Assembly: GCA_050252545.1 (NCBI GenBank)
Contig: JBFWKS010000001.1
Coordinates: 3,932-67,931 of the forward strand
From: Solirubrobacteraceae bacterium
GTDB taxonomy: Bacteria > Actinomycetota > Thermoleophilia > Solirubrobacterales > Solirubrobacteraceae
Direction of reading: 5' to 3'
DNA: 64,000 nucleotides
In this document: one piece after another, positions 1 to 64,000 of the stretch
Layout of the letters: each line of letters begins with the position of its first letter
How positions within the stretch are numbered: the first letter of the stretch is position 1
Translations under genes and position numbers: made by a program
The notes under the pieces: model-generated
The model's input: the letters and a program-made list of their open reading frames with translations, nothing else
The model's database searches: none
What the model was told of the DNA's origin: nothing

Positions 1-74
1 CTCGGCATATCGCATGCTGAAATCTACATACGGCCTGTGGACCACGGTTCCGGGCGTCGGACCGGGCCGGTCGC

Positions 75-578
75 TCATGAACGCCGGTCGGCGCGGGTGA
101 TCGTGCGCTCCAGCTGCTCGGCGCGACCGTGGTCGGCGCAGGTGGTGCCGATCGTCGCGGCGGCCTGGGTCAGGTGGTCGCGGAGGGGGCCGTCGGTGCC
201 GATGGCCTGCGGATCGCGGCCGAAGATCGTCGCCAGCACGCCCATCGGGCGGTCCAGCGTCGCCAGGAGCGCGTCGCGCTGCGGCTTTCGGCTGCCGCTG
301 CGGGACAGGGTGCCCATCCCGCGGACCTCGACGCAGATCCGGCCGATCGCGATCTCGGCCTCGGCGACATGGCTGGCACCGGTGCTGGTCAGGCGGTGCG
401 CGCGATCGGTCAGGCCCTCCGGCAGCGGGACCTCGTCGGGGACCGGGCCGTCGATCTGGTCCTGGACGGTGTGCCACAGATCGGCGGCGTGATCGCGCAC
501 GCCGCCGGGCCCGCCCGCGGCGACGAGCAGCACGAGGGCGACGAGCACCGCCACGATCCGGCCGGGGGAGAGGTTCAC
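75..578 (-). CDS. Hypothetical exported/membrane-anchored protein
   Basis: 167-aa ORF, GTG start, hydrophobic N-terminus (IVAVLVALVLLVAAGG), two Cys; no recognisable domain. Confidence 0.6.
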   Translation of the reverse strand: MNLSPGRIVAVLVALVLLVAAGGPGGVRDHAADLWHTVQDQIDGPVPDEVPLPEGLTDRAHRLTSTGASHVAEAEIAIGRICVEVRGMGTLSRSGSRKPQRDALLATLDRPMGVLATIFGRDPQAIGTDGPLRDHLTQAAATIGTTCADHGRAEQLERTITRADRRS

Positions 579-784
579 CCGATCGTGGTCGACGGCTCCG
601 GGTCGACCCGCGAGAGGTCGTGGTCGACCTGGACCGATGGGGGATGCGAGCGCCGCCTCGGGGAGGTCTGCGGACCCGTCGTCCGCGGGGGGCGTCGTTG
701 GCGGACGTGGGTCGGCGACGCGGCGACCGGTCGTGACGCCCCGCCCGGTGACGCGGCGACCGGGGGACCGTCCGCGCCGAGGGG

Positions 785-1669
785 TCAGGCCGGCGGGGCC
801 ACCTGCTGGACCAGGACCGATGCGCCGTCGAGATCGCGCTCGCGGCCGGCGGCGACCGCGGCGAGCACCGCGTCGGCGTCGTGGCGGGCCCCGTCGTAGA
901 CCACGACGATCGCCTCGTCACCCGGCACCAGGAACGTCGACTCCCCGACCGGCGTGTACCGGGTGGCGCCGATCCCCACGAGCACGCGGGTCGGTCGCCC
1001 GCACGCGTCCAGGTACGACCCGACCGGCTCCAGCGGCGTGTCGTCGGACCCCTCCTGGTGGTTGAGCCGGTCCACGATCCACGCCAGCAGCGTGTCGCCG
1101 TAGTACGAGTAGCCGGGCAGCGGACTGTCGACCCCGTAGGCGTCGGTGCGCCCCGCCCGACGCAGGAAGCTCGCCAGCCGCAGCGTCTCGGTCGGTCCGT
1201 CCGGCGACAGGTCGGTCACCGGGATGAACGTGCTCGCGACGCCCTTCGACGCCGGACCCCAGTTCTTCTTGTGGCTGATCTTGCGCGCACCCGGTCGCCG
1301 GATCGAGCAGTCGTTGAACGCACCGATCGCGTGCGGTACCACGGCCGTCGGGGTGCCGGACGCGTCGTAGGTGACATCGGCCAGCAGCCCGACCTCGGGC
1401 TCGATCTGTAGGTTGAGCGGCTCGTCCGACGGCGGTGTCGCGATCGCCTCCGACGACAGCGGGAAGACACCGAGGAAGTCCTCGCGGCCCGGGACGTACC
1501 AGGGGAAGATCCCCTTCGGGGCCTCGCCGACCGACGCGACCGAGACGAAGTCCGCGGCTTCACCGGCCTGCTCCAGGTGCCCGGCGAAGTTGCCGGCCAC
1601 CCCGAACCCGAACACGTCCCGAAGATCCTGCGGGTCGACGGTGATCAGCGGGGACGTGGGGGAGGGCAC
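785..1669 (-). CDS. DUF5718-like (FAH-fold) protein
   Basis: FGFGVAGNFAGHLEQAGE, IEPEVGL, FNDCSIRRPGARKISHKKNWG motifs recognised from memory of this family. Confidence 0.75.
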   Translation of the reverse strand: MPSPTSPLITVDPQDLRDVFGFGVAGNFAGHLEQAGEAADFVSVASVGEAPKGIFPWYVPGREDFLGVFPLSSEAIATPPSDEPLNLQIEPEVGLLADVTYDASGTPTAVVPHAIGAFNDCSIRRPGARKISHKKNWGPASKGVASTFIPVTDLSPDGPTETLRLASFLRRAGRTDAYGVDSPLPGYSYYGDTLLAWIVDRLNHQEGSDDTPLEPVGSYLDACGRPTRVLVGIGATRYTPVGESTFLVPGDEAIVVVYDGARHDADAVLAAVAAGRERDLDGASVLVQQVAPPA

Positions 1670-1808
1670 GGTCGGTCAGGGTATCCGTCGTACCGGGAAG
1701 AGCCGCGGACGATCCCACCGGCGGCGGGCGGGCGGAATCACCGTCGTGGGAAGGTGCGGGGCCCGTCAGGCCCCATTGGCAGCGCCCCGCATCGCGATGC
1801 CCTCGACG

Positions 1809-2690
1809 TCAGACCGCGGACGGCACCCCGGTCAGCTCCTCGGACAGGGTCCACAGGCGCCGGGCAGTGGGGCCGTCCTGTGCCCGCTGCGTGCGGCCGA
1901 CGATCTTCGGCGCGCCGCGGGACTCCTGCAGGCCGCCCGGTCCCACGTACGTGTTGCCCGGCAGGTCCTGCGTGGCTGCGAACAGCGACGGGAGCGCCCC
2001 GTTCTCGGCGCTCTGGGCGATCAGGACGTTGCCGACCTTGCCCAGCAGATTCGACATGGGCGACCCGTGGCTCTGCAGGTGGGTTGCGGCGTAGCCCGGG
2101 TGGGCGGCCAGCGACCGCACGGCGCTCCCGGTCGCGGCCAGTCGTCGGTCGAGCTCGAGGGTGAAGAGCAGGTTGGCGAGCTTGGACTGCCCGTAGGCCG
2201 GCCACGCCCGGTAACGACGGCGCTCCCCGTTCAGATCGTCCAGGTCGATCTTGCCGGTGCGGTGCATCATCGACGACAGGGTCACCACCCGATCGGTGAT
2301 CCGGTCCAGCAACAGGTTGGTCAGGGCGAAGGGGCCCAGGTGGTTGGTGCCGATCTGCAGCTCGAACCCCTGCGCGGTGCGGCCCTGCGGCACCGCCATG
2401 ATCCCGGCGTTGTTGATCAGGCCGTCGATCGGGCCGTCCCACTCCTCCGCGAACCGCCGTACCGAGTCCAGGTCGGCGAGGTCCAGCGGCCGGACCTCCA
2501 CCGTCCCCGTGATCGTCTGGGCGGCCTGCTCGCCCTTGGCGATGCTGCGCACCGCCAGGACGACCCGGGCCCCGACCCGGGCCAGCTCCCGGGCCGTCAC
2601 CAACCCCAGGCCGCTGTTGGCGCCCGTGATGACGAACGTGCGGCCCGTCTGGTCGGGCAGGTCGGCGGCGGACCATCCGGAACGGCTCAT
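1809..2690 (-). CDS. SDR oxidoreductase (retinol dehydrogenase/protochlorophyllide reductase-like)
   Basis: TGANSGLG, NNAGIM, NHLGPF, YGQSK motifs; ATG 2690 lies 7 nt after a TACGGT -10-like hexamer. Confidence 0.9.
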   Translation of the reverse strand: MSRSGWSAADLPDQTGRTFVITGANSGLGLVTARELARVGARVVLAVRSIAKGEQAAQTITGTVEVRPLDLADLDSVRRFAEEWDGPIDGLINNAGIMAVPQGRTAQGFELQIGTNHLGPFALTNLLLDRITDRVVTLSSMMHRTGKIDLDDLNGERRRYRAWPAYGQSKLANLLFTLELDRRLAATGSAVRSLAAHPGYAATHLQSHGSPMSNLLGKVGNVLIAQSAENGALPSLFAATQDLPGNTYVGPGGLQESRGAPKIVGRTQRAQDGPTARRLWTLSEELTGVPSAV

Positions 2691-2772
2691 TGACGGCACC
2701 GTACCCAGTGCGGGTGACGTGCCGCACGGCCCGCCCGCTCGCGCCACGCCGCACGACGCGCCCACCGGCGGC

Positions 2773-3549
2773 TCAGGCCACACCGCGCAGCAACACACCG
2801 ACGGCGTAGGCCAGCACCGCGGCACTGCCGCCCACCGCGAGGGTCTCGAGACCCGAGCTCCACCGTCGACGACCGACGAGCCCGGCCTTCGCGACGCCGA
2901 CGGCGAAGAACGCGGAGAGGGTGAGCACGGCGCTCCACACGAACGGGTCGGCGATCTGATCGGGCCACGCCAGGTCCACGATGTACGCCCCGAGCGGCAG
3001 CAGGCCGACGAGGAGGAACGCCGCGAAGGTGGACAGGGCGGCGGCGACCGGACGCGGCGGATCGGCGCTGTACCCGAGCTCCTCGCGCATCATGAGATCC
3101 AGCCAGACCTCGCGATCACCGGTGACGACCCGCACCGCGTCGTCGAGCTGCTCGCCGGCGAAGCCCTGTCCGGCCAGGATCTGGCGGACCTCCTCGCGCT
3201 CGCCGTCGGGGAAGGTCTCGATCTGGTGCTCCTCGTCGCGGCGGGCCCGATCGCGCTGCTGCAGCTCGGCACGCGTGCCGAGGTAGTTGCCGATCGCCAT
3301 GCTGAACCCGTCCGCGAGCAGGTTGGCGGTCCCCATCACCACGACGATGCCATCGGCGAGCTGGGCGCCGGTCACCCCGGCGACCACCGCAAACGTCGTC
3401 ACCGCACCGTCGACCGCACCGAGCACCGCGTCGCCGAGGACGCTCGGGCGACGCTCGGCGCCGAGGCGACGCCGGACGGCGTCCGGGGTGTGGATGGTGG
3501 CCAGCTGCTCCGCGTCCGGGGCCGTCGAACGCGTCCGGAGCCGTCGCAT
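2773..3549 (-). CDS. VIT1/CCC1 family Fe/Mn transporter
   Basis: DAVLGAVDGAVTTFAVVAG, ANLLADGFSMAIGNYLG, EREE motifs and TM helices. Confidence 0.9.
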   Translation of the reverse strand: MRRLRTRSTAPDAEQLATIHTPDAVRRRLGAERRPSVLGDAVLGAVDGAVTTFAVVAGVTGAQLADGIVVVMGTANLLADGFSMAIGNYLGTRAELQQRDRARRDEEHQIETFPDGEREEVRQILAGQGFAGEQLDDAVRVVTGDREVWLDLMMREELGYSADPPRPVAAALSTFAAFLLVGLLPLGAYIVDLAWPDQIADPFVWSAVLTLSAFFAVGVAKAGLVGRRRWSSGLETLAVGGSAAVLAYAVGVLLRGVA

Positions 3550-3626
3550 CAGGCGTCCGCTCCGCGCCGGCGAGCGATCGCGTGGCCGACCGGTTCGCGG
3601 TGGCTCGGAATCGGTGCCGGCACCGG

Positions 3627-4064
3627 TCAGCGGCCGGCGGCCAGGGCGTCGCGGACGAGTTGCGACACGCGCTTGCCGTCGGCCTGCCCGCCGACGGAGG
3701 CCATCACCTGCTTCATCACCCGGCCCATGTCCTTGGGCGACGTGGCGCCGGTGTCGGCGATCGCCTGCGCGACCGCCTCGCGCAGGTCGTCGTCGGACGG
3801 CTCGGCGGGCAGGTAGCCGGAGATCAGCTCGGCCTCGAACCGCTCGCCGGTCTCGAGCTCGTCGCGGCCCGCGTCGTGGTACGCCTCGGCGGACTCCAGC
3901 CGCCGCTTGCGTTCCCGCCGCAGCACCGCCATCTCGTCCCCCTTGCCCTCCTTGGCGTCCTTCTGCAGCTCCGACAGCACGAGCCGCAGAGCCTGCGTCC
4001 GCGGGCGGTCGCCGGCCTTCAGTGCGGCGTCGGCGTCCTGCTTGACCCGCTCCATGATGCTCAT
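3627..4064 (-). CDS. yqeY: GatB/YqeY domain protein
   Basis: MSIMERVKQDADAALKAGD...RRERKRRLESAEAY...KDMGRVMKQVM; leaderless-type start. Confidence 0.9.
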   Translation of the reverse strand: MSIMERVKQDADAALKAGDRPRTQALRLVLSELQKDAKEGKGDEMAVLRRERKRRLESAEAYHDAGRDELETGERFEAELISGYLPAEPSDDDLREAVAQAIADTGATSPKDMGRVMKQVMASVGGQADGKRVSQLVRDALAAGR

Positions 4065-4121
4065 CGCTCCACGGTAGTCGAGCGGCCCACTGGGCCGTGG
4101 GCCGGGCGATAGCGTCGGGGC

Positions 4122-4855
4122 ATGGTCGGACCGAACACCACCGACGAGTCGAGCGTCACCGCCACCGCCGCCGCGCTGTCGGCGATCGCCGCGGAGGAGG
4201 GCGTGACCGGCCCCGACCGGCTGGAGCGCCACGACACGCACATGTCGATCGTCCTGCTCGGCAGGGACCGGGCCTACAAGGTCAAGCGCGCCCGGCGATT
4301 CGCCTTCGCCGACCTCGCGAGCGCGACCGGCGCCGTTGGGCGTGCGGTGAGGAGGTGCGCGTCAACCGCGAGCTCTCCGGTGACATCTACCTGGGGGTGC
4401 GTGCGGTCGTGCCCGACGGGGACCGGTTCCGGCTGGCGGACGGGGACGATCCGGCGGCGGTGGAGCACGTCGTGGAGATGCGGCGGTTCGACGCGGCCCG
4501 GACGCTGCGCTCCGCGGTCGAGCAGGGACGGCTCGACCTCGCCGACCTGGACCGGGTCGCCGCGACGGTCGCCGCGTTCCACGACCGCGCGCCCCGCGTC
4601 GATGCCCCGCACGCGGCGCCCGAGGCGGCATCCGCGGCCAAGCGCGCCGTCGCCGCCGAGGACGTCGAGCTCACCGCGCTGCTGACCGCGCCCGACGTGG
4701 CGATCCTGCACGCCGCCACGCCCGACGTCGGGCGGGCCCAGGAGGCCGTCGCCGAGCCGCTCGACGAGGTGCCGGCCGACCGGCTGCTGATGGTGCGGAC
4801 CGACCGGCCGGTCACGGCGGTCGCCCTTGCGGTCGCCGCCGCGCTCGACGCGTGA
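4122..4855 (+). pseudogene. Frameshifted and internally deleted aminoglycoside-phosphotransferase-like/AAA protein (Rv2004c-like)
   Basis: N-terminal DTHMSIVLLGRDRAYKVKR in frame of 4122 continues as RRWACGEEVRVNRELSGDIYLGV in another frame after about 4330; no HGD kinase motif or P-loop follows. Confidence 0.7.
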
Positions 4856-5002
4856 GGTCGGGACCGACGCTCACGGCTCGACGACGGCGGCGGTGGCGAA
4901 CCCGTAGAGGCCGAGCCGGACGGGTCGCCGCACATCCGCAGCGCCCTCGCGATGCCGTTCGCGGTGGTGCCCCTGGCCATGGCCGCCGCTCTATGCTACA
5001 AC

Positions 5003-5033
5003 TGAACAATCATTGACGATCTGTACACATGGT
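5003..5033. promoter_or_regulatory. AT-rich imperfect inverted repeat plus CATGGT -10-like hexamer upstream of the FAD oxidoreductase
   Basis: TGAACAATCATTGACGATCTGTACA (5003-5027); CATGGT 5028-5033 is 6 nt before ATG 5040. Confidence 0.4.
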
Positions 5034-5039
5034 GCCGGC

Positions 5040-6677
5040 ATGGCTGACGCACGAACGGATCCGCACGGGACCCCGGCCCGTCCGGGCGCTTCCCACCGCG
5101 AGCAGGCGTGGGGACGCTGGGGCGACCCGGCCGACGCGGCGCCGCTGTCCGACGCGCTCGCCCCGCTGCTCGAGCAGGCGCTCGGGGTCCGCCGCCCGGG
5201 CGCCCCGGTGCCGCCGGTCGACGGCGTCCGGCCGGCTCCGGGCCGGCTCTCCGACGTGGCCCGCCGGGCGATCGTCGCGGTCGTCGGCGACGCGCACCTG
5301 CTCGACGACGACGAGACCCGCGCCCGCCACACCCGTGGACGCTCCACGCTCGACCTGCTCCGCGTCCGCGACGGCGATCTGGCCGACGCCCCCGACGCGG
5401 TCGTCCTGCCCTCCGGCCACGACGACGTGCTCGCCATCCTGCGGGCCTGCGCCGAGCACCGCATCGCCGTCGTGCCCTTCGGCGGTGGCACCTCCGTCGT
5501 CGGCGGCCTGGCCCCCGCCCGCGACGGGTTCGCCGCGGTGATCGCGCTCGACCTGCGCCGGATGGACGCGCTGGTCGACGTCGACCCCGTGTCGCGCACC
5601 GCGACCCTGGAGCCGGGTCTGCGCGGACCGGACGCCGAGGCGCTGCTGGCGCCGCACGGGTTCACCATCGGCCACCACCCGCAGTCGTTCCTGTGGGCGA
5701 CGATCGGCGGGTTCGCCGCCGCCCGCTCCAGCGGGCAGGCCTCGGCCGGCTACGGTCGCTTCGACGAGATGGTCGTCCGGCTGCGGGTCGCCACGCCCAC
5801 CGGCACCCTCGACGTCGGACGCGCCCCGCGCTCCGCCGCCGGCCCGGATCTGCGCCAGCTCGTGCTCGGGTCGGAGGGCGCCTTCGGCGTCATCACCGCC
5901 GTCACCGTCGCCGTCCGTCCCGTTCCCGCCGCGCGGGTCTACGACGGCTGGCGGTTCGCGTCGTTCGCCGACGGGACGGCCGCGCTGCGGAGCCTGGCGC
6001 AGGACGGCCCGACGCCGACGGTCCTGCGGCTCTCGGACGAGGCGGAGACCGCCCTGAACCTCGCCCGCCCGGACGAGATCGGCGCCGGTGGCCCGGGTGG
6101 CTGCCTGGCGATCGTCGGCTACGAGGGGACGGCCGACGAGGTCGCGCGTCGCCGCGAGGCCACCACCGCCCGGCTGCGCGAGCTCGGCGGCACCCCCGAC
6201 GCCGACGCCGGCACGGCGTGGGAGCACGGGCGCTACCGGGGCCCCTACCTGCGGGATGCGCTGCTCGACGCGGGGGCGCTGGTGGAGACGCTGGAGACCA
6301 CCGCGTTCTGGGCCGACCTGCCGGCGCTCTACCGGGCGGTGAGCGACGCCCTGCGCGAGACCCTCACCGGGCTCGGCACCCCGCCGGTGATCCTCACCCA
6401 CGTCTCGCACGTCTACGCGACCGGGGCGTCGCTGTACTTCACCGTCGGGTGCGCGCAGGCCGGCGACCCGGTGGCGCAGTGGCGGACGGCCAAGGAGGCC
6501 GCCAACGCCGCGATCGGTTCCGTCGGCGCGTCGATCACCCACCACCACGGCGTCGGCACCGACCACCGCGCCGCGCTCGCCGACGAGATCGGCCCGCTCG
6601 GCGTCGCGGTGCTGCGGGCCACGAAGGCCGCGCTCGACCCCGACGGCATCCTCAACCCCGGCGTGCTGGTCCCGTGA
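5040..6677 (+). CDS. FAD-binding oxidoreductase, alkyl-DHAP synthase (AGPS)-like
   Basis: PFGGGTSVVGG FAD motif, HHPQSF, SHVY, THHHGVG C-terminal motif. Confidence 0.85.
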   Translation: MADARTDPHGTPARPGASHREQAWGRWGDPADAAPLSDALAPLLEQALGVRRPGAPVPPVDGVRPAPGRLSDVARRAIVAVVGDAHLLDDDETRARHTRGRSTLDLLRVRDGDLADAPDAVVLPSGHDDVLAILRACAEHRIAVVPFGGGTSVVGGLAPARDGFAAVIALDLRRMDALVDVDPVSRTATLEPGLRGPDAEALLAPHGFTIGHHPQSFLWATIGGFAAARSSGQASAGYGRFDEMVVRLRVATPTGTLDVGRAPRSAAGPDLRQLVLGSEGAFGVITAVTVAVRPVPAARVYDGWRFASFADGTAALRSLAQDGPTPTVLRLSDEAETALNLARPDEIGAGGPGGCLAIVGYEGTADEVARRREATTARLRELGGTPDADAGTAWEHGRYRGPYLRDALLDAGALVETLETTAFWADLPALYRAVSDALRETLTGLGTPPVILTHVSHVYATGASLYFTVGCAQAGDPVAQWRTAKEAANAAIGSVGASITHHHGVGTDHRAALADEIGPLGVAVLRATKAALDPDGILNPGVLVP

Positions 6678-8428
6678 TGCGCCGCGCACGCCGTCCGTCG
6701 CCGGGCACGGCACGCCCGGGCGTCGGCGCCCCGTCGCCGGGCGGCCCGGCGACGCACCTCACCGCCGCGCGTCGCGCCGCCGACCTGGACCGCCTGGCCG
6801 CGGGCGAGACCGTGGACGTGCTCGTCGTGGGCGGTGGCATCACCGGCGTCGGGGTCGCGCTCGACGCCGCCACGCGGGGCCTGTCGGTGGCCCTCGTCGA
6901 GCGCGGGGACCTGGCGACGGGCACGAGCCGGTGGAGCTCCAAGCTCGCCCACGGAGGCCTGCGCTACCTGGCCCAGGGCCGGTTCGGGATCGCCTGGGAG
7001 TCCGCCCGCGAGCGCGGGCTGCTGGCCGACGTGATCGCCCCGCACCTCATCCGGGCCCTGCCGCAGGTGACCCCCCTGTACGGCCGCGCGCCCCAGGTCG
7101 CGCCGTTGGCGGTCGCCGCGGGCGTGCGCACCGGCGATGCGATGCGCGCCCTGGCCGGCACCAGTGGGCGGCGCCTGCCACGGATGCGTCGGGTGAGCGC
7201 GGCCGAGGCCCGGCTGTGGGCACCGGCCCTGGACTCGCGGCGGTTGCGCGGAGCGCTGTTGCACTGGGACGGGCAACTCGAGGACGACGCGCGCCTGGTC
7301 GTCACCGTCGCCCGGACCGCCGCGGCGCACGGCGCCATGATCCTGACCCGGGCCGAGGCGCTGGAGCTGCGGGCCGACGGAGCGACCGTGCGCGACCGCA
7401 CGCCGCGACCGGGGACGACCGGGGACGAGGCCACCGCGACGGCCGAGGGCCGCACGTTCGAGCTGCGGGCGCGGCACGTCGTCAACGCCACCGGCGTCTG
7501 GGCGGGCGACCTCGTCGACGGGGTGACGTTGCGGCCCAGTCGCGGATCGCACCTGCTGCTGCCCGCCGAGCGGCTCGGCAACCCGAGGGCGGCGGTCAAC
7601 GTGCCCGTCCCCGGCCGCTTCGGCCGGTTCGTGTTCGCGCTGCCCCGCCCCGACGGCCTCGTCCTCGTCGGGATCACCGACGAGCCGCACGACGGTCCGG
7701 TGCCCGACGCCCCGCTGCCCACGCCGGAGGAGGAGGACTTCCTCCTGCGGACGCTCTCCACCGCGCTGGGCCGGCCGGTGGGACCGGAGGACGTCGTCGG
7801 GCGGTTCGCCGGCCTGCGCCCCCTGCTGGACACCGGCGGGGGCGGCAGGACCGCGGACGTGTCGCGACGCCACCTCGTCGTCGAGGACCCTCGCACGCAG
7901 GTGATCACCGTCGTCGGGGGCAAGCTCACGACCTACCGCCGGATGGCGGAGGACGCGGTCGACCGGGTCGTGGCCCGTCCCGGGGTGACGGCCGGACGGT
8001 GCCTGACGACCAGCCTGCCGCTGGTCGGAGCGCCCGCCCCCGGTGCCGTGGGGCGCGGAGACGGGCGGCGCGATCCCGGTGCGGAGCGCGTGGACCCGCG
8101 GCCGGCACACGCGGTCGAGCGGGACCGTGGGGGAGACGCGGGCGGCCCGTCCGTCCCCGAGCGCCTGCTCCGCCGGTTCGGGACCGAGGCCCCGGCGGTC
8201 GTGGCCCTGGCCGGTGGTGACCCGTCGCTCCTGGAGCCGATCGCGTCCGGCGTGTCGGTCCTGGGCGTCGAGGTGCTCGCCGCCGTCCGCTGGGAAGGGG
8301 CCCTGACGCTCGGCGACGTCCTCGATCGCCGCACCCGCCTGGGCCTGGTGCCCGCGTGGCGCGATCTGGCGGCGGAGCCGGTGGAACGGTTGATGGGACG
8401 GACGTCGACCCCGACCTCGGTGGCCTGA
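6677..8428 (+). CDS. glpD: FAD-dependent glycerol-3-phosphate dehydrogenase
   Basis: VVGGGITGVG, GTSRWSSKLAHGGLRYL, GGKLTTYRRMAE, RRTRLG; TGATG coupling with upstream gene. Confidence 0.9.
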   Translation: MRRARRPSPGTARPGVGAPSPGGPATHLTAARRAADLDRLAAGETVDVLVVGGGITGVGVALDAATRGLSVALVERGDLATGTSRWSSKLAHGGLRYLAQGRFGIAWESARERGLLADVIAPHLIRALPQVTPLYGRAPQVAPLAVAAGVRTGDAMRALAGTSGRRLPRMRRVSAAEARLWAPALDSRRLRGALLHWDGQLEDDARLVVTVARTAAAHGAMILTRAEALELRADGATVRDRTPRPGTTGDEATATAEGRTFELRARHVVNATGVWAGDLVDGVTLRPSRGSHLLLPAERLGNPRAAVNVPVPGRFGRFVFALPRPDGLVLVGITDEPHDGPVPDAPLPTPEEEDFLLRTLSTALGRPVGPEDVVGRFAGLRPLLDTGGGGRTADVSRRHLVVEDPRTQVITVVGGKLTTYRRMAEDAVDRVVARPGVTAGRCLTTSLPLVGAPAPGAVGRGDGRRDPGAERVDPRPAHAVERDRGGDAGGPSVPERLLRRFGTEAPAVVALAGGDPSLLEPIASGVSVLGVEVLAAVRWEGALTLGDVLDRRTRLGLVPAWRDLAAEPVERLMGRTSTPTSVA

Positions 8429-8449
8429 CCGGGCGGCACGCCGGCGCGG

Positions 8450-9070
8450 TCAGGTCCTCGTGTCCGCCGTCGTGGGCAACCCCGCTCCGGGGGCCTCCAG
8501 CACCCGGTACGCCTCGTCCAGCAGCTCGAGCACCTCGCCGCCGCGTTCGATCCAGACGCGGAACGCGGCGGTCGATGCGCCCAGGCAGGCCTGGGCGACC
8601 GTGGTCGGCCGCAGGGCGTCGGGGTCGTCGTCGGTGTGGCGGGCGACGAACTCCGCGATCGCATCGCACCATTCGCGGTGGCGCAGCATCGCGTGGGCCT
8701 GCAGCGCGGGCACCGTCGTGATCAGGCGCATCCGCACCCGCAGCTCGGGCATCGCGTCGGGGCCGTAGTCGTTGAACGCGACGACCGCCCGACGGATCAC
8801 GGTCATCAGCGGCGTGTCGGGTGGTGCGGCGGCCAGGTGATCGCGGAATCGCTGGACGTGCGTGCGGAAGTCGCCCCAGACGATGTCGTGCTTGGACGGG
8901 TAGTAGCGGAAGAGCGTCCGGCGGCCGATCCCGGCGGCGGCGGCGATCGCGTCGACGGTCGTCGCGTCGTACCCGTCGCGATCGAAGAGCTCCAGGGCGA
9001 CCGACGTGATCCGTTCGGCCGAGGTGCTCGCCGGACGGCCGGGGCGGGCGGGTGGTGGTTGCGGGCTCAT
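8450..9070 (-). CDS. mftR: Mycofactocin system TetR-family regulator
   Basis: TetR HTH (IAAAAGIGRRTLFRYYPSKHDIVWGDF), RVRMRLITTVPALQAH; divergent from mftA. Confidence 0.9.
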   Translation of the reverse strand: MSPQPPPARPGRPASTSAERITSVALELFDRDGYDATTVDAIAAAAGIGRRTLFRYYPSKHDIVWGDFRTHVQRFRDHLAAAPPDTPLMTVIRRAVVAFNDYGPDAMPELRVRMRLITTVPALQAHAMLRHREWCDAIAEFVARHTDDDPDALRPTTVAQACLGASTAAFRVWIERGGEVLELLDEAYRVLEAPGAGLPTTADTRT

Positions 9071-9222
9071 GCGCGGTCCGAAGCATCGCCGGTGGCGCGG
9101 CGGGGTGCGCTCCCGCGCCCGCCGTGGGCGGCGCTCACGTCCGGTGGCGGACCGGCCTCGTGCCTCGGAGCCGGCCCACAGCGGAAGGCGGTGGATGAGG
9201 GCGTCTGCGCGACCAACCGATA

Positions 9223-9252
9223 TTGACACCGCGTGCCACGCGGTGGTATAAG
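9223..9252 (+). promoter_or_regulatory. Sigma70-type promoter of the mft operon
   Basis: TTGACA 9223-9228, 18-bp spacer, extended -10 TG-n-TATAAG 9244-9252. Confidence 0.75.
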
Positions 9253-9267
9253 ACGCGGGAATCGTCG

Positions 9268-9282
9268 TGGCACGCGATGCCG
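9268..9282. promoter_or_regulatory. MftR operator (GGCA-N5-TGCC core)
   Basis: TGGCACGCGATGCCG between promoter and mftA RBS; matches the known mycobacterial MftR operator core. Confidence 0.7.
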
Positions 9283-9305
9283 AAACCCGAGTAGCAGGAG
9301 AGCGC

Positions 9306-9443
9306 ATGACCGCCCCCGAAGTCACCGAGGCGTCCGTCGAGGAGTCGGCCGCCCGCGCCGAGGAGCCGGCGCCCGAGGCCCTCGTCGAAGAGGACCTCCT
9401 CGTCGAGGACGTCTCCATCGACGGCATGTGCGGGGTCTACTAG
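9306..9443 (+). CDS. mftA: Mycofactocin precursor peptide (45 aa)
   Basis: MTAPEVTEASVEESAARAEEPAPEALVEEDLLVEDVSIDGMCGVY*; diagnostic IDGMCGVY C-terminus; AGGAG RBS at 9296-9300. Confidence 0.97.
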   Translation: MTAPEVTEASVEESAARAEEPAPEALVEEDLLVEDVSIDGMCGVY

Positions 9444-9446
9444 CCC

Positions 9447-9779
9447 ATGCTCGGCACGACCTCCACGCCCGCCGGCCCGGACGCCCGCGGCGTCGCGGCG
9501 GACGCGGTGGTCGCCCTCGACGCCCCGTGGGCGCTGCATCCCCAGGTCGCGCTGCGTCCCGAGCGGTTCGGCGCGCTGGCCTACCACTTCGGCACCCGCC
9601 GGCTGTCGTTCCTGAAGAGCCCGCGGCTGCTCGCCGTCGTGCGTGCCCTGGACGACGCGGCGACCGTCCGCCACGCCTGCCTGACCGCCGGCATCGACGA
9701 GCGCGAGCTGCCGACCTACCGTCGCGCGCTCGACACCCTCGCCCGCACCGACATGATCGTCCCCCGGGAGCCCCGATGA
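9447..9779 (+). CDS. mftB: Mycofactocin RRE/PqqD-like chaperone
   Basis: WALHPQVALRPERFGALAYHFGTRRLSFLKS. Confidence 0.95.
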   Translation: MLGTTSTPAGPDARGVAADAVVALDAPWALHPQVALRPERFGALAYHFGTRRLSFLKSPRLLAVVRALDDAATVRHACLTAGIDERELPTYRRALDTLARTDMIVPREPR

Positions 9780-11260
9780 CCCCGCCCGCCCTCGCGGCCT
9801 CGGCGCCCGCCGGCGTCACGACCGTCGCTCCCGCACCGTCCCCGGCGTCGCCCGACACCGGCCTCCCGACCCCGCCGGAGCGCCCGGTCGGACGGCTCGT
9901 CGACGAGTTCCAGTCCGGCCTCGACGCACCGATCTGCCTGACCTGGGAGCTGACCTACGCCTGCAACCTGGCGTGCGTGCACTGCCTGTCCTCGTCGGGA
10001 CGCCGCGATCCGCGCGAGCTGTCGACGGCGGAGTGCACGGCCGTCATCGACGAGCTCCAGCGGATGCAGGTCTTCTACGTGAACATCGGCGGCGGTGAGC
10101 CGACGGTCCGCAAGGACTTCTGGGAGCTCGTCGACTACGCCACCGACCATCAGGTCGGGGTCAAGTTCTCGACCAACGGCTCGCGGATCGACGCCGACGT
10201 CGCCCGACGCCTCGCCTCCAGTGACTACGTCGACGTGCAGATCTCGCTGGACGGCGCGACGCCCGAGGTCAACGATCCCGTCCGCGGGCCCGGTACGTTC
10301 GACACCGCGATGACGGCGATGGGTCACCTCCGCGACGCCGGGTTCTCCGGGTTCAAGCTGTCGGTCGTCTGCACCCGCCACAACATCCCGCAGCTGGACG
10401 CGTTCAAGGCGATCGCCGACGAGTACGGCGCGCAGCTGCGCCTCACCCGGCTGCGCCCCTCCGGTCGCGGTGCCGACACGTGGGACGAGCTGCATCCGCT
10501 GCCGCACCAGCAGCGTGAGCTCTACGACTGGCTCGTCGCGCACGGTGACGACGTGCTCACCGGTGACTCGTTCTTCCACCTGGCCGCCTACGGTGACGCG
10601 CTTCCGGGACTGAATCTGTGCGGCGCCGGACGCGTGGTGTGCCTCATCGACCCCGTGGGTGACGTCTACGCGTGCCCGTTCGCGATCCACGACGAGTTCC
10701 TCGCCGGCAACGTCCGTGCCGACGGCGGGTTCCAGGGTGTGTGGCGCGAGTCGGAGCTGTTCCTCGAGCTGCGCGAGCCGCAGGCGGCGGGCGCGTGCAA
10801 CTCCTGCCAGTTCTTCGACAGTTGCCGCGGCGGCTGCATGGCCGCCAAGTTCTTCACCGGTCTGCCGATGGACGGCCCCGACCCGGAGTGCGTGCTCGGT
10901 CACGGCGAGGAGCTCCTGAAGCAGCGCGGCGACGCGCTGCTGCCCAAGCCGTCGGTCGACCGGTCCAAGCGACTGTCCAAGCGCCAGCGCCTGGAGCGGG
11001 CCGCGGCGGAGCGCGGGATCACCCTGCCACCGCAGACGGGCGAGACACCGCCACCGGACCTGCGCGCGATCACGCACGCACCCGACCGAGCGTGCGACGA
11101 GAGCCCGTTGGCGGGGTTCGCCGTGACGCCGCCCGACCGCCGACCGAACCAGGCGTGCGACGAGCGTCCGTCGGCCGCGCTCTCGGTGGAGGGCCACGAC
11201 GTCCCGGTGGTGCATCCCGGCGCTGCGTCGTCGGGCACCCGTCGTCGCGCGGCGTCCTGA
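9776..11260 (+). CDS. mftC: Mycofactocin radical SAM/SPASM maturase
   Basis: APICLTWELTYACNLACVHC, GGGEP, SPASM Cys cluster CNSCQFFDSCRGGC; ATGA overlap with mftB. Confidence 0.97.
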   Translation: MTPPALAASAPAGVTTVAPAPSPASPDTGLPTPPERPVGRLVDEFQSGLDAPICLTWELTYACNLACVHCLSSSGRRDPRELSTAECTAVIDELQRMQVFYVNIGGGEPTVRKDFWELVDYATDHQVGVKFSTNGSRIDADVARRLASSDYVDVQISLDGATPEVNDPVRGPGTFDTAMTAMGHLRDAGFSGFKLSVVCTRHNIPQLDAFKAIADEYGAQLRLTRLRPSGRGADTWDELHPLPHQQRELYDWLVAHGDDVLTGDSFFHLAAYGDALPGLNLCGAGRVVCLIDPVGDVYACPFAIHDEFLAGNVRADGGFQGVWRESELFLELREPQAAGACNSCQFFDSCRGGCMAAKFFTGLPMDGPDPECVLGHGEELLKQRGDALLPKPSVDRSKRLSKRQRLERAAAERGITLPPQTGETPPPDLRAITHAPDRACDESPLAGFAVTPPDRRPNQACDERPSAALSVEGHDVPVVHPGAASSGTRRRAAS

Positions 11261-12462
11261 TGGCCAGTACCCACACGTGGTTCGAGTCGGTCGCCGAGGC
11301 GGAGCGCCGCGCGCGCAAGCGGCTGCCGTCGTCGGTGTACGGTGCGCTGACGGCCGGTGCCGAGGCGGGGATCACCCGCGAGGACAACCTGCGAGCGTTC
11401 GGTGAGCTGGGCGTCGTACCGCGGATCGCCACCGGTCTGAGCGGCACCCGCGACGCGGCGACGACGGTGATGGGCCAGGACATCGCGATGCCGGTGCTCG
11501 TGTCGCCGACCGGCGTGCAGGCGGTGCACCCGCAGGCCGAGGTCGCCGTCGGGCGGGCGGCGGCCGCTGCAGGTATCGCCCAGGGCCTCTCGTCGTTCGC
11601 GAGCAAGCGGCTGACCGACGTCGTCGCCGTCAACCCTCAGACGCTGTTCCAGGTGTACTGGTTGGGTGACCGTGACCGGATCGTCCAGATCCTCGACGAC
11701 GCCCGGCGGGGCGGCGCGCGCGGGATCATCCTGACCCTCGACTGGACGTTCGCCCACCGTCGCGACTGGGGCAGCCCGGCGATCCCCGACGGCCTGGACC
11801 TGCGCACGATGATCCGGATGGCGCCCCAGGTGCTGCGCAGGCCGCGGTGGCTGCGCGACTACCTGCGTGACGGCGGGCCGCCGTCGCTGACCGTGCCGAA
11901 CATGGCGCCCCCCGGCGGTGACGCACCGACGTTCTTCGGTGCGTACGGCGAGTGGATGATGACCCCCGCGCCGACCTGGGACGACATCGCCTGGATGCGG
12001 AGCCAGTGGGACGGTCCGTTCCTCGTCAAGGGCATCTCGCACCCCGACGACGCGCGCCGGGCGGTACAGGCCGGGGCGAGCGCGATCTCGGTGTCCAACC
12101 ACGGCGGCAACAACCTCGACGGCACGCCGGCGACGATCCGGACGCTGCCCGCGATCGCCGACGCGGTCGGCGACGAGATCGAGGTGCTGCTCGACGGTGG
12201 CATCCGCCGCGGCAGCGACGTCGTCAAGGCCGTCGCGCTCGGTGCCCGTGCGGTGCTCGCCGGACGTGCGGTGCTGTGGGGCCTGGCCGCCGGCGGTCAG
12301 GCCGGCGTCGCCAACGTCCTGGAGATCCTGCGAGCCGGGATCGATGAGACGCTCAACGGCATCGGCCGCGCGTCGATTCACGATGTCACCCGCGACGATG
12401 TCGTCGTGCCCGACGGGTTCAGCCGCGTGCCCTCCCGCCCCGGAGCCGGATCGCGGACGTGA
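11260..12462 (+). CDS. mftD: Pre-mycofactocin synthase (FMN alpha-hydroxy acid dehydrogenase family)
   Basis: WFESVAEAERRARKRLP, DWTFAHRRDWGSP, SNHGGNNLDG, DGGIRRGSDVVKA. Confidence 0.95.
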   Translation: MASTHTWFESVAEAERRARKRLPSSVYGALTAGAEAGITREDNLRAFGELGVVPRIATGLSGTRDAATTVMGQDIAMPVLVSPTGVQAVHPQAEVAVGRAAAAAGIAQGLSSFASKRLTDVVAVNPQTLFQVYWLGDRDRIVQILDDARRGGARGIILTLDWTFAHRRDWGSPAIPDGLDLRTMIRMAPQVLRRPRWLRDYLRDGGPPSLTVPNMAPPGGDAPTFFGAYGEWMMTPAPTWDDIAWMRSQWDGPFLVKGISHPDDARRAVQAGASAISVSNHGGNNLDGTPATIRTLPAIADAVGDEIEVLLDGGIRRGSDVVKAVALGARAVLAGRAVLWGLAAGGQAGVANVLEILRAGIDETLNGIGRASIHDVTRDDVVVPDGFSRVPSRPGAGSRT

Positions 12463-12588
12463 CCGGGTGATCGGGGCCGGGCGCGACGGGTGACCGCCGC
12501 CGGCCCGGGTGCTGCGACTCCCGCACCGCCCGCGATCCCCACACCGTCCCGCGCCTTCCGCCGCCGCGACCCCGACACCGTCCCGACC

Positions 12589-13281
12589 ATGGCGCACCTG
12601 TCCGACATCACCTCGCCCGACCTTGCGCGTCGTCGGTCCGCGCTGCTGGTGGTGCCGGTGGGCGCGACCGAGCAGCACGGGCCCCACCTGCCGCTGACGA
12701 CCGACACCGAGATCGCGACGGCGCTCGCCGACGGCCTCGACCGCGAGCGGGACGACGTCGTCGTGGCACCGGCGGTCGCGTTCGGCGCGAGCGGCGAGCA
12801 CCAGGCCTTCCCCGGCACGCTGTCGATCGGAACCACCGCGACCGAGCTGTTGCTCCTCGAGCTCGGCCGGTCGGCGACCGAGACCTTCGACCGCGTGCTC
12901 TTCCTGTCGGCGCACGGCGGCAACGCCGAAGCGGTCAACGGCGCCACCGCACGCCTGCGCGAGGAGGGTCGTGACGTCCGCGCGTGGGCGCCACGGTGGG
13001 ACGGCGATGCGCACGCCGGGCACGTCGAGACGTCGATCATGCTCGTGCTCGCGCCCGAGCGGGTCCGGGCGCACGCGGCGACCGTCGGCACGGTCGAGCC
13101 GCTCGGCGAGCTGCTGCCGCGGATGCGCCGTGAGGGTGTGGCGGGCGTCAGCGCCAACGGGGTCCTCGGCGACGCGACGACCGCGTCCGCCGACGCGGGT
13201 CGCACACTGCTGCGGGTCGCCGCGCAGGACCTGCGGGCCACCGTCGCCCGATGGGACGCGGAGCGGGTCGGTGTCGTCTAG
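12589..13281 (+). CDS. mftE: Mycofactocin creatininase-family peptidase
   Basis: GATEQHGPHLPLTTD, SGEHQAFPGT, AHGGN, DAHAGHVETS; start could be upstream GTG 12490. Confidence 0.92.
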   Translation: MAHLSDITSPDLARRRSALLVVPVGATEQHGPHLPLTTDTEIATALADGLDRERDDVVVAPAVAFGASGEHQAFPGTLSIGTTATELLLLELGRSATETFDRVLFLSAHGGNAEAVNGATARLREEGRDVRAWAPRWDGDAHAGHVETSIMLVLAPERVRAHAATVGTVEPLGELLPRMRREGVAGVSANGVLGDATTASADAGRTLLRVAAQDLRATVARWDAERVGVV

Positions 13282-13312
13282 TACCGCCGGCCCGTCCGGA
13301 CCGGCCGCGTGG

Positions 13313-14875
13313 ATGCAACCGGTCGGCCGGGGCCCGGCGCGCGGTCGCGGCGACGGGGCGGCGCAGGCCACCCGCCCGGACGGCACCGATCCGCTGCCCG
13401 AGGGGTTCGGACTGGTCCTCGACCGCGACACCCGGCGCCACGCCGGAGGCACCGTGCTCGTCGGAGGATGGCCGCGGCGGGTCATACGGTTGCGGGCCGC
13501 CGGTGCCGCCGCGGTCGACACGCTGCTGCGTGGCGAGCCGACGAGCCACGCGGGCCGGACGTTGGCCCGTCGGCTCGTCGACGCGGGGCTGGCGCACCCC
13601 GTACCGCCCGACGCCGGGGTGCCGCATCGCGTCGATCCGCGGATGCCGCAGGGCACTCCTCCCGCCGGCGGGCCGGCGCACGCCGGCCCGTCCGCGGATG
13701 GCCTCGCCTCAGCCGACGTGACCGTCGTCATCCCGGTCCGTGACCGGCCGTCCGAGTTGGCCCGCTGTCTGGCCGCGCTCGGCGGTGACGTGGCCGTGGT
13801 CGTCGTCGACGACGGGTCGAGCGCTCCCGACGCGGTCCGGGCCGTGACCGACGCCGCCCATGCGACGCTCGTGCGCCGCGAGACCGGCGGCGGCCCGGCG
13901 GCCGCCCGCAACGAGGGCCTGCACCACGTCACCGCGCCGCTCGTCGCGTTCCTCGACAGCGACTGCGTGCCGCCCGCAGGGTGGCTCGCGCCCCTCGTCG
14001 GGCACCTGTCCGACCCGACCGTCGTGGCGGTCGCCCCGCGCGTCCGCGGTGCGGCGACCGGCGACACGACCGCGCGCCGGTGGGGGAGGGCACGATCGCC
14101 GCTCGACCTCGGTGGTCGGCCCGGACGGGTCGCCCCCGGCACGCCGATCGCCTACGTCCCGACCGCGGCGCTCGTCGTGCGTCGCGCGGCGCTCGCCGGC
14201 CAGGACGGCCCCTTCGACCCGGCGCTGCGCCACGGCGAGGACGTCGACCTGATCTGGCGCCTGCATGACGCGGGCGGCACGATCCGTTACGAGCCGGCCG
14301 TCGTCGTCGAGCACCACGAGCCCGCATCGTGGGCCGAGCTGCTCGTGCGGCGGTGGCGGTACGGCACGTCGGCCGGTCCGCTCGCCCGCCGTCACGGACG
14401 ACGGCTCGCCCCGGTCGTCCTCGCGCCGGTCCCGACCGCGGCGGCCGTCGCCGCGCTCTCGGGTCGACCGCGGGCGGCGCTCGCGATCGCACTGGCACAG
14501 GGCATCCGGCGCGGCCGGCGCATCCAGCGGGCGGGCGCACCCGCGTGGTACGGGCCGCTCTGGTCGCTGCGCTCCGCCGTCCAGGCCACCGACGGGCTGG
14601 CCCGCACCGCGACGATGCTCGCCCCCGCGGCGCTCCCGGTGCTCGCGATCGCGCGACCGCGACTGGCACGGCGCGTCCTGGGGGCGGTCGTCACGGCACC
14701 GCTGGCGCGCTGGGCCGGGGCCCGCCGCGACGGCACCGCCGGGGGCCTCGGGCCGCTGCGCTGGGCCGCGGCGTCGATCGCCGACGACCTCGCGTACGGC
14801 CTCGGGGTGTGGGCGGGGGCGCGCCGCTCGCGCGACGCACGTGCCCTCCTGCCGGTGCGGGAGACGCCGGCGTGA
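13313..14875 (+). CDS. mftF: Mycofactocin glycosyltransferase (GT2)
   Basis: VVIPVRDR, VVDDGS, GPAAARN, FLDSDC, GEDVDL, YGTSAGPL; start uncertain (GTG 13271 also in frame). Confidence 0.92.
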   Translation: MQPVGRGPARGRGDGAAQATRPDGTDPLPEGFGLVLDRDTRRHAGGTVLVGGWPRRVIRLRAAGAAAVDTLLRGEPTSHAGRTLARRLVDAGLAHPVPPDAGVPHRVDPRMPQGTPPAGGPAHAGPSADGLASADVTVVIPVRDRPSELARCLAALGGDVAVVVVDDGSSAPDAVRAVTDAAHATLVRRETGGGPAAARNEGLHHVTAPLVAFLDSDCVPPAGWLAPLVGHLSDPTVVAVAPRVRGAATGDTTARRWGRARSPLDLGGRPGRVAPGTPIAYVPTAALVVRRAALAGQDGPFDPALRHGEDVDLIWRLHDAGGTIRYEPAVVVEHHEPASWAELLVRRWRYGTSAGPLARRHGRRLAPVVLAPVPTAAAVAALSGRPRAALAIALAQGIRRGRRIQRAGAPAWYGPLWSLRSAVQATDGLARTATMLAPAALPVLAIARPRLARRVLGAVVTAPLARWAGARRDGTAGGLGPLRWAAASIADDLAYGLGVWAGARRSRDARALLPVRETPA

Positions 14876-16395
14876 CCGTCGCCGCCGACCCCGCCGACCG
14901 CTACGACGTGATCGTGGTCGGCGCCGGGTCGTCGGGCTGCGTCCTCGCGACGCGGCTCACCGACGAGCCGGGCCGCCGCGTCCTGCTGCTCGAAGCCGGG
15001 GCGGTCCACCCGGACGAGGCGTCGTATCCGGCGGAGCTGCGCGACGAGCGGACGCTCCCGCAGGCCCCGCTGTGGGAGTACGAGGGCATCACCACCGGTC
15101 GGCCGGGGAAGGCGGGCCGGTCGAGCCGGGTCGTCCGCGGACGGGTGCTCGGCGGGTCGGGCGCGGTCAACGGGATGCTCTACCAGCGCGGCCTGCCCGA
15201 GGACTACGACCGCTGGGGCCTGGCGCGCTGGAGCGCCGCCGCGCTGGAGCCCGCCTTCGAGCGGGTCGAGCGGATCCCGATCCGCCGCCTCGGCCGCGAG
15301 CACTGGGCACCGAGCCACGTCGCCTTCCACGACGCCCTGCGCGAGCTCGGCCACCCGGTCAACCCCGACCCGTCACGCGCCGAGCACCAGGGCGTCGGCG
15401 CGACCGCACGCAACTCCGACGGCGAGCGGAGGATGAGCGCTGCGCTCGCCTACCTGATGCCCGTCATCGGTCGGCAACAGCTCGCGGTGACGGGCGACGC
15501 GACGGTCGGCCGGGTCGCGGTCCGCAACGGTCGCGTCGTCGGGCTGGACGTGCGGATCGGCGGCCGCGACCGGCGGATCACGGCCGACGAGGTCGTGCTC
15601 GCGGCCGGCGCGATCGAGACCCCGCAGATCCTCGTCCGGTCCGGCATCGGCGCGCCGGACGACCTGCGGCGGCTCGGGATCACGCCCACCGTCGGGCTGC
15701 CGGGCGTCGGCCGCAACCTCACCGACCATCCGTCGGTCGTCGTCGCGGTCCGCCTGCGACCCGAGGTGCGTCGTGGCGACCTGCGCTTCCTCGTCGGGCT
15801 CGTCGCCACCTCCGGCCACGCCCAGCGACACGGTGGGCGGAGCGACCTGCAGACCCTCGTGATGTCGGGCCCGTACGTCGCCGACGACGGTGCCCGCCTA
15901 CCACCCGCCGACGACCCGCGGACCGTCGACGCGATCCTCACCCCGATCCTCAACGCGCCCGAGAGCGTCGGCCGGATCGAGATCCGCAGCGCCGACGGGT
16001 CGCGCCCGCCACGGATCCACTACCGCTACCTGGAGGCGCCGGGCGACCGCGAGCGCCTGCGTGAGGCGGTGCGGACCGCCGTCGACGTCGTCGAGCATCC
16101 GGCGTTCGCCCCGCTCGTTGCCGACGACGCCGGCGTGCCCGTCCCCGCCATCCGAGAGGACGACGCCGCACTCGACGCGTGGATCGCCGGCGCGCTGCGC
16201 ACCACGCTCCACGGCTGCGGCACCTGCCGGATGGGACCCGACGACGACCCCGACGCGGTCGTCGACGATCGCTGTCGCGTGCGCGGGGTCGACGGCCTGC
16301 GGATCGTCGACCTGTCGATCGTCCCGCGGGTCCCGACCGCTCCGCCGAACGCCACCGCGATGGCGATCGCCGAGCACGCCGCGACGTGGATCTGA
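14872..16395 (+). CDS. mftG: GMC oxidoreductase, MftG by position
   Basis: GAGSSG FAD motif, GGSGAVNG, LHGCGTCRMG, RVRGVDGLRIVD; GTGA overlap with mftF. Confidence 0.8.
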   Translation: MTVAADPADRYDVIVVGAGSSGCVLATRLTDEPGRRVLLLEAGAVHPDEASYPAELRDERTLPQAPLWEYEGITTGRPGKAGRSSRVVRGRVLGGSGAVNGMLYQRGLPEDYDRWGLARWSAAALEPAFERVERIPIRRLGREHWAPSHVAFHDALRELGHPVNPDPSRAEHQGVGATARNSDGERRMSAALAYLMPVIGRQQLAVTGDATVGRVAVRNGRVVGLDVRIGGRDRRITADEVVLAAGAIETPQILVRSGIGAPDDLRRLGITPTVGLPGVGRNLTDHPSVVVAVRLRPEVRRGDLRFLVGLVATSGHAQRHGGRSDLQTLVMSGPYVADDGARLPPADDPRTVDAILTPILNAPESVGRIEIRSADGSRPPRIHYRYLEAPGDRERLREAVRTAVDVVEHPAFAPLVADDAGVPVPAIREDDAALDAWIAGALRTTLHGCGTCRMGPDDDPDAVVDDRCRVRGVDGLRIVDLSIVPRVPTAPPNATAMAIAEHAATWI

Positions 16396-16466
16396 CCGAC
16401 GAGCGGGCCACGGACGGGTCTCAGGGCCCGGTTCGCGATCCGACCGGCCCATAGACTCCCGCAGAC

Positions 16467-17030
16467 GTGCTCCTGCGCCACGAACACCTGCTCGACGGGC
16501 TCGTCACGCTCTTCCTGGCCGAGGGCTTCCGGCAGTTCCGGGTCGCGGACCTCGCCGCGCGGATGAAGTGCTCCAAGTCGACGCTCTACGCGCTGGGCGA
16601 CAGCAAGGAGCGGGTGACCGTCGCGGTCGTCGCACGGTTCTTCCAGACCGCGACGCGGTTCGTCGAGGGACGCACCGCTCAGCATCCACCGGGCCCCGAG
16701 CGGGTCGCCGCGTACCTGGCGGCCGTCGCCGACGCCCTGCGGCCGGCGTCGGCGCGGTTCATGGAGGACCTGGCCGAGGACCCCGCGACGCGGCGGATCT
16801 ACGAGCGCAACACCACCCAGGCCGCCAGCCGTGTCCGCGAGCTCATCGCCGAGGGCGTGGCGTCCGGGGAGTTCCGCGACGTCCACTCCGAGTTCGCCGC
16901 CGACGCCGTCGCGTCCACGATGGCCCGGATCCAGCGGGGCGAGGTGCGCCGCCACACCGGGCTGCGCGACGCCGAGGCGTACGAGGAGCTGACCGCGCTC
17001 CTGCTCCGCGGGATCCGCTCGCCGGGCTGA
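16467..17030 (+). CDS. TetR-family regulator
   Basis: ADLAARMKCSKSTLYALG HTH; TAGACT -10-like hexamer upstream. Confidence 0.85.
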   Translation: MLLRHEHLLDGLVTLFLAEGFRQFRVADLAARMKCSKSTLYALGDSKERVTVAVVARFFQTATRFVEGRTAQHPPGPERVAAYLAAVADALRPASARFMEDLAEDPATRRIYERNTTQAASRVRELIAEGVASGEFRDVHSEFAADAVASTMARIQRGEVRRHTGLRDAEAYEELTALLLRGIRSPG

Positions 17031-17090
17031 GAGCGGCATCGGCGGCGGAGCGGCGGGCCCGGACCGATGGGCGGCGGCAGAACCTTCCAG

Positions 17091-17206
17091 GGGGTGACGG
17101 TTCGTGACGCCACCCCCGCGGTGATGCCTCCCGTGGTGACGCCACCCCGGTGGTGGCTCGTGCCACCCCCGGTGACGCCACCCCCGGTGACGCAACCCCC
17201 GGTGGC
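17091..17206. repeat. Degenerate tandem array of an approximately 15-bp unit (GTGACGCCACCCCCG)
   Basis: About six copies starting near 17104, 17121, 17136, 17160, 17172, 17187, between convergent genes. Confidence 0.8.
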
Positions 17207-17213
17207 GGTCGGG

Positions 17214-17978
17214 TCAGCGCGGCGCCATCCGCAGGGCGCCGTCCAGCCGGATGACCTCGCCGTTGAGCATCGCGTTGGTGGCGATGTGCTCGACCAGGTC
17301 GGCGTACTCGGCGGGATCGCCGAGCCGCGCGGGGAACGGCACCGTGCCGCCCAGGCTGTCCTGCGCGGCCTGCGGCAGGCCGGCGAGCATCGGGGTGGCG
17401 AAGAGCCCCGGTGCGATCGTCACCGCGCGGATGCCGTAGCGCGACAGCTCGCGCGCGACCGGCAGCGTCAGACCGACGACGCCACCCTTGGACGCCGAGT
17501 AGGCGACCTGGCCGACCTGCCCGTCGTAGGCGGCGATCGACGCGGTCGACACGAGCACGCCGCGCTCGCCGGTACGGGCGTCGGGCTCGTTGTCGCGCAT
17601 CGCCTGGGCGCTCAGACGCAGCACGTTGATGGTGCCGATCAGGTTGACCTGGATGACCTTGGCGAAGTCCGCAAGCTCGGTTGCGGCGTCGCGACCGAGG
17701 AGCTTCGTCGGGTTGCCCAGGCCGGCGCACACCACCGCGATCCGCAGGCCACCGTCGGCTTCGGACGCCAGTGCGACCGCGGCCTCGACGCTGCCGGGGT
17801 CGGTCACGTCGGTGACCTGCGCGACCGCGCCGATCTCGTCGGCGAGCGCCTGCGCGCGGTCACCGGCCAGGTCGGCGATCACGACGTGCGCGCCCTCGCT
17901 CGCGAGCCGGCGGGCGGTCGCCTCGCCGAGTCCCGACGCGCCGCCGAAGACGATCGCGCCTGCTCCTTGGATCTGCAT
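17214..17978 (-). CDS. SDR, 3-hydroxyacyl-CoA dehydrogenase type 2 (HSD17B10-like)
   Basis: GGASGLG, ASIAAYDGQVGQVAYSASKGG, NGEVIRLDGALRM. Confidence 0.92.
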   Translation of the reverse strand: MQIQGAGAIVFGGASGLGEATARRLASEGAHVVIADLAGDRAQALADEIGAVAQVTDVTDPGSVEAAVALASEADGGLRIAVVCAGLGNPTKLLGRDAATELADFAKVIQVNLIGTINVLRLSAQAMRDNEPDARTGERGVLVSTASIAAYDGQVGQVAYSASKGGVVGLTLPVARELSRYGIRAVTIAPGLFATPMLAGLPQAAQDSLGGTVPFPARLGDPAEYADLVEHIATNAMLNGEVIRLDGALRMAPR

Positions 17979-18082
17979 CTGTGGTGCTCCTTGGGTCGGG
18001 CGGGACGTCGAGATCCCGCGCAGAGATGGTGTGGGAGACGCGGACCCGCCCGTGGCGGTCGGCGCTCCGGAGTGCCGTGGGG

Positions 18083-19228
18083 TCAGGCCGCCTTGGCCAG
18101 GTGGCGACCGATCACCATACGCTGGATCTGGTTGGTGCCCTCGAAGATCTGCATGACCTTCGCCTCGCGCATGAACCGCTCGACGGGGAAGTCCTTGGTG
18201 TAGCCGGCACCGCCGAGCACCTGCACGGCGTCGGTCGTCACCCGCATCGCCGCGTCGGTCGCGACGAGCTTGGCGATCGACGCCTGGCGCGAGAACGGCA
18301 GGCCGCGGTCGCGGCGGCGGGCGGCCTCCAGCATCGTCGCGCGCGCGGACTCGACCGCGGCGGCCATGTCGGCCAGCAGGAACGCGAGTCCCTGATGGTC
18401 GATGATCGTCCTGCCGAAGGCCTCGCGCTCCTTGGCGTACGTCACGGCGTGATCGAGCGCCGCCTGGGCGAGCCCGATGGCACACGCGGCGATCCCCAGA
18501 CGGCCGGAGTCCAGGGCCTGGAGGGCGATCGCCAGGCCCTGGCCCTCCGTGCCGATCCGCCGCTCGGTGGGCAGCGGGGTGCCGTCGAAGTCGACGGTGG
18601 CGGTGCTCGACCCGGTCAGGCCCATCTTGTGCTCGGGCGGCTGGGCGGACACGCCCTGCGCGTCGGCGGGGGTGAGGAAGCACGAGATCCCGGTGCGCTC
18701 GTCCGACGTCCGCGCGAAGAGCGCGTAGAAGTCGGCGTCCCCGCCGTGGGTCACCCACGCCTTGCTGCCGGTGACCTCGTACCCCTCGTCGGTCGCGCGG
18801 GCGGCGCAGCGCATCGCGGCCGGGTCCGATCCGGCGTGCGCCTCCGACAGGCAGTACCCGCCGAGCAGCTCGCCGCCGAGCATCTCCGGCAGCCAGCGGT
18901 CGCGCTGCTCGTCCGACCCGAACGTCGCGAGCGGGTAGCACGCCATCGTGTGCACGCTGACGCCGACGGCGACGCTCGCCCACGCGGCGCCGAGCTCCTC
19001 GAGCACCTGGAGGTAGACCTCGTAGGGCTGCCCGCCGCCACCGTGCTCCTCCGGGTAGGCCATGCCGAGGAGGCCGAGATCGCCGAGTCGGCGGAACGTC
19101 TCACGCGGGAAGACCGCGTCGGCCTCGGCGCGCGCCGCCTCGGGGAGCAGGTCCGTGCGGGCGAACTCACGCGCCAGGGCGACGATCTCCTCCGCCTCCG
19201 GGGTGGGCAGCGTCCGTTCGGCGGGCAT
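18083..19228 (-). CDS. Acyl-CoA dehydrogenase
   Basis: YCLSEAHAGSD, GSKAWVTHG, KMG, GRLGIAA, QIFEGTNQIQR. Confidence 0.93.
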   Translation of the reverse strand: MPAERTLPTPEAEEIVALAREFARTDLLPEAARAEADAVFPRETFRRLGDLGLLGMAYPEEHGGGGQPYEVYLQVLEELGAAWASVAVGVSVHTMACYPLATFGSDEQRDRWLPEMLGGELLGGYCLSEAHAGSDPAAMRCAARATDEGYEVTGSKAWVTHGGDADFYALFARTSDERTGISCFLTPADAQGVSAQPPEHKMGLTGSSTATVDFDGTPLPTERRIGTEGQGLAIALQALDSGRLGIAACAIGLAQAALDHAVTYAKEREAFGRTIIDHQGLAFLLADMAAAVESARATMLEAARRRDRGLPFSRQASIAKLVATDAAMRVTTDAVQVLGGAGYTKDFPVERFMREAKVMQIFEGTNQIQRMVIGRHLAKAA

Positions 19229-19452
19229 ACCCCCACGGTACCAGCAGAGGCCGTGTGGTACTCGCCGAATTCAGGCGCTTCCCCCGATCGGTGGGATCGG
19301 CGCACATGTCCGCGGTGGTTCGGGAGTACAGGGCGCCATCAACCGGCACTGCTGGGAGAGATATGAGACCAGCCGGATGGGGTATGAGGCGCCCCAGACG
19401 GAGTACTGCAGAGCGCAGAATAGTACGGCCGGGGCCAGCCGGTAGACGAGAA

Positions 19453-19468
19453 TCTCCCGTCCGGGGTA
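19453..19468. promoter_or_regulatory. Candidate regulator site A (TCWCCCG-N2-CGGGWGA family) upstream of Mce operon
   Basis: TCTCCCG-TC-CGGGGTA; similar to sites at 42428, 48514 and 51713. Confidence 0.45.
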
Positions 19469-19472
19469 TGGC

Positions 19473-19489
19473 GTGGACAAGCCGTCCAC
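19473..19489. promoter_or_regulatory. Perfect 17-bp inverted repeat, candidate PucR-family site
   Basis: GTGGAC-AAGCC-GTCCAC. Confidence 0.5.
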
Positions 19490-19632
19490 TGGGAGCCTGA
19501 CCGTGGTTCAGGGGGGAGACCCGGCCGAGGTCACGGAGCGGGCGACGCGTGCGTCGTTCCGACGAGTGCTCGCCGGACCGCGGTCGGTCCCCCTGCGGAA
19601 CACCAACGATGTTGCGAACGGCGGACACGACC

Positions 19633-20115
19633 ATGGAGCACCAGCCACCCCCCGGACGACCGAGCCGCGACGACGCGGACTCGGTGGCGATGGTGCGTGA
19701 GCGCGCCGATGTCGGCCATGCTGCGGGTGCGTGGCGGCGGGTTCTGGAGTTGTGGGACAAGGCGGCCGAGGATGAGGCCGCCCGTCGGTTGCTCGGGCGT
19801 GTCGGTCGTACGGTTCGGTTGTCGTCGTCGGATCTGCAGGACGCGTCGATCGTGATCCGTCTGCAGGGCGATATCGAGCTGATCGAGGATCGTGCGGAGC
19901 CTGCTGACATCGAGCTGACGATGGGCACCGCGGATCTGGAGCGTCATGCTGACGGGACGTTGCGTGTCGCGATGGCGATCGCCGCGGGGCGGGCGACGTT
20001 CACCGGGCCGGTTCGCGAGTTCCTGCGGGTGATCCCGATCGTCCACGCGATCGCCAATCCGCCGGTGGCCGTGGGGACCAACACCGACTTCGACGTCCAG
20101 GACGGGGAGTTCTGA
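19633..20115 (+). CDS. SCP2 sterol-carrier-like lipid-binding protein
   Basis: ADIELTMGTADLERHADGTLRVAMAIAAGRATFTGPVREFL aligns by eye to the SCP2 core of the 45390-45791 protein; TGATG coupling to the ATPase. Confidence 0.65.
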   Translation: MEHQPPPGRPSRDDADSVAMVRERADVGHAAGAWRRVLELWDKAAEDEAARRLLGRVGRTVRLSSSDLQDASIVIRLQGDIELIEDRAEPADIELTMGTADLERHADGTLRVAMAIAAGRATFTGPVREFLRVIPIVHAIANPPVAVGTNTDFDVQDGEF

Positions 20116-20990
20116 TGAGCACCACCACCTCTGCCGGCGCCGCCGATCCCGCGACCGCTGCGCTGTTGGACAAGGCCGCCGATTACGACCATCACGAGGG
20201 CGGCATGGTCGTGCCGCAGCGTGATCCGGGCGATTTCTGGTCGATCGAGTGCGTCGATCTGTACAAGTCGTTCGGGTCCAACCGGGTGATGAACGGCCTG
20301 AACGTCGGCATCCCGGAGGGGATGATCACGGTCATCCTCGGCCCGTCGGGCACCGGCAAGTCGGTCTTGCTGAGCCACCTGATCGGGTTGATGTTCCCCG
20401 ATCAGGGCGACATCCTCGTGCACGGCCAGTCGGTGCCGGACATGACGATGAAGCAGCTGCTGGAGATGCGGCGCAAGTTCGGGATCCTGTTCCAGGACGG
20501 CGCGCTCTTCGGATCGATGTCGGTGTACGACAACGTCGCGTTCCCGTTGCGCCAGCACACCGACTTCGACGAGAAGCAGATCCGCGACATCGTGATGGGC
20601 CGCCTCAGCGAGGTCGGCCTCGCGGGTGGGGCGGAGCTGCGGATGCCGGCCGAGTTGTCCGGCGGGATGAAGAAGCGTGCCGGGTTCGCGCGGGCGCTGG
20701 TCCTCGATCCGCAGATCGTCATGTTCGACGAGCCCGACTCGGGTCTGGACCCGGTCCGCACCGCGCTGCTCTGCCAGCTGATCGAGAAGGTGCACTCCGA
20801 GAACGGCGGCACCTACGTCGTCATCACCCACGACATCGCGTCCGCCCGACGGATCGGCGAGTACATCGCCGTGCTGTGGAAGGGCCGGATCGTGCAGTCC
20901 GGTGACCGCGACGACATGTTCGACTCCCCCAACCCCTTCGTCCGCCAGTTCCTGGCCGGCCGCCCCGGCGGCCCGCTCGGGATGGAGTGA
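20115..20990 (+). CDS. mceG: Mce/Mla-type ABC transporter ATPase
   Basis: Walker A GPSGTGKS, LFQDGALF, LSGGMKKR, FDEPDSGLDP, ITHD. Confidence 0.9.
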   Translation: MSTTTSAGAADPATAALLDKAADYDHHEGGMVVPQRDPGDFWSIECVDLYKSFGSNRVMNGLNVGIPEGMITVILGPSGTGKSVLLSHLIGLMFPDQGDILVHGQSVPDMTMKQLLEMRRKFGILFQDGALFGSMSVYDNVAFPLRQHTDFDEKQIRDIVMGRLSEVGLAGGAELRMPAELSGGMKKRAGFARALVLDPQIVMFDEPDSGLDPVRTALLCQLIEKVHSENGGTYVVITHDIASARRIGEYIAVLWKGRIVQSGDRDDMFDSPNPFVRQFLAGRPGGPLGME

Positions 20991-21011
20991 CCCGACCCCG
21001 GGATCGAGCAC

Positions 21012-21884
21012 ATGGCGACCACCACACAACCCGCGACAGGACGCGTCGGTCCGTCCGGTCAGCCGACCGGGCCGGTCGACGGGCCCCCACCAGGCCGCAA
21101 GAGCGCCGGTCCGCTGGCACTGCTCGAGCAGATCGCGGACATGCTCATCCTCGCGTGGCGGACGCTCATCGCGGTCTTCACGCCGCCGTACTCCTGGCGC
21201 GACGAGTTCATCGAGGAGACCTGGATCATCATCCGGCGGTGCGCGATCCCGCTGATGATCTCGGCGACCGCGTTCGGCTTCGGGGCGCCGGGCCTGCAGG
21301 GCGGCAACCTCGTCGGCCTGCTCGGCACCATCGACCGGCTCGGCTCGTTCTTCGTCATGGCGTCGGTGCGGGAGTTCGCCCCGTGGATCACCGGCATGGT
21401 CGTGGCCGGCATCGGCGGCACCGCGGTGTGCGCCGACCTGGGCGCCCGCAAGGTCCGCCAAGAGCTCGACGCGATGATCACCCTGGGCCTCGACCCGGTG
21501 CGCACGATCGTCGCCCCCCGGTTCCTGGCGCTGGGCATCGTCACCGCCGCGATGAACCTGATCGCGATCATCATGGGCGTCGTCGGCGGCTGGCTCGCCG
21601 CGGTCGTCGTCTTCGGCGAGACGAGCGCCGGCTACTTCAGCACCTTCACCTCGAACTTCACCGTCCCGGACCTCCTGGGCAGCGTGCTCAAGACGACGCT
21701 GTTCGGCTTCATCGTCGCCGTCGTCTGTTGCTACAAGGGCATGCACACCAAGGGCGGTGCCGAGGGCGTCGGCCGGGCCGTCAACCAGGCGGTCGTCATC
21801 TCGTTCGTCGCCATCTGGGCGTTCAACTACGTGTTCACCACGACGTTGCTGGCCGCCTTTCCCGAGACGGGGAGCCTGCGATGA
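21012..21884 (+). CDS. yrbEA: YrbE/MlaE permease A
   Basis: VREFAPWITG, CADLGARKVRQELDAM, GGAEGVGRAVNQAVV. Confidence 0.9.
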   Translation: MATTTQPATGRVGPSGQPTGPVDGPPPGRKSAGPLALLEQIADMLILAWRTLIAVFTPPYSWRDEFIEETWIIIRRCAIPLMISATAFGFGAPGLQGGNLVGLLGTIDRLGSFFVMASVREFAPWITGMVVAGIGGTAVCADLGARKVRQELDAMITLGLDPVRTIVAPRFLALGIVTAAMNLIAIIMGVVGGWLAAVVVFGETSAGYFSTFTSNFTVPDLLGSVLKTTLFGFIVAVVCCYKGMHTKGGAEGVGRAVNQAVVISFVAIWAFNYVFTTTLLAAFPETGSLR

Positions 21885-22735
21885 GCACCGAGGCACCTCC
21901 CGGCTCCCGCCGGCCCCTGCGGCCGTCCGCCGGTCAGACCCTCGCCGAGGGCCTCGTCGGCCCGGTCCGCGGCACCCTGCGCGAGCTCGGAGAGATGACC
22001 CGGTTCTCGGGCCGCGCGGTCGTCGAGATCCCCGGGTCGTTCCGCTACACCGCGGAGATCCTGCGCCAGGCCGGTCTGTTGATCACCGGTTCGGCGATCG
22101 TCATCTGGGGCATGCAGTTCGTGATGGGCATGCAGTGCGCCACCGAGGCGAACTACGTGCTCCGCGGCTACGGCGCGTCCGCCTACTCCGGGGTGTTCAC
22201 CGCGCTGTGCGGCGCCCGCGAGATGGGCCCGTACATGTGGGGCTACATCGTCGCGGCCAAGATCGGCTGCGGCCTCGTCGCCGAGCTCGGATCGATGCGG
22301 ATCAACAACGAGTTCGACGCGATGGAGTCGGTCGGCATCAACCCGATGCGGTACGTCGTCGCCACGCGTCTCGTCGCCGCCTGGCTCGCCTTCCCGCTCC
22401 TCTACCTCGTCGGTCTGGCCTTCCACACGCTGGCGGACTTCTTCGTGATCGTCACCCAGATCAAGGAGGTCTCGCGTGGCGGGTTCGAGACGATCCACTG
22501 GCAGTTCGTGGGCCTGATGGACATCATCTATTCCGAGATCAAGATCATGGCCATGGGGACGCTCATCGTCCTGGTCGCCATGTACTACGGGTTCACCGCG
22601 CGCGGCGGACCGTCCGGAGTGGGCACCGCCACCGCCAAGTCGATGGTCCTCAACCTCGTCGTCGTCCACGTCGTCGGGTCCCTCCTGACGATGGTCTTCT
22701 GGGGCCTCGATCCCAGCTTCCCGGTCGGAGGGTGA
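21881..22735 (+). CDS. yrbEB: YrbE/MlaE permease B
   Basis: AKIGCGLVAELGSMRINNEFDAMES, GGPSGVGTAT. Confidence 0.9.
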   Translation: MSTEAPPGSRRPLRPSAGQTLAEGLVGPVRGTLRELGEMTRFSGRAVVEIPGSFRYTAEILRQAGLLITGSAIVIWGMQFVMGMQCATEANYVLRGYGASAYSGVFTALCGAREMGPYMWGYIVAAKIGCGLVAELGSMRINNEFDAMESVGINPMRYVVATRLVAAWLAFPLLYLVGLAFHTLADFFVIVTQIKEVSRGGFETIHWQFVGLMDIIYSEIKIMAMGTLIVLVAMYYGFTARGGPSGVGTATAKSMVLNLVVVHVVGSLLTMVFWGLDPSFPVGG

Positions 22736-22740
22736 CCCTG

Positions 22741-24045
22741 ATGCGTTCGATTCTGCGGCGGCCCTGGCCCGTCATCATCGTCGTGGGCATCGCGTTCCTC
22801 GGCTGGAAGGCGCTCAGCGATCGCCAACAGGAGTACGAGGTCCAGGCGGCGTTCGACTCCGCGGTGAACCTCACCACCGGCCTCGACGTCCAGATGCGTG
22901 GCGTCGACGTCGGAAAGGTCGCCGGGGTCCGGTACGAGGACGGCAAGGCGATCGTCTCGATCGGGGTCTCCGACGACCGTGTGTTCCCGCTCCGCAGGGG
23001 AACGAAGGCGACGATCCGATACGGCACGACCGTCGGCATCGGTACGCGCTACGTCGAGCTCCTCCCCGGACCGAAGGACGCACCGTCGATCCCCGACGGC
23101 GGCACCATCGCGTCGAAGGACGTCACGACCCCCGTCGAGCTCGACGAGGTGTTCAACACCCTCAACCCGGAGACGCGGGAGCGGCTCACGTCGCTCGTCG
23201 GCAACTCCGCTGACGTCACCGCCGGCCGGTCGAAGGAGCTCAACCGTGGCCTGCGGACGCTGCCGGGTGGGGTGCGGACCACCGGTGACGTCATGGGCGA
23301 CCTGCTCGCCGACGAACAGGCGATCCGTGCGCTCGTCGTCAACGGTGAGCGGGTCTCCCGAACGCTGGTGAGCCGCACCGGCGCGATCAGCGAGACGATC
23401 ACGGCCGCGCGACGGACGCTCGACGCGTTCGGCAACAGCGCCGACGGGGTCCGCGCCTCGATCGACGGCTTGGCCCCGACGTTCCGCCAGGCGCGCTCGA
23501 CCCTGCGTCGCGCCGACGGCAGCCTCGAGAAGGTCCGCACCCTCATCCGTGCCGTCGAACCCGGGGCCAAGCGGATCCCGGCGCTCGCCCGCGCGGCGCG
23601 CCCGGCGCTCGTGCGGCTGCAGCAGGTCACGCCCGTGGCGCTCGCCACGCTGCGGACGACCCGTGACGGCGCGCCGGCGGTGACGGAGCTCCTCGACAAG
23701 GGCCGCACCACGCTCCCGGCCGCGGGCACCGCGATGAAGACCGCGAACCCGATGCTCGCCTGCGTCCGGGCGTACGTCCCCGAGATCGCCGGGATGCTCG
23801 GCACCTGGGGCGGGGCGACGAAGAACTACGACGACCGGGGCCACTTCGGGCGGATCTTCGTGCGCGAGGGCGTCACCTCCCTGAACGGGCTGATCCCCGA
23901 CGCGGCGCTCCCGACCCTCCTCGGCCACAAGTTCGCGATGCCCCGACCGCCCGGACTCAACGCCGGAGCGGTGCACTACCCCGAGGAGTGTGAGGTGTCC
24001 GCGGACGCGCTCGACCCGACCAAGGACGTGGAGGCGGTCCGGTGA
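22741..24045 (+). CDS. MCE/MlaD family protein 1
   Basis: N-terminal TM, LTTGLDVQMRGVDVGKV, GTRYVELLPG, long helical region. Confidence 0.9.
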   Translation: MRSILRRPWPVIIVVGIAFLGWKALSDRQQEYEVQAAFDSAVNLTTGLDVQMRGVDVGKVAGVRYEDGKAIVSIGVSDDRVFPLRRGTKATIRYGTTVGIGTRYVELLPGPKDAPSIPDGGTIASKDVTTPVELDEVFNTLNPETRERLTSLVGNSADVTAGRSKELNRGLRTLPGGVRTTGDVMGDLLADEQAIRALVVNGERVSRTLVSRTGAISETITAARRTLDAFGNSADGVRASIDGLAPTFRQARSTLRRADGSLEKVRTLIRAVEPGAKRIPALARAARPALVRLQQVTPVALATLRTTRDGAPAVTELLDKGRTTLPAAGTAMKTANPMLACVRAYVPEIAGMLGTWGGATKNYDDRGHFGRIFVREGVTSLNGLIPDAALPTLLGHKFAMPRPPGLNAGAVHYPEECEVSADALDPTKDVEAVR

Positions 24046-25475
24046 ATCCGAAGATCCTCAGCACCGCGCTCGCGGCGGTCGTCGCGATCGTCGGCGTGAT
24101 CCTCCTCACCAGCGGTGGGGACGACGACGCTTACCAGGTCCGGATCGTCTTCGACGACGCCGGAGGCCTCGTCGAGAACGGCGACGTGAAGATCGGCGGC
24201 GTCGTCGCCGGGCGGATCATGAAGCTGCAGGTCACCGACGACGACCTGGGTGAGGCGATCGTCGAGCTCAAGGAGAACGCCGCCCCGATCGGACGCGGCG
24301 CCCGGGCCCGGGTCCGTCCCGTGAACCTCCTCGGCGAGAAGTACGTCGACCTCGACGCCGGTGACGTCCGCTCGCCGGAGCCGTCCGGGGTCGTCATCCC
24401 GCCCGGGCGGACCTCGGCGCCGGTCGAGCTCGACGACGCGATCAACATCCTCGATCCGGACAGTCGGGCGCGCCTTCGGATCCTCATCAACGAGACCGGC
24501 ATCGCTCTCGGCGGCAAGGGGACCGACCTCAACGCGACCCTCGCCCGTCTGCCCCGCGCCCTCGACGAGGCCGAGGAGCTCGTGAAATCGATCTCCGACA
24601 CGGGAAAGATCGACCGGCTCATCACCGACGGTGACCGCGTGCTCGCGGCCTTCAACGACGGACGCGACGACCTGACCGGCATGGTCGACTCGGCGGCGCG
24701 GACGCTCGCGGTCACCGCGCGCCTGCGGCAAGACCTGGGCCGGACCCTCGACGCCGCACCCGCCACCCTGACGCAGCTGCGCTCGACGCTCGTGAAGCTC
24801 GCGGGCACGGCGACGCGCCTGGAGCCCGCCGCCGTCGAGCTCCGTCGCACCGCGGGACCCCTCGCCGCGACGCTCAAGTCGGTCCCCGGCTTCCGGAGCG
24901 CGGCGGCGCCGACTCTGTCGCAGGTCCGGACGGTGTCGCCGAACCTCTCGCGCCTGGCGCGAGAGGCCTCGCCCACGATCCGGCGCCTGCAACCGCTCTC
25001 CGACGATCTCGTCACGTTCTCCCGGGCGCTCGATCCGGTGACGCGCATCCTCGACGTCCAGACCAACCCGCTGCTGCGCGTGATGGAGGGCTGGGCCCGC
25101 ACGATCCAGATGCGGGACGGTCTCGGGCACCTCTTCCGGACCGAGGTCACCGTCGACGAGGAGCTCCTCACGACGCTGCTCGTGCAGCTCCAGCCGGCGC
25201 CGACCGCGAACAAGCGCTCCCGCTCGGACGCGGACGACAAGCCGAGCGTCGCGGCCCGGAAGACGCCCCGATCGACGACTCGACGGCTGACGCCGGGCCC
25301 GGATCCGGCGCCGACCGCGACCGCGCGGACCCCGGACGACCGGTCGTCGTCCACGTCGACGGGGACGCCGCCCCCGGATCCCGCCGCGACGACCGGGGTG
25401 CCGTTGCTCGACGGCGCGGTCGGCGCGGTCGGCGGGGCCCTGACCGACCTCCTCGACTCCCTCCAAGGCCGATGA
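24042..25475 (+). CDS. MCE/MlaD family protein 2
   Basis: GLVENGDVKIGGVVAGRI, LLGEKYVDL; Pro/Thr-rich C-terminal tail. Confidence 0.9.
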   Translation: MNPKILSTALAAVVAIVGVILLTSGGDDDAYQVRIVFDDAGGLVENGDVKIGGVVAGRIMKLQVTDDDLGEAIVELKENAAPIGRGARARVRPVNLLGEKYVDLDAGDVRSPEPSGVVIPPGRTSAPVELDDAINILDPDSRARLRILINETGIALGGKGTDLNATLARLPRALDEAEELVKSISDTGKIDRLITDGDRVLAAFNDGRDDLTGMVDSAARTLAVTARLRQDLGRTLDAAPATLTQLRSTLVKLAGTATRLEPAAVELRRTAGPLAATLKSVPGFRSAAAPTLSQVRTVSPNLSRLAREASPTIRRLQPLSDDLVTFSRALDPVTRILDVQTNPLLRVMEGWARTIQMRDGLGHLFRTEVTVDEELLTTLLVQLQPAPTANKRSRSDADDKPSVAARKTPRSTTRRLTPGPDPAPTATARTPDDRSSSTSTGTPPPDPAATTGVPLLDGAVGAVGGALTDLLDSLQGR

Positions 25476-26770
25476 CCTCCCGACGCCGCTCCCGCCGTTT
25501 CTCCCGCGCGGCCAGCGCGACCCTGCCGCGGCCGGTGCTCTGGCTGCTGGGCCTGGGCGCCCTCGCCGCGGTCGCCGCCATGGCCTGGGTCGGGTTCAAC
25601 GCCCCGAACTCGATCCCGGGACGGAGCTACTACACCGTCCAGGCGGAGTTCGAGGACGCCAACAACCTGACCGGCCACTACGAGGTCCGCATCGCCGGCC
25701 GGCGCGTCGGCCAGGTGCTGAACCCGCGGGTGGTGGACGGCAAGGCCGTCGTCGACCTCCAACTCGAGCCCGACGTCGCCCCACTGCGGTCCGACACCAA
25801 GCTCCGGGTCCGTCCGCGCAGTGCGATCGGCGTCCGGTTCGTCGACGTCAGCCCGGGCGTGAAGGGGCGCCCGCTCGAGGAGGGCGACACGATCGCCGCG
25901 GCGAACACGTCGACCGTCGTCGAGCTCGACGAGGTCCTGGGCACGCTGGACGCACGCCGCCGGGTCGACGCCCGTACCGTCGTCCAGGAGCTCGGCACGG
26001 GCTTCGCCGGACGGGGCGAGGAGCTCAACGAGATGCTCGACGGCACCCCGACCGCCCTCGACCGGGTGGCTCGCGTCGCCGGCGAGATCAACGCTCGGGT
26101 CGGAGCGATGAGCGGGCTCATCGAGGGACTGGCCGGAACGCTCGGCGCGATCGATCCGGCGCGCGACGAGTACGTCAACGCGTTCGACTCGACCTCCCGG
26201 GGTCTGCGCCCGTTCGCGGAGAGCGAGCAGGACCTCGGGGCATCGCTCGACCGGGCCCCGGCCGCGCTGAGCGTCGCCCGGGCCGGCCTGCGCGACGCCG
26301 ACCCGTTGCTCGACGAGCTGTCCGGCATGGGTCGGGAGCTCGTTCCGGCGCTGCGGCCGGCGCCCGCCGGCCTGCGCCAGGCGGATGCGCTGCTCCGCGA
26401 ATCCCGTGACGGCCTCCGCGCCGCCCGCACGACGCTCCGGCAAGCGGACGACGCGATCCCGGTCACGCTCGACCTGCTGAAGCGCCTCGATCCGGTCATC
26501 CCGACGACGAGCGAGGCGCTGAAGGAATCGCTGCCGACGCTGGGCGAGGTCGGACCGCGCGGGTGCGACATCGCGCTATTCACGAAGAACTGGAGCTCGA
26601 TGCTCGGCCCCGCCGCCGCCGGCGGTGACCCGCGACTCGGCGGCGTGAGCAGCCTGCGTCTGCTCCTCATCGCGTCGCTCGAGAGCGTGATGGGGACCAC
26701 CCAACGGCTCCCGACCGTGATGTCGAACCCGTATCCCAAGCCCTGCACGGTGACGGAGGATCGTCGATGA
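25472..26770 (+). CDS. MCE/MlaD family protein 3
   Basis: LTGHYEVRIAGRRVGQV, IGVRFVDVSPG. Confidence 0.9.
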   Translation: MTSRRRSRRFSRAASATLPRPVLWLLGLGALAAVAAMAWVGFNAPNSIPGRSYYTVQAEFEDANNLTGHYEVRIAGRRVGQVLNPRVVDGKAVVDLQLEPDVAPLRSDTKLRVRPRSAIGVRFVDVSPGVKGRPLEEGDTIAAANTSTVVELDEVLGTLDARRRVDARTVVQELGTGFAGRGEELNEMLDGTPTALDRVARVAGEINARVGAMSGLIEGLAGTLGAIDPARDEYVNAFDSTSRGLRPFAESEQDLGASLDRAPAALSVARAGLRDADPLLDELSGMGRELVPALRPAPAGLRQADALLRESRDGLRAARTTLRQADDAIPVTLDLLKRLDPVIPTTSEALKESLPTLGEVGPRGCDIALFTKNWSSMLGPAAAGGDPRLGGVSSLRLLLIASLESVMGTTQRLPTVMSNPYPKPCTVTEDRR

Positions 26771-28191
26771 AGCTCTCCGAGCGATTCCAGCACCGGCCCG
26801 GCCGCGCCCGGCCGCGCCCTGTCCGCGTCGGCCTCATCGCCCTGGCGGTCCTGGGCGTCGTGCTCTACATGGGCTACACGAGCACCAACCCGCTCTCGGG
26901 CGGCAAGGGTGATCTGATCCGGGCCGAGTTCCGCGACGCGACGCACCTGCGCGCGAACACCGACGTCCGCGTCGCGGGGGTCAACGTCGGCAAGGTCGAG
27001 GAGGTCGAGCTCTCCGACGACACCAGCCGCGCCGTCGTGAAGCTGCGGATGAACTCCGACTCCGGCGTCACCCTCCATCGCGACGCCCGGGCCGCCGTCT
27101 GGTGGCGCACGCTCCTCGGCCGCAACACCTACGTCGAGATCGAGCCGGGTTCGCCATCGGCCGGCGAGCTGGGCGAGGGCACCATCCCTCTGGGACGCAC
27201 GACCGTCCAGGAGGAGCTCGACGCCGTCGTCTCGGCGCTCCCGCCCGAGCAGCGTCAGGCGACGCGCCAGATCATCGGCGGCTTCGACGAGGGCTTCTCT
27301 GACACCGCCGGCGGACGGCGGACCATCGACGCGCTCGACGGGGCGGGGCCGTCGCTCGCCCGTGGCCTCCGCGGACTCCGCGGCACCGAGGCCGGCGACC
27401 TGCCCAAGCTCGTCCGCGAGATGTCGAAGACCCTGGGCATCTTCGGTCGCAACGTCGTCGAGCTCGCGGGCTTCATCGACAACGGCCGGATCGCGCTCGG
27501 CACCATGAGCGCGAACTCCCCCGCCATCTCGCGCCTCGTCCGTGAGGCTCCGGCCGCCCTCGCCGACACGCGCCTCACGCTCACCCGGGTCGAGAAGACC
27601 CTCGACGACCTGGATCCGTTGGCCGTCAAGCTCGTGCCCGGCGCACGGAAGCTCGACCCGGCCGCCCGTGCCGCGACGCCGATGCTCCGGCGCCTCGACA
27701 CCGTTCTGAAGGACGCGACCCCGACGCTCCGCGATCTGCGCCCCGCCGTTCGGCGCCTGGCCGCGATGGCCCCGACGGGCAGGAAGGTCCTCACCGACCT
27801 GGACCCGACGATCGCCCGTCTGAACGACGAGCTGCTGCCGTGGCTCGACGAAGGTGACCCGGAGACGAAGATGCGCAACTACCAGGCGATCGGACCGTTC
27901 TTCAGCGCGACCAACTCGATGGGCTCCCCGTTCGACGCGAACGGCAACGTCCTCAACTTCCAGACGTTCGTCGACGAACGGTCCCTCCTCACCCTGGGCT
28001 GCATCACCCGCCTGACCGACCCGACCGCGACGATCACCCAGAAGCTCGACTGCCGTGGCCTCGAGGCGATCGTCCGGCGCATGTTGTCCGGTCAGGCCCC
28101 TCCCGGTGCCGGCGAGTTCGACCCCGCGCTCGACGAGGACGTCGGTGACCGCTCGCGTGCCGCGGGCCTGGCCCGGAAGGGAGCCCGCTGA
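26767..28191 (+). CDS. MCE/MlaD family protein 4
   Basis: LRANTDVRVAGVNVGKV, LLGRNTYVEIEPG. Confidence 0.9.
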   Translation: MKLSERFQHRPGRARPRPVRVGLIALAVLGVVLYMGYTSTNPLSGGKGDLIRAEFRDATHLRANTDVRVAGVNVGKVEEVELSDDTSRAVVKLRMNSDSGVTLHRDARAAVWWRTLLGRNTYVEIEPGSPSAGELGEGTIPLGRTTVQEELDAVVSALPPEQRQATRQIIGGFDEGFSDTAGGRRTIDALDGAGPSLARGLRGLRGTEAGDLPKLVREMSKTLGIFGRNVVELAGFIDNGRIALGTMSANSPAISRLVREAPAALADTRLTLTRVEKTLDDLDPLAVKLVPGARKLDPAARAATPMLRRLDTVLKDATPTLRDLRPAVRRLAAMAPTGRKVLTDLDPTIARLNDELLPWLDEGDPETKMRNYQAIGPFFSATNSMGSPFDANGNVLNFQTFVDERSLLTLGCITRLTDPTATITQKLDCRGLEAIVRRMLSGQAPPGAGEFDPALDEDVGDRSRAAGLARKGAR

Positions 28192-29456
28192 TGCGGTTCA
28201 ACCGAGATCGCCTCGCGCTCGAGGTCCAGCGGGCACGTGGACCGTTCCTGCTCTACATCCTCCTCGTGGCACTGGGAATCGTCGCGATGTGGTACCTCAC
28301 ACGCAACCTCGTCATCCAGTGGCCCTGGCAGGACACGAAGACGGCGAGGATCGTCGTCGACGACGCCAAGGGCATCGTGCCCGGCCAGCAGGATGTCCGG
28401 ATCGCGGGCGTCAAGGTCGGCCTGATCGAAGACGTCGAGACCGACGGCAAGGGTGCCGTCGTCACCCTGTCGCTGGAGGACAAGGCCGGGCCGATCTACA
28501 AGAACGCCCGGATGCGGATCCGGCCGGTCACACCGCTGCAGGACATGTACGTCGCGATCGAGAACCGCGGCACGCCCGAGGCGGGCGAGCTCGACGAGGA
28601 GACCGTGCTTCCCGCGGGGCGCACCGAGACTCCGACCGACGTCTCGCGTGTCCTCAACGTCATGGACGCCGATTCCCGTCAGCGGGTCCAGGCGCTGCTC
28701 AGCGGGCTGTCGGAGGGTCTGCCCGACGGTGGCGAGCGGCTGCGGAGCGCGTTCGCGGCGGTCGGACCGTTCGTCGAGCAGGCCACCGAGCTCACCGACG
28801 CGATGGGTCGACGCCGATCGCAGCTCGCGCGCCTGGTGCACAACGGCAGCCGACTCGCGGCCGCGATCAACACCCGCGACCGGCAGCTCGCCCAACTCAT
28901 GCAGGCCGGCAACGCGACGATGGCGGAGTTGGCGCAGCACAACGCCAACCTCGGATCGACGCTCGCTCAGCTCCCCGACACGCTCGCCGTGATGCGGAGC
29001 TCGTTCGCGCGGCTGCGCAAGTCGGAGGACCAGATCGACCCGGCTCTCCGGGCCCTCATCCCGGTCGCGGACAACCTCGAGGACGGCCTCGAGGGCCTGC
29101 GTCGGGTGAGCGGTGACGCGATGCCCGCGCTCGCGGCCGTGCGGACGCCGGTCAAGCAGCTGCGCCCGCTCGCCGGCGACCTCGAGACGACCTCCGATCG
29201 CCTCGACACCGCGCTCGGCGAGCTCGCACCGCAGGTGCCGCGGCTCGACCGGGCCACGAAGAAGGTCCTGCCCTGTCGATTCGCGACGGCCAAGTTCTTC
29301 CAGTGGACCCCGTCGGTCCTGAAGTACTACGACTCCGCCGGAGCCTACCCACGCGGTGAGATGGTCTACGGGACCGACGTCGTGCCCGGGCCCGGCAACA
29401 CGGATCCCGCGCTGTTCCGGCCGTGGACCTGCACCCAGAAGGAGGGACGGCCGTGA
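28191..29456 (+). CDS. MCE/MlaD family protein 5
   Basis: IVPGQQDVRIAGVKVGLI, PLQDMYVAI. Confidence 0.9.
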   Translation: MRFNRDRLALEVQRARGPFLLYILLVALGIVAMWYLTRNLVIQWPWQDTKTARIVVDDAKGIVPGQQDVRIAGVKVGLIEDVETDGKGAVVTLSLEDKAGPIYKNARMRIRPVTPLQDMYVAIENRGTPEAGELDEETVLPAGRTETPTDVSRVLNVMDADSRQRVQALLSGLSEGLPDGGERLRSAFAAVGPFVEQATELTDAMGRRRSQLARLVHNGSRLAAAINTRDRQLAQLMQAGNATMAELAQHNANLGSTLAQLPDTLAVMRSSFARLRKSEDQIDPALRALIPVADNLEDGLEGLRRVSGDAMPALAAVRTPVKQLRPLAGDLETTSDRLDTALGELAPQVPRLDRATKKVLPCRFATAKFFQWTPSVLKYYDSAGAYPRGEMVYGTDVVPGPGNTDPALFRPWTCTQKEGRP

Positions 29457-30796
29457 AGATCGAATACCGCGGAGCGAAGGTCATGGCGATCATCGCCTTC
29501 CTCGCGCTGTGCCTCGGCATCTTCGTCTGGCTCTTCGGACTGGCCGGAGGCCGGATGCTCGAAGGGTCGTCCTACACGGCGGTCGTCCGCATGCCGGACG
29601 CGTTCCAGCTCGTGTCGAACGCCGACGTCCGCAGCGCGGGCGTCAAGGTCGGCAAGGTCCGTGAGGTCACCAACGACGGGGACCAGGCCCGGGTGACGAT
29701 CAGCCTCGACGACGACCACGCGCCGCTGAACAAGGACGCGACGATCAAGCTGCGGACCAAGACGCTCGTCGGCGAGAACTACCTCGAGCTCATTCCGGGC
29801 AGCCCGAGGGCGGGCACCGTGCCGTCGGGCGGGACGCTGCCGCTGGAGCGGGCCGGGGAGTCGGTCCAGCTCGACCAGATCCTGTCCTCGATCGACCGGG
29901 AGACCCGGCGCGAGGTCCAGCGCAACCTCAAGCAGGTCGGCCCGGGCCTGGAGGGCCGCGGTAACGACACCAACGAGCTGTTCAAGGCCATGCCCCCGAC
30001 GGTGGACAACTCCTCCGCCGTCGCCCGCGTCCTCGACGGCCAGCGCGAGCAGCTCGGCCGTGTGGTCGACCAGGGCGGGCAGCTCCTCAAGGCCTTCGCG
30101 AACCGGTCCGACGACGTCCGGGCGCTCGCCGGTGGCCTGCGCCGCACGACCGCGGCGGTCGCCGATCGCGACGCCGCCCTCCGCGAGGGTTTCCGCGAGC
30201 TCCCGGCGACCCTCGAGCAGATCCAGAGCACGGCCGGACGCCTGGGATCGGTGGCGCGCGAGAGCACGCCGGTCGTCGCGTCCCTGCGCACCGGGGTGCG
30301 GTCGCTGCCGCCCGTCACCTCCCGCCTCGCCGCGGCGGCGTCGGACGGACGCCGGATCTTCCGGATCCTGCCGTCGGTCTCGCGCCGCGCCGACCCGCTG
30401 CTCGAGAGCCTGCGCGAGTTCTCCAAGGACGCCAACCCGGTGATCCCCCAGTTCGCCGGGTTCCTCCGGCAGGTCAATCCCGCGCTGCGCTACATCGGTC
30501 CGCGCGCTGAGGACATGGTCACGGCCATCGCCAACCTGGGTTCGGCCACCGATAGCCGCGACGACGCGGGCCACCTCGCCCGCGTCCACGTGGTCGTCAG
30601 CGAGAAGACGGTCACGGGGCTCGGCGTCACCGATCTCGTCGAGCGGTTCCTCGACCTCACCGGCGCCTCGTCGGTCTTCCGCAGCCGGCTCAACTCCTAC
30701 CCCGTGCCGGGCACGCGCGACGCGCCGCAGCCGTTCAAGCCCGGCGACTACGCGCCGCTGAAGGCGGACCCCCCGATCGCCGGTGCCGATGGGTGA
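29453..30796 (+). CDS. MCE/MlaD family protein 6
   Basis: LVSNADVRSAGVKVGKV, LVGENYLELIPG; GTGA overlap. Confidence 0.9.
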   Translation: MKIEYRGAKVMAIIAFLALCLGIFVWLFGLAGGRMLEGSSYTAVVRMPDAFQLVSNADVRSAGVKVGKVREVTNDGDQARVTISLDDDHAPLNKDATIKLRTKTLVGENYLELIPGSPRAGTVPSGGTLPLERAGESVQLDQILSSIDRETRREVQRNLKQVGPGLEGRGNDTNELFKAMPPTVDNSSAVARVLDGQREQLGRVVDQGGQLLKAFANRSDDVRALAGGLRRTTAAVADRDAALREGFRELPATLEQIQSTAGRLGSVARESTPVVASLRTGVRSLPPVTSRLAAAASDGRRIFRILPSVSRRADPLLESLREFSKDANPVIPQFAGFLRQVNPALRYIGPRAEDMVTAIANLGSATDSRDDAGHLARVHVVVSEKTVTGLGVTDLVERFLDLTGASSVFRSRLNSYPVPGTRDAPQPFKPGDYAPLKADPPIAGADG

Positions 30797-30811
30797 CCCG
30801 GGCGTGAGAGG

Positions 30812-31633
30812 GTGGGGTCCGTGGCCACGTCGCTGACCTACTCGCGCATCGTCGTCCCCCGCTCGATCGGGGTGCCCGACGGGGCCTACGGCCTCGATCG
30901 GGACGGCGACGTACCGGCTCGCGATCGCGCCACCGGCCTGCCGCGGCGCTCCGACGGGGAGGACGTCCTCGTCGTCCGCAGCGACCGGATCGACGACGGG
31001 CGGGCCGTGTCGACCCGGGTGTCGATCGTCCACGGCGAGCGGTTCTCGGCCGCCGACGCCAAGGCGCGCCTGGAGCGCTGGCGTGACGACGTCGACGCCC
31101 GCCAGGTCGAGCGCGACGCGGTGATCGTCGCGGTCAACCGGGCGATACGCGCCTACCGCCTGGGCAGCGGCGACGCGTACGCGCTCGAGGTGACGGTCGA
31201 GGACGTCAACGAGTCCACGCTCGGCATCGTCTCGCCCGAGGGCGCGTTCCGCGGCGAGACCGGGGACGCGCTGTCGCCCGACCGACCCCGCTCGCGTCGG
31301 CCGTCCCGGCTCGAGGTCAACCAGGCCGGCGAGGCGGTGGGCCTGGGCCTGGGGTTCGGCGACCGGTTCCTCGAGGGCGAGGAGCTGCTGGTGATCGCCG
31401 GACGCGAGTCGTCGCTGGGTCGCGACCGGTCGGCCCACGCCGCCCTACGGGCCGGAGCCGGACTGATCGTCGACGAGCTGGCCGCGGACCCGACGGCGAC
31501 CGACGCCCGCTCGGTCGCGGTCGCGGTCGTGTCCGATGGCGAGCCCGACGACGTGCTCGACGACGCGCGACGGTTGCAGGACGCGCTCGACGGCTGGCGC
31601 CGCGACGCGCGGGCCGCCGCGCACGGCACCTGA
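30812..31633 (+). CDS. Hypothetical soluble protein at the end of the Mce operon
   Basis: 273-aa ORF 15 nt after last mce gene, typical codon usage, no TM segment; start may be GTG 30821. Confidence 0.65.
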   Translation: MGSVATSLTYSRIVVPRSIGVPDGAYGLDRDGDVPARDRATGLPRRSDGEDVLVVRSDRIDDGRAVSTRVSIVHGERFSAADAKARLERWRDDVDARQVERDAVIVAVNRAIRAYRLGSGDAYALEVTVEDVNESTLGIVSPEGAFRGETGDALSPDRPRSRRPSRLEVNQAGEAVGLGLGFGDRFLEGEELLVIAGRESSLGRDRSAHAALRAGAGLIVDELAADPTATDARSVAVAVVSDGEPDDVLDDARRLQDALDGWRRDARAAAHGT

Positions 31634-31669
31634 CGGGTGGGGAGCCGGTTGATCACCCCCCGCCGTGGC

Positions 31670-31840
31670 TCACATCGGTTCGAACTCCGACTTGCGGGCA
31701 CCGCAGACCGGGCACATCCACGACGCCGGGATGTCACTGAACGCCGTTCCCGGGGGGATGCCGCCGTCGGGATCGCCCTCGGCCGGATCGTAGATATAGC
31801 CGCAGGACTCGCAGATCCACTGGGCGTCGGGGTCGGACAT
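31670..31840 (-). CDS. Rubredoxin (56 aa)
   Basis: [40 protein letters not shown]; GAGGAG RBS. Confidence 0.97.
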
Positions 31841-31957
31841 GGCACTCCTCGTCGGTCGGTCTGTCTGGGGGCCAGCAGCGCGGGCGCTCCGCCGCCCCAG
31901 CGTATGCGTTCCGGCGACGCCGCGGGACGCGCCTTCCACCGAGAACTGACCGGGCGC

Positions 31958-31974
31958 TTGGTCGTTTCGACCAC
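31958..31974. promoter_or_regulatory. 17-bp inverted repeat between rubredoxin and PucR gene
   Basis: TTGGTC-GTTTC-GACCAC; a TACGCT -10-like hexamer for rubredoxin lies at 31899-31904 on the minus strand. Confidence 0.5.
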
Positions 31975-31995
31975 GTTCGACAGGCCGGCTCGACG

Positions 31996-33270
31996 GTGAA
32001 GCCGCGGCCCGGCAGAGCGAGCGCCGTACCCGTCTGCTCCCCGAAGGCCGAGCAGCTGATCGCGGTCGCCGCCGGACGGCTGGAGCGGACGTCGGACGCC
32101 GTCGCCGTCCGTCTGATCGAAGAGGTCGAGATCCGCATGCCCGAGCTCAAGGGCGACGAGGAGTTCCACGACGCGCTGCTCGGGGTCGCGCGCGGGAGCG
32201 TCGAGCTGATCTCGACGATGATGCGCACGTGGACCGACCCGAGCGTCGTGCCGCCCCCACACGAGGCGCTCGAGTGGGCGCGCAGCCTCGTCGGTCGCGG
32301 CGTGTCGATCAACGACCTCCTGCGCGTGTACCGGCTCGGGCAGGCGACCTACCAGGACCTGTTCTACGCCGAGGTCGGCCAGCAGGGCGCCGATCCTGTG
32401 ACCGCGATGGAGGCGATGCGCGCCTGCTCCGCGTTCGCGTTCGCGTGGATCGACGCGATCTCCACGCCACTGATAGCCGCCTACGAGGAGGAGCGCGACC
32501 GGCGTCAGCAGGGTGCGGAGGCGGTGCGCGTCGAGACGATCGAGGCGATCCTCGCGGGCGAGGCGGTCGACCCGCAGATCGCCGGTGCCCGGCTCCGGTA
32601 CGACCTGGGCCGTCGGCACGTGTGCTTCGTCGTGTGGGCCGACGACGACGGTGGTCCAGCCACGCCGCTCGACCTGGACCAGGCGGTCAGCGAGGTCATC
32701 GCCGTGATCGGGGGCGGCGGTCGGCCGCTGCTGCTGCGGTCCTCGCCACGGGTCACGATCGGGTGGACGGCCCGGTCGACGGCCGACGACGGAACCGAGG
32801 ACGCGCTGGCGCCGCGGCTGCGCCGGTCCGGCTGCCGGGTCGCGGTCGGGGCGGTCGGGGAGGGCGTCGCCGGGTTCCGCACGTCGCACGATCAGGCGAT
32901 GCGGGCTCGCCGCGTGGCCCGAATCCTCCGCGGCGGCGCCCAGGCGACGTTCTTCGACGCGGTGGCGGTCGAGGACCTGCTGACGCGTGACGTCGACGCC
33001 GCGCGTGCGTTGGCGGTACGGACGCTCGGCCCGCTCGCGGCCGACGACGACGCCACGCGACGCCTGCGGACCACGCTGCGCGTGTACCTGGAGGAGGGCC
33101 AGAGCCTGGCGCGAGCGTCGCGTCGACTCGGTATCCATCAGAACACGATCGCCTACCGCGTACGGCGGGCGATCGAGCTCACCGGGCAGTCCGACGCGGG
33201 CTCCAAGGCCCTGCAGGCAGCCGTGCTGCTCGCGCCGCTGCTGGGCGGCAAGGACGCCGACGGGGGCTGA
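31996..33270 (+). CDS. PucR/CdaR family transcriptional regulator
   Basis: Helical N-domain, GGDEF-like middle, C-terminal HTH ([32 protein letters not shown]). Confidence 0.9.
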
Positions 33271-33394
33271 TCGGCGCCCTCCGTTGCGACCGGACCGCCC
33301 CGCGACCCGATACCGGGCACGCGCCCCATCCGTGTCGTGAACGTCGCGGATTCCCCGTCAGGAGGGTGGATGGGCGCCCCTGCATGCGCGATGC

Positions 33395-33411
33395 TTGTGA
33401 CGGGGTCACAG
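33395..33411. promoter_or_regulatory. 17-bp inverted repeat upstream of GAF-LuxR gene
   Basis: TTGTGA-CGGGG-TCACAG (N5 spacing, not the N6 of CRP/GlxR). Confidence 0.5.
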
Positions 33412-33595
33412 CACGACCGGACGATCCTGTGGCGAAAGGTTGGGCGGGGAGCCGCGATGCGAGCGACCATCCAGCCAGGGGAGGGACCCGACGGTGCTGG
33501 TGATTTCACCGATGTGTCGTGGGCACGGTTCGGTGTTCGCCCCAGTCCGCGATTCGGCGGGCAGGAGAGGATCAGGCAGTCCACCGGGGAGAGAG

Positions 33596-34879
33596 ATGAC
33601 GATGATCAAGGGACAGGGTGAAGTGCGGGGAGGCACGGTCACCGAGGACGGGTCCACCTGGGCGTTCAACGCACCACGGATCACGGAGAAGCGGTTGCGC
33701 GAGGACGTGGAGAGCGTCCTGCAGTGGGCGGTCGAGCTCGGGTACGCCGGGACGGATGTCGACGGCGCCCCGCCCCGGATCGAGGACCTGGAGGCCGGTC
33801 GCGACGCGATCGGCGCCGCGCTGCACGACGCGCTCGAGGCGGTCCGCACCGGCGGCGTCGTCGAGGGCCACGCCCGTCGCGGCACGGTCGATCTGGTCCT
33901 CGCCTGCCGCGACGTCGAGGCCCGGCTGCGCGACGCCGAGCGGGCGGCGGAGTCGATCGCGCTGGGCTCGGTCCGGGACGCGCTCGGGACGCTGCGCGAC
34001 CTGACCACCGTCGAGCAGCTGCTCGAGCGGGCGCCGGCCGCCGCGGTCCGACTGGGGTTCGATCGTGCGCTCGTGTCGGCGATCGAGCGGTCGGTGCTGG
34101 CGCCGCGCTCGTGCGAGATGGGCGGGGACGTGGAGCGCGCCGCGGCGATGATCCGCGTCGGACGCGAGAATCCGCGCCGGCTCGACCCGACGCTGCCCGA
34201 GACCGAGATCGTGCGGCGGCGCCGGGCGATCACGGTCCGCAACGCCGTCCACGACCCGCGGGTCCACCGGCCGTTGGTCGACGTGGCGGAGACGCGCGAC
34301 TACACGGCGGCGCCGATCATGGGTGGTGGCCGCGTGATCGGGCTGCTGCACGCCGATCACTTCGTCAAGCAGCGCCGGGTCAGCCGGTTCGACCGCGACC
34401 TGCTGTGGATGTTCGCCGACGCGTTCGGGCAGACCTTCGAGCGGATCGCGCTCGACGCGCGGGTCGAGGGGATCCGGCGGGCGGTCGGTCACGCGTCGGC
34501 GATGACGACCGCGGCGATCGGCCACACCGCCGACGTCGAGCTGACGCTCGGCGACGCGTGCGAGACGTCGGAGGCGCCGCCGCTCGCGCGGATGGCCCCG
34601 GCTCCCGCCCCGTCGGGCGCGTCGATCCTGCCGCCCGAGGACCGGGTCGACTCGGTCCTCACCCCGCGCGAGGTCCAGGTGCTGCGGCTGATGGCGGAGG
34701 GTGAGACGAACATCGGCATCGCCGAGCGGCTGATCGTCGCCCCGGGCACCGCCAAGACGCACGTCAAGCACATCCTGCGCAAGCTCTGCGCGTCCAACCG
34801 CGCCGAGGCCGTGTCGCGGTACCTGCAGCTCGAGCACGAGCGCTCGGCCGGGCGCCCGCGCGAGGCCGGCGGCTGGTGA
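33596..34879 (+). CDS. GAF-LuxR transcriptional regulator (paralogue 1)
   Basis: GAF-like region (AAPIMGGGRVIGLLHAD), LuxR HTH LTPREVQVLRLMAEGETNIGIAERL...TAKTHVKHILRKL. Confidence 0.88.
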   Translation: MTMIKGQGEVRGGTVTEDGSTWAFNAPRITEKRLREDVESVLQWAVELGYAGTDVDGAPPRIEDLEAGRDAIGAALHDALEAVRTGGVVEGHARRGTVDLVLACRDVEARLRDAERAAESIALGSVRDALGTLRDLTTVEQLLERAPAAAVRLGFDRALVSAIERSVLAPRSCEMGGDVERAAAMIRVGRENPRRLDPTLPETEIVRRRRAITVRNAVHDPRVHRPLVDVAETRDYTAAPIMGGGRVIGLLHADHFVKQRRVSRFDRDLLWMFADAFGQTFERIALDARVEGIRRAVGHASAMTTAAIGHTADVELTLGDACETSEAPPLARMAPAPAPSGASILPPEDRVDSVLTPREVQVLRLMAEGETNIGIAERLIVAPGTAKTHVKHILRKLCASNRAEAVSRYLQLEHERSAGRPREAGGW

Positions 34880-35205
34880 CCGCGACAGTCGTCGCCGCGG
34901 GACGCCCGGATCGACGTCACGCCGCGCGACGGCTCGCCGTTCTCGCTGTCGTACGAGCCGCTGATGCACCTGGAGATGCAGGGGCTGGGGTACTTCCACC
35001 CCGAGTGGGCGCACGGCACGCCGCACGGCGAGCTGCGCGTCGGTCGTGAGGACCTGGTGCTGGCCGACGCCCGGCCGGACGAGCCGCAGCGGCTGCACCG
35101 GCAGCTGCTCTGCCGGGTGACCGCCCGCCACGAGGACGGGGCGAGGAGACCGGGATCGGGATCATGGAGCACCTCGTCCACGGGCCGTACGCCCCGCTGA
35201 GCTGA
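34880..35205 (+). pseudogene. 5-prime-truncated, frameshifted remnant of a conserved hypothetical gene
   Basis: DARIDVTPRDG...GLGYFHPEWAHG...LHRQLLCRV, then after the G4 run at 35138-35141 EETGIGIMEHLVHGPYAPLS* in another frame. Confidence 0.6.
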
Positions 35206-35289
35206 CGTAGGACGGCCCCGCCCGCCTCCGCCGCTGCGCCGCGGGGTGGCGGGGCGGGCCGGCGCCCGGGTGGGACGGTCTCCGCGTCG

Positions 35290-36105
35290 CTACGCGGTCA
35301 CCTCGTCGACGAAGCACGCCAGCTCGTCGAGCACCTCGTCGCGGTTGGTCTCGTTGAAGACCTCGTGGCGGGCGCCCGGGTAGCGGTGGGCGCGCAGGTC
35401 GTCCGCCGCCAGCCGCCGGACCACCGGCTCGACGAGGTCGGCCGGGGACAGCGCGTCCTCGTCACCGTGGAGCCACAGCAGGGGGGACGTCGACAGCGGC
35501 GGGCCGTCCGCCACCGCCTGCACGGCCTTGAACACCGCGCGGAGCGTCGGGCGCTTGAACGGCCCGTGGTAGACGAGCGGATCGGCGACGTACGCCTCGC
35601 CGACGGCGGGATCGCGCGACAGGACCGCCGGGTCGATCGGCACCTCGGGCAGCGGGTCCATCTCGACGAGCGGCTCGATCTGCGGGTTGCCGGCGATGAA
35701 CGGCCCCGCCAGCACCACGCCGCGCGGGGCGTCGGCCCCGAGCTGCAGGTGACGGGTGACGATGAGCCCGCCGAGCGAGTGACCGACGAGCACGACCGGC
35801 AGACCGCGGTGTCGCGCGGTGACGACGTCGCGCACCGCACCGAGGTCGCGGGCGAGGTCGTCGAAGCTCTCGACGAGCGCCGGCTCGCCGGCCGAACGGC
35901 CGTGGGCGTGGTGGTCGGGGGCGTAGACCGCGGCGCCGTCGGCGACGAGCCGCCGGGCGACGTGGTCGTAGCGACCGCCGTGCTCACCGTAGCCGTGGGC
36001 GATCAGGACCACGCGCCGCGGGACCTTCGGCACCCACGAGCGGACGACGAGCTCGCCGTGGCGACCGGCGACGGTCAGGTCGTCGGTGGTGATCGGGTCG
36101 GACAT
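35290..36105 (-). CDS. Alpha/beta hydrolase (lysophospholipase/monoacylglycerol lipase-like)
   Basis: HGYGEH, DHHAHGRS, GHSLGG nucleophile elbow, HEVFNE. Confidence 0.9.
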   Translation of the reverse strand: MSDPITTDDLTVAGRHGELVVRSWVPKVPRRVVLIAHGYGEHGGRYDHVARRLVADGAAVYAPDHHAHGRSAGEPALVESFDDLARDLGAVRDVVTARHRGLPVVLVGHSLGGLIVTRHLQLGADAPRGVVLAGPFIAGNPQIEPLVEMDPLPEVPIDPAVLSRDPAVGEAYVADPLVYHGPFKRPTLRAVFKAVQAVADGPPLSTSPLLWLHGDEDALSPADLVEPVVRRLAADDLRAHRYPGARHEVFNETNRDEVLDELACFVDEVTA

Positions 36106-36224
36106 GTGGGGTGCTCCTCGGGTCGGGCCGCGGGCGTCCACGTCGCTGACGCGCGCCGGGCCGGGCTGGTGGTCGGTCGGAACGATCGGTTGGGGCGGGA
36201 GCCGGATCGCCGGCGCCCGGCGGG

Positions 36225-37610
36225 TCAGGCGACGGCCAGCACCTCGTCGAACGCCTCGACGAGCGACCGGCGGAACAGCGGCACGTCGGCGACGGCGGCG
36301 GAGTCGAGGTTGGCCCCGACGCAGGCACGGTCCCCGTGCGAGACGAGCGTGATCATCGCCGCGGCCCCGGGCAGTGGCGCGTACGGATAGAGCCGCTCCA
36401 CCCGCGCCCCGGCCAGGTACACCGGCTCGCGGATGCCCGGCACGTTCGACGCCTGCAGGTCGGTCCCGCGCATCGCCGGGCCGAGCATCCGCGCCACGAC
36501 CGGGGCCGGTAGCCGGGCCATCACCGGGGTGACGTGGCTCAGCACGTCGAGCGCCGGGTCGTGCCGGGCGGCGCGCACCAGGGCGCCGATCGCCTGCATC
36601 CGTCGGACCGGGTCGGGCTCGTCGAGCGGTCCCGCCATCCTCGCAGCGGCGAACTGATTGCCGCCGGCGGGGGCGTCGTCCTTGCGCACCGAGACCGGGA
36701 TCGCGATCGGGATCGCCGGCACCGGGCTGCCGTGCGCCTCGTGGTACCGGGCGAACGTGCCGAGCAGCGCCGCCAGGTAGGCGTCGTTGACGGTGCCTCC
36801 CGCCACGCGTCCGGCGTCTCGCAGCGCCTTGAACGGCATCTCGTGCGCCACGAACCGCCACGTCAGGTCGCGCTCGGCGAGCAGCGGCGACGGTGGCGCG
36901 GGCGGGTCGCCGAGGACGCGCCTGGCGGACGTCACCGCGGTCGACGCGTCACGGACGAACGACGCCGGGCGCCGGAGCGCGCCGACCGCCGACGACGCCA
37001 GGCTGAGGGCACGTCGCGCGTCGGAGGCACCGAGCCGTGCGGCGGTCCTGACGCGGCCGCGCGGACGGATGACGGCGGGCAGCGGCAGTTCGGGTCGGTC
37101 GGTCGTCGGCTCCACCGTCCGCGAGTGCATGGCGTCGAGGAGCTGCACGATGCCGATGCCGTCGGTGGAGCTGTGGTGCAGCTTCAGCACGTACGCCGCG
37201 GCCCCGTCGGGCAGGCCCTCCAGGAGGATCGCCTCCCACGGGGGACGAGCGCGGTCGAACGGGGCCATCGCGATCCGGGCGGCCGCGTCGAGCGCGTCGT
37301 CGAGCGTCGCCCCGTCCGGGAGCGACTCCCAGCGCAGGTGGTGGTCCAGGTCGAACCGCTCGTCGCTGACCCAGCGGGCGGTGCCGATCCCCGGGTCGTC
37401 GACGCGACGACGGAACCGCGGGACGGCACGGGACGCCCACTCGTGCGCGGCACGCAGCCGCTCGCGCTCGGGTGCCCGGTCCAGGAGCTCGACGCCGACG
37501 ATCGTCGAGCGCAGCGCCGGGTCGCGCTCGGCGCGCCACATGACCGTCTCGATCGGGCTCAGGTCGTCGTCGGTGCCCCACCGGAAGGACCGGTCCGCGG
37601 TACGGGCCAT
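36225..37610 (-). CDS. Wax ester synthase/diacylglycerol acyltransferase (WS/DGAT)
   Basis: LHHSSTDG (HHxxxDG), GTVNDAYLAA, SNVPG. Confidence 0.92.
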   Translation of the reverse strand: MARTADRSFRWGTDDDLSPIETVMWRAERDPALRSTIVGVELLDRAPERERLRAAHEWASRAVPRFRRRVDDPGIGTARWVSDERFDLDHHLRWESLPDGATLDDALDAAARIAMAPFDRARPPWEAILLEGLPDGAAAYVLKLHHSSTDGIGIVQLLDAMHSRTVEPTTDRPELPLPAVIRPRGRVRTAARLGASDARRALSLASSAVGALRRPASFVRDASTAVTSARRVLGDPPAPPSPLLAERDLTWRFVAHEMPFKALRDAGRVAGGTVNDAYLAALLGTFARYHEAHGSPVPAIPIAIPVSVRKDDAPAGGNQFAAARMAGPLDEPDPVRRMQAIGALVRAARHDPALDVLSHVTPVMARLPAPVVARMLGPAMRGTDLQASNVPGIREPVYLAGARVERLYPYAPLPGAAAMITLVSHGDRACVGANLDSAAVADVPLFRRSLVEAFDEVLAVA

Positions 37611-38620
37611 CACGCCACCTCGTGTCGTTCGCTCTCGGCGATGATCCGGCGCAGGCCGCGGTAGGCCTCGCGCGGGTGCCGTCCGTGGTGGACGACCTGC
37701 TCGACCTCGTGGCAGATCGGCAGCCGGCAGCCGTACCGGCCCGAGAGCTCCATCGCCGTCGTCGCGGTGCGCACGCCCTCGGCGACCTGGCCCATCTCGT
37801 CGACGATCTGCTGCAGCGTCCGGCCCTGCGCGAGCCCCTCGCCGACACGGCGGTTGCGCGAGAGCGGACTGATGCACGTGGCCAGGAGGTCGCCCATCCC
37901 GGTGAGCCCCGAGAACGTGCGCTCGTCGGCGCCGAGCGCGACGCCCAGGCGCGTGATCTCGGCCAGGCCACGGGTGATCACCAGCGCGCGGGTGTTGTCG
38001 CCGACCCCGAGCCCGTCGGCCATGCCGCTGGCGATCGCGATGACGTTCTTGAGCGCCCCGCCGAGCTCGGACCCGACGATGTCGTCGTTGCGGTAGACAC
38101 GGAAGCGGTCGGTGGAGAAGATCGGCTGCAGCGTGCGCGCGACCTCCTCGTCGCGCGTCGCCACGACGACCGCCGCGGCCAGGCCGTCGAGCACCTCGCG
38201 GGCGAGGTTCGGGCCGGACATCGCCGCGACCGGATGGCCGGGCAGCTCCTCGGCGATGATCTCCGTCGGCCGCAGGTGCGTTCCCGGCTCCAGGCCCTTG
38301 GCGAGCGACGCGACCGGCACCCCCGGACGGATGTGGCGGGCCACCTCGGGCAGCGTCGTGCGGAACGCGTGCGACGGGACACCCATCACGAGCACGTCGG
38401 CGCCGGCGACCGCGGATGCCAGGTCGGTCGTCGCGTCCAGCCCGTCGGGGAGTGGCCGGTCCCCCAGGAAGCGCGTGTTGCGATGCCGGTCGCGGACGTC
38501 CTCGACGACCGCGGGATCGCGCGCCCACAGCGTCGTCGGAACGTGGTTGGCGGCGAGCGCCGCGACGGTCGTGCCCCACGAGCCCCCGCCGAGGACCGTG
38601 ACCTGCCGGGGTGCGGTCAC
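37610..38620 (-). CDS. gpsA: NAD(P)H-dependent glycerol-3-phosphate dehydrogenase
   Basis: [40 protein letters not shown]. Confidence 0.95.
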
Positions 38621-40092
38621 GACGAGCCCTCCGCCAGGGCCGGTCGCGGTGGTTCGGGCCAGTCGGCGAGCGTCGCCACGAACCGGTCGCGGACGTCGGC
38701 GACGTGCTCGTCGAGCGTCTCGCGCCGCCAGCCGCCCGTGTCGATCGGCGCCAGCACGGCCACGTCGATCCGTCCGGGACGGATCCGTTGGGTGTTGCCC
38801 CACATCACCTCGCCGGCGTTGCGGAGCACGATCGGCACCATCGGCACCTCGGCCTGCATGGCGATGTGGAACGCGCCCTTCTTGAACGGGCCCAGGCGCG
38901 GCGACACCGAGCGGGTGCCCTCCGGGCTGATCGCGAGCGACACGCGCTCCTCGCGGACCTTGCGGACCGCGGGGGCCATCGCCTCACGGGCCTGCTTGAT
39001 GTCGCTGCGGTCGATGAACGCCACGTCACCCAGGCGCAGCAGCGGCCCGAAGACCGGGTTGCTGCGGACCTCCTTCTTGGCGACCCCGGTGAACCCGGTC
39101 CGCAGCAGGTGCATCATCACCGGCACGTCGATGCCGCTCTGGTGGTTGAAGACGAAGACGCACGGCCGCGCCGACCAGAGGTGCTCGCGACCGGCGACGA
39201 CCCGTACGTCGACGCCGGTGAGCGCGAGCGCCAGGTCCGATCCGACACCGGCGGCGATGTCGATCGCGGTGCTGCGCGACCGGCGCAGCGCCCCGATGCC
39301 GAGTCCGGCGACGAGCCCGGTCGCGACCGCGCCGTAGAGCGTCCCGGTCCGCGCGAGGTCACGCAGTCCGGGGCGGTCGTCACGACGGTCGCAGCGCAGC
39401 ACCGGCCAGCCGTCGCGGCCGGCGCGGTCCAGCAGCTCCGGCTCCGGCTCGACGGCGGCCGGGTGACCGACGGCCTCCAGCAGCGGGATGTCCTCGGTGC
39501 CGTTGGAGTACGCGAACGCGTCGGCCGGGTCGGCGCCGCACTCCTCCAGCAGGTCGAGCAGCGCCCGCGCCTTGCCGTCGCCCCACGGCGGCCTGCCCAG
39601 GGCGCGGCCGGTCAGGCGGCCGTCGCCGTCGACCTCGACCTCGGTGCAGATGATCGTGTCGACGTCGAGCTCGCGTGCCGCCGGCTCGATCTGGAACCGG
39701 GTCGCGGAGGTGGCGAGGACGACGGTGTGCCCCCGCGCGTGGTGGGCGGCGACGAGCGGCCACACCTCGGGGTGCAGCCGCTCGGCGATCTCCATCCTGA
39801 AGAGCCGCCGGCCGAGCTCCTGCAGGTCCTCCTCGAACGCGCCGGTCCACGCGCCGAGCGACAGCTCCAGCAGCCGGTCGAAGTCCTCCGCGGTCCGGAG
39901 GCCACGTCGCAGCAGCGCCAGCGTCTTCGCCAGCTCGACCGGGCCCAGGTCCCAGGTCCGCAGCCGGTGCGCGTAGAACCGCGACGCCGAGTAGCCGGAG
40001 ATCACCGTCCCGTCGTAGTCGAAGCACGCCACGGTCGCCGGCCCGGCCGGCGCCTCGCGGATCCGGGCGACGAGCTCAGGCGTCGTCGCCAT
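38617..40092 (-). CDS. plsC: HAD-IB phosphatase fused to 1-acyl-G3P acyltransferase
   Basis: FDYDGT HAD motif I; [20 protein letters not shown] acyltransferase motifs. Confidence 0.9.
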
Positions 40093-42337
40093 CGAGCACC
40101 TCCGCCAGGGTCGCGCGGTCCAGGGCCTCGATCACCCGGAGCCGTCCGATGATCTCCTCGAGCTCGTCGAGCCATGCGCGCCGGGCGGTGCGCACCGGTT
40201 CGCGCCCCGGGTCGACGAGGTCGCGGTTGGCCGCCAGGTCGAGGGCGGCGGCGAACAGCTCGCGCGACACCGACTCGGCCCCGTGGACCTCGCCGCGGAG
40301 CACCGCCTGCTGGCCGGTGCCGAGGCACTCGGTGAGCAGGTCCTCGCGGCCGATCCCCTTCCGCGGGTCGAGGGCGACGAGCCGACGGGCGACGATGAGC
40401 TGCGCGTCGAAGAACGACCGCAGGGTGCGGTGCGCGACGAGCATCCGCTGCTGGGAGAGCAGCTCGCCCGCCCCGGCCTGGGTGCCCATCTGCTCCTGCC
40501 ACCCGGTCGCGAACCGGTCGGTCTGCTCGCGCAGCTCGCGGCGGAAGCGCGCCTTGTCGTGGAAGAAGAACTCGAACTTCAGGAGGTCGCGCAGCGCGAG
40601 AGCGTCCTCCCATGCGCGCTCCAGTCGCTCCGGACCGGGGGGCTCCGGGGACCGGGTCAGCCCGACGACGACGAGCTCCACGATCGCCCGCAGGATCAGG
40701 TGGTGCAGCGCCCCGTTGCGGTAGAACGCGGCGACGCCGTGGCCGTTCGGTGCGATCGACCAGACCGGTTCGTCGCCCCCGTCGAAGCGGGTCACCGCGT
40801 CGGCGTCGACGAGCGCGTCGAGCGCGCTGCGCAGCGCGTTGGGGTGGCGCAGGCGGTCGAGGTCGCCGCGCGCACCGCGCTCGGCCAGCAGGTCCAACAG
40901 CGGGCCGGTCAGGGCGACGATCTCGTCGAGCGTCAGCGCCCGGTCGCGCAGGCCGAGCAGGACGAACGAGACGACCGACGTGCCGCGGACCGGCGTGACC
41001 TCGTTGATGCCGGTGCAGATCCGGAACGCGACCTTCTCGAGCTGCGCGCGACCGGGTCCGGCCTCCTCGAGGGCGTCCCGCAGCGAGAACGGCTCACCGA
41101 ACTCCACCCGTGCGGTGCCGACGTTGCGGCTCTGTGCCCGCACGTAGTCCACCCACCAGCGCAGTCCCTCGCCGCGCTTGGGTGCGCCGCGCTGCTCGGC
41201 GACCATCGCCGTCACCTCGTGCAGCCGGTCGTAGAGGATCGACGTCGGCACGAGCAGCACGTCGCGGTCGCCGTCGGCGACCGCCTCGGTCAGGTAGTGG
41301 AGGAGCCCGTACCGCGGCGGACGGAGCTTGCCGGTCCGCGTCCGGCCGCCCTCGATGTACCACTCGAGGTTGAACCGCTTGGCGACGAGGTGCGAGAAGT
41401 ACGCCCGGATCGCCAGCCGGTAGAGCCGGTCCCCACCGAACTTGCGGCGGATGAAGATGACCCCCGACCGCTTGCCGAGCGGCCCCAACGGCCAGAACGA
41501 CATGTTGTCGCCGCCGAGCAGGTGGTTGCGCGGCATGTCCGCCTGGTGCAGCACCTCCGCGAGCACGAGCGGATCGACGTACGAGCGGTGGGTCGGCAGG
41601 AAGACGAGCGCGTGCTCGCGGTTGCGGGCCCGCAACCGCTCGATGTCCGCGTGGTCGACCTCGACCGTCCACGCGCGGGCGTGCATCGGCCGCACGAACG
41701 CCCGGAAGGCGTCGATCGCCAGCGGGCTCTGCACCGCGACGAGCTCGTGCAGGCCTTCGGTCGCGCCCTCGAGCGCCTCCGCGAACGGCACGTCGAGGTC
41801 GTCGGCGATCTTCGCCACATCGTCGTGGAACGATGCCGACGCCGCGATCTGCTCGGCGACGTGACGGGGCACCTTGTAGCGGTCGCCGAGGACCTGTCGC
41901 TCCGCCCGGTCGCACGCGAGCTGGGCCTGGCGAGCGACGAAGGCGGCGCGCCGCTCGGCCGATCCACCGCCCTCCTCGCTGCGGAACCGCTCGTCGAGCT
42001 CGCCGGCCGTCGCGGCCTGACCGACGGTCACTCGCAGCCGCTCGGGGCTGCGCGCCACGGCCAGGCGCTGGATCCGGTCGCGCGGACGGCGTGGGTCCAG
42101 CAGCGTGGCCAGATCACGGGTGCGCCCGGAGGACGGCAGCCACGTGACCCGCACCGGCTCGACGAGTCGGTCGGGATCGTCGAGCCGGCGTGACACGGCG
42201 GGGTCACCGATCGTTGCGACGGTCGCGCCTGGACGCTCCCGCGACGCCCACGCCTCGAGCGCCTCGCGCTCGGTCCGCGTCCGGGCATCGGCGAGGACGA
42301 GCACCGATGGTGGTGCGAGCGTGCTCGTGCCGTTCAT
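40076..42337 (-). CDS. plsB: Glycerol-3-phosphate 1-O-acyltransferase (PlsB/GPAT-DHAPAT family)
   Basis: PTHRSYVD, FIRRKF, YIEGGRTRTGKL motifs. Confidence 0.9.
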   Translation of the reverse strand: MNGTSTLAPPSVLVLADARTRTEREALEAWASRERPGATVATIGDPAVSRRLDDPDRLVEPVRVTWLPSSGRTRDLATLLDPRRPRDRIQRLAVARSPERLRVTVGQAATAGELDERFRSEEGGGSAERRAAFVARQAQLACDRAERQVLGDRYKVPRHVAEQIAASASFHDDVAKIADDLDVPFAEALEGATEGLHELVAVQSPLAIDAFRAFVRPMHARAWTVEVDHADIERLRARNREHALVFLPTHRSYVDPLVLAEVLHQADMPRNHLLGGDNMSFWPLGPLGKRSGVIFIRRKFGGDRLYRLAIRAYFSHLVAKRFNLEWYIEGGRTRTGKLRPPRYGLLHYLTEAVADGDRDVLLVPTSILYDRLHEVTAMVAEQRGAPKRGEGLRWWVDYVRAQSRNVGTARVEFGEPFSLRDALEEAGPGRAQLEKVAFRICTGINEVTPVRGTSVVSFVLLGLRDRALTLDEIVALTGPLLDLLAERGARGDLDRLRHPNALRSALDALVDADAVTRFDGGDEPVWSIAPNGHGVAAFYRNGALHHLILRAIVELVVVGLTRSPEPPGPERLERAWEDALALRDLLKFEFFFHDKARFRRELREQTDRFATGWQEQMGTQAGAGELLSQQRMLVAHRTLRSFFDAQLIVARRLVALDPRKGIGREDLLTECLGTGQQAVLRGEVHGAESVSRELFAAALDLAANRDLVDPGREPVRTARRAWLDELEEIIGRLRVIEALDRATLAEVLDGDDA

Positions 42338-42390
42338 GCCAGATCCCTGCTCACCATCACGCGTTGTGGACACCATGACGCCTCGCCCGT

Positions 42391-42420
42391 GCCCCGACGG
42401 GCAGGAGAACCCGTCGGGGC
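42391..42420. terminator. Perfect 11-bp stem hairpin (terminator or operator) between P450 and plsB
   Basis: GCCCCGACGGG-CAGGAGAA-CCCGTCGGGGC; no U-tract. Confidence 0.4.
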
Positions 42421-42427
42421 GACGGAT

Positions 42428-42443
42428 CTCTCCCGGACGGGTG
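42428..42443. promoter_or_regulatory. Candidate regulator site upstream of plsB operon
   Basis: Reverse strand TCACCCG-TC-CGGGAGA; 17 bp (42424-42440) are the exact reverse complement of 51717-51733. Confidence 0.55.
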
Positions 42444-42549
42444 ACCGGGCCGACCCCCCCGTGTGGGGTGGGACGGACCGGCGCGGTGGCGCGCCGGGGT
42501 CACGGTGCGGTCACCCGGACCTTCCGTCCGCCGGGGTCGGCGCGTCCGG

Positions 42550-43869
42550 TCAGTGCGGGACGGGGCAGGTCGCGGTGGCGTCGGCAACGGTCCCGGTGGC
42601 CGGCGTCCCGCTGCCGGAGGTCACCGGCGTCCAACGGACCTGCAGCCGGTGGATCCCGTTGATGAAGTTGTTCTCCTGGTACTCCGGCTCGTCGGCGGTG
42701 AGGTCGGGCATCGTGCCGTAGACCTCGCGCAGCAGCGACTTGAGCGTCGTGCGGGCCAGCGCGTTGCCGAGGCAGTAGTGCGGGCCGCCGCCACCGAACG
42801 CGACGTGGCGGTTGGGGTCGCGGAGGATGTCGAACTCGTCGGCGTTGTCGTAGATCTCCTCGTCGCGGTTGCCCGAGCAATACCAGAGCACGACCTTGTC
42901 GCCCTGCTTGATCTGGGCGTCGCGAACCTGCACGTCCTGCGTGGCGGTGCGGCGCATGTGCAGCAGCGGCGACGCCACGCGGAGGATCTCCTCGACCGCC
43001 CCGTCGATCCGGCCGTCCATGTCCTCCAGCAGCAGCGCGAGCTGGTCGGGGTTCTGCGAGAACAGCCGGATCGCGTGCGCGGAGGAGTGACGCGTGGTGT
43101 CGTTGGCGGCGACGGCGAGCAGGACGAAGAACGCGGAAATCTCGTCCTCGGTCATGTGCTGGCCCTCCCACTCGGCGTCGAGCATCCAGCTGACGAGGTC
43201 CTCTCCGCGGTTCTCGCGCCGCTCCTCGGCGAGCTCCTGCACGACGGAGTGCAGGTCGATGACGCAGTCGGCGAACAGCTCCAGCCCGCTCTGCTCTCCA
43301 CAGACCTCCGGGTCGCCCCAGGCGAGCAGGCGCTGCGCGGCGCTGATGGTCTTCTCGTACAGACGGTCGGGGACGCCGAAGAAGCTCGCGAAGATCCGTC
43401 CGGGCAGGTGCATCGACACCAGGTCGACGAAGTCGCCCTCGCCCTTGGGCGCCATCTCCTGGACGAGGTCGCGGGCGTGCCCACGGACCCAGCCGTCGAG
43501 TCGGCGCATGTTCCTGGGCTTGAACGCGTCGAGGGTGATGCCCCGCAGCTGCGTGTGGCGCGGCGCGTCCATGGCGATGAACGACTGCGCCGCCTCGGTC
43601 ATCAACGGGTCGAAGGTCTCCATGGTGATCCCCTCGGCGCTGGAGAAGATCTGCGGGTTGCGGCTGGCGTAGCGGATGTCCTCGTACTTCGTCAGCGACC
43701 AGAACCCCTGGGTGTTGAGCTCGGGCGGCAGCAGGTCGGACTCCGGCGCACGGCTCCACGGCACCGGGTTCTCGCGGCGCAGGACAGCGAACGCGGCGTC
43801 GCGCTCATCCGGGTGCTTGGCCCAGAACGACTTGGCTGCGAGATCGATCTCATCGAGGGTGGTGCTCAT
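42550..43869 (-). CDS. Cytochrome P450 (CYP124/125/142/268-like clan), paralogue 1
   Basis: I-helix AVAANDTT, EEILR, heme motif FGGGGPHYCLG. Confidence 0.95.
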   Translation of the reverse strand: MSTTLDEIDLAAKSFWAKHPDERDAAFAVLRRENPVPWSRAPESDLLPPELNTQGFWSLTKYEDIRYASRNPQIFSSAEGITMETFDPLMTEAAQSFIAMDAPRHTQLRGITLDAFKPRNMRRLDGWVRGHARDLVQEMAPKGEGDFVDLVSMHLPGRIFASFFGVPDRLYEKTISAAQRLLAWGDPEVCGEQSGLELFADCVIDLHSVVQELAEERRENRGEDLVSWMLDAEWEGQHMTEDEISAFFVLLAVAANDTTRHSSAHAIRLFSQNPDQLALLLEDMDGRIDGAVEEILRVASPLLHMRRTATQDVQVRDAQIKQGDKVVLWYCSGNRDEEIYDNADEFDILRDPNRHVAFGGGGPHYCLGNALARTTLKSLLREVYGTMPDLTADEPEYQENNFINGIHRLQVRWTPVTSGSGTPATGTVADATATCPVPH

Positions 43870-44128
43870 GCTGCTCTCCTCCGTCGGGGTGTCACCCAGT
43901 TCATCCCAGAGCGACCGGGGGTCCGGCGACGGAGGAACCCCGAACCGCCCGGGGCCCGCTGGGCGAAATCCCGAAACGGCGCGGGAGGCCTGCACGGCGC
44001 GGACGCACCGGCGGCGCGGTCCGTCTCGTGCGCGACGGCGCGGAGCGCACCGTGCCGGACGGCGTGGGATGCAGCGTCCACCGGGACGATCCACCGCCGT
44101 CGGGCCGCCGGGGGCGTAGTATCGAGCG

Positions 44129-45361
44129 ATGGGAGAGGTTGTGGGGAACGAGGTGGAGGAGACGTGGTGCAGCGGTGGCCGCGTGATCGCGGACCCGCGG
44201 CTCGCCGATGACTTGCGGTCGCTGTTGGACGCGGCCCGGTCGAGTGGCCTGGACGATGTGGATCCGCGCCCCCGCGATGTGGAGCAGGCGCGGGCGGCGC
44301 TGGCCCGCGTCATCGACCGGGCGACCGAGCGCCTGGTGACCGCCGAGCGCGTCGACGCGGCGACGCGTCGGGCCGCGGGGGACGTGCTCCTCGGCGGTCG
44401 CGAGCTGGACGAGCGGCTCCTGGCGCAGGTCGATCACGACCGCGAGGCGTCGTTCGGTGCGGTGCGTGACGCGCTCGGGGTGCTGCGCGAGGTGACGACC
44501 GGCGACCAGATGGTCGAGCGCGCCCCGACGGCGATCTCCCGCCTGGGGTTCGACCGGGCGATCGTGTCAGCGGTCGAGGACGCGTGCTTCATTCCCCGTG
44601 GCTGCTTCATCTCGGGTGACGACGCGTGGGCGGCCGAGGTCGTTCGCGCCGGACAGGCCGCGCGGCGGCGTCTGGACCGGACGTTGGCCGAGACCGAGAT
44701 CGTCCGGCGCCGCACCGCGATCCGCGTGCTGGACGTCCAGGCCGATCCGAACGTGCACCGCGAGATCGCCGACGTGTCGCAGTCGCGCAGCTACGTCGCC
44801 GCGCCGATCATCGCCGGCGGGCACGTCGTGGGGTTCCTCCACGCCGACTACTTCCACCAGCGCCGGACCGTCAGCGAGCTCGACCGTGACGTGCTCTGGA
44901 TGTTCGCCGAGGCGTACGGCCAGGCGTTCGAGCGAGCGGTCCTCGTGTCGCGGATGGACGGGCTGCGCCGCGCGGTCCGCGCGGCCGCGTCGACCGCCGA
45001 GGATGCGTTCACCTGGGCGTTCGCCGAGCCGCCGAGCCTCAAGAGCGACCTCGGCGGCCGGGCGATCCCGGGCGCCATGGGCGAGGCACCCGTCCACGAC
45101 ATCCCGACGGGCACTACCGGCGTCAGCTCCCTGAGCCTCGATCAGCAGGCCGACGACGTGCTCACCCGGCGCGAGCTCGAGGTGCTGCGGCTGATGGCCG
45201 CCGGAATGACGAACGGTGCGATCGCCGACCGCCTCGTGATCTCGCACGGCACGGTCAAGACGCACGTCAAGCACATCCTGCGCAAGCTCCGGGCGGCCAA
45301 CCGCGCCGAGGCGGTCTCGCGCTACCTGCAGATCGAGCACCGGCGCTCGCGGCTCAACTGA
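44129..45361 (+). CDS. GAF-LuxR transcriptional regulator (paralogue 2)
   Basis: Same architecture as 33596-34879; TAGTAT + 6 nt + ATG leaderless-type start; divergent from P450. Confidence 0.88.
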   Translation: MGEVVGNEVEETWCSGGRVIADPRLADDLRSLLDAARSSGLDDVDPRPRDVEQARAALARVIDRATERLVTAERVDAATRRAAGDVLLGGRELDERLLAQVDHDREASFGAVRDALGVLREVTTGDQMVERAPTAISRLGFDRAIVSAVEDACFIPRGCFISGDDAWAAEVVRAGQAARRRLDRTLAETEIVRRRTAIRVLDVQADPNVHREIADVSQSRSYVAAPIIAGGHVVGFLHADYFHQRRTVSELDRDVLWMFAEAYGQAFERAVLVSRMDGLRRAVRAAASTAEDAFTWAFAEPPSLKSDLGGRAIPGAMGEAPVHDIPTGTTGVSSLSLDQQADDVLTRRELEVLRLMAAGMTNGAIADRLVISHGTVKTHVKHILRKLRAANRAEAVSRYLQIEHRRSRLN

Positions 45362-45389
45362 GCGCGAGCGGCCGGTACGGAGCGCACGC

Positions 45390-45791
45390 TCAGACGGCGG
45401 CGCCGTCCTTCTCCGCGACCATCTCGCGGTACATCGGGAAGAGCGGCTTGGTCAGCGGCACGAGCTTGAGGATCTTGGCGACCGGGCCCTTCGCCTTGAC
45501 CTGGCCCTTGGCCAGACCGACGGCGAGGTTGTACTCGCCGCGCCAGAACTTGTCGCCGATGTCCGACGGCATGTAGAGCTTGACGTCGGCGTCCTCGTTC
45601 TCGGTGTCGTCGAGCACCTCGAGCTTGGGCTCGTGCATCTTGATCAGGACCTTCGCGTCCGGATCGCTGTAGTAGACCTGCAGGTCGATGTCGGCGGCGG
45701 CGAGCTTGGCGCCCTCCGGCGTGTCGGCGGCCTTGCGGAACACGCCACCGAGGTACTGCTCGACCTCTTCGCGGTCCTTGAAGTAGGGCAT
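45390..45791 (-). CDS. SCP2 sterol-carrier domain protein
   Basis: KFWRGEYNLAVGLAKGQVKAKGPVAKILKLVP. Confidence 0.85.
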   Translation of the reverse strand: MPYFKDREEVEQYLGGVFRKAADTPEGAKLAAADIDLQVYYSDPDAKVLIKMHEPKLEVLDDTENEDADVKLYMPSDIGDKFWRGEYNLAVGLAKGQVKAKGPVAKILKLVPLTKPLFPMYREMVAEKDGAAV

Positions 45792-46045
45792 CGTCGCTCC
45801 CGTCGTCGGTGATTCACGGCGTGGTGATCACGCCTACGACGAACGTATCCCCGCCCGACCGGTTCGCGCGATCGTCTCGTCGGGGGATGTTCCTCCTCCC
45901 TTCTGCGCGGCGGCGGATGATCGCGCGGGCACAACGGGGAACACGGCGTCATCCGGGGTATCAAGCTCTCCCGATCGACGCATGGGCCGGTCCGGCACGC
46001 GCGGTTAGCGTCGGGCTGCAGCTGTCACAGACCCCGGGAGGACCC

Positions 46046-47146
46046 ATGCAAGCCACCGCCGCCGTGTTGCGCGAAGTCGACAAGCCGATGGTCGTCGAGA
46101 CCGTCCAGATCGACGAGCCCCAGGAGGACGAGGTCCTCGTCGCGATCAAGGGCGTCGGGATCTGCCACACCGACATGACGGTGATGGACGGCACGCTGCC
46201 GATCCCGCTGCCGACGGTGCTCGGGCACGAGGGCGCCGGCATCGTCGAGAAGGTCGGCTCCGCGGTGACGAACGTCGCCCCCGGCGACCACGTCGTCCTG
46301 AGCTTCGGGCACTGTCGCGAGTGCGAGGTCTGCGAGTCCGGCCGGCCCGCGTACTGCGAGCTGTTCGCGCCGCTGAACTACTTCGGCACCCGCCTCGACG
46401 GCACCGTCACGCTGCACAACGGCGACGAGGACGTCCACGGCAACTGGTTCCAGCAGTCGTCGTTCGCCAGCCACGCGATCGCGAAGGCGACCAACACGGT
46501 CAAGGTCACCAGCGACGTGCCGATCGAGCTGCTCGGCCCGCTCGGCTGCGGCATCCAGACCGGCGCCGGCACCGTGCTCAAGGTCCTCCAGCCGAAGGCC
46601 GGTCAGAGCATCGCGATCTTCGGCCTCGGCGGGGTCGGCCTGGCGGCGCTCATGGCCGCGAAGGCCGTCGGGTGCGACCCGATCGTCGCGATCGACACCA
46701 ACGCCGAGCGGCTCGATCTGGCGATGGAGCTCGGCGCCACGCACCGGTTCAACCCGAAGGAGCACCACGACCTGCTGTGGGACGTCCAGCAGGTCACGGC
46801 GTCGGGGGTGGACTTCTCGTTCGAGACCGTCGGGACCGGCGAGATCGTCCGCCAGGCGCTCGAGGTGCTCCGCTCGCCCGGGCACGCCGCGAGCGTCGGG
46901 TTCCGCGGCCTGGAGAACCTGATCACGATCGACCAGGGCCACCTGATGCTCGGTCGCCGGCTGTCGGGCGTCATCGAGGGCGATGCCGACCCGCAGACCT
47001 TCATCCCCGAGATGATCGACCTGTACCGCGAGGGCCGGTTCCCGTTCGACCGGCTGATCGAGAAGTTCACGCTCGACCAGATCAACGAGGCCGTCGAGGC
47101 GTCCGCGTCGGGCCGCGTCATCAAGCCGGTCGTCGTCTTCGACTGA
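46046..47146 (+). CDS. Zn-dependent alcohol dehydrogenase (aryl-alcohol/geraniol dehydrogenase-like)
   Basis: GICHTD, GHEGAG, CRECEVC...YC structural Zn, LGPLGCGIQTGAG, GLGGVG. Confidence 0.92.
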   Translation: MQATAAVLREVDKPMVVETVQIDEPQEDEVLVAIKGVGICHTDMTVMDGTLPIPLPTVLGHEGAGIVEKVGSAVTNVAPGDHVVLSFGHCRECEVCESGRPAYCELFAPLNYFGTRLDGTVTLHNGDEDVHGNWFQQSSFASHAIAKATNTVKVTSDVPIELLGPLGCGIQTGAGTVLKVLQPKAGQSIAIFGLGGVGLAALMAAKAVGCDPIVAIDTNAERLDLAMELGATHRFNPKEHHDLLWDVQQVTASGVDFSFETVGTGEIVRQALEVLRSPGHAASVGFRGLENLITIDQGHLMLGRRLSGVIEGDADPQTFIPEMIDLYREGRFPFDRLIEKFTLDQINEAVEASASGRVIKPVVVFD

Positions 47147-47156
47147 TCCCGGGAGC

Positions 47157-48392
47157 TCAGCCGGTCAGCTCGCGTCCGATCAGGGCGCGGGCGATGACCC
47201 ACTGCAGCACCTCGTTGGCGCCCTCGAAGATCTCCAGGATCTTGGCGTCGCGGTAGATCTCCTCCAGCCGGTAGGTCTCGCCGGTGGCGCCCATCTGCCG
47301 CGCGAACCCGTAGCCGCCGTGGACCTGCAGCGCGTCGCGGGCGACGTCGTTGGCGAGCTTCGTGGCGAACGACTTGGCCATCGACGCCTCCGGCTCGCCG
47401 GACCGGTCCCCGCGATCCAGCCGCACCGCGGCCTTCTGGTACATCGACCGCGCCGCCTCCAGGTGGGTGGCGTGCTCGGCCAGGCGGTACTGCCAGTGCT
47501 GCATCTCGCCGAGCTTGCGCCCGAACAGCTCACGGGTGTGCAACCGCTGGACGGCCAGATCGAGCGCCGCCTGTGCGACCCCGACCCCGGCGGCGCCGAT
47601 CCCGACCCGGCCGGCGGCCAGCGACGCCAGCGCGGCACCCAGGCCCCGGCCCGGCTCGCCGAGGACGTGGTCCTCGGGCACGAAGACGTCCTCCAGCACG
47701 ATGTCGGCGGTGATCTGGCCGCGGTGGCCCATCTTGAGATCGGGCTCCTCGACCCGCACCCCGTCGGCGTGCATGTCCACCAGCAGGAACGTCAGCGCCG
47801 GCCGGTCGCCGTCGCGGCAGAGCATGCAGCACCAGTCGGCCACGACGCTGTTGGTGATCCACCGCTTGCGCCCGCTGACGCGGAAGCCACCGTCGACCGG
47901 CTCGGCGACGGTCTTCAGCGCGGTCGGCGTCAGGTCGGAGCTGGCGTCCGGCTCGGTCGTGGCGAACGCGAACGCCGACTCGCCGCTGATCAACGGGGGC
48001 AGCAGCCGGTCCTGCACGTGCGGGCGGGCGAAGCTCAACGCCCGGGCGTTGAGGATGCACTGCCCGTCGTAGACGCCGGCCATCGACGAGGACTCGTAGG
48101 CGATCTCCTCGGTCACCAGGCAGGTCGCGAGGATCGGGTGCTCGAGCCCTGCGCCGTGCGGGGCGGGGAACGGCACCGCGAAGCACCCCTCCGCCGCCAG
48201 GCCGCGGAACGCCTCCCACGGGAACGAGTCGCGGGACTCCTCGCGCTGGGCGATGTCGCGGGCGACCGGGGCCAGGTGCCGCTCGACCGCGCTCCGTGCC
48301 ATCGACCGGACGTGCTCGACGTCGGGCGGCAGGAACACGTCGTGCCAGGTGCGGTCCTGGGTGCGGGGCGGGTTCGCGGTCGCGTCGCTCAT
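47157..48392 (-). CDS. Acyl-CoA dehydrogenase
   Basis: FATTEPDASSD, GRKRWITN, KMG, EIFEGANEV. Confidence 0.9.
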   Translation of the reverse strand: MSDATANPPRTQDRTWHDVFLPPDVEHVRSMARSAVERHLAPVARDIAQREESRDSFPWEAFRGLAAEGCFAVPFPAPHGAGLEHPILATCLVTEEIAYESSSMAGVYDGQCILNARALSFARPHVQDRLLPPLISGESAFAFATTEPDASSDLTPTALKTVAEPVDGGFRVSGRKRWITNSVVADWCCMLCRDGDRPALTFLLVDMHADGVRVEEPDLKMGHRGQITADIVLEDVFVPEDHVLGEPGRGLGAALASLAAGRVGIGAAGVGVAQAALDLAVQRLHTRELFGRKLGEMQHWQYRLAEHATHLEAARSMYQKAAVRLDRGDRSGEPEASMAKSFATKLANDVARDALQVHGGYGFARQMGATGETYRLEEIYRDAKILEIFEGANEVLQWVIARALIGRELTG

Positions 48393-48513
48393 CCCCCGAT
48401 CCTGACCGGTCGACCTCGCTTCCGCGATCGGCCGTGCGGGAGAGCTTCGCCGTCCGCGCGGGTGACGTGCCGAACGCCCCGCTCACGGCGGGGCCTCGCG
48501 GTGGCGCGGGCGA

Positions 48514-48529
48514 TCGTCCGTCGGGGGGA
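48514..48529. promoter_or_regulatory. Candidate regulator site between acyl-CoA dehydrogenase and acyl-CoA ligase
   Basis: A-TCGTCCG-TC-GGGGGGA-G, 16/18 identical to 51712-51729. Confidence 0.55.
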
Positions 48530-48616
48530 GCGGAACCTCCCGGCGGGCCGATGGCGGTGCCGTACCCCGGTGCGCGAGACTGGGTCGCCCCCATCGCCGA
48601 CGACGGAGATCGCTTC

Positions 48617-50164
48617 ATGCACCCTGGTGCCCACCCTGCCGACCACACCGCCATCGTCATGGCCGACTCCGGGGAGACGGTGACCTACGGCGAGCTCGAC
48701 GCATCCGCCAACCGGATCTCGCGGGTCATGCGCTCCCTCGGCCTCGGCGTCGGCGACCACATGGCGCTCTGCATCGAGAACCGTCGGGAGATCTTCGACG
48801 TCCTCTGGGGCGCCCACGACGCCGGCCTGCTGTACACGGCGCTGTCGACGCGTCTCGGCGCCGACGAGATGGCCTACATCGTCCAGGACTGCGGCGCCCG
48901 CGTGTTCGTGCTGTCGGCCCGCTACGCCGACCTGGCCGACGAGGTCCGTGCCGCCACCCCCGGCGTCGAGCACCACCTGAGCCTCGGTGGCGAGATCCCC
49001 GGGTGGACGGCGCTGGAGGACCTGATGGCCGAGCAGTCCGACCAGCCGCTCGACGAGCAGCGGATCGGCGGCAAGGACATGCTCTACTCGTCGGGCACCA
49101 CCGGGCGTCCCAAGGGCATCCGGCCCAAGGAGCTCGAGGCACCGCTCGACGCCTCCCCGATCATCGTCACGCCGATCCTCGGCGGCAAGCTCGGTGTCGG
49201 TCCCGGGTCGGTGTACCTCACCCCGGCGCCGATGTACCACGCGGCCCCGCTGCGGTTCTCGATGGCGATCCACCAGCTCGGCGGCACCGTCGTGCTGATG
49301 GAGCGGTTCACCCCCGAGCGCGCGCTCGAGCTCATCGCCGGCCACGGCGTCACCCACACGCAGATGGTGCCGACGATGTTCGTGCGGATGCTGCGCCTGC
49401 CCGCTTCGGCGCGCGACGCCGCCGACGTGTCGTCGTTGAAGGTCGTCATCCACGCCGGGGCACCCTGCCCGCGCGAGGTCAAGCAGCAGATGATCGACTG
49501 GTGGGGCCCGATCATCCACGAGTACTACGCGTCGACCGAGGGCGCCGGCCTGACCTGGGTGACGAGCGAGGAGTGGGTCTCGCACCCCGGCACGGTCGGG
49601 CGCGCGGCGATCGGCACCCCGCGGATCCTCGCCGAGGAGGAGGACGTGGAGCTGCCCGTCGGGCAGACCGGCCGGGTGTTCTTCTCGGACGGCCCGCAGT
49701 TCGAGTACCACAACGATCCCGACAAGACCCGTGGCGCGCACAGCAGCCAGGGCTGGTCGACGGCCGGTGACATCGGCCACCTGGACGAGGAGGGGTTCCT
49801 GTACCTCACCGACCGGGCGTCGTTCATGATCATCAGCGGCGGGGTCAACATCTACCCGCAGGAGTCCGAGAACGTCCTGGCGTCCCACCCCAAGGTCATG
49901 GACGCGGCCGTGTTCGGGATCCCCGACGAGGACTTCGGGGAGTCGGTCAAGGCGGTGATCCAGCCGATGGAGATGCCCGCCGACGACGCGGCCGCCGCGG
50001 CGCTGGAGGCCGAGTTGATCGCCCACTGCCGCGCGCAGCTGGCGGACCTCAAGTGCCCCCGCAGCATCGACTTCCGTGCGGAGCTGCCCCGGCACGAGAC
50101 CGGCAAGCTCTACAAGCGCCTGCTGCGCGACGAGTACCGCGAGCGGGCCGCCGCCGGCGCGTAG
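48617..50164 (+). CDS. Acyl-CoA synthetase (AMP-forming)
   Basis: YSSGTTGRPKG, YASTEG, GDIG, IISGGVNIYPQE, ETGKLYKR; start uncertain. Confidence 0.92.
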   Translation: MHPGAHPADHTAIVMADSGETVTYGELDASANRISRVMRSLGLGVGDHMALCIENRREIFDVLWGAHDAGLLYTALSTRLGADEMAYIVQDCGARVFVLSARYADLADEVRAATPGVEHHLSLGGEIPGWTALEDLMAEQSDQPLDEQRIGGKDMLYSSGTTGRPKGIRPKELEAPLDASPIIVTPILGGKLGVGPGSVYLTPAPMYHAAPLRFSMAIHQLGGTVVLMERFTPERALELIAGHGVTHTQMVPTMFVRMLRLPASARDAADVSSLKVVIHAGAPCPREVKQQMIDWWGPIIHEYYASTEGAGLTWVTSEEWVSHPGTVGRAAIGTPRILAEEEDVELPVGQTGRVFFSDGPQFEYHNDPDKTRGAHSSQGWSTAGDIGHLDEEGFLYLTDRASFMIISGGVNIYPQESENVLASHPKVMDAAVFGIPDEDFGESVKAVIQPMEMPADDAAAAALEAELIAHCRAQLADLKCPRSIDFRAELPRHETGKLYKRLLRDEYRERAAAGA

Positions 50165-50217
50165 GACCGACCGGGCCGCCTCGCCGACCGGCGCGGCGGT
50201 CCGGGAGGACGTCGGGG

Positions 50218-50343
50218 GCGGGAGTGTTGCAACACCGGCGTTCCACGTCCGCAACGCAGCACACCCCGCCACCGGCCACCTACCGACTCGGGGGTGCGCT
50301 GCAGAACCGGCGCCCACGGTCCGCAACGCAGCACACCCCCGAG
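50218..50343. repeat. Two tandem REP/MITE-like palindromic units
   Basis: Units 50218-50269 and 50287-50343 share exact GTCCGCAACGCAGCACACCCC (50247-50267, 50319-50339); unit 2 has 15/16-bp terminal inverted repeats. Confidence 0.75.
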
Positions 50344-50387
50344 CCCGCACGGCTCCGCCCGCCGGGCGCAGGCCCGGCGGCGCGCGG

Positions 50388-51677
50388 TCAGGCCTTCTTC
50401 GGGGTCCACGCGGCCTGCGCCGCGTGGATGCCGTGGATGAAGTTGTTGATCTGGAACTCGGGCGGCGCGGTGAGGTGCAGGTCGGGCATGCGGGTGTAGA
50501 CCTCCTGCATCGACGCCTTGATCATCTGCCGGCCGAGCGCCGAGCCGATGCAGAAGTGCGGTCCGCCCGCGCCGAACGCCATGTGCCGGTTGGGCTTGCG
50601 CTGGATGTCGAACCTGCGCGGGTCGTCGAACTGGTCCTCGTCGAAGTTGCCCGAGCAGTACCACAGCACGCACTTGTCGCCGGCCTTGATCTCCTGGCCG
50701 TTGACGACGACGTCCTTGGCCGCGGTGCGCCGGAAGTGCTGGACCGGGCTGGAGTAGCGGAGGACCTCCTCGACGGCGGTGTCGATCCGGCCGTCCATGT
50801 CCTCCCGCAGCAGCGCGAGCTGGTCGGGGTTCTCGTCGAACAGCCGGAACATGTGCCCGATCGAGTGGCGCGTGGTGTCGTTGGCGGCCGACGCGAGCAG
50901 CGAGAAGAACGCGGCGATCTCCCAGTCGTCCAGGGTCCGGTCCTCGAACTTCGCGTTGACGACCCAGCTGACGAGGTTCTCGGCCGGATGCTCGCGGTAG
51001 TGGTCGGCGCGCGCCATCGCGATCGACTGGATCCGGTCGGCCTCCTCGGCGAACGTCGTCAGCGCGTCGCGGCCGAGGGCGCAGTTCGGGTCGTCCCACG
51101 CGAGCATCCGCTCGGCGGCCTCCATGATGGTGTACATGTCGTCGCTGCCGGCGTCGACGCCGAAGAAGAACGCGAAGATGCGGCCCGGGAGCTGCTTGGC
51201 GTACAGGTCGACGATGTCGCCCTCGCCCCGCTCGATGATCTCGTCGACGAGCTCCGTGGCCAGGCCGTTGATCCAGTCGTCGATCTTGCGGACGTTGCGC
51301 GGCGTGAACGCCTGCGACACGATCCCGCGGACCTGCCGGTGGTCGACGCCGTCCATGGCCAGGAACGACGTCGTGGCGAGCGTCACCACCTCGGGCATGT
51401 CCTCCATGAGGATGCCCTTGCCGCTGATGAAGGTCTCCGCGTCGCGGGAGACCCGGCGGCAGTCCTCCCACTTCGTGATCGCCCAGAACCCGGGCGTGTC
51501 GTCGTCCGGGGGCAGCAGCGTCGACTCGTACGCGCGGTGGTACGACACCGGGTGGTTCTCGCGGAAGAAGCGGAACGTGTCGTCACGCTCGATGAACGGC
51601 TTCTCCCAGAAGCTGCGGGCGGCGAGGTCGTGCTCGGGGCTCCACGACGGATGACGGACGTCGACCTGGGTGCTCAT
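50388..51677 (-). CDS. Cytochrome P450, paralogue 2
   Basis: ASAANDTT, EEVLR, FGAGGPHFCIG; clearly homologous to 42550-43869. Confidence 0.95.
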   Translation of the reverse strand: MSTQVDVRHPSWSPEHDLAARSFWEKPFIERDDTFRFFRENHPVSYHRAYESTLLPPDDDTPGFWAITKWEDCRRVSRDAETFISGKGILMEDMPEVVTLATTSFLAMDGVDHRQVRGIVSQAFTPRNVRKIDDWINGLATELVDEIIERGEGDIVDLYAKQLPGRIFAFFFGVDAGSDDMYTIMEAAERMLAWDDPNCALGRDALTTFAEEADRIQSIAMARADHYREHPAENLVSWVVNAKFEDRTLDDWEIAAFFSLLASAANDTTRHSIGHMFRLFDENPDQLALLREDMDGRIDTAVEEVLRYSSPVQHFRRTAAKDVVVNGQEIKAGDKCVLWYCSGNFDEDQFDDPRRFDIQRKPNRHMAFGAGGPHFCIGSALGRQMIKASMQEVYTRMPDLHLTAPPEFQINNFIHGIHAAQAAWTPKKA

Positions 51678-51712
51678 GGTCGAAGTGTCCTCCCGGCCGG
51701 CGCCCGTGACCA

Positions 51713-51728
51713 TCGTCCGTCCGGGAGA
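51713..51728. promoter_or_regulatory. Candidate regulator site between P450-2 and hydrolase
   Basis: A-TCGTCCG-TC-CGGGAGA-G. Confidence 0.55.
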
Positions 51729-51823
51729 GATCCACGTGCCGCGTGGATGAGCCGTTCGTCCCGGAGACCCGTCCCGACCGTGGCCCGGGTCTGTCCCCGG
51801 CGGCGTTGCGTAGCATCCTCGGG

Positions 51824-52687
51824 ATGTCCGGCACCGTCCCGTCGCCCGTCCCGATGCCGTTCACGCACGGGGCCCGAGAGGTCACGCTGGCGGGAGATCG
51901 CTGGGACGGTGCGGCGCCACCGGTGCTCATGCTCCACGGCGGGGGGCAGACCCGGCACTCGTGGGACCGGACCGCCCGGCGCCTGGCCGCCGACGGCCGT
52001 GCGGCGATCACGCTCGACGCCCGCGGCCACGGCGACAGCGAGTGGCATCCCGACGGCGACTATTCGATCGACGGCCTCGTCGAGGATCTGCTCGGGTTCG
52101 TCGCCACGCTCGACGCGCCGCCGGTGCTCGTCGGGGCGTCGATGGGCGGCATGACGTCGCTCGTCGCGTGCGGCGAGAACCCCGGTCTGGCCGCGGGCAT
52201 CGTGCTCGTCGACGTGGCCGTGCAGGTCGAGTCGAAGGGGGTCCGGCGGATCCTGGACTTCCTCGCCGCGCACCGCGACGGGTTCGGGTCGCTCGAGGAG
52301 GTGGCCGCCGTGATCGCCGAGTACAACCCGCACCGGCCGCCGTCGGAGAACCTCGACGGGCTGCGCAAGAACGTGCGTCAACGCGATGACGGTCGCTGGT
52401 ACTGGCACTGGGACCCGCGGTTCGTCGACATCCCGGACGAGGCCCGCCGGACCGCGTCGGTCGAGCGCCTCGAGCGTGCCGCCCGGTCGCTGGACGTGCC
52501 GGTGCTGCTCGTGCGCGGCGGGAGCTCCGACGTGCTCACGCCCGAGGGCGCCGAGCACATGCTGAGCCTGGTCCCGTCGGCGGAGCTGGCCGACGTCAGC
52601 GGCACCGGCCACATGCTCGTCGGCGACGACAACGACGTCTTCTCGACGAAGCTCGACGCGTTCCTGCAGCGGGTCGCGGCGGCCTGA
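51824..52687 (+). CDS. Alpha/beta hydrolase
   Basis: HGGGQT, DARGHGDS, GASMGG, GHMLVGD; TAGCAT + 7 nt + ATG. Confidence 0.88.
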   Translation: MSGTVPSPVPMPFTHGAREVTLAGDRWDGAAPPVLMLHGGGQTRHSWDRTARRLAADGRAAITLDARGHGDSEWHPDGDYSIDGLVEDLLGFVATLDAPPVLVGASMGGMTSLVACGENPGLAAGIVLVDVAVQVESKGVRRILDFLAAHRDGFGSLEEVAAVIAEYNPHRPPSENLDGLRKNVRQRDDGRWYWHWDPRFVDIPDEARRTASVERLERAARSLDVPVLLVRGGSSDVLTPEGAEHMLSLVPSAELADVSGTGHMLVGDDNDVFSTKLDAFLQRVAAA

Positions 52688-52766
52688 GCCACCACCGACG
52701 CTCGCCGACCGGGAGGCGGCGGGCCGGGGAACCGATCTGCGCCGCCGTCTGCCGCCTGGTCGTCCT

Positions 52767-53371
52767 CTACCGCCCGGTCAGCACCCGCGCCGGGTGCGCC
52801 GCCGGCGGACCGAGCAGCAGGTCGGTCGGTTCACGGTCACCGATCAGGTACCAGCGCCGGTCCGGGCCGAGCATCAGCCGGGCCGGCGCGTGCGGACCGT
52901 CGATCAGCCGCACATGGTCGGGGCGCCGCTCGGCGGCGTGGCCCGTGCCGGTTGCCGACTCGGCAGCGGCGTCCAGCGCCTCGTCGTCGATCGTCGGTGC
53001 CGCGCTGCCGGCCAACAGCCCGACGGCGGCCGCACCACCGACGCTCCACGCGTCGGCCAGCGCCATCGCGCGATCGGGGTCGATCCCGGCACCGGCCGCG
53101 AGCGCGTCGAGCCGCTCGGGGTCGCCGCGGTGGCGGGCCAGCAGGCGCGCGGTGTCCGCGTCCTCGGTCAGACCGAGCTGCAGCGACCCGCCGGACGCCA
53201 GGTCACCGGCGCGCGCAACGGCGTCGACCACCACCGCGGTCAGGCGCGGGTCGTCGGCACGCTCCAGCCAGCCGTCCTGCATCCCGCGGTCGGACTCCAA
53301 CGGCTCCGGCAGCCGGCTCGGCCGGCGGCGCAGCAGCTTGGCGGCGCGGACGATCCGCTCGGGAGGATCGC

Positions 53372-53375
<4 letters not shown>
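52767..53375 (-). CDS. SNF2-partner protein resembling the C-terminal half of SWIM zinc-finger proteins
   Basis: GTGA overlap with helicase stop; AWSVGGAAAV and LMLGPDRRWY segments recall actinobacterial SWIM partners; no Cys-based SWIM motif. Confidence 0.55.
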
Positions 53376-56278
<2,903 letters not shown>

Positions 56279-56330
56279 GCTACGGACTCCGGCGCGGCGG
56301 TGCGTCCGGCGTCCGCCCCGGGGGTGGTCG

Positions 56331-57068
56331 TCAGTCCGCGGCGGTCGCCGGGTCGGCGATGCGGGGCATCGGGACGGTGGCCTCGATCCGGCCGTCGGCG
56401 TCGCGCACGGCGTCGGTGCCGAGGAACTCGCGCAGCATCCGCCGGCCGAGCTCGAGCGCGGCGCTGATGTCGTCCTCGGCCAGGCGCAGGTTGCCGGGCT
56501 GCAGCTCCAGGCCTACCACGCCGTTCCACGCGCCCCACAGGTACCGGGTCAGCAGCCGCGCGTCGACCGGGCGGGCCTCGCCGGCGGCGACCGCGTCGTC
56601 GATCGTCGCGGCGAACCGGTCGAGCAGCACCCCGACGCGCTCCTGGACCCGGCGGTCGGTGTCGGCGTCGGCGGGTGCCCCGCCGGCACCGGCGCTGCGG
56701 AAGGTGATGAACCGGAACGCACCGGGGTGGTCGTGGTGGAACCGCAGGTAGGCGTCGCCGCCGGCGAGCACGCGCTGCAGCGGCGAGAACGACGGCTCGT
56801 CGATCTGGGCCATGTACCGCTCGAACAACTCCAGGGCTCGGTCGACGAGCGCCAGGTACAGGTCGTGCTTGCCGGCGAAGTGCACGTAGATCGACCCGAC
56901 CGACAGACCGGCCCGCTCGGCGATCTCCTCGATCCGCGCCCCGTGGAACCCGTCGCGCCGGAAGGCCCACTCCGCTGCCTCGAGGATCGCCGCCCGCGTG
57001 CGCGCCCGCCGTCGCTCGCCGCGGGTGGCGGGCGTCTCGGGGGCGGCGGGAGACGGGACGTCGGGCAC
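56331..57068 (-). CDS. TetR-family regulator
   Basis: IEEIAERAGLSVGSIYVHFAGK; GTG 57068 lies 6 nt after TACCCT. Confidence 0.9.
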   Translation of the reverse strand: MPDVPSPAAPETPATRGERRRARTRAAILEAAEWAFRRDGFHGARIEEIAERAGLSVGSIYVHFAGKHDLYLALVDRALELFERYMAQIDEPSFSPLQRVLAGGDAYLRFHHDHPGAFRFITFRSAGAGGAPADADTDRRVQERVGVLLDRFAATIDDAVAAGEARPVDARLLTRYLWGAWNGVVGLELQPGNLRLAEDDISAALELGRRMLREFLGTDAVRDADGRIEATVPMPRIADPATAAD

Positions 57069-57151
57069 CGATCCAGGGTAGCCCGGGCGGGCGCGGCACA
57101 CGTAAATGAACGGACTTGCAAAACGCTCGTCGATCGGGCATCGTCCACGTC

Positions 57152-58588
57152 ATGGACCGAGTCGAGGAGCGACGGGCGGAGCGCGTGGACGTGGTGATCG
57201 TGGGCGCCCGGTGCGCGGGGTCGGCGACCGCGATCGCCCTGGCCCGCCGGGGGCGGACTGTCCTCGTGCTCGACGGCGCCCGGTTCCCGTCCGACACGCT
57301 GTCGACCCACCTGTTCTTCCCGGCGCACGTCGCCGAAGTCGACCGGTTGGGGGCGCTCGACCGCGTCCGGGAGCTCGGGGCGCCCACCCACGACGTCGCC
57401 GGGCTGTGGGGCGACGACGTCATGGTCGCGGGGCCGTTCGCGCCGTTCGAGGGGCACGCGCACGGCTGGTCGGTGCGTCGGCCGGGGTTCGACCTGGCCC
57501 TGGTCGAGACGGCCCGCGAGGCGGGGGCCGAGGTGCGTGAGGCCACGCGGGTCACCGATCTGGTGTGGGGCGCCGACGGGCGGGTCGAGGGCGTCCGCTG
57601 GCGCTCGCGCGACGGGGCAGAGGGCACCGTCCTCGCCGACCTCGTGGTCGGGGCCGACGGTCGTCACTCGACGGTCGCCGGACTCGTCGGCACCCGGTCG
57701 CACCACGAGGTGCCCAACCACCGGATGATGGCCTACGCCTACTACCGGGACGCGCCGCGCGCCGACCGCCACGCCGCGCTGCAGTGGCGGGTCGGTCGCG
57801 AGCTCGGGACGGTGTTCCCCTGCGACGGGGGGCTGTCGATCGCGCTGCTCATGTCGCCGGTGGACCGCGCGCCGGAGTTCCGCGCCGATCCCGTCGGGAC
57901 GTTCGAGGCGACGGTGGCGGCGATGCCGCCGATGGCGACGCGGTTCGCCGACGCCGAGCGGGTGACCAAGGTCCGCACGTCCTACAAGCACCCCAAGTAC
58001 TTCCGGCACTCGGCCGGGCCCGGATGGGCGCTGCCGGGTGACTCCGGGCACTTCAAGGATCCCGTCACCGCGCAGGGGATCCGGGACGCGTTGCGGTTCG
58101 GTCGCCTGCTGGGGGAGGCGGTCGGCCCGCTCATCGGTGATCCCGTCGCCATCGATCGCGCGGTCCGGGCGTGGGAGCTCGACCGCGATGCCCAGTGCGT
58201 GGACATGTACCAGTGGGCCAACGCCCTGGGCGAGGCCGACGCCGTGTCGCCGATCGAGTCGGCGGCGTACCGCTGGCTCGCGGCGCGACCGGATGGGGCG
58301 ACCGAGGTCCTGGACGTCTTCTCGCGCCGGCGGCTGTCGGCCGACGTGTTCTCGCTCGGGCGGGCGGTGCGGTGGACCGCGGCGGCGCTGCGGACGCCGG
58401 ACCGGAGCCGGATCGACGTGCTGCGCACCGTGGGTCGCGACGCCGGGCGGGAGCTGCGCCGGCGGCGCGAGGCGGTCGCGTTCACCCGCGTCCGCGCGGC
58501 GTCCTCCCGCGCCGGGCTGACCCCGCCCCACACCGCGCCCGGCGCGGATCAGGCGATCGTCAACCCACCGTCGACGACGATCGTCTGA
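57152..58588 (+). CDS. FAD-dependent oxidoreductase/monooxygenase (geranylgeranyl reductase-like superfamily)
   Basis: VGARCAGS, VGADGRHS, GDSGHFKDPVTAQG; TTGCAA-17-CATCGT promoter then ATG; 3-prime end overlaps the convergent SDR by 40 bp. Confidence 0.85.
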   Translation: MDRVEERRAERVDVVIVGARCAGSATAIALARRGRTVLVLDGARFPSDTLSTHLFFPAHVAEVDRLGALDRVRELGAPTHDVAGLWGDDVMVAGPFAPFEGHAHGWSVRRPGFDLALVETAREAGAEVREATRVTDLVWGADGRVEGVRWRSRDGAEGTVLADLVVGADGRHSTVAGLVGTRSHHEVPNHRMMAYAYYRDAPRADRHAALQWRVGRELGTVFPCDGGLSIALLMSPVDRAPEFRADPVGTFEATVAAMPPMATRFADAERVTKVRTSYKHPKYFRHSAGPGWALPGDSGHFKDPVTAQGIRDALRFGRLLGEAVGPLIGDPVAIDRAVRAWELDRDAQCVDMYQWANALGEADAVSPIESAAYRWLAARPDGATEVLDVFSRRRLSADVFSLGRAVRWTAAALRTPDRSRIDVLRTVGRDAGRELRRRREAVAFTRVRAASSRAGLTPPHTAPGADQAIVNPPSTTIV

Positions 58589-59328
58589 CCGGTGATGTAG
58601 CCGGCACCGGGGCCGGCGAGGAACACCGCCGTGGCGGCCAGCTCTCGTGGGTCGCCGCCGCGGCCGGCGAGGATCCGCTTGTTCTGCGCCTCGAGGTATC
58701 CGTCGTCGTACTGCCCGGTCATCTCGGACTCGAAGAACCCGGGCGCGATCGCGTTGACGCGGATGCCGCGCCGACCGGTCCACTGCTGCGCCAGGTCACG
58801 CGTCAGGCCGAAGATCGCGGCCTTGCTCGCGGAGTACGCGGCCTGCGGAAGGCCGGCGGTCGTCAGCCCCAGGACGCTGGCGATGTTGATGATGCTGGCG
58901 CCCGGCTGCATGACCTTGGCGGCCGCCTGGGCCATCCAGTAGCTGCCGTTGAGGTTGATGTCGATGACCTGCCGGAACTGCTCCGGGGTCTCCTTGTGGG
59001 CGGGGACGGCGGTCCCGATGCCGGCGTTGTTGATCAGCACGTCGACCCGGCCGAAGGCGTCCATCGCGGCGGCGACGAGCCGCTGGGCGTCCTCGGGGAC
59101 CGCGACGTCGGTGGCGACGGTCACGGCCCGCCGCCCGGCGGTCTCGACGAGCGCCTTGGTCTCCTCCAGCCGGTCGACCCGCCGTGCCCCGAGGGCGACG
59201 TCGGCACCCGCCTCGGCGAATGCCCGCGCGAACGCGACACCGAGGCCCGCCGATGCTCCGGTGATGACGGCGACGCGTCCGTCAAGGCGGAACGCGTCGA
59301 GGATGGCGGGCGGGAAGCTACTGGTCAT
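58549..59328 (-). CDS. SDR oxidoreductase (FabG-like)
   Basis: TGASAGLG, NNAG, YSASK, NAIAPG, VDGG. Confidence 0.92.
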   Translation of the reverse strand: MTSSFPPAILDAFRLDGRVAVITGASAGLGVAFARAFAEAGADVALGARRVDRLEETKALVETAGRRAVTVATDVAVPEDAQRLVAAAMDAFGRVDVLINNAGIGTAVPAHKETPEQFRQVIDINLNGSYWMAQAAAKVMQPGASIINIASVLGLTTAGLPQAAYSASKAAIFGLTRDLAQQWTGRRGIRVNAIAPGFFESEMTGQYDDGYLEAQNKRILAGRGGDPRELAATAVFLAGPGAGYITGQTIVVDGGLTIA

Positions 59329-59503
59329 CGAATCTCCTCCGGGTGGGCGCCGGTCAGGCTATCCCCCTGGGAGGTTCGATCCGCCGACGGTGGTCGACGC
59401 GCACGGTCGGGCGTGCCGCTCCACGGTCGGTCCGGGCGACGGTGACGTGGGTCACCCGCCCGGCGCCATGGGCCGACGGACGCCCGGGCGTATGGTGCGG
59501 AGC

Positions 59504-59992
59504 ATGTCGCTGCTCAACACCCCCACGCGCGCCCTCGACGGGTCGCCGTTCTCGCTCGCCGACCACACCGACGATGCCCTGCTCATCGTCAACGTGGCGT
59601 CGCGCTGCGGGTTGACGCCGCAGTACGAAGGGCTGGAGCGGTTGCAGCAGACCTACGGCGGGCGCGGACTGCAGGTCATCGGCGTTCCGTCCAACCAGTT
59701 CCAGGGGCAGGAGCCGGGCTCGGCCGAGGAGATCGCCGAGTTCTGCTCGACGACCTACGGCGTGACCTTTCCGCTGCTGGAGAAGACCGACGTCAACGGT
59801 CCCGGCCGTCACCCGCTGTACGAGCGGTTGACCGCCACGGCGGACGCCGACGGCGAGGCCGGCGACGTGCAGTGGAACTTCGAGAAGTTCCTGCTGGCGC
59901 CGGGCGGCGAGGTCGTCGCCCGGTTCCGGCCCAAGACCGATCCGGAGGCCCCCGAGGTCATCGCCGCGATCGAGGGTGCACTGCCGCGTTAG
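59504..59992 (+). CDS. Cys-type glutathione peroxidase-like peroxiredoxin
   Basis: NVASRCGLTPQY, NQFQGQEPG, WNFEKFL; TATGGT + 7 nt + ATG. Confidence 0.93.
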   Translation: MSLLNTPTRALDGSPFSLADHTDDALLIVNVASRCGLTPQYEGLERLQQTYGGRGLQVIGVPSNQFQGQEPGSAEEIAEFCSTTYGVTFPLLEKTDVNGPGRHPLYERLTATADADGEAGDVQWNFEKFLLAPGGEVVARFRPKTDPEAPEVIAAIEGALPR

Positions 59993-60178
59993 GGACCGTT
60001 CGTCACCGGCGCGGGCGGCGGTACCGGCGGCCGCCGGACGGCACCGCCGGGCGGTCCGAACCTACGCCGAGGTCGGTGACTCGGAGCGTCGGCGGGTGGC
60101 GGCGGGAGGGATATTCCTCCGTGAGTCCCGTACCGTTGCTAGGTTGCGCGACGAAGTCAACCACTGGGAAAGAACACT

Positions 60179-60628
60179 ATGGCCGTCATCGATGACGCAC
60201 TGAAGACGTGGAAGCAGCGCCTCGCGCAGCTCGACAAGGAGCTCGCGCCGCTCCAGGCCGAGGCCGAGGAGCTGCGTGACGCGATCGCCAAGGTCGAGGG
60301 CGCGCGCCCCGCCCCGCCCGCCGCCAAGCCGCGCGGTCGCGCGGCCGCGGCCACGAAGGCGAAGCCCGCCGCCGCCAAGCCCGCCGCGAAGCGCCCCGCC
60401 CGCCCGAAGGGCAAGCGGACCCCGACGGGCCGTAGCCCGCGCGGTCAGAACCGCGCCCAGATCCTCGCCGCGATCGCGACCGAGGCGAAGACCGCCGGCC
60501 AGGTCGCCGACGAGACCGGCATCGGCCGTGGCACCGTCGCCTCGACGCTGCACAAGCTCGCCCGTGATGGCGCGGCCGTCAAGGCCGACCGTGGCTACCG
60601 CGCCGCCGAGGGTGGCGGCGAGAGCTGA
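60179..60628 (+). CDS. Small basic DNA-binding protein (coiled coil + Lys/Ala/Pro linker + winged HTH)
   Basis: Heptad N-terminus, PAAKP repeats, RGQNRAQILAAI...TAGQVADETGIGRGTVASTLHKLARDG. Confidence 0.75.
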   Translation: MAVIDDALKTWKQRLAQLDKELAPLQAEAEELRDAIAKVEGARPAPPAAKPRGRAAAATKAKPAAAKPAAKRPARPKGKRTPTGRSPRGQNRAQILAAIATEAKTAGQVADETGIGRGTVASTLHKLARDGAAVKADRGYRAAEGGGES

Positions 60629-60674
60629 GCCCCGTGCGCCCGGGTCCGATCGCCGATCGTGGTGATCGGACCCG

Positions 60675-61862
60675 GTGCGGTTCGTCGTCGTAGGCGGCGG
60701 GATCCTCGGCCTGGCGTCGGCGCGGCTGCTCACCCGTGAGCGCCCCGACGCCGACGTGGTGGTGCTCGAGAAGGAGTCGGACCTCGCCGTGCACCAGACC
60801 GGCCGCAACAGCGGTGTGGTGCACGCCGGTCTGTACTACGCACCCGGGTCGCTCAAGGCCCGGCTGTGTCGCCGCGGCGCCGGCCTGATCCGCGAGCTGT
60901 GCGCGGAGCACGGAACGGCGTACGAGGAGTGCGGCAAGGTCCTCGTCGCCACACGCGAGGACGAGCTGCCGCGGCTGCTGGAGATCCGGCGACGGGCGAT
61001 CGCCAACGGGGTACCCGGGATCGGCATGCTGGACGCGCCCGGACTGCGCCGGATCGAACCGCACACCACCGGTATCGCGGCCCTGCACTCCCCGACGACG
61101 GCGATCGTCGACTTCGCGGCCGTCGCCGGTGCGATGGCGACCGACATCGTCGGTGCCGGGGGGACCATCCGCACCGGCGTCACCGTCGCACGGATCACCC
61201 CGGACGGTCACCGCTCGCGGGTCATCCTCGACGACGGCACGACGCTCACCGCCGACCGGGTGATCGTGTGCGCCGGACTCCACGCCGACCGGCTCGCCCG
61301 CGCGTCCGGCCGGCCCGCCGCCCCGCGGATCATCCCCTTCCGCGGCGAGTACTGGGCGCTGCGTCCCGAGCGGACGTCACTCGTGCGGGGACTGATCTAT
61401 CCGGTGCCCGACCCCACGCTGCCGTTCCTGGGCGTGCACCTCACGCGCAAGATCGACGGCAGCGTCGTGGTGGGCCCCAACGCGGTGCTGGCGACCGCCC
61501 GCGAGGGGTACCGCAGGCGGACCGTCGACCGCCGCGACCTGGGTGACACCGTCCGCTGGCCCGGGACGTGGCGCCTGGCACGCAGACACCGCCGGGCGGC
61601 GATCGCCGAGATCGCCCGCTCCGTCTCGCGGCGGACCTTCGTCCACGACGCCCGACGGTTCGTTCCCGAGCTGCGCGCTCGCGACGTCGTCCCCGCCCGC
61701 GCCGGGGTGCGCGCCCAGGCGGTCGACGCCGACGGGACGCTCGTCGACGACTTCCGCCTGGAGGGCGACGGCCGGATCGTGTGGGTGCGCAACGCACCCT
61801 CTCCGGCGGCGACGTCGTCGATGGCGATCGCGGAGGAGCTCGTCGCCCGGCTCGACAGGTGA
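60675..61862 (+). CDS. lhgO: L-2-hydroxyglutarate oxidase
   Basis: GGGILG, HQTGRNSGVVHAGLYYAPGSLKA, PFLGVHLT, GVRAQA, NAPSPAATS. Confidence 0.92.
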   Translation: MRFVVVGGGILGLASARLLTRERPDADVVVLEKESDLAVHQTGRNSGVVHAGLYYAPGSLKARLCRRGAGLIRELCAEHGTAYEECGKVLVATREDELPRLLEIRRRAIANGVPGIGMLDAPGLRRIEPHTTGIAALHSPTTAIVDFAAVAGAMATDIVGAGGTIRTGVTVARITPDGHRSRVILDDGTTLTADRVIVCAGLHADRLARASGRPAAPRIIPFRGEYWALRPERTSLVRGLIYPVPDPTLPFLGVHLTRKIDGSVVVGPNAVLATAREGYRRRTVDRRDLGDTVRWPGTWRLARRHRRAAIAEIARSVSRRTFVHDARRFVPELRARDVVPARAGVRAQAVDADGTLVDDFRLEGDGRIVWVRNAPSPAATSSMAIAEELVARLDR

Positions 61863-61879
61863 TCCCGCCCCGACGCGGT

Positions 61880-63421
61880 TCAGGCGGTCCGGCGCCTCCG
61901 GCCCGCCACGTAACCGACGACGGCGTCGACGACGAGGAACGCCACGAGGGTCACCCCGAGCACCGGCAGGCACCACCCGACCACCGCGGCGGCGACGATC
62001 AGGACGGCGAGGACGCGGCGGTCGACGTGGCGCCACGCCCCACGCGCGGGCATCCGGGTCCGTGGCCGTCGCGCCCACCACATCCGGTAGCCGAGCACGA
62101 TCAGCACCAGCAGCGCGATCGCGATCGACGCCAGGACGATCTGGTTGACGATCCCGAACAGGTTGCCCATGTGGGCCTGGATCCCCCACCCCGCGAGCTT
62201 CGCGACGAGCGACCAGTCGGCGAACCGCACCGCGTCGGTCACCGCCCGGCCGGTCGGGTCGAGCGCCATCGCGTCGCGCCGCATCGGCCAACGGTCACGC
62301 GCCTCGGTGACCGTGAACCCCCGGCCGTCGACGGTCGGGACCGAGATCGACATCGGGTCCCGCAGACCGTGCGCGCGCGCCGTCGCCACCGCGGTGTCGG
62401 TCACGACGAGCCGGGCCTGCTCACCCCGCAGATCGGCGTCACCATCGACCGTCGACGGACCCCCGTGGTCGTGCCCCCGTGCTCGCCGCCCCCACCGTCG
62501 GCACCGACCGCGGTCACCGTCGGCGTCGTCCACGACAGCGACGAGCGCAGCTCGCCGAACTTCGCCCCAGCATGCTGCGACCAGGTCAGCCCGGTCGCCG
62601 ACAGGCCGAGCAGCCCGACGGCGAAGATCGTGCCCACCACGGCGTGGCGGGAGAGGCGCCGCGTCCGGGCAGGACCGCCGCGGTCGGGTAGCACCAGTCG
62701 GCGCAGACGACCGGTCCGCGCCCGTCGGCGCACCCACAGCACGACACCGCCGAGCACGATCACCCACAGCCAGCTCGCCGCCGCCTCGCTGTAGTTGCGC
62801 CCGACCGCGCCCAGGTGGAGGCCGCTGTGCAGATCGGCGAACCACGTGCGCAGCGGCATCGAGCCGAACTCCGTGTCGCGGACGCCACGGACCGCTGCGG
62901 TGGCCGGTGCGACGAACACCGTGCGCTGGCGGCCCTCGGGCAGTCCGGGCACGTCGAGGACGACGCGCGTCGTTTCCCCCGGCGACGCGCGTCGTTTCCC
63001 CCGGCGACGCGGGCGTGCGGACACTGCTGATCGTGCCCTCCGGATGCGCACGTCGGGCGGCCTGGATCTGCTCGGCGATCGGGCGCGGCGACCCACCGGA
63101 CGGGGACCGCAGCTCCTGGTCGTAGACGACGCGCTCGACCTGGGGGAGGACGGTGTAGACGAGACCCGTCGTAAGCGCCACGACGAGGAACGGTGCGACG
63201 AACAGCCCCGCCAGGACGTGGAGGCGCAGGACGAGCGGACGAAGCGAAAGCCGCCGCGGCGGACCGGTCGGGTCGATGAACGGTGGGCCGCCCGGATCGG
63301 AGGGCGGCGGGTCGCCCGGGTTGACGATGGACGGAGGCGTCGGGGACGCGCTGGGGGACGACGGCACGGATGCAGCCATGAGCGACGCGGCATCGGGCCG
63401 GTCGGGCGGTACGGAAGGCAC
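61880..63421 (-). pseudogene. PepSY-associated TM helix protein with two mutually compensating frameshifts
   Basis: N-terminal LHVLAG and C-terminal AHMG in one frame; middle WFADLHSGLHLG and TM helices in another frame; 22-bp duplication 62961-63004 and G5 run 62474-62478; GAGGAG RBS before GTG 63421. Confidence 0.8.
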
Positions 63422-63770
63422 GGGGCTCCTCGAGTCGGTGATGGTGGGATCGGGGCGCTCGTGCGCGCGGCGGCCCGCGCTTGGGGAGCGGCCCTCCGAC
63501 CATTGGGGCTCGAAGATGGGACGACCGACCGGCCGGACGCCGCGGCGCCCGGACCGCTCGGGCGGCGCGCCGGGGGCGACGGCGCCGGGCCCGGTGCCAA
63601 CCCAGGATCCGGCGCTCGCCCGGGTAGAACCCGGCGAGCAGCGGTGCCGCCAACGCCAGCGCGGGCGCCAGCAGGGCGACGACCTCGCCCGAGCCGGGAA
63701 CCGCGATCGCGACGATCGCCGCGAGCAGCGCAAGGCCCGACAGGGCGAAGGCGAGCCGTCGACGGGGCAT
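62760..63770 (-). CDS. Upstream ORF with N-terminal TM helices and an RGPP motif at residues 98-101 (probable leader peptide; frame runs on without an early stop)
   Basis: MPRRRLAFALSGLALLAAIVAIAV...ALALAAPLLAGFYPGE...PLPKRGPP; RGPP codons 63479-63468. Confidence 0.55.
   Translation of the reverse strand: MPRRRLAFALSGLALLAAIVAIAVPGSGEVVALLAPALALAAPLLAGFYPGERRILGWHRARRRRPRRAARAVRAPRRPAGRSSHLRAPMVGGPLPKRGPPRARAPRSHHHRLEEPRAFRTARPARCRVAHGCIRAVVPQRVPDASVHRQPGRPAALRSGRPTVHRPDRSAAAAFASSARPAPPRPGGAVRRTVPRRGAYDGSRLHRPPPGRARRLRPGAAVPVRWVAAPDRRADPGRPTCASGGHDQQCPHARVAGGNDARRRGKRRASSSTCPDCPRAASARCSSHRPPQRSVASATRSSARCRCARGSPICTAASTWARSGATTARRRRAGCG
62961..63004. repeat. Exact 22-bp tandem duplication
   Basis: CGACGCGCGTCGTTTCCCCCGG x2, followed by a 7-bp CGACGCG microhomology (63005-63011). 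Confidence 0.95.
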
Positions 63771-63824
63771 CGGAGCGCGAGGATACTCCCGCGTACCGGC
63801 CCACCGCCCGACCGAGGAACCCCC

Positions 63825-64000
63825 ATGTCCACGTCAAGCGCCGCACCGAGGATCGACCCGGCCGACTACCTCGACATCGACCGGCTGCTCTCCGACGACG
63901 AGCGCGGCATCCGCGATGTCGTCCGCACGTTCGTCCGCGACCGCGTCCTGCCGGACATCGCGGACTGGTTCGAGGCCGGAACCGCACCGCAGGACCTCTT
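63825..64000 (+). CDS. Acyl-CoA dehydrogenase, glutaryl-CoA dehydrogenase-like (5-prime part, runs off window)
   Basis: DYLDIDRLLSDDERGIRDVVRTFVRDRVLPDIADWFEAG; GAGGA RBS. Confidence 0.75.
   Translation, partial: MSTSSAAPRIDPADYLDIDRLLSDDERGIRDVVRTFVRDRVLPDIADWFEAGTAPQDL

Follow-up and report, generated by a model that had tools for sequence, protein, structure and literature searches.

The 44-kb region described here, positions 8450 to 52687 of the window (the whole stretch of 64,000 nucleotides that was analysed), comes from a soil actinobacterium of the Solirubrobacteraceae with a genome of 4.53 Mb, labelled G000. Besides a mycofactocin (mft) cluster it contains a lipid importer, an operon for fat storage and two P450s, in at least 11 transcription units and with five local regulators:

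8450–9070, − strand: MftR, TetR-family regulator of the mft cluster (TIGR03968 234.5 bits, cut-off 224.9; Pfam TetR_C_14)
9227–9245: 19-bp palindrome CACCGCGTGCCACGCGGTG, candidate MftR operator (inverted-repeat scan and sequence)
9267–16395, + strand: mftA-B-C-D-E-F-G, mycofactocin biosynthesis and MftG dehydrogenase (NCBIfam equivalogs)
16467–17030, + strand: TetR2, second TetR-family regulator (weak Pfam TetR_N, TetR_C)
17214–19228, − strand: acyl-CoA dehydrogenase ACAD1, then a short-chain dehydrogenase, SDR (Pfam; PDB)
19549–31633, + strand: Mce operon of an SCP2-like ORF, MlaF-type ATPase, YrbEA, YrbEB, MceA–F and an accessory ORF (Pfam MlaE twice, MlaD six times, ABC_tran)
19549–20115, + strand: the SCP2-like ORF, SCP2a (Pfam SCP2 19.4 bits, gathering score 21.3)
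20115–20990, + strand: the MlaF-type ATPase, its start overlapping the SCP2 stop
22732–30796, + strand: the six MlaD-domain (Mce) proteins (Pfam MlaD)
31670–31840, − strand: rubredoxin with two CxxCG motifs (Pfam Rubredoxin 82.8 bits)
31996–33270, + strand: PucR-family (Rv1453-like) regulator (Pfam HTH_30, GGDEF_2; NF050824 145 bits, below cut-off)
33596–34879, + strand: GAF-LuxR regulator 1 (Pfam GAF, GerE)
35290–42304, − strand: Kennedy-pathway operon of PlsB-type GPAT, HAD-PlsC, GpsA, WS/DGAT and alpha/beta hydrolase (Pfam)
42426–42435, − strand: CGGGAGAGAT motif between P450_1 and GPAT, 17 nt identical to the site at 51722
42550–43869, − strand: P450_1, CYP268/124-like (PDB 6bld, CYP268A2, E 1e-98)
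44129–45361, + strand: GAF-LuxR regulator 2, candidate local regulator of the P450_2 module (Pfam)
45390–45791, − strand: SCP2b lipid-carrier protein (Pfam SCP2 20.8 bits)
45964–45973, − strand: CGGGAGAGCT motif between the divergent SCP2b and ADH genes (conserved in G004 and G013)
46046–47146, + strand: Zn-dependent alcohol dehydrogenase (ADH), benzyl-alcohol type (PDB 5tnx, 1f8f)
47157–48392, − strand: ACAD2, acyl-CoA dehydrogenase (Pfam; PDB)
48437–48446, + strand: CGGGAGAGCT motif, ACAD2/FACL divergent region
48551–50164, + strand: FadD4-like fatty-acid-CoA ligase, FACL (NF038341 610 bits, cut-off 850; Pfam AMP-binding)
50388–51713, − strand: P450_2, sister paralogue of P450_1 (PDB CYP268A2, E 1e-96)
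51722–51731, + strand: CGGGAGAGAT motif, P450_2/hydrolase-2 divergent region, conserved in G005
51743–52687, + strand: alpha/beta hydrolase 2, divergent from P450_2 (Pfam Abhydrolase_1)

Every component is of a known kind. Pfam, NCBIfam and PDB matches place each gene listed by a first-pass annotation where it had been put, and the P450s, ADH, SDR and TAG operon are of the types named there.

MftA (9267–9443), MftB, MftC, MftD, MftE, MftF and MftR exceed their NCBIfam equivalog cut-offs. The cluster resembles known mft clusters in gene set and order, in the divergent mftR, in the C-terminal end of MftA (IDGMCGVY) and in the palindrome overlapping the mftA promoter; it differs in that MftG, at 362 bits, falls just below the model cut-off of 387. 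The palindrome CACCGCGTGCCACGCGGTG is placed between TTGACA and TATAAG. In relatives the −35 box, palindrome and TAGAAG/TATAAG box have the same layout, while the palindromes themselves differ; the candidate operator appears unrelated to the mycobacterial 27-bp operator. TetR2 is found at this place only in G000 and its closest relative, G005 (90% identity between the copies), and was not seen adjoining mft or SDR-ACAD1 in other relatives. Judged by family-model scores, the window contains no recognised mycofactocin-dependent dehydrogenase: both the ADH (TIGR03989, 256 bits against a cut-off of 440) and the SDR (TIGR03971, 77 against 300) were rejected as such, and the best mft-type SDR of G000 lies on another contig, C21 (286 against 300). 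ACAD1 is a short-chain acyl-CoA dehydrogenase (PDB match 3nf4) and the SDR matches type-II 3-hydroxyacyl-CoA dehydrogenases (PDB 4o5o, Rv1144, HSD17B10), which identifies the two, by homology, as a beta-oxidation pair.

The Mce operon shares two YrbE permeases, six Mce proteins and an accessory ORF, here matching no family, with the mycobacterial Mce transporters, among which Mce1 carries fatty acids and Mce4 cholesterol (PMC5487216). Unlike these, it itself encodes an ATPase and an SCP2-like protein, and its genome has about 14 such operons. Both SCP2 ORFs score slightly below the Pfam gathering score (19.4 and 20.8 against 21.3 bits); for SCP2b the fold was confirmed by an AF2 model (pLDDT 86), for which all Foldseek matches are SCP2 domains (TM 0.58–0.73). 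GAF-LuxR regulator 1 has 15 paralogues in the genome, several of them adjoining Mce, P450 or FACL genes. GAF-LuxR regulator 2 stays with SCP2b-ADH-P450_2 in G005, G004 and G013.

In the Kennedy-pathway operon, stops and starts of the genes overlap, and the PlsB-type GPAT scores 821 bits with NF002886 (cut-off 721). The order GPAT-PlsC-WS/DGAT is kept in 72–75 of 80 actinobacterial loci. It is also that of the M. tuberculosis Kennedy-pathway cluster Rv2482c (plsB2)-Rv2483c (plsC, HAD fusion)-Rv2484c (Tgs)-Rv2485c (lipQ) (PMC10699116), where a hydrolase likewise follows. The window differs from this cluster by the inserted GpsA, an insertion shared by nine of the 80 loci (those taxonomically labelled being mostly Solirubrobacterales MAGs), by the P450 directly upstream and by the adjacent Mce and SCP2 genes. 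Its hydrolase is of the Hydrolase_4 type (monoacylglycerol-lipase-like) and may differ from LipQ.

P450_1, which lies immediately upstream of GPAT in the same orientation, and P450_2 are 53% identical and sisters in the tree (support 99/98). In 12 of the 80 loci, Actinomycetospora among them, GPAT is flanked by P450_1-like genes, and together with P450_1 and P450_2 these form one clade (support 100/100), the sole exception being L100, a badly extracted sequence. This is not a general arrangement: across an unbiased sample of the phylum, the closest P450_1 homologues lie 53–565 kb from GPAT or in a genome without GPAT.

The shared promoter motifs of the first-pass annotation were recovered in part. 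No motif linking all blocks was found in the promoter-motif search, but one 10-mer, CGGGAGAG[AC]T, is common to four intergenic stretches at 42.4–51.7 kb. It occurs 23 times in 4.53 Mb, and the four of these that are intergenic sites within 9.3 kb here compare with about 0.05 expected, a post hoc statistic because the 10-mer was defined from these very sites. It is kept only in part in G005.

A genome with about 14 Mce operons (about 28 YrbE and 60 Mce genes) and 19 P450s, and with about 31 FACLs and 33 ACADs, is dense in lipid genes in any case, and block order varies among relatives; the modules might thus stand together by chance, without functional coupling. The roughly 102 Mce-operon, P450, FACL, ACAD and WS/DGAT units in the genome amount to about one per 44 kb, whereas the region has seven, above random scatter in a rough Poisson estimate that ignores the general clustering of lipid genes. 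The 10-mer is clustered here, and certain neighbours recur. A second Mce-SCP2-TAG locus is present on contig C10 of G000 and C17 of G003 (38–67% identity), so that the link between Mce and TAG operons is seen at two paralogous loci; in G013 FACL-ADH-SCP2b-P450_2-LuxR2 stands directly next to the Mce operon; and P450–TAG adjacency is found in a different class. Chance juxtaposition is therefore unlikely.

The first-pass annotation had gone further, proposing one system of import, oxidation, storage and cofactor supply, in which mft would be induced by acyl-CoA from the pathway and mycofactocin would act in the alcohol oxidation. All blocks are indeed adjacent in G000 and G005, and mft has Mce operons in its vicinity in G001 (one of SCP2a type, 13 kb from mftR) and flanking it on either side in G005. 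Where genomes carry about 14 Mce operons, however, one would lie within 15 kb of any locus some 15% of the time, and two independent cases in eight loci are no excess (both estimates). The mftC gene was found in ten of the 15 further genomes from the genus and in none of 25 outside it, and its cluster keeps varied company: it stands alone in G002, adjoins another ADH and two further SDRs in G008, G009 and G011, and has different neighbours again in G006 (two loci) and G015. Conversely, mft was not found in four genomes that keep other blocks: the P450 module in G004 (as FACL-P450_2-ADH-SCP2b-LuxR2), G007 and G013, and the TAG and Mce genes in G003. The synteny comparison that had been proposed largely revealed a lack of co-conservation. 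The complete genome G001 has mft at 0.78 Mb, FACL/ACAD2-P450_2/SDR-ACAD1 at 4.94 Mb (SDR-ACAD1 adjoining ACAD2-P450_2, not mft) and, at 5.01 Mb, the TAG genes; the full 44-kb layout is seen only in G005. Of the proposed unit, the recurrent linkage of Mce, the P450/ADH/FACL/SCP2 module and the TAG operon stands, and the inclusion of mft, whose supposed partners ADH and SDR are not mycofactocin-dependent types, does not. M. smegmatis MftR is released by long-chain acyl-CoA (PMC8728441), which leaves room for a regulatory link: by analogy, acyl-CoA may connect mft to the rest of the region. A single system including mft is nevertheless very unlikely.

An equally doubtful proposal, that of an island recently exchanged between Solirubrobacteraceae lineages by horizontal transfer or recombination rather than held together by long-term selection, would fit the mosaic nucleotide identity to G005 (97–100% over 22–31 kb from YrbEB to MceF, 98–99% in P450_2, 68–91% elsewhere), the indels of ACAD2-FACL (in G005, no ACAD2 was found in the ADH–P450_2 interval) and of a 3.5-kb segment, the location of mftR on another contig in G005 and a 67% identical P450_1 homologue in a distant family (G109), but the region showed no integrase, transposase, tRNA or break in composition, MAG cross-assembly artefacts could also yield the high-identity tracts, and exchange is compatible with functional coupling.

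We favour, with a probability of about 0.6, a dense lipid-metabolism neighbourhood of five separately inherited and regulated modules, of which the last three cooperate loosely and mft is no dedicated part. Judging from gene order, the modules recombine freely, with recurrent links only among importer, P450 and storage parts. The first, mftR with mftA–G, would provide mycofactocin synthesis and re-oxidation, probably controlled via the candidate operator at 9227–9245, and would have become a neighbour through recent rearrangement in the G000/G005 lineage. ACAD1-SDR would be the second, for beta-oxidation. The third would comprise the SCP2a-ATPase-YrbEAB-MceA–F importer, rubredoxin and the PucR and GAF-LuxR regulators; the fourth, P450_1-PlsB-HAD/PlsC-GpsA-WS/DGAT-hydrolase, a storage operon; and the fifth, GAF-LuxR2-SCP2b-ADH-ACAD2-FACL-P450_2, a terminal-oxidation and activation module. 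In the most likely working of modules three to five, a hydrophobic lipid would be imported by Mce and shuttled by an SCP2 protein, its terminal or sub-terminal carbon hydroxylated by a CYP268/124-like P450 and the product converted by the ADH and FadD4-like ligase to an acyl-CoA, which would enter beta-oxidation (modules two and five) or be stored as TAG and wax esters (module four).

The solved structures nearest to both P450s, and their best sequence matches, are the mycobacterial lipid omega-hydroxylases CYP124A1, CYP268A2 and CYP125 (PDB 2wm4, 6bld, 3ivy), with E-values of 1e-96 to 1e-99 for CYP268A2. The window genes that were scanned with Pfam include neither a ferredoxin nor a ferredoxin reductase identified for the P450s, and none adjoins them. 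An ADH and an acyl-CoA ligase do lie adjacent, as omega-oxidation would predict, and one P450 copy accompanies the TAG synthesis operon.

The window, with 73% G+C, lies on contig C1 of a 4.53-Mb MAG (480 contigs, 94% complete), whose closest relative, G005, is also a Solirubrobacteraceae MAG. Genes were called with a codon-usage model and their products scanned against Pfam and NCBIfam; every element listed by the first-pass annotation was found. Each module belongs to a known kind: a mycofactocin (mft) gene cluster, an Mce transporter, a Rv2482c-type Kennedy cluster and CYP124/268-type omega-oxidation genes. What is new is their arrangement in Solirubrobacteraceae, the recurrent pairing of an Mce operon with a TAG operon, and the presence of a P450 and an SCP2 gene within the TAG operon or next to it. 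The region is best explained as a set of separate modules.

Principal features of the region at 8450-52687 (window coordinates; strand where assigned)
8450-9070, minus strand: mftR
9267-9443: mftA, product C-terminus IDGMCGVY (TIGR03969, 50.1 bits, cut-off 25)
14872-16395: GMC oxidoreductase abutting mftF, best match MftG (TIGR03970, 362.4 bits against a cut-off of 387.45)
16467-17030: second TetR regulator (TetR2)
17214-17978, minus strand: type-II 3-hydroxyacyl-CoA dehydrogenase (SDR), matching Rv1144 and HSD17B10 among solved structures
18083-19228, minus strand: acyl-CoA dehydrogenase (ACAD1)
19549-31633: Mce operon, with an SCP2-like ORF, MlaF-type ATPase, two MlaE permeases, six MlaD-domain proteins and a last ORF
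31670-31840, minus strand: rubredoxin
40076-42304, minus strand: PlsB-type GPAT (NF002886, 821 bits against a cut-off of 721)
42550-43869, minus strand: P450_1, at the head of the storage operon

The Mce importer is encoded by a single operon containing two PF02405 (MlaE/YrbE) and six PF02470 (MlaD) genes. Its first gene, SCP2a, overlaps the start of the ATPase gene with its stop codon, and is assigned from Pfam (19.4 bits) and from its pairwise match to SCP2b (E 4e-8). The ATPase, also within the operon, is an ABC_tran protein of the MceG/MlaF type, with MlaF as its best NCBIfam match (227 bits, under the equivalog cut-off of 441). The ORF at 30821-31633, a candidate for a Mam/Mas accessory gene, gave zero Pfam or NCBIfam matches; it is kept after MceF in G005 and in G013, another member of the genus. 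After the rubredoxin gene come a PucR regulator and then a GAF-LuxR regulator. In the storage operon, GPAT is followed by a HAD-PlsC fusion (HAD-IB and AGP_acyltrn domains), GpsA, WS/DGAT and an alpha/beta hydrolase, with overlaps of 4-17 nt from GPAT through WS/DGAT. The WS_DGAT_cat and WS_DGAT_C domains are over their Pfam thresholds, and TIGR02946 scores 281 against 310. The last block consists of GAF-LuxR2, SCP2b, a benzyl-alcohol-type Zn-dependent alcohol dehydrogenase (ADH), ACAD2, a FadD4-like acyl-CoA ligase (FACL), P450_2 and a second hydrolase. For SCP2b, the predicted model (AF2, pLDDT 86) confirms an SCP2 alpha/beta fold, its Foldseek matches being SCP2, UbiJ and alkylsulfatase SCP2 domains. 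Two spacers carry repeats: that between the convergent TetR2 and SDR genes has, at 17104-17204, a 15-bp unit (GTGACGCCACCCC-like) repeated in tandem about six times, and that between the convergent FACL and P450_2 genes has a directly repeated sequence of some 23 bp (TCCGCAACGCAGCACACCCC core) at 50244-50268 and 50318-50342, 75 bp apart.

Strand changes and intergenic gaps divide the region into at least 11 transcription units, and there are five local regulators (MftR, TetR2, PucR and two GAF-LuxR proteins); it is thus a neighbourhood rather than an operon. The relatives searched numbered 40 (15 of the same genus, 9 of other genera of the family and 16 of the same order), with synteny assessed by tblastn of all window proteins against the fetched regions. 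Because the genome under study is a fragmented MAG, as are several of the relatives, calls of absence are provisional; nor are related genomes independent samples. Within the genus, mftC was found in 10/15 members (0/25 of the others), Mce orthologues in 9/15 and the PlsB-type GPAT in 5/15; P450_2 orthologues at 74% identity or more occur in 8 genomes. Both the combinations of blocks and their locations vary. In the complete genome G001, mft is at 0.78 Mb, FACL, ACAD2-P450_2 and SDR-ACAD1 are at 4.94 Mb, and the TAG genes, which are diverged, are at 5.01 Mb. In G002, mft stands by itself; in G004, mft was not found and FACL-P450_2-ADH-SCP2b-LuxR2 is retained; in G013, where neither mft nor GPAT was found, an SCP2a-type Mce operon directly abuts FACL-ADH-SCP2b-P450_2-LuxR2. 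In three genomes (G008, G009 and G011), the neighbours of mft are two SDRs and a Zn-ADH other than those of the window, and at two loci of G006 and in G015 mft is present with Mce absent within 10-20 kb. With combinations and locations differing in this way, the blocks are not co-conserved as one unit. The first-pass annotation had proposed a single cluster and had itself made this depend on conservation in relatives; among the 15 other genus genomes, the full layout occurs in G005 only.

Gene order in G005 matches that of the window except at three points: ADH and P450_2 have no ACAD2 or FACL between them; there is an extra 3.5-kb segment, represented in the window by a probable remnant of 107 codons (34880-35200); and mftR is on another contig, with a second Mce operon upstream of mftA. 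This open frame, with high GC3, matches at 93% identity the 3' end of a much longer stretch of G005:C1 (around 28500-31284); it is probably what is left of a gene deleted in G000, the genome under study, and gave no informative family match. Pfam gave nothing informative for the 3.5-kb segment. Nucleotide identity between G005 and the window is a mosaic, at 97-100% over YrbEB-MceF (22000-31000, about 9 kb) and 98-99% over P450_2 (50394-51750); the remaining flanking genes are 68-91% identical to G005:C1. Such a pattern suggests that DNA was recently recombined or transferred between lineages, or that MAGs were cross-assembled.

Lipid genes are numerous in G000, which has about 28 YrbE genes (hence about 14 Mce operons), about 60 Mce genes, 19 P450s, about 31 acyl-CoA ligases and about 33 ACADs, as well as 15 GAF-LuxR and 12 PucR regulators. 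Lipid units (Mce operons, P450s, FACLs, ACADs and WS/DGATs) occur about once per 44 kb genome-wide, and seven lie in the region. This density exceeds random scatter, although lipid genes tend to occur in clusters anyway. The Mce family is unusually expanded in this genome (for example on contigs C5, C7, C10, C15, C16, C42, C45, C49, C50, C98, C159 and C220), and its Mce genes, P450s, GAF-LuxR and PucR regulators often adjoin one another.

The storage operon has the arrangement of Rv2482c-Rv2485c of M. tuberculosis (PMC10699116). GPAT-HAD/PlsC-WS/DGAT is near-universal at Actinomycetota GPAT loci (75/80 and 72/80), and 9/80 carry an SCP2b-like gene. A second, paralogous Mce-TAG locus, at 38-67% identity, is present in G000 (C10:9-18906) and in G003, of the same genus (C17) (L029/L030). 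Its layout is convergent as in the window, with YrbEAB-MceA-F, an SCP2b-like gene and hydrolase-WS/DGAT-GpsA-PlsC-GPAT on the opposite strand. The TAG/SCP2/LuxR locus is also present in Paraconexibacter sp. AEG42_29 (L037). Two further lineages have a rubredoxin homologue within 10 kb of the TAG operon, at a Paraconexibacteraceae GPAT locus (L042; 74% identical) and at one of Pseudonocardia parietis (L063; 55%).

P450_1 and P450_2 are 53% identical, and both have CYP268A2, CYP124A1 and CYP125 as their top PDB matches; by their nearest characterised relatives, they are classed in the CYP124/125/142/268 lipid-hydroxylase clan, for which the candidate activity is omega-hydroxylation of methyl-branched lipids or sterol side chains. 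A P450_1-like gene is carried by 12/80 Actinomycetota GPAT loci, mostly of Actinomycetospora, directly upstream of GPAT. P450_1 and P450_2 pair as sisters in a tree (99/98 support) and form one clade with the TAG-adjacent P450s (100/100; a badly extracted sequence, L100, excepted), which leaves out all 12 of the other G000 paralogues long enough to be taken in. The 80 loci were ascertained through GPAT. In 200 genomes sampled evenly across the phylum, the nearest homologues of P450_1 (38-67% identical to it) lie 53-565 kb from GPAT or in genomes without GPAT. Taken together, these two samples indicate that P450-TAG adjacency is recurrent, yet confined to certain lineages. An ancestral TAG-adjacent origin of the clade was set aside because of the ascertainment bias and because the closest homologues in the phylum sample do not adjoin GPAT. 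To our knowledge, no bacterial neutral-lipid storage operon has been described with a P450 as one of its own genes. The Pfam scan of window genes turned up neither a ferredoxin nor a reductase to partner the P450s; by position only, the rubredoxin is a candidate redox partner. In a distant actinobacterial family, a P450 adjoining a Zn-ADH (G109:C1:4833423-4835800, L113) is 67% identical to P450_1 and so nearer to it than its in-window paralogue (53%), which hints at horizontal transfer.

Shared promoter motifs had also been reported. Across all blocks this did not hold: when 17 intergenic regions were searched for inverted repeats and for k-mers with at most one mismatch, the only candidates for a motif common to all promoter regions were GC-rich words of low information. 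What stood was one 10-mer common to four intergenic regions. The motif CGGGAGAG[AC]T has 23 copies genome-wide, mostly intragenic; four intergenic copies lie inside 9.3 kb of the region, where about 0.05 would be expected per such length, an enrichment that is post hoc evidence. They lie upstream of GPAT and in the divergent SCP2b/ADH, ACAD2/FACL and P450_2/hydrolase-2 regions, and those at ADH and P450_2 are partly conserved in G004, G013 and G005. The mft promoter is without this site, and the Mce promoter has a variant only. As a Shine-Dalgarno sequence, CGGGAGAG would fit the hydrolase-2 site alone (13-nt spacing), the other three being about 55-170 nt from the nearest start; a genome-wide lipid regulon was rejected, since the other intergenic copies of the 10-mer adjoin tatA, priA and similar genes. 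The inverted repeat GTGGAC-N5-GTCCAC was rejected as a repeated operator with this consensus (6 matches at up to two mismatches against a chance expectation of 7.4), and sigma-70 promoter and intrinsic terminator scans over 34-53 kb gave nothing over shuffle controls. A palindrome, ATCCACG-N5-CGTGGAT (51731-51749), directly adjoins the CGGGAGAGAT site in the 29 bp that separate P450_2 from hydrolase 2.

Gene identities, module boundaries and conservation patterns are demonstrated here; in the route proposed, the Mce importer would take up a hydrophobic lipid, the SCP2 proteins would carry it, a CYP268/124-like P450 would hydroxylate its terminal position, and ADH and the FadD4-like ligase would convert the product to an acyl-CoA, to be degraded by the ACADs and the type-II 3-hydroxyacyl-CoA dehydrogenase or stored by the Kennedy operon. 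Since P450_1 heads the storage operon, it is conceivable that P450-made alcohols might be esterified directly by WS/DGAT. A more ambitious reading joins the SCP2-Mce genes, the CYP268/124-like P450s together with SCP2b/ADH/FACL, and the PlsB-PlsC-GpsA-WS/DGAT operon headed by a P450 into one coordinated supercluster that would import, hydroxylate and esterify its substrates; P450-made alcohols or omega-hydroxy acids from imported hydrocarbons or isoprenoid lipids would pass directly to WS/DGAT to give wax esters or hydroxy-acyl TAGs, under GAF-LuxR control via CGGGAGAG[AC]T. We consider such a supercluster rather unlikely and prefer separate modules. If the coupling between Mce, P450 and TAG operon is functional, lipid import would be tied to neutral-lipid storage at the gene-cluster level, and a P450-dependent route into wax esters would be suggested. 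Thermoleophilia are abundant soil bacteria, few of them cultured, and their carbon sources are poorly known; the roughly 14 Mce operons, 19 P450s and two Mce-adjacent TAG operons point to a lipid- or hydrocarbon-scavenging lifestyle.

In the mycofactocin block, MftR, MftA, the MftB chaperone, the MftC radical-SAM/SPASM maturase, MftD, MftE and MftF each score over their NCBIfam equivalog cut-offs. The mftR/mftA spacer contains, in order, TTGACA, a 19-bp palindrome (9227-9245) and TATAAG, an arrangement retained in relatives with differing palindromes; the palindrome is a plausible candidate for the MftR operator, by analogy with that mapped in M. smegmatis (PMC8728441). As MftR responds to acyl-CoA (PMC8728441), a soft regulatory link between mft and the lipid genes is possible. 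The window enzymes fail the models for mycofactocin-dependent dehydrogenases (nicotinoproteins): the Zn-ADH scores 256 bits with TIGR03989 (Rxyl_3153 subfamily; cut-off 440), nearly equalled by class III ADH at 243 bits, and the SDR about 77 bits with TIGR03971 (cut-off 300). The top candidate mycofactocin-type SDR of G000 lies elsewhere, at C21:6760-7569 (286 bits against the same cut-off of 300). Proximity of mft to an Mce operon is seen in G000, G005 and G001, or two independent occurrences in the eight loci that could be assessed; at about 14 Mce operons per genome, about 15% would be expected by chance, so this proximity is not in excess of chance. The mft clusters of this genus move independently of the lipid genes, which makes adjacency by itself weak evidence for a mycofactocin role. 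One integrated system including mycofactocin, as first proposed, is not supported, given the varying mft neighbours and the failure of the window ADH and SDR with the mycofactocin-type models.

Just upstream of mftR, at 5040-8428 and outside the region, are genes for a FAD-linked oxidase (FAD_binding_4 and FAD-oxidase_C) and a GlpD-type glycerol-3-phosphate dehydrogenase, a further glycerolipid-related pair. In G005, the mft operon (C1:296-2600, L004) is without mftR upstream and directly follows another Mce operon, with a MceF-like gene and an accessory ORF; the mftR orthologue, 80% identical, is located on contig C29.

Follow-up and report, generated by a model that had tools for sequence, protein, structure and literature searches.

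A conserved inverted repeat at lipid-gene promoters of a Patulibacter genome, the probable operator of a GAF-LuxR regulator

Introduction

Several described regulators bear on the gene switch considered here. Dimers of NarL prefer inverted heptamers that are 2 bp apart, for example TACCCCTAAAGGGGTA (TACCCCT-AA-AGGGGTA; PMC4549865). DevR, which belongs to the NarL subfamily, combines at every promoter a conserved primary box with a poorly conserved secondary box, arranged in tandem and in helical phase; at tgs1-Rv3131 the two occupy positions -42.5 and -63.5 and are bound cooperatively (PMC3177182). In RamA from Corynebacterium glutamicum, a GAF-2 domain (residues 8-146) is followed by a helix-turn-helix (residues 214-274; PMC6691914). 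DfdR from Rhodococcus sp. YK2 and Terrabacter sp. YK3 is, in the accounts of Iida et al. (2009) given in PMC6099782 and PMC7037279, a sensor of dibenzofuran and further hydrophobic compounds that controls the dfdA promoter. [quoted passage not shown]

Our analysis concerns a stretch of 64,000 nucleotides (the window) from a Patulibacter genome. An earlier note on this DNA had proposed that four lipid-gene promoters share a semi-palindrome that is the operator of one or both of two GAF-LuxR paralogues encoded nearby. Judged by sequence comparison, the inverted repeat is a real, conserved regulatory site of genes for lipid uptake, oxidation, and storage; we consider it probable that a one-component transcription factor binds it as its operator, most likely regulator 2, the GAF-LuxR protein of the cluster, and perhaps regulator 1 as well.

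Results

Gene calls and Pfam matches define a putative lipid-uptake operon (19633-30796, plus strand) that encodes SCP2a, the MceG ATPase, two YrbE permeases, and six Mce proteins; with the addition of NCBIfam, they also define a putative storage-lipid synthesis operon (35290-42376, minus strand) that contains plsB, a HAD-acyltransferase gene, gpsA, and genes for a WS/DGAT and a lipase-like hydrolase. The putative core target genes (45390-52687), annotated from Pfam, solved structures, and start codons, encode SCP2b (minus), ADH (plus), ACAD2 (minus), acyl-CoA ligase (plus), P450-2 (minus), and an alpha/beta hydrolase (plus); the closest solved relatives of P450-2 are CYP268A2, CYP125, and CYP124.

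The repeat is a 16-bp inverted repeat of the form TCTCCCG-NN-CGGGAGA, also found as TACCCCG-NN-CGGGAGA, that is present in both orientations in divergent promoter regions. We count six primary boxes, distributed over five control regions; most of them have a partner box at 22 bp (the scores that follow were obtained with a matrix trained on other species; see below). Box s1 (19453-19468, TCTCCCGTCCGGGGTA; 15.0 bits) precedes the SCP2a ATG by 172.5 bp, in the region that divides the SCP2a-Mce operon (plus strand) from ACAD1 (minus strand). A candidate weak box at 19280-19295 (TCCCCCGATCGGTGGG; 11.5 bits), 52 nt upstream of the ACAD1 ATG, is uncertain, with conservation in the closest relative, G005, that is only partial. 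Box s2 (42429-42444, TCTCCCGGACGGGTGA; TCACCCGTCCGGGAGA on the minus strand) is upstream of the plsB operon, with its centre 60.5 bp from the plsB ATG, and its score of 16.9 bits is that of the top intergenic match in the whole genome; its weak partner (42407-42422, GAACCCGTCGGGGCGA; 4.8 bits) is at exactly -22 bp, on the promoter side. In the divergent region between SCP2b and ADH, box s6 (45967-45982, TCTCCCGATCGACGCA; 14.0 bits) is the proximal box of the ADH promoter, and its distal partner, exactly 22 bp away (45945-45960), is good in the right half, CGGGGTA, only. Box s5 (48428-48443, TCGGCCGTGCGGGAGA; 12.7 bits) is the proximal box of the ACAD2 promoter, centred 43.5 bp from the ACAD2 ATG, with a distal partner at exactly +22 bp (48450-48465, CCGTCCGCGCGGGTGA; 7.0 bits); box s3 (48514-48529, TCGTCCGTCGGGGGGA), upstream of the acyl-CoA ligase gene, scores only 8.1 bits. 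The proximal box of the P450-2 promoter, s4 (51713-51728, TCGTCCGTCCGGGAGA; 13.4 bits), is also centred 43.5 bp from its ATG (51677), and its distal partner at +22 bp (51735-51750; 4.8 bits) overlaps the GTG provisionally taken as the start of the hydrolase gene.

The four main sites listed previously are present where they had been placed, except that the range given for the plsB site was off by one, but four promoters was an undercount: the sites at 45967 (s6) and 48428 (s5) are newly added and were absent from that list. Among the weaker matches that had been named, those at 42407 and 45952 (the half site in the distal partner of s6) score low but are partner boxes exactly 22 bp from a strong box, and the match at 43877 (4.2 bits) is unsupported.

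The position weight matrix was trained only on other species (18 orthologous intergenic regions), which makes its use on this genome non-circular. The de novo search converges on TCTCCCG-AT-CGGGAGA with a log-likelihood of 76.7, compared with 28-37 in six nulls, and a run without the palindrome constraint gives TCTCCCGTTCGGGAGA; thus, other species independently yield the palindrome that had been described as shared by the promoters. At a threshold of 12 bits or more, five of the 86 matches in the genome fall in the window, and all five are intergenic; the scan covered 6.2 kb of intergenic DNA and 57.8 kb of coding DNA in the window, and in the latter no match reaches 12 bits. The contig contains six intergenic matches versus 0.4 expected (Poisson P about 4e-6), that is, the motif is enriched over a composition-matched background.

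Across the genome the number of matches equals the Markov null, so scanning alone cannot define the regulon, and the membership of sites outside the cluster is uncertain. Good boxes among these separate a GAF-LuxR paralogue from an acyl-CoA ligase gene (C50) and two SCP2-like genes from each other (C10); others precede a further GAF-LuxR paralogue (C96), an ACAD gene (C93), and an Mce gene (C78). The earlier note had cautioned that the GC-rich core would occur by chance, and the core CCGTCCGGG alone is indeed near chance (13 matches versus 6.6 expected). It had also pointed to 51717-51733 as an exact reverse complement of 42424-42440; this is correct, although the window contains about 13 such 17-nt inverted pairs and Markov-3 simulations yield about 11 matching 17-mers, so the match is unremarkable on its own and not rare in DNA with 73% GC.

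A cluster of P450, SCP2, ADH, ligase, and ACAD genes together with a GAF-LuxR gene and the motif recurs in six Patulibacter and ten Mycobacterium genomes (the Mycobacterium loci include metagenome-assembled genomes). The motif is conserved in orthologous promoters of G005 and of six Patulibacter genomes, with a footprint across Patulibacter that is kept in six or seven genomes. In an alignment of seven Mycobacterium genomes, it is likewise conserved ahead of the orthologous P450. In G005 the sites are the same or almost the same, and the boxes stand out as conserved islands within diverged spacers; box s1, which is identical, and box s2, which scores 13.0 bits in G005 and whose partner sequence at 42407-42422 is also kept, are both located in such islands. 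Box s4 is identical in G005 and has positional orthologues in seven genomes, and the orthologue of its distal partner is strong in G006 and G015 (TCCCCCGTTCGGAACG, 13.4 bits). For s6, TC[TA]CCCGA[AT]CG is kept in six Patulibacter genomes, and the CCGG core of its distal partner is partly conserved. Box s3, although weak by score, occupies the orthologous position of strong sites in four relatives: TACCCCGTGCGGGAGA (G015) and TACCCCGAGCGGTAGA (G006) are strong boxes with which it aligns column for column, and G004 and G013 also have strong boxes just upstream of the ligase gene. Counting against the operator reading, conservation of the plsB and Mce boxes is limited to G005; the Mce-proximal region of P. 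medicamentivorans contains no strong box, and a Baekduia contig with P450, ACAD2, and LuxR genes contains no box within the 369 nt on hand.

The boxes are paired at a fixed distance. A partner of at least 4 bits is found at exactly +/-22 bp for 10 of the 22 curated boxes, every other offset from 10 to 45 bp provides partners for 0-2 of the 22, and four of 142 chance matches have a 22-bp partner. At the ADH, ACAD2, and P450-2 promoters, the box centre is 36.5 bp from the last T of a TAnnnT-like hexamer (NANNNT; control frequency, 4.7%); these -10-like hexamers are TAGCGT (46006-46011, plus strand; from s6), CAGGAT (48399-48404, minus strand; from s5), and GACACT (51684-51689, minus strand; from s4), respectively. 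The ADH hexamer is kept as TAGCGT or TACGGT in five genomes, and the P450-2 hexamer is kept as GA[GC]ACT in all seven Patulibacter genomes (one has GAGGCT, offset by a base). CAGGAT is only 6 nt before the ACAD2 ATG, which suggests a leaderless transcript; GACACT is also 6 nt before its ATG. Near s1, the distance from the box centre to the end of the hexamer GAGCCT (19493-19498) is 37.5 bp; at plsB no -10-like hexamer fits the spacing, and a search for a sigma-70 consensus promoter found none. The 36.5-bp spacing would place the boxes near -43.5 and -65.5 relative to the predicted transcription starts, that is, over a missing -35 element, as is typical of activators.

This geometry, together with the tandem strong and weak boxes that match those of the activator DevR, leads us to infer activation. 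The opposite mode, in which the same GAF-LuxR protein acts at the same boxes mainly as a repressor that blocks the core promoter or the transcript start until a lipid ligand frees it, is in our judgment unlikely, but several observations point toward it. The centre of the ligase-proximal box s3 precedes the acyl-CoA ligase ATG by 29.5 bp, compared with about 29 bp in G015 and G006; this is a repressor-like position, which counts against activation. If the RBS-like GGGAGGA upstream of P450-2 is genuine, the start would be further upstream and s4 would overlap the core promoter; however, GGGAGGA is not kept in other species, whereas the hexamer is. There are also precedents: in Rhodococcus sp. 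P14 a LuxR-family "NarL" represses a P450 gene via a palindrome over the -10 and -35 (PMC7037279), and NarL itself uses a 7-2-7 site located at the start point to repress frdA (PMC4549865).

For the identity of the binder, the GAF-LuxR gene is the sole regulator found in all versions of the cluster. Regulator 2 (44129-45361, plus strand; Pfam GAF_2 and GerE) has an orthologue in every copy of the core cluster; the best solved relative of its helix-turn-helix is the DNA-bound C-terminal domain of NarL (1je8, E 6e-11), with the recognition helix TVKTHVKH versus TVKVHVKH in NarL. Regulator 2 is the prime candidate; regulator 1 (33596-34879, plus strand; Pfam GAF and GerE), which adjoins a PucR/Rv1453-like gene, is 48% identical to regulator 2 and has the recognition helix GTAKTHVKH, is the second candidate. 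The regulators are 410-427 aa in length and have no receiver domain. The enrichment and conservation of the motif, the presence of GAF-LuxR as the only regulator in all cluster versions, and the NarL-like helix-turn-helix support the proposal that the repeat may be the operator of one or both GAF-LuxR paralogues.

A genome search with regulator 2 gives 33 matches, including 14 full-length GAF-LuxR genes, and many of these at least 14 paralogues share the K-x-H-V-K recognition helix (K-T/S-H-V-K), so the helix does not assign the binder to regulator 1, regulator 2, or another paralogue. The upstream regions of the regulator 1 and regulator 2 genes contain no box, and only two of the 14 paralogues have boxes in their own upstream regions. 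Both observations would fit real operators that are bound by a LuxR/NarL-type protein encoded elsewhere, either another GAF-LuxR paralogue or a response regulator, with the two local proteins recognizing something else. We consider this improbable, because motif-bearing promoters are physically linked to the regulator 2 orthologue in the six Patulibacter genomes and in the ten of Mycobacterium, where one gene string contains both the LuxR gene and the P450 promoter with the box.

The chance that a nearby regulator of another family binds the boxes, either the PucR/Rv1453-like protein (31996-33270) or a TetR protein (16467-17030 or 56331-57101), is smaller still. A PucR-like gene adjoins the LuxR gene in six of seven Mycobacterium loci, as it does regulator 1 here, and a TetR gene is inside the G015 cluster. 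However, a PucR orthologue (at least 48% identity) is found only in G005, G004, and G014; G006, G013, and G015, which have no true PucR orthologue, retain both motif and LuxR gene, and the Mycobacterium locus G122 (P450, SCP2, ADH, and LuxR) keeps the box with no PucR detected. The TetR gene is not conserved across clusters, and inverted heptamers in a 7-2-7 arrangement fit the known NarL/GerE-type binding mode. Hardly credible, and disfavoured here, is that the similarity is a by-product of base composition or that the palindromes are RNA hairpins instead of protein-bound DNA: the near-chance core, the frequent 17-nt inverted matches, the null-level genome-wide counts, and a hairpin-forming repeat after s2 (CCGTCG-CCC-CGACGG) are in keeping with it, but the clustering on the contig, the conserved islands, the 22-bp pairing, and the occurrence in divergent promoter regions in either orientation are not, a 7-bp stem with a 2-nt loop makes a poor hairpin, and the window has no Rfam family match.

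Discussion

In the mechanism that we favour, with the GAF-LuxR protein as activator, a dimer with the NarL-type helix-turn-helix would bind each 16-bp box as two inverted heptamers (TCTCCCG or TACCCCG) 2 bp apart; the strong box would then recruit a second dimer to its degenerate partner, which lies on the same helical face at a distance of exactly 22 bp. For the promoters of ADH, ACAD2, and P450-2, the predicted positions are about -43.5 for the proximal box, which would cover the -35 region, and about -65.5 for the distal one. The ligand of the GAF domain is probably a hydrophobic lipid or acyl-CoA. The switch would co-ordinate lipid oxidation (P450, ADH, ligase, ACAD, and SCP2); in this lineage, it may also govern Mce-mediated uptake and the synthesis of glycerolipids/wax esters (plsB operon). 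If correct, this would be an ordinary type of gene switch, but for a regulator family that is not yet characterised.

The known systems resemble this putative switch in different respects. The three M. smegmatis proteins, compared by domain plan alone, have the same combination of domains. DfdR, which can be likened only by its description in the secondary accounts, is a one-component LuxR-family protein whose gene belongs to a catabolic cluster and whose sensor domain is GAF-like; it acts on aromatic dioxygenase genes, whereas the putative targets here are lipid genes. RamA is an actinobacterial protein with the same two-domain plan that controls carbon metabolism, and its sites are G- or C-runs (A/C/T-G4-6-T/C) that resemble the CCCC/GGGG cores of the boxes. 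However, RamA has about 280 aa, in contrast to 410-427 aa here, the NCBIfam RamA model matches the helix-turn-helix only (28.7 bits versus a cut-off of 500), and RamA governs acetate metabolism as a global regulator whose sites are non-palindromic. NarL of Escherichia coli has a nearly identical recognition helix, and its 7-2-7 site resembles the motif, with T instead of G at heptamer position 7; it is a two-component response regulator for nitrate, and the match spans only the 54-residue DNA-binding domain (50.7 bits versus a family cut-off of 250). DevR/DosR of Mycobacterium tuberculosis differs in having a phospho-receiver domain instead of a GAF domain without a receiver, an 18-bp box with a GGGAC/GTCCC core instead of the 16-bp TCTCCC/GGGAGA, and a box spacing of 21 bp instead of 22 bp. 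It shares with the switch proposed here palindromic boxes for a GerE/NarL-type helix-turn-helix, the tandem arrangement of strong and weak boxes (here at about -43.5 and -65.5 from the predicted starts), and a WS/DGAT-type triacylglycerol synthase among its targets, here a putative one.

Genomic setting and gene map

The window (73% GC) is part of contig 1 of the host assembly, which is fragmented (4.53 Mb in 480 contigs). The nearest relative of the host genome is a Solirubrobacteraceae metagenome-assembled genome (MAG; G005), and the named relatives (P. brassicae, G004, and P. medicamentivorans, G013) place the host in Patulibacter, class Thermoleophilia. Using Pfam, NCBIfam and frame analysis, we mapped ACAD1 (18083-19228, minus strand), an Mce operon with an SCP2-like first gene (19633-30796, plus strand), a PucR/Rv1453-like gene (31996-33270), GAF-LuxR regulator 1 (33596-34879), an operon encoding plsB, a HAD-acyltransferase, gpsA, a WS/DGAT and a lipase-like hydrolase (42376-35290, minus strand), P450-1 (42550-43869, minus strand), GAF-LuxR regulator 2 (44129-45361), SCP2b (minus strand), ADH (46046-47146), ACAD2 (47157-48392, minus strand), an acyl-CoA ligase (48551-50164), P450-2 (50388-51677, minus strand), and an alpha/beta hydrolase (51743-52687).

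The nearest solved relatives of P450-2 are CYP268A2, CYP125, and CYP124, that is, enzymes of terminal hydroxylation of lipid or sterol side chains. P450-1 and P450-2 share ~51% protein identity and exact runs of 25, 27, and 20 nt (43003-43110 and 50781-50888). The ligase and P450-2 genes converge, and the spacer between them carries an exact 21-nt direct repeat, GTCCGCAACGCAGCACACCCC, at 50247-50267 and 50319-50339 (copies 72 bp apart).

A motif trained on other species recovers the boxes

The earlier note described a 16-18-bp semi-palindrome at four lipid-gene promoters and proposed that it is the operator of one or both GAF-LuxR paralogues; we treat it as a 16-bp inverted repeat of the 7-2-7 form TCTCCCG-NN-CGGGAGA (hereafter, the box). 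All four sites were located in the sequence, that is, upstream of the Mce operon (19453), plsB (42429), the ligase (48514), and P450-2 (51713). The 17-nt reverse-complement identity between two of the sites is also present, but we dropped it as evidence, since DNA of 73% GC has many matches of this kind: the window has ~13 such inverted pairs, versus about 11 matching 17-mers in Markov-3 simulations. The caution that the GC-rich core alone would arise by chance was well placed, with 13 matches versus 6.6 expected. A pattern derived from the four sites themselves (4 matches versus 0.41 expected) was rejected because it is circular; when the matrix was built from the sites in the window, its genome-wide match count equalled that of the Markov-3 null, and, lacking enrichment, it cannot define a regulon. 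As supports, the core and the 17-nt match are weak; tests on the sites themselves are therefore either circular or uninformative.

We then trained the motif only on other species, using 18 intergenic regions from orthologous clusters in P. brassicae, two Patulibacter MAGs, P. medicamentivorans, one Baekduia contig, and three Mycobacterium MAGs. In an expectation-maximization search, all of the top seeds converge on TCTCCCG-AT-CGGGAGA, with a log-likelihood of 76.7 versus 28-37 in six nulls; the same search without the palindrome constraint yields TCTCCCGTTCGGGAGA. When the host genome was scanned with this independent matrix (threshold ≥12 bits), five of the 86 matches fell in the window; all five are intergenic (6.2 kb of the window), and the 57.8 kb of coding DNA has none. 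The contig is enriched for the motif, with six intergenic matches versus 0.4 expected (P about 4e-6). The five window matches include three of the original sites (19453, 42429, and 51713) and two new ones, at 45967 (between SCP2b and ADH) and 48428 (between ACAD2 and the ligase). The fourth original site, 48514, scores only 8.1 bits with the independent matrix, yet it aligns exactly with strong boxes upstream of the ligase genes in two relatives (G015 and G006).

Boxes also occur on other contigs of the host genome. On C50, the spacer that separates a GAF-LuxR paralogue from a divergent acyl-CoA ligase gene contains a 16.1-bit box, TCACTCGAACGGGGGA, at 5427-5442; good boxes precede another GAF-LuxR paralogue on C96, an ACAD gene on C93, and an Mce gene on C78. 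A paired box (11.4 and 8.0 bits, 22 bp apart) lies at 7068-7105 on C10 between two divergent SCP2-like genes and is likely an additional regulon member. As a set, the boxes on these five contigs are suggestive of wider regulon membership.

Conservation of the boxes and the predicted core regulon

The boxes are retained in orthologous promoters of both the Patulibacter and the Mycobacterium core clusters. Although the spacers have diverged between the host and G005, the Mce, plsB, and P450-2 boxes lie within conserved islands and match exactly or almost exactly. The ADH-proximal box, TC[TA]CCCGA[AT]CG, is kept in six Patulibacter genomes, and the two boxes at the P450-2 promoter are kept in seven genomes.

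An orthologue of the LuxR gene is found in seven of 151 sampled Mycobacterium genomes; together with two further MAGs, the set comprises ten genomes, seven of them with sequence available upstream of the P450 gene. Six of seven Mycobacterium loci contain the string P450, (SCP2, ADH), PucR, GAF-LuxR; in the exception (G122), PucR was undetected. YAYCCC-N4-GRGAGA occurs at the same position upstream of the P450 gene in all seven aligned genomes, and the box is absent at two loci where a P450 homologue has no adjoining LuxR gene.

The plsB and Mce boxes have a narrower distribution. The plsB box is conserved in G005 only: four other plsB loci lack it, and G006 has a weak version (9.9 bits). No strong box was found in the Mce-proximal region of P. 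medicamentivorans. From this pattern, the predicted conserved core regulon consists of SCP2, ALDH, ADH, P450, ACAD, and ligase genes; judged from these sequence comparisons, the plsB and Mce operons appear to be an extension specific to this lineage.

In P. brassicae (L034:13800-14950), ~1.1 kb of DNA with an ORF separates the operator/-10 region from the ADH start codon; the five other genomes lack this insertion, which may be a mobile element.

Paired boxes and promoter geometry

The boxes follow a grammar that extends the original description, in which a strong box is accompanied by a weak one at 22 bp. A partner of ≥4 bits is located at exactly ±22 bp from 10 of 22 curated boxes, with 0-2 partners at each of the other offsets (10-45 bp); among chance matches elsewhere in the genome, a 22-bp partner occurs in 4 of 142. 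The partners in the window are at 42407-42422, 45945-45960, 48450-48465, and 51735-51750. They explain two of the three weaker matches listed in the earlier note (42407 and 45952), because these are partner boxes; the third (43877) has no support in the matrix scan.

At three promoters, the end of a NANNNT hexamer lies 36.5 bp from the centre of the proximal box: TAGCGT at ADH (conserved in five genomes), CAGGAT at ACAD2, and GACACT at P450-2 (6 nt ahead of the ATG). In the control, hexamers of this kind occur at a frequency of 4.7%. The -10-like GA[GC]ACT at P450-2 is kept in all seven genomes, in one of them as GAGGCT, offset by one base. If transcription starts 7 nt downstream of the hexamer, as we predict, the boxes would be centred at about -43.5 and -65.5, and the ACAD2 and P450-2 transcripts would be leaderless. 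Searches for sigma-70 consensus promoters and for intrinsic terminators found none, and Rfam 15 has no match anywhere in the window at the gathering score.

Several other repeats adjoin the boxes. The 7-N5-7 palindrome ATCCACG-TGCCG-CGTGGAT beside the P450-2 box was rejected as a separate element, its left half not being conserved in G005; the distal partner box is the better reading. This distal box contains the provisional GTG start of the hydrolase (51743); translation may in fact begin further downstream, because the 24 N-terminal residues lack conservation in G005. A second candidate, GTGGAC-N5-GTCCAC (19473-19489, 4 bp downstream of the Mce box), was also discarded; its left half is unconserved in G005 and CCGTCCACTGGGAGCCTG is conserved. 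Downstream of the plsB box (42385-42424), G005 largely retains the inverted repeat CCGTCG-CCC-CGACGG and a further CCCGTCGGGG, which overlap the weak partner box; they may form a 5'-UTR hairpin.

The candidate binding protein

The GAF-LuxR gene is the sole regulator found in every version of the cluster; true PucR orthologues are missing from three motif-bearing genomes. Regulator 2, in the core cluster, is the prime candidate. Both regulators have the one-component plan, that is, a GAF-type domain N-terminal to the DNA-binding domain: with Pfam GerE (cut-off 23.5), regulator 2 scores 72.3 bits and regulator 1 scores 61.2 bits, and Pfam places GAF_2 at residues 126-268 of regulator 2 (49.9 bits) and GAF at residues 205-331 of the longer ORF of regulator 1 (35.2 bits). 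The best solved relative of the regulator 2 helix-turn-helix is the DNA-bound C-terminal domain of NarL, with an almost identical recognition helix; this helix is common to many of the at least 14 GAF-LuxR paralogues in the genome. From the lipid-related targets and the precedent of DfdR, the GAF domain is inferred to respond to a hydrophobic small molecule.

The regions upstream of regulators 1 and 2 contain no box, and autoregulation was rejected: a rank test across the paralogues gave a negative result (P 0.9), with a strong box at only 2 of 14. The position of the ligase-proximal box is repressor-like.

Regulators 1 and 2 share 48% protein identity, yet 34 nt over the recognition helix are identical (34753-34786 and 45256-45289), which could reflect gene conversion or strong constraint. 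Both the GAF-LuxR family (33 query matches, 14 full-length genes) and the PucR/Rv1453-like family (12 query matches) are strongly expanded in the host genome.

Taken as a whole, the box set is a plausible, well-conserved predicted operator and regulon of an unstudied GAF-LuxR subfamily. A broader proposal, which we advance tentatively and with slightly more doubt than conviction, is that GAF-LuxR proteins are a large and as yet uncharacterized family of one-component lipid sensors (at least 14 paralogues here, with members in Mycobacterium) that activate leaderless promoters from DevR-like tandem boxes (a primary box and a 22-bp-phased secondary box); this cluster would supply the family's first operator and regulon, a single switch that couples Mce lipid import, terminal oxidation by a CYP268/124/125-like P450, beta-oxidation, and triacylglycerol/wax-ester storage. 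Such regulators are numerous in Thermoleophilia and also occur in mycobacteria, and the joining of Mce uptake, terminal oxidation, and storage-lipid synthesis among the predicted targets bears on how actinobacteria handle hydrophobic carbon. The analysis offers for testing a 16-bp operator, a two-box promoter grammar, and a few candidate target promoters, for which conservation extends across classes; lipid-responsive biosensors are a possible yield. The advance is incremental because the biology is that of an ordinary transcription factor-operator system.

Comparison with known systems

We found no description of this operator in the literature, where the only characterized GAF-LuxR examples that we found are DfdR and RamA, with none for the mycobacterial proteins; a preprint likewise describes mycobacterial GAF-LuxR proteins as without functional literature (bioRxiv 10.1101/2024.03.06.583649). 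The regulators share the one-component GAF-LuxR domain plan with DfdR and RamA, but they score 28.7 and 26.3 bits with the RamA model (NF041673; cut-off 500), matching in the helix-turn-helix only.

NarL dimers bind inverted heptamers separated by a 2-bp gap, e.g., TACCCCTAAAGGGGTA (PMC4549865). The box has the same 7-2-7 form; the version TACCCCG-NN-CGGGAGA is close to a NarL site, and its half site resembles TACCCCT. In contrast to NarL and DevR, the regulators have no REC domain (Pfam detects GAF and GAF_2 and no Response_reg), and the NCBIfam NarL model gives 50.7 bits against a cut-off of 250, again for the helix-turn-helix only. Because they have no receiver domain and score far below the family cut-offs, the regulators fall outside the NarL/DevR families. 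The hallmark of DevR promoters is a tandem of helically phased boxes, one strong and one weak, at -42.5 and -63.5 (PMC3177182); the promoters described here likewise have a primary box and a degenerate, adjacent, in-phase box, and relative to the predicted starts the proximal box covers the -35 region. By analogy, the mode of action would be like that of a DevR/NarL-type tandem-box activator.

What the first reader, a model, noticed from the sequence alone, without database searches (positions are those of the whole stretch)
19633..20990. SCP2 lipid-carrier gene is the first cistron of the Mce operon, translationally coupled to the ATPase
Seen: a soluble 160-aa SCP2-like ORF overlaps the ABC ATPase start (TGATG at 20113-20117), and the ATPase sits inside the operon. 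Known: mycobacterial mce operons carry yrbE/mce/mam genes with an unlinked MceG, and Mla uses a STAS protein (MlaB); a sterol-carrier subunit is not a standard part. Inference: a cytoplasmic lipid acceptor docking on the Mce ABC core, a possibly new Mce accessory component.
Basis: partly seen in the sequence, partly recalled or inferred. Interest (0 to 1): 0.65.

Follow-up and report, generated by a model that had tools for sequence, protein, structure and literature searches.

The report
SCP2-fold partner protein of the Mce ATPase
A small, unannotated protein with the fold of a sterol/lipid carrier (SCP2) is a conserved partner of the ATPase that powers Mce lipid importers in Patulibacter and related soil actinobacteria. 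It is sometimes a separate first gene and sometimes fused to the ATPase, which points to an undescribed step on the cytoplasmic side of these transporters.

Summary
Window 19633-20115 (+) encodes a soluble SCP2-fold protein whose stop overlaps the start of an MceG/Mkl ATPase (TGATG, 20113-20117). It is followed by yrbEA, yrbEB and six mce genes. The single-sequence Pfam hit is below threshold (20.0 vs 21.3 bits). Profile-profile comparison (98.95 %, E 1e-17) and an AlphaFold2 model whose top 36 PDB matches are all SCP2-fold proteins settle the fold.

The pairing is not unique to this genome:
- Every orthologue found in Patulibacter is followed directly by mceG, mostly with ATGA, GTGA or TTGA overlaps.
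- A paralogue in the same genome and 78 further protein clusters from Solirubrobacterales carry the SCP2 domain and MceG in one polypeptide.
- The SCP2 and MceG trees are congruent.

This is strong Rosetta-stone evidence for a physical partnership with the ATPase.

What the partner does is not shown. It occurs fused to the ATPase, and the same subfamily is also paired or fused with PucR- and LuxR-type regulator modules. I therefore favour a tethered lipid-sensing or gating subunit over a free lipid shuttle.

An in-operon ATPase is already known from Streptomyces and Nocardia. I found no paper linking SCP2 to Mce systems.

Verdict: new variant of a known kind, interest about 0.6.

The parts
18083..19228 (-). 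Acyl-CoA dehydrogenase gene, transcribed divergently from the mce cluster
   Evidence: Pfam Acyl-CoA_dh_N/M/1 with E down to 2.5e-50 and NCBIfam acyl-CoA dehydrogenase families. The same neighbour is present in the closest relative.
19229..19632 (.). Divergent intergenic and promoter region. It contains the perfect palindrome GTGGAC-N5-GTCCAC at 19473-19489.
   Evidence: Sequence. No sigma-70 consensus and no terminator was found. Indels that are not multiples of three against the nearest relative show that the DNA upstream of about 19600 is non-coding. The left arm of the palindrome is not conserved there.
19633..20115 (+). Gene for a divergent SCP2-fold protein (160 aa; alternative starts 19690 = 141 aa and 19609). 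It is the first cistron of the cluster.
   Evidence: PF02036 20.0 bits. Of 80 family members, 42 hit SCP2. hhalign against bona fide SCP2 gives 98.95 %. The AF2 core has pLDDT above 90 and the top 36 Foldseek PDB hits are all SCP2 fold. dN/dS is 0.23.
20104..20109 (+). Shine-Dalgarno GGGGAG for mceG, lying inside the SCP2 gene
   Evidence: GAGGAG/GGAG occupies the equivalent position in the orthologous junctions.
20113..20117 (+). TGATG stop/start overlap between the SCP2-like gene and mceG
   Evidence: Among 14 Patulibacter loci there are nine 4-nt overlaps (ATGA, GTGA or TTGA), two TGATG overlaps and three short gaps.
20115..20990 (+). MceG/Mkl-type ABC ATPase (291 aa) with an N-terminal extension of about 40 residues
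   Evidence: ABC_tran E 6.8e-27; best NCBIfam match MlaF, 227 bits. The paralogous fused copy matches M. smegmatis MceG (8fed) at 51 % identity and rmsd 1.3 A. The MceG copies elsewhere in the order that have no SCP2 partner align only from about residue 35 to 43.
21012..21884 (+). YrbEA permease
   Evidence: PF02405 MlaE, E 3.3e-55.
21881..22735 (+). YrbEB permease (ATGA overlap with yrbEA)
   Evidence: PF02405 MlaE, E 1.3e-50 in this frame; start codon.
22732..30796 (+). Six mce genes: 22732-24045, 24042-25475, 25472-26770, 26767-28191, 28191-29456, 29423-30796
   Evidence: PF02470 MlaD in each, and Mce4_CUP1 in several. Start codons overlap the preceding stops.
31996..33270 (+). PucR/Rv1453-type regulator. 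Its N-terminal domain is homologous to the ~200-aa domain found fused upstream of the SCP2 domain in relatives.
   Evidence: HTH_30 and GGDEF_2; Rv1453 family. BLASTP of P0017 residues 15-164 against regulator residues 16-163: 29 % identity, E 2e-14.
33440..34879 (+). GAF-GerE (LuxR-type) regulator. This class of gene directly follows the three fused SCP2-MceG genes whose surroundings I examined.
   Evidence: GerE, GAF. Contexts: L101, L103, L104.

Best explanation
Gene 19633-20115 encodes a cytoplasmic SCP2-fold protein that is a dedicated partner of the MceG ATPase of this Mce lipid importer. It is made in step with MceG, because the ribosome-binding site and start codon of mceG lie inside its 3' end. 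It binds the nucleotide-binding domain of the ATPase, and in many relatives it is the N-terminal domain of MceG itself.

Most likely mechanism (inferred): the SCP2 pocket binds the transported lipid or a cytoplasmic derivative of it. It acts as a tethered sensor or gate that couples the lipid load on the cytoplasmic side to ATPase activity. This would resemble the regulatory domains of MetN, ModC and MalK, or the way MlaB controls MlaF. It may also couple to the PucR/LuxR regulators encoded nearby.

Shown here: fold, conserved gene order, overlap, fusions, co-divergence. Inferred: physical binding in the two-gene form, lipid binding, and the regulatory effect.

My odds: dedicated MceG-bound subunit about 0.85. 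Within that, sensor or gate about 0.45, local acceptor or hand-off site about 0.30, structural stabiliser without lipid about 0.15. The confidence figure of 0.45 is for the full statement including the sensor or gate mechanism.
For: - Fold: 42 of 80 family members hit PF02036 and 11 hit the related Alkyl_sulf_C; nothing else recurs. hhalign against bona fide SCP2 gives 98.95 %, E 1e-17 over 122 columns. The AF2 model has pLDDT 85, with the core above 90. Its top 36 PDB hits are all SCP2-fold proteins, including lipid-bound mosquito SCP2 and UbiJ.
- Linkage: every window-type orthologue in Patulibacter is followed at once by mceG and yrbEA where sequence is available. Stop/start overlaps and an embedded Shine-Dalgarno are conserved.
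- In the own genome, all three ATPase-first mce ATPases that can be assessed have an SCP2 partner, and the yrbEAB-mceG operon has none.
- Fusions: own-genome contig C15 (394 aa); G345 (404 aa); 5 of 13 metagenome loci; 79 clusters of 357-424 aa including the own copy. There is also one possible C-terminal fusion (P0069) and one reversed gene order.
- The fusion model has pTM 0.89 despite a linker of pLDDT 52-59, which implies a defined packing of the two domains.
- The SCP2 and MceG trees share their deepest split, apart from one long-branch row, and four sister pairs. Mantel r is 0.72, reached by 0 of 2000 permutations.
- For the sensor reading: the same subfamily is fused to a PucR-N-like domain, occurs as the triple fusion PucR-N-SCP2-MceG (P0015), and is gene-coupled to LuxR and PucR regulators. 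A LuxR gene follows all three fusion genes whose surroundings I examined.
Against: - No experiment or co-folding shows binding in the two-gene form.
- I could not read model coordinates or PAE, so neither the interface nor a hydrophobic tunnel was checked.
- The window protein itself is below Pfam's cut-off.
- Some SCP2-fold domains, such as the C-terminal domain of Eis, are not known as lipid carriers as far as I recall, so the fold alone does not show lipid binding.
- One MceG paralogue group in the genus (about 70 % identity) has no adjacent SCP2 gene, only one 5-10 kb away.
- 6 of 15 Patulibacter genomes lack the window-type orthologue, so it is not essential to Mce transport in general.
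- Regulator genes often sit near mce operons anyway, so the LuxR/PucR neighbourhood may reflect shared location rather than function.
Confidence: 0.45

Rival explanations
1. Cytoplasmic lipid acceptor or hand-off site. The SCP2 pocket sits under the YrbEAB exit and takes the imported lipid from the transporter. It then presents the lipid to acyl-CoA synthetases or dehydrogenases, pulling transport forward without regulating the ATPase.
For: The canonical role of the fold is lipid carriage; the best matches include SCP2 with bound C16 fatty acid and UbiJ. Expression is coupled to the ATPase. Acyl-CoA dehydrogenase genes are recurrent neighbours. The fate of lipid at the cytoplasmic face of Mce transporters is stated as open in the Mce1 structure paper (PMC9882608).
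Against: In at least 79 clusters the domain is covalently fixed to the ATPase, so it cannot shuttle. No domain appended to the ATPase of an ABC importer is known to me to act as a substrate acceptor. The same subfamily also occurs with regulators and no transporter nearby (L138; L051).
Confidence: 0.3
2. MlaB-like structural or stabilising subunit. The SCP2-fold domain only stabilises or helps assemble MceG on YrbEAB, as the STAS protein MlaB does for MlaF, and binds no lipid.
For: It is a small cytoplasmic protein encoded with the ATPase. Fusion to the ATPase is tolerated at the N-terminus, and possibly at the C-terminus. It evolves about four times faster than MceG (median terminal branch 0.72 vs 0.18; dN/dS 0.23 vs 0.08), as expected for a scaffold with few constraints.
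Against: The fold is SCP2, not STAS. The most conserved segment of the family alignment (GPVRxxLRVxP and the helix after it) lines up with the C-terminal segment conserved in classical SCP2. Coupling to PucR/LuxR modules is not explained.
Confidence: 0.15
3. No direct interaction. The SCP2-like gene is just a co-expressed lipid-metabolism gene that happens to lie in front of mceG.
For: Lipid-handling genes cluster in this region. Classical SCP2 genes also lie next to mce genes without an ATPase in other families.
Against: Repeated fusion into one polypeptide, congruent trees and strict adjacency across paralogous operons are not expected for a mere neighbour.
Confidence: 0.05

Closest known systems
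MlaB (STAS domain) bound to the MlaF ATPase in MlaFEDB of E. coli and other Gram-negative bacteria
   Same: A small cytoplasmic protein encoded in the operon of an MCE-type ABC transporter that acts on its ATPase. MlaF is a close structural match of the ATPase here, second only to MceG (6xgy, 6xbd).
   Different: The fold is STAS, not SCP2. As far as I know MlaB is not reported to bind lipid and is not usually fused to MlaF. The protein here is the first gene and is often the N-terminal domain of the ATPase.
Actinobacterial mce operons with mkl/mceG directly upstream of yrbEA (Streptomyces SCO2422, Nocardia nfa51100; Casali and Riley 2007, PMC1810536)
   Same: ATPase-first order mceG-yrbEA-yrbEB-mce x6, as in the window.
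   Different: No SCP2 gene or domain is described there; the word 'sterol' does not occur in that paper. The family was found in only 7 of 401 sampled Actinomycetota genomes, and next to mceG only in the window's own family.
Regulatory domains on ABC-importer ATPases (MetN C2, ModC, MalK; established knowledge)
   Same: An extra domain on the ATPase that binds a small molecule or partner in the cytoplasm and feeds back on transport. MalK also controls the LuxR-family activator MalT. MetNI appears among the structural matches of the ATPase part.
   Different: Those domains are C-terminal and have other folds. Here the domain is SCP2 and mostly N-terminal or a separate protein. Its regulatory role is inferred, not shown.
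SCP2 superfamily proteins (eukaryotic SCP2/SCPx, MFE-2 SCP2L, bacterial UbiJ/UbiT, Thermus SCP2)
   Same: Same fold (TM 0.6-0.73 normalised to target) and the same C-terminal motif pattern. UbiJ likewise holds hydrophobic molecules inside a protein complex.
   Different: This is a distinct subfamily (signature LLLDR...GPVRxxLRVxPxxR). It scores 192 bits on its own profile against 33 on the classical one. No solved relative is detectable by sequence. Linkage to an ABC ATPase is not described for any of them in what I could search.
Mycobacterial Mce accessory factors (LucA, LucB, Mam/Mas, OmamA)
   Same: Extra, lineage-specific components that modulate Mce transporters (PMC9882608).
   Different: Those are membrane proteins that act on the Mce or YrbE parts. 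The protein here is soluble and tied to the ATPase.

Membership tests
SCP2 (Pfam PF02036, SCP2 superfamily) | Score above Pfam's gathering cut-off | tested here: not met
   The window protein scores 20.0 bits against a cut-off of 21.3. Several relatives pass: P0011 29.9, P0015 25.4, P0042 24.5, L013 22.1. 42 of 80 members hit at E <= 0.01.
SCP2 (Pfam PF02036, SCP2 superfamily) | Homology at profile level to bona fide members | tested here: met
   hhalign of the family profile A3 against SCP2 proteins that score 30-35 bits on PF02036: probability 98.95 %, E 1e-17, 122 columns.
SCP2 (Pfam PF02036, SCP2 superfamily) | Alpha/beta SCP2 fold | tested here: met
   AF2 model with mean pLDDT 85 and core above 90. 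All 36 Foldseek PDB hits with E <= 1e-3 are SCP2-fold proteins.
SCP2 (Pfam PF02036, SCP2 superfamily) | Hydrophobic tunnel that binds a lipid | not testable with these tools
There are no binding data.
MceG/Mkl ATPase of MCE transporters (for 20115-20990) | ABC ATPase most similar to MlaF/MceG and encoded with yrbE and mce genes | tested here: met
   ABC_tran E 6.8e-27. Best NCBIfam family is MlaF at 227 bits, below its equivalog cut-off of 441, so it is not MlaF itself. yrbEA/B and six mce genes follow. The paralogue's ATPase domain is 51 % identical to M. smegmatis MceG (8fed).
Actinobacterial Mce operon (2 yrbE + 6 mce) | Two MlaE-type permease genes followed by six MlaD-domain genes | tested here: met
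MlaB-type STAS accessory protein | STAS fold | tested here: not met
   No STAS hit in Pfam. The fold is SCP2. The resemblance is functional only.
Substrate-sensing regulatory domain of an ABC importer ATPase (trans-inhibition type) | Covalent or stable attachment to the ATPase | tested here: met
   79 clusters of fusion proteins. The fusion model has pTM 0.89. For the two-gene form in the window, attachment is inferred only.
Substrate-sensing regulatory domain of an ABC importer ATPase (trans-inhibition type) | Ligand-dependent change of ATPase activity | not testable with these tools
   This needs biochemistry.

The most novel reading that the evidence does not exclude
The SCP2 domain is the hub of a transport-coupled signalling device. 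Docked on MceG, it reports lipid flux or load. Through PucR-N-type and LuxR-type partners it controls transcription of the mce and lipid-catabolic genes, a lipid counterpart of the MalK-MalT circuit. The partners are fused to it in relatives and are encoded beside the operon here. The triple fusion PucR-N-SCP2-MceG would then be a regulator-sequestering transporter subunit.
Probability: 0.15. Interest if true: 0.8.

Novelty: new variant of a known kind. Interest (0 to 1): 0.6.

Why it matters
Mce transporters import fatty acids and sterols in actinobacteria, including mycobacteria. What happens to the lipid at the cytoplasmic face, and how the ATPase is controlled, is still open (PMC9882608).

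This SCP2-fold partner is a lipid-binding-type module attached to the ATPase, either as a separate protein or as a fused domain. It gives a concrete, testable handle on that step in organisms where evolution has made the link explicit. Cultured strains carry it: Patulibacter minatonensis DSM 18081, P. brassicae and Paraconexibacter sp. AEG42_29.

It also corrects annotation. About 80 clusters named only 'phospholipid/cholesterol/gamma-HCH transport ATP-binding protein' or 'Mkl' carry an unrecognised N-terminal SCP2 domain of about 130 residues. The stand-alone proteins are listed as hypothetical.

The reach is limited. The subfamily was found almost only in Solirubrobacterales (Thermoleophilia) and in soil metagenomes.

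Tried and rejected
- NCBIfam gives no family for the protein.
- A family-profile search of PDB sequences gave only a chance LysR hit at E 0.72.
Narrower alignments worked, but they bias the sampled loci towards one subfamily.
- The class-level count with the broad profile A3 (23 of 201 genomes) does not measure the MceG-linked subfamily. That profile also picks up classical SCP2 proteins.
- I rejected the idea that the two-gene form is a frameshift or assembly artefact of a fused gene. The split is conserved in more than 10 genomes with different junction sequences.
- MlaB/STAS membership is rejected on fold.
- I tested whether the palindrome at 19473-19489 marks a conserved operator in front of the SCP2 gene. 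It is not conserved in the nearest relative. The pattern is absent from the other orthologous promoters.
- What looked like an MceG-SCP2 fusion in G345 (a 418-aa open frame) is two adjacent genes in different frames, in the order mceG then SCP2.
- Four literature searches for SCP2 or sterol carrier together with mce operon, MceG, Mce4 or mammalian cell entry gave nothing relevant. A looser search (SCP2, MlaF, MCE; any two terms) listed no paper holding SCP2 with either Mla/Mce term in a relevant sense among those shown. A search for SCP2 domain, ABC transporter and Actinobacteria found no paper.
Full report
**1. What is in the sequence**

On the + strand, ORF 19633-20115 ends with TGA at 20113-20115. 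A GGGGAG Shine-Dalgarno lies at 20104-20109, inside the last codons of the upstream ORF.

Pfam and NCBIfam assign the downstream genes as follows:
- an MlaF/MceG-type ABC ATPase (20115-20990);
- two MlaE-type permeases, YrbEA (21012-21884) and YrbEB (21881-22735);
- six MlaD/Mce proteins (22732-30796), nearly all with overlapping stops and starts.

The gene upstream (18083-19228) is an acyl-CoA dehydrogenase on the opposite strand. The small ORF is therefore the first gene of a tightly packed ten-gene cluster.

Related loci carry record titles naming Patulibacter (Thermoleophilia, Solirubrobacterales).

The start codon is uncertain. Gene callers in public collections use ATG 19690 (141 aa). 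The 19 codons before it evolve nearly neutrally (dN 0.28, dS 0.35), while the rest has dN/dS 0.18. The N-terminal 20 residues are modelled with low confidence. Alignment with the nearest relative shows non-triplet indels upstream of about 19600, so that DNA is non-coding.

**2. Is it SCP2?**

The window protein alone is marginal: PF02036 at 20.0 bits against a cut-off of 21.3. It has no NCBIfam family, and a family-profile search found no solved relative by sequence. At the family level the answer is clear.

- A profile search of 1.84 billion representative proteins found 284 clusters at E <= 1e-3. Of 80 members scanned, 42 hit SCP2 (best E 9.5e-8) and 11 hit the related Alkyl_sulf_C. No other family recurred.
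- Profile-profile comparison with bona fide SCP2 proteins (30-35 bits on PF02036) gives probability 98.95 %, E 1e-17, over 122 columns.
- An AlphaFold2 model has mean pLDDT 85, with the core above 90. Its 36 significant PDB matches are all SCP2-fold proteins. They include yeast, insect (with bound C16 fatty acid), rabbit and human SCP2, MFE-2 SCP2L, UbiJ, Thermus SCP2 and the alkylsulfatase C-terminal domain.

The protein belongs to a distinct subfamily with the signature ...LLLDR...GPVRxxLRVxPxxR. It scores 192 bits on its own profile and 33 on the classical SCP2 profile. It has no hydrophobic N-terminal segment, so it should be cytoplasmic (from reading the sequence). It is under purifying selection, with dN/dS 0.23 against 0.08 for MceG.

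**3. Is the pairing with the ATPase more than a local accident?**

*Within the genus.* Nine of 15 species-representative Patulibacter genomes carry the window-type orthologue at 34-81 % identity. In every locus where downstream sequence exists, mceG and then yrbEA follow directly. The named strains P. brassicae, P. minatonensis DSM 18081 and Patulibacter sp. NPDC049589 show the same.

The 14 Patulibacter junctions examined are nine 4-nt overlaps (ATGA, GTGA or TTGA), two TGATG overlaps and three gaps of 2 to about 15 nt. A GGAG-type Shine-Dalgarno sits in the SCP2 gene's last codons.

*Within the window's own genome.* There are five MceG paralogues.
- The three ATPase-first copies that can be assessed all have an SCP2 partner: the window copy, contig C5 with a GTGA overlap, and contig C15.
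- The copy on C85 sits in a yrbEA-yrbEB-mceG-mce operon and has no SCP2 partner. That gene order is the one found in the other genera of the family and order that I sampled.
- The copy on C96 lies at a contig end.

*Fusions.* In C15 the SCP2 domain and MceG form one 394-aa open reading frame. The same fusion occurs in:
- a complete genome of the same family (404 aa);
- 5 of 13 soil-metagenome loci, where 3 or 4 more have the two genes adjacent and separate;
- 79 protein clusters at 90 % identity, 357-424 aa, counting the own-genome copy.

The sources of these clusters name Solirubrobacteraceae, Conexibacter, Paraconexibacter sp. AEG42_29 and Thermoleophilaceae. They are annotated only as 'phospholipid/cholesterol/gamma-HCH transport system ATP-binding protein', 'Mkl' or 'ABC transporter', and the precomputed Pfam domains cover only the ATPase part.

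Other arrangements also exist: a triple fusion of a PucR-N-like domain, SCP2 and MceG (P0015, 628 aa); a possible C-terminal fusion (P0069); and the reversed gene order mceG then SCP2.

*Co-divergence.* Maximum-likelihood trees of 24 SCP2 domains and of their partner MceGs share the deepest split, fused-type clade against window-type clade, apart from one long-branch row (L045). They also share four sister pairs. The distance matrices correlate (Mantel r 0.72, reached by 0 of 2000 permutations). Relatedness among the genomes inflates such statistics. But paralogues from a single genome fall into different clades in both trees in the same way. This indicates that the pair has been inherited as a unit since before the paralogues diverged.

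*Fusion model.* The AlphaFold2 model of the own-genome fusion has pLDDT 89.3 and pTM 0.89, although the 20-residue linker has pLDDT 52-59. That implies a defined packing of the SCP2 domain on the ATPase domain. I could not read coordinates or PAE, so I cannot name the interface. The ATPase part matches M. smegmatis MceG in the Mce1 complex (8fed, 51 % identity, rmsd 1.3 A), then MlaF. No PDB chain covers both domains.

**4. Limits of the distribution**

With the subfamily profile, only 7 of 401 sampled Actinomycetota genomes had a hit at E <= 1e-6. Only those in the window's own family lay next to mceG. That search scored only 9 candidates per genome, so the count is a lower bound.

Six of 15 Patulibacter genomes lack the window-type orthologue. 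One MceG paralogue group (about 70 % identity) has no adjacent SCP2 gene. Its neighbourhood holds an SCP2-like gene 5-10 kb away, among LuxR genes.

The partner is therefore a lineage-specific addition to particular MceG lineages. It is not a general part of Mce systems.

**5. How it most likely works**

Shown: SCP2 fold, co-encoding with embedded translation signals, repeated fusion, co-divergence.

From this I infer, at about 0.85, that the protein is a subunit bound to the MceG ATPase domain.

For its role I weigh three options.

- *Free shuttle.* This is hard to reconcile with covalent fusion to a membrane-complex ATPase.
- *Sensor or gate (about 0.45).* Extra domains on ABC-importer ATPases known to me (MetN, ModC, MalK) sense cytoplasmic ligands or partners and feed back on transport. 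MlaB regulates MlaF. The same SCP2 subfamily is also wired to transcription-factor modules:
  - It is fused behind a ~200-aa domain homologous to the N-domain of the PucR regulator encoded just downstream of this operon (29 % identity, E 2e-14).
  - It is translationally coupled to a LuxR gene divergent from a yrbE-mce operon. It sits just upstream of a LuxR gene in a second metagenome locus.
  - It is paired with a PucR gene with no mce genes within 8 kb.
  - All three fusion genes whose surroundings I examined are followed by a GAF/GerE regulator.
- *Fixed local acceptor or hand-off site (about 0.30) and lipid-free stabiliser (about 0.15).* Both remain open.

None of these roles has been tested.

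**6. Comparison with what is known**

An ATPase gene directly upstream of yrbEA is known for Streptomyces, Nocardia, Nocardioides, Janibacter and Amycolatopsis (PMC1810536). That part of the finding is not new.

The Mce1 cryo-EM paper lists membrane accessory factors (LucA, LucB and 'accessory' proteins). It leaves open whether substrates go to the cytoplasm or to the inner membrane, and it names no soluble cytoplasmic partner (PMC9882608).

Literature searches combining SCP2 or sterol carrier with mce operon, MceG, Mce4, MlaF, mammalian cell entry or ABC transporter found nothing relevant. The library holds open-access papers and bioRxiv only, so a description elsewhere cannot be excluded.

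An earlier unverified note of this scan (e1-4294653) reports an SCP2-like gene in ATGA overlap with mceG after mceF in another genome. I saw related tail arrangements myself.

**7. Verdict**

This is a new variant of a known kind, an Mce ABC importer whose ATPase has gained an SCP2-fold subunit or domain. Interest is about 0.6. It is a clean, testable and apparently undescribed component that bears on an open question about Mce transport, but it is confined to a little-studied lineage.

The look-up of sequencing runs, so there is no transcript evidence; model coordinates and PAE.

Noticed in passing
L135:4872-14896 (G593:C1), also L108-L113 and L118: In another family of Solirubrobacterales, a classical SCP2 gene (130-150 bits on the classical profile) lies directly downstream of a mce gene (the last of six in L135, the one locus examined in full), in a locus without yrbE or mceG. 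This is a second, independent SCP2-Mce association.
   Followed up: partly
window 31996-33270; P0011, P0013, P0017, P0152, P0015; L138:7091-8510: A ~200-aa domain homologous to the N-domain of the window's PucR-type regulator is fused in front of the SCP2 domain in many proteins, and once in front of SCP2-MceG. In G345 an SCP2-like gene directly precedes a full PucR regulator gene with no mce genes within 8 kb.
   Followed up: partly
L101 (own genome C15), L103 (Paraconexibacter CP114014), L104, L051/L052, L086: All three fused SCP2-MceG genes examined are followed by a GAF/GerE (LuxR-type) regulator gene. In two metagenome contexts a stand-alone SCP2-like gene sits just upstream of a LuxR gene; in L051/L052 the two overlap by 4 nt.
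   Followed up: partly
window 19473-19489: The perfect palindrome GTGGAC-N5-GTCCAC in the mce promoter region has a degenerate left arm (GAGGGC) in the nearest relative. The pattern KTGGWC-N5-GWCCAM does not occur in the promoters of the other orthologous loci. The flanking 60 bp are highly conserved.
   Followed up: partly
window 45390-45791 (-): A second SCP2 protein, of the classical type (68 % identical to the one on own-genome contig C10), lies in the window and is not next to mce genes.
   Followed up: no
window 37610-42376 (-): A glycerolipid synthesis block: NAD-dependent glycerol-3-phosphate dehydrogenase, a HAD-acyltransferase fusion and a PlsB-like glycerol-3-phosphate acyltransferase.
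   Followed up: no
L050 / L134 (own genome C117:9842-10207): An SCP2-like ORF of the MceG-linked subfamily ends in '...PELLAID'. This resembles the linker that precedes the ATPase domain in the fusions, but no ATPase follows. It may be a degraded fusion or an assembly frameshift. A LuxR fragment is nearby.
   Followed up: no
L066-L085 (other genera of the family and order): Outside Patulibacter the conserved order is yrbEA-yrbEB-mceG. These MceG proteins lack the N-terminal extension of about 40 residues that the window-type MceG carries.
   Followed up: partly
L142-L144 (G001, G003, G005): An orphan MceG paralogue group (about 70 % identical to the window's) has no yrbE or mce genes in the flanks examined. 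It sits in a neighbourhood with two to four GAF-LuxR genes and an SCP2-like gene 5-10 kb away.
   Followed up: partly

Follow-up and report, generated by a model that had tools for sequence, protein, structure and literature searches.

An ordinary rubredoxin gene between an mce lipid-import operon and a PucR-type regulator in a Patulibacter-like Solirubrobacteraceae genome

Gene content of the window and nature of the rubredoxin

The stretch of DNA analysed (64 000 nucleotides, hereafter the window) belongs to contig C1 of a Patulibacter-like Solirubrobacteraceae MAG, a soil actinobacterium. Its relevant features are listed in Table 1. Gene calls came from an in-house GC3 frame method, and some small ORFs were left out of the one-by-one scanning. 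Among the larger ORFs, the only flavoproteins detected by Pfam scans were of the DAO and FAD_binding_3 types. Six-frame family searches were then run on the whole genome. On C1, they gave no match for FA_desaturase/AlkB, for the ferredoxin families Fer4_15, Fer4_13, Fer2 and Fer4, or for Pyr_redox_2 reductases. An earlier note on this DNA had described a window with two P450s and with neither AlkB, ferredoxin, ferredoxin reductase nor rubredoxin reductase, and these searches bear it out.

Table 1. Coordinates of the rubredoxin gene, its control region and the neighbouring features of the window
Feature	Position	Strand	Basis
mce lipid-import operon: yrbEA, yrbEB and six MlaD-domain Mce genes	20115..30796	+	Pfam MlaD, Mce4_CUP1; synteny with L041
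Last mce-operon gene, called Mas-like by position, no Pfam family	30812..31633	+	ORF and GC3; 92-97% identity in G070
Rubredoxin CDS, 56 aa, monocistronic, general (non-AlkB) clade	31670..31840	-	Translation, Pfam, NCBIfam, PDB, tree, codon comparison
Divergent control region of the rubredoxin and PucR genes, 155 bp	31841..31995		Alignment with L041, motif counts; putative promoter role
Shine-Dalgarno AGGAG, 4 nt 5' of the rubredoxin ATG	31845..31849	-	Read from the sequence; kept in the sister genome
PucR/CdaR-type regulator, GGDEF_2 and HTH_30, divergent from the rubredoxin	31996..33270	+	Pfam
LuxR-GAF regulator 1, 3' of the PucR gene	33440..34879	+	Pfam GerE and GAF
P450_1, CYP268/CYP124/CYP125-like, candidate acceptor	42550..43860	-	Pfam; PDB 6bld E 1e-98, CYP124 3e-91
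P450_2, CYP268/CYP125/CYP124-like, candidate acceptor	50388..51713	-	Genome P450 scan; PDB 6bld E 1e-96

The translated rubredoxin carries both Fe-ligand knuckles, C10-E-S-C13-G (CESCG) and C43-P-V-C46-G (CPVCG). It matched the Pfam Rubredoxin family (PF00301) with an E-value of 1.8e-23 and 82.8 bits, for a cut-off of 23. With the NCBIfam RubredRD model (NF045768), it scored 89.8 bits for a cut-off of 90, i.e. on the equivalog line. Its top PDB matches were classical rubredoxins (E 1e-24 to 1e-19), and it aligned end to end with the solved structures. Weaker matches were obtained with AlkB-type entries: 2v3b (1.6e-15), the Mycobacterium tuberculosis RubB protein 7a9a (1e-12) and the AlkB-AlkG fusion 8f6t (3e-10). 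The family models, the PDB matches and the two CxxCG knuckles confirm the canonical rubredoxin announced in the earlier note. Codons were compared with those of the sister genome G070. Eleven synonymous and five non-synonymous differences were counted, a pattern that points to an intact gene kept by purifying selection. The product is predicted to be a soluble one-iron, one-electron carrier, intact and of the general-purpose type of the lineage. It is an ordinary rubredoxin, and nearly all relatives have this general carrier.

With the classical rubredoxins of Desulfovibrio vulgaris (1rdv/1rb9), Pyrococcus (1brf) and Clostridium pasteurianum (4rxn), the protein shares a length of about 54 residues, the two CxxCG knuckles and the conserved aromatic core. 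The host differs, since it is an aerobic, P450-rich actinobacterium without the partners known from anaerobes (at most a marginal rubrerythrin-family match). The AlkG/RubA-type rubredoxins have the same fold and one-iron chemistry, but the window gene is neither adjacent to alkB nor in the AlkB-linked clade. Rubredoxin potentials are about -60 to 0 mV; typical P450 ferredoxins are more reducing, which counts against a P450 role.

The rubredoxin gene is convergent with the last mce gene, a gap of 36 bp separating their stop codons. Its orientation and its own Shine-Dalgarno sequence argue that it is not co-transcribed with mce. A 9-kb block of 96-100% identity covers the mce genes and ends 330 bp before the rubredoxin, which is thus predicted to lie outside the mce operon. 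Near 31.3 kb of the window, identity to G070 drops from about 100% to about 75%, which may mark a recombination point or a chimeric contig. The two P450 genes are located 10.7 and 18.5 kb from the rubredoxin, in other transcription units, and the glycerolipid genes gpsA, plsC-HAD and plsB lie in between. On their shared strand, P450_1 precedes plsB, plsC-HAD and gpsA; its putative promoter is placed at about 43861-44128. No reductase or oxygenase gene adjoins the rubredoxin.

Rubredoxins and redox partners in the genome and its relatives

A true AlkB is encoded on contig C30 (PDB 8f6t, E 9e-148). The gene for its own rubredoxin overlaps the alkB stop codon and is the only rubredoxin gene following alkB in this cluster. 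Small ferredoxins were found on C99 (of the 3Fe-4S type), C391, C195 and C29. Candidate reductases were a rubredoxin-reductase-like protein (C297), a putidaredoxin-reductase-like protein (C29) and an FprA-like protein (C52). A genome search for alkB and ferredoxins had been proposed as a check of the orphan status of the rubredoxin. This status holds for the window but not for the genome, given the C30 alkB with its own rubredoxin and the several ferredoxins and reductases recovered. About 23 P450 loci were counted in the genome, and only about six have a carrier or a reductase within 3 kb: C99, C62 (two), C276, C29 and a decayed locus on C174. The P450s of the window do lack a ferredoxin there, but this is not a peculiarity, partner-less P450s being the norm in this genome. 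Superoxide reductase was not found in the genome, and the rubrerythrin family gave a single marginal match of 29 bits.

Other rubredoxin copies of the genome were also inspected. A second general-clade copy, on C72, lies in an insertion of about 420 bp, and G070, G064 and G036 do not have this insertion. A rubredoxin-FprA operon on C174 was considered as an in-genome model and was rejected: a frameshift interrupts the rubredoxin, and the FprA-like gene stops after about 65 residues. The same remnant is identical in G070. Intact FprA homologues were located away from rubredoxin genes in the two genomes checked, G036 (two, far from them) and this genome (on C52, which is rubredoxin-free).

A rubredoxin tree was built on 50 alignment columns, which cannot sort which general-clade copies are orthologous. 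It separated an AlkB-linked clade (support 100/98) from a general clade, and the window copy fell on a short branch of the latter. General-clade rubredoxins, usually in single copy, were present in 58 of the 60 family genomes and in all 16 genus genomes. Divergent rubredoxin matches of the AlkB type (45-52% identity) were found in only about nine of these family genomes. A NUDIX gene stands divergent to the general rubredoxin at 21 of the 29 family loci, and likewise in four species of the genus, P. brassicae being one of them. The neighbours at this site are NUDIX, spermidine-synthase-like and class-III aminotransferase genes, with no oxygenases. In the genome studied here, the NUDIX locus (C209) has no rubredoxin. 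A rubredoxin between the mce end and PucR was seen only in this genome (G000) and in G070, both MAGs, among the 16 genus genomes. Gene order therefore indicates that, in this lineage, the general rubredoxin was relocated from an ancestral NUDIX-adjacent site to its place between the mce 3' end and the PucR regulator. Its neighbours vary within the genus (NUDIX, TetR/NhaP or GT4), so that the position may carry little functional meaning.

The presence of rubredoxins was compared with that of P450s. No P450 was found in four rubredoxin-bearing family genomes (G008, G026, G035 and G052), and two genomes with P450s (G049 and G053) gave no rubredoxin match. P450s are thus neither the sole nor an obligatory partner. 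Extra general-clade copies have been recruited elsewhere. They form R2lox-rubredoxin operons in five genera, one of which also includes a reductase; no orthologue of the R2lox partner was found in this genome, the best match being 29% identical. In G010, a general-clade copy belongs to a luciferase-like monooxygenase-rubredoxin-reductase operon adjoining an mce operon. In G044 and G013, such copies adjoin alkB and P450 genes; the G044 copy follows alkB and the rubredoxin belonging to it at about 0.7 kb, in the same orientation.

The control region and the PucR regulator

The control region shared by the rubredoxin and PucR genes contains a block conserved with G070 (31897-31912), with a TAnnnT-like sequence, TACGCT, on the minus strand at 31899-31904. 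A palindrome-like sequence, TTGGTC-N5-GACCAC, occurs at 31958-31974. Consensus sigma-70 promoters and terminators were searched for between 31400 and 32200, and none was found. The motif KTGGWC-N5-GWCCAM has nine sites in the genome; just two of them are intergenic, one in the mce promoter, placed at about 19300-19550, and one in the rubredoxin-PucR region. It was rejected as a shared operator because the consensus was built post hoc from these two sites and neither is palindromic in the sister genome. When the rubredoxin-PucR region was compared with six further promoters of the window, the top 16-mer matches scored no higher than shuffled controls. Nor did a k-mer search exceed its controls when run on the orthologous PucR and P450_1 control regions of four species, eight regions in all. 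Finally, a leader hairpin at the inverted repeat 31865-31900 was discarded, its fold energy being no better than that of shuffles (z +0.55 and -0.48). Co-regulation of the rubredoxin with the importer, as put forward in the earlier note, finds no support here: the gene and mce converge, the mce identity block does not include the gene, and the candidate palindrome is not kept in the sister genome.

The distribution of the regulator points, indirectly, to P450_1. PucR orthologues were found only in this genome, G070, G064 and G071 (4 of 16 species), which are exactly the species with a P450_1 orthologue. The distance between the two genes is 147 bp in G071, 3.5 kb in G064 and 9.3 kb here. In G064 and G071, the PucR/P450_1 module is present and the rubredoxin is still at the NUDIX site; P. 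brassicae, with a single general rubredoxin, is a species with this combination. Searches of the 60 sampled family genomes for PucR orthologues returned nothing above 39% identity, i.e. paralogues only. Within this genome, PucR paralogues flank P450s (C26 and C29) and a desaturase (C218). CdaR/PucR regulators are known to adjoin monooxygenase clusters, e.g. EtnR1 of Mycolicibacterium chubuense NBB4 (PMC8784404). The arrangement here is similar to that of EtnR1, with PucR-HTH regulators near oxygenase-system genes. The window PucR has only about 30-40% identity to its own paralogues, and its weak similarity to the NCBIfam Rv1453 family is far under the cut-off. PucR is a candidate regulator of both the rubredoxin and the P450_1 module. 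The restriction of PucR and P450_1 to one shared set of species (4 of 16) gives indirect support to a putative co-regulation of the rubredoxin with P450_1; the universal presence of the rubredoxin and the searches that found no shared operator speak against it.

Possible roles in electron transfer

Rubredoxin-driven P450s as such are already known. In M. tuberculosis, RubB supports CYP124, CYP125 and CYP142, and it is functional with FprA- and FdR-type reductases (10.1101/2020.10.27.356691). The rubredoxin CayL is the physiological redox partner of the P450 CayG in the caryoynencin pathway of Trinickia/Burkholderia (PMC9322674). The likeness to RubB (Rv3250c, PDB 7a9a) lies in a small rubredoxin, an actinobacterial host with many partner-less P450s, and CYP124/125/268-like candidate acceptors; FprA and FdR homologues, as used by RubB, are both present in this genome. 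RubB is of the AlkB-linked type and is encoded in an alkB-rubA-rubB operon, whereas the window rubredoxin is only distantly similar to it, belongs to the other clade and adjoins PucR. Unlike cayL, which is inside its pathway cluster next to its P450 gene, the window gene is more than 10 kb from the nearest P450. By analogy with these systems, a function of the rubredoxin as P450 electron donor is plausible; a dedication to the P450s or to the lipid importer is improbable.

The reading we prefer, and in which our confidence is evenly balanced, is that of a promiscuous general carrier, possibly controlled by PucR, which serves oxygenases without partners, the P450s of the window included. An NAD(P)H flavoprotein from another locus would reduce the rubredoxin; the reductases on C297, C29 and C52 are candidates. 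The rubredoxin would then hand electrons on, without selectivity for one acceptor, to carrier-less oxygenases such as the many partner-less P450s, among them both CYP124/125/268-like enzymes of the window. The divergent PucR, which travels with P450_1, would set its transcription and so tie the supply of rubredoxin to a lipid-oxidation module.

A somewhat unlikely alternative is a housekeeping rubredoxin whose main role is unrelated to P450s or other oxygenases, and whose present position is an accident of rearrangement. The possible functions proposed for it are service to a conserved partner linked to the NUDIX and spermidine-synthase-like genes, redox or iron stress, and cofactor biosynthesis. 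Near-universal, single-copy presence in the family and the genus regardless of P450 content, down to the four genomes without a detected P450, agrees with such a role. So do the non-oxygenase neighbours of the ancestral site, the shifting ones in the genus (GT4, TetR, NhaP) and a sequence nearest to the classical, anaerobe-type rubredoxins. Against it stand the repeated recruitment of further general-clade copies into oxygenase operons, some of which include a reductase, the scarcity of the usual partners (no superoxide reductase and hardly any rubrerythrin), and the link of the newly acquired neighbour, a regulator, to a P450 module.

A bolder form of the P450 reading, to which we give a low probability, is that the PucR of the CYP124/125/268-like P450 module captured the cell's only general rubredoxin. 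Rubredoxin, and not ferredoxin, would then be the physiological, substrate-induced donor to P450s that omega-hydroxylate lipids imported by the neighbouring Mce system.

It is improbable that the rubredoxin is the dedicated donor of both window P450s, co-regulated with the Mce importer as a lipid uptake-and-oxidation unit. The window has no ferredoxin or reductase, its P450s are of the kind that RubB supports in M. tuberculosis (10.1101/2020.10.27.356691), PucR and P450_1 orthologues co-occur, and the two intergenic KTGGWC-N5-GWCCAM sites fall precisely in the mce promoter and the rubredoxin-PucR region. This motif is, however, the post hoc one that loses its palindromes in the sister genome. 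Read towards mce from the opposite strand, the rubredoxin gene has a Shine-Dalgarno sequence of its own; the mce block forms a distinct near-identity unit that stops short of the gene; and glycerolipid genes separate the gene from the distant P450s, which are partner-less like most others in this genome. Moreover, the mce/PucR copy is the sole general-clade rubredoxin in G070 (94% complete) and so cannot be a dedicated copy.

Least probable of all, and by our estimate very much so, is a second, distantly encoded rubredoxin for the C30 AlkB, like the RubA/RubB pairs of other actinobacteria: the single rubredoxin after the C30 alkB and the general-clade copy near alkB in G044 would fit, but the window copy is outside the AlkB-linked clade, has far weaker matches to AlkB-type structures (1.6e-15 to 3e-10) than to classical ones, lies on a different contig next to a different regulator, and belongs to a clade apparently far more widespread than the AlkB type (58 of 60 family genomes, compared with about nine).

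The present value of these results is mainly corrective: the rubredoxin is an ordinary carrier of the family, alkB, ferredoxins and reductases are in the genome, and P450s without partners are normal there. Testable leads are the joint travelling of PucR and P450_1, the shift of the general rubredoxin from site to site between species, and its recruitment to R2lox and luciferase-like monooxygenase operons. Capture by PucR, if true, would mean that a class I P450 system depends naturally on a rubredoxin in a host other than mycobacteria, encoded away from any alkB operon. Should the rubredoxin feed P450s, it would be the third natural case of rubredoxin-driven P450s, after M. tuberculosis RubB and CayL, and would offer a practical redox partner when the many orphan P450s of Thermoleophilia are to be expressed.

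The rubredoxin gene and its surroundings

Genes in the window were called by third-position GC in DNA of 70-78% G+C. They are listed in the table together with loci on other contigs of the genome. The translation of the rubredoxin gene (Rd) contains two CxxCG knuckles, CESCG and CPVCG. It matched the Pfam Rubredoxin profile (E 1.8e-23) and, with 89.8 bits, fell just short of the RubredRD cut-off of 90 in NCBIfam. In a PDB search, classical rubredoxin structures from Desulfovibrio, Pyrococcus and Clostridium were recovered at E 1e-24 to 1e-19, whereas the AlkB-type rubredoxins were far weaker (Pseudomonas Rd2 2v3b, 1.6e-15; M. tuberculosis RubB 7a9a, 1e-12; RubA 2kn9, 2e-12). An AGGAG motif lies 4 nt 5' of the ATG. 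A longer GTG-started frame (31939) was rejected because conservation with the sister genome G070 begins at the AGGAG/ATG. Codon differences from the sister copy were 11 synonymous and 5 non-synonymous; Rd is therefore live and evolving under purifying selection.

Rd is convergent with the last gene of the mce operon, on the opposite strand and 36 bp away, and divergent from the PucR gene, with 155 bp between them. It is an intact, monocistronic rubredoxin of the general clade, distinct from AlkB-linked rubredoxins, and the PucR gene opposite it travels with P450_1, one of the two P450s of the window. Between the convergent stops, at 31647-31662, lies TGATCACCCCCCGCC, which contains the palindrome TGATCA and is kept in the sister genome despite diverging flanks. 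No terminator-like hairpin was detected at this site. The nearest matches of both window P450s are the terminal lipid and sterol hydroxylases CYP268A2, CYP124 and CYP125. P450_1 is located 174 bp upstream of the genes for the PlsB-like GPAT, the HAD-acyltransferase and gpsA, all on the minus strand (37610-43860); the four may form a single unit in which a lipid hydroxylase is joined to glycerolipid synthesis.

Features of the window (contig C1) and carrier loci on other contigs of the genome (C, contig; L, fetched locus)
Feature	Location	Strand	Remarks
yrbEA/B and six MlaD-domain mce genes	C1, 20115-30796	+	
Last mce-operon gene, Mas-like	C1, 30812-31633	+	Named solely from position, as it has no Pfam family
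Rd	C1, 31670-31840	minus	56 codons, ATG to TGA
PucR/CdaR-type regulator (PucR)	C1, 31996-33270	+	GGDEF_2 and HTH_30
LuxR-GAF regulator, lipase-like hydrolase	C1, after PucR		In this order
gpsA, HAD-acyltransferase, PlsB-like GPAT	C1, after the hydrolase	minus	
P450_1	C1, 42550-43860	minus	
Second LuxR-GAF regulator, alcohol dehydrogenase, acyl-CoA dehydrogenase, acyl-CoA ligase	C1, between the P450s		
P450_2	C1, 50388-51713	minus	
Rubredoxin	C72, 8254-8421 (L161)		77% identical to Rd; between DUF3159 and NlpC/P60 genes
Rubredoxin	C30		Start overlaps stop of 416-aa FA_desaturase-family gene
Rubredoxin	C174, 7628-8253 (L004)		Third paralogue, frameshifted; then truncated FprA-like gene
3Fe-4S ferredoxin	C99		One, in a classical P450-Fdx-FdR operon
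Small Fer4 ferredoxins	C391, C195, C29		Three
Fer2 domain	C276		Fused within P450 frame; one of several Fer2 domains in the genome
FprA-like gene	C52		Intact

Distribution and relocation of the general rubredoxin

A rubredoxin 65-86% identical to Rd was found in 58 of the 60 sampled family genomes (57 of 59 without the unpublished genome G003), mostly as one copy each. In 21 of the 29 fetched family loci (L044-L072) a NUDIX gene lies divergent to it; a spermidine-synthase-like or class-III aminotransferase gene comes after it. In the divergent NUDIX hydrolase/rubredoxin pairs of the family (L044-L072) and the genus (L147-L150), about 75-180 bp separate the aligned coding parts. In a tree of 49 copies, AlkB-linked rubredoxins were placed apart from the general clade (support 100/98) and Rd fell within the latter on a short branch; NUDIX-adjacent and other general-clade copies are mixed, their branching not being separable because the alignment has only 50 columns.

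The genome is a MAG (4.53 Mb, 480 contigs, 94% complete) from the Patulibacter group of the Solirubrobacteraceae, and its nearest public relative is the MAG JALNWQ01 (G061/G070). General-clade rubredoxins were present in all 16 species of the genus sample, which includes Patulibacter brassicae (G062/G064). The gene is divergent from a NUDIX gene in four species, P. brassicae among them, and lies between GT4 and/or TetR genes and NhaP in ten, including G036. Only this genome and G070 have it between the convergent Mas-like gene and the divergent PucR gene. No rubredoxin lies beside the NUDIX locus of this genome (C209), and G070 (94% complete) has no general-clade rubredoxin other than the mce/PucR copy. 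Four rubredoxin loci were found in this genome (C1, C72, C30 and C174), the one on C1 being Rd. The C72 copy, also of the general clade, lies in an insertion of about 420 bp that is absent from G070, G064 and G036 at the same locus. Rd is therefore the main, relocated general rubredoxin of the lineage and not a specialised extra copy.

A second general-clade copy, where family genomes have one, often forms part of an oxygenase unit. Such a copy lies about 20-25 bp 3' of a gene for an R2-like ligand-binding oxidase (R2lox), on the same strand, in five genera (L083 in G037, L086 in G059, L088 in G032, L090 in G014, L093 in G045). These oxidases are 68-77% identical to one another, with 7qbp and 3ee4 as best PDB matches, and in G014 the pair is followed by a rubredoxin-reductase-like gene; no orthologue of the oxidase was found in the genome under study. 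In G010 (L077, C1:2180400-2200399), genes for a luciferase-like monooxygenase, the rubredoxin and a reductase form an operon; the yrbEA start of an mce operon is 2.3 kb away, and a LuxR-GAF regulator is near. This gives a second, independent example of such a rubredoxin beside an mce locus. In G013 a general-clade copy lies 1.4 kb from a P450. Superoxide reductase was not found in the genome under study, and the rubrerythrin family gave one marginal match only. Together with the recruitment of duplicates, this fits a carrier for oxygenases. We give about even chances to Rd being a general carrier for oxygenases without a carrier of their own, CYP124/125/268-like P450s included, with its transcription set by PucR. 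A housekeeping role unrelated to oxygenases is considered rather unlikely.

The PucR regulator, P450_1 and the importer

PucR is from a family of which this genome has ten paralogues (30-38% identity), and no orthologue was found among the 60 sampled family genomes. In the co-occurrence analysis that the earlier note had proposed, Rd was universal in the genus, and PucR orthologues were found only in this genome, G070 (76-78%), P. brassicae (G064, 57%) and G071 (48%). Orthologues of P450_1 (at least 63% identity) were found in exactly the same 4 of 16 species, the other twelve having paralogues only, of at most 53%. The two genes are physically linked: P450_1 follows PucR after 147 bp in G071, is divergent from a GMC oxidoreductase - acyl-CoA ligase - PucR series in P. 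brassicae (3.5 kb) and lies 9.3 kb from PucR in this genome and G070. PucR paralogues of this genome also lie beside P450s on C26 (0.8 kb) and C29, and another on C218 adjoins a desaturase. The C29 unit (C29:3-4426, L167) comprises, on one strand, a P450, a putidaredoxin-reductase-like FdR (PDB 1q1r, E 1.5e-101) and the PucR paralogue; no ferredoxin gene lies between them, making it a class I P450 unit without a small carrier. In mycobacteria, CdaR/PucR proteins are known to regulate monooxygenase clusters (PMC8784404). The PucR-P450_1 linkage is the best evidence that Rd, which shares the 155-bp control region with PucR, could be co-expressed with P450_1. G064 and G071 have the same module while their rubredoxin stays at the NUDIX site, and no motif shared among the relevant control regions was found beyond those of shuffled sequences.

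Rd had been proposed as a P450 donor co-regulated with the mce importer. It lies outside the mce transcript, because it is convergent with that operon and carries translation signals of its own. A degenerate consensus of a 17-bp palindrome has nine sites in the genome, and the only two intergenic ones, one in the mce promoter and one between the rubredoxin and PucR genes, are suggestive. The consensus was derived from those same two sites; in the sister genome the first keeps one half only and the second is lost, and a common palindrome linking Rd to mce was rejected on these grounds. At the nucleotide level, 22.0-31.34 kb (mce genes) is 96-100% identical to G070 and the sequence from 31343 on 65-86%, an abrupt drop 330 bp before Rd; the flank at 18.1-21.6 kb is 85% identical. 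The sharp break falls within the 3' end of the last mce-operon gene. Thus either the recent history of the mce block differs from that of the rubredoxin-PucR segment, or one contig is chimeric. Aligned with L041 (JALNWQ010000001.1), the block of about 9.3 kb (22043-31342) contains mceA-F together with the greater part of the last mce-operon gene; it points either to recent recombination or transfer between two Patulibacter lineages or to a chimeric metagenome contig. Co-regulation with the importer is unsupported. No P450 was found in four family genomes that have a rubredoxin, and no rubredoxin match in two that have P450s; P450s are thus not the sole partners. Even with the PucR-P450_1 linkage, a dedicated P450 donor co-regulated with mce is improbable.

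Carriers in the rest of the genome and the proposed role

Six-frame family scans of the genome gave no AlkB, ferredoxin or pyridine-nucleotide reductase match on C1, so the earlier note was correct that the window has a rubredoxin and two P450s without these partners. The genome search it had suggested located alkB on C30 and ferredoxins on C99, C391, C195 and C29. About eight FdR/rubredoxin-reductase-like flavoproteins were also found. A partner of any kind lies within 3 kb of only about 6 of the roughly 23 P450 loci, and P450 genes without an adjacent partner are the normal state in this genome. The terms 'orphan' and 'without ferredoxin' thus describe the window and not the organism: the former does not extend to a genome with AlkB on C30, and the latter is no peculiarity. 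On C174, a P450 is followed 1.4 kb downstream by a rubredoxin-FprA module. Its rubredoxin is frameshifted after 'DPDGG', and the likeness to FprA of the FprA/adrenodoxin-reductase-like ORF directly 3' ends after about 65 residues. An identical remnant is present in G070 (C27, L128), so this is not a one-off assembly error; both look like a decayed rubredoxin-FprA module.

The FA_desaturase-family gene of C30 encodes a true AlkB (PDB 8f6t, E 9e-148), and its overlapping partner is a rubredoxin. In G044 a general-clade copy lies 0.7 kb from alkB and the rubredoxin of alkB, between two P450s. With AlkB-linked rubredoxins forming a separate clade, it is very improbable that Rd is a remote second rubredoxin for AlkB.

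For Rd as a general carrier, electrons would pass from NAD(P)H through a flavoprotein to Rd and then to oxygenases without a carrier of their own. Candidate flavoproteins are the rubredoxin-reductase-like gene of C297 (48% identical to the reductase beside the G010 rubredoxin), the FdR of C29 and the FprA-like gene of C52. Candidate acceptors would include the CYP124/125/268-like P450s, and PucR would set Rd transcription. In M. tuberculosis, RubB supports CYP124, CYP125 and CYP142, with FprA preferred as reductase in the case of CYP125 (10.1101/2020.10.27.356691); CayG has CayL as its partner (PMC9322674). Rd joins a well-known family, with published precedents for the proposed P450 use, and the missing neighbours around Rd and the P450s are ordinary for actinobacterial P450 genes. 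What is notable is that a single general rubredoxin is mobile within one genus, that it has landed beside a regulator co-occurring with a lipid P450, and that its duplicates have repeatedly been recruited to R2lox and luciferase-like monooxygenase operons.
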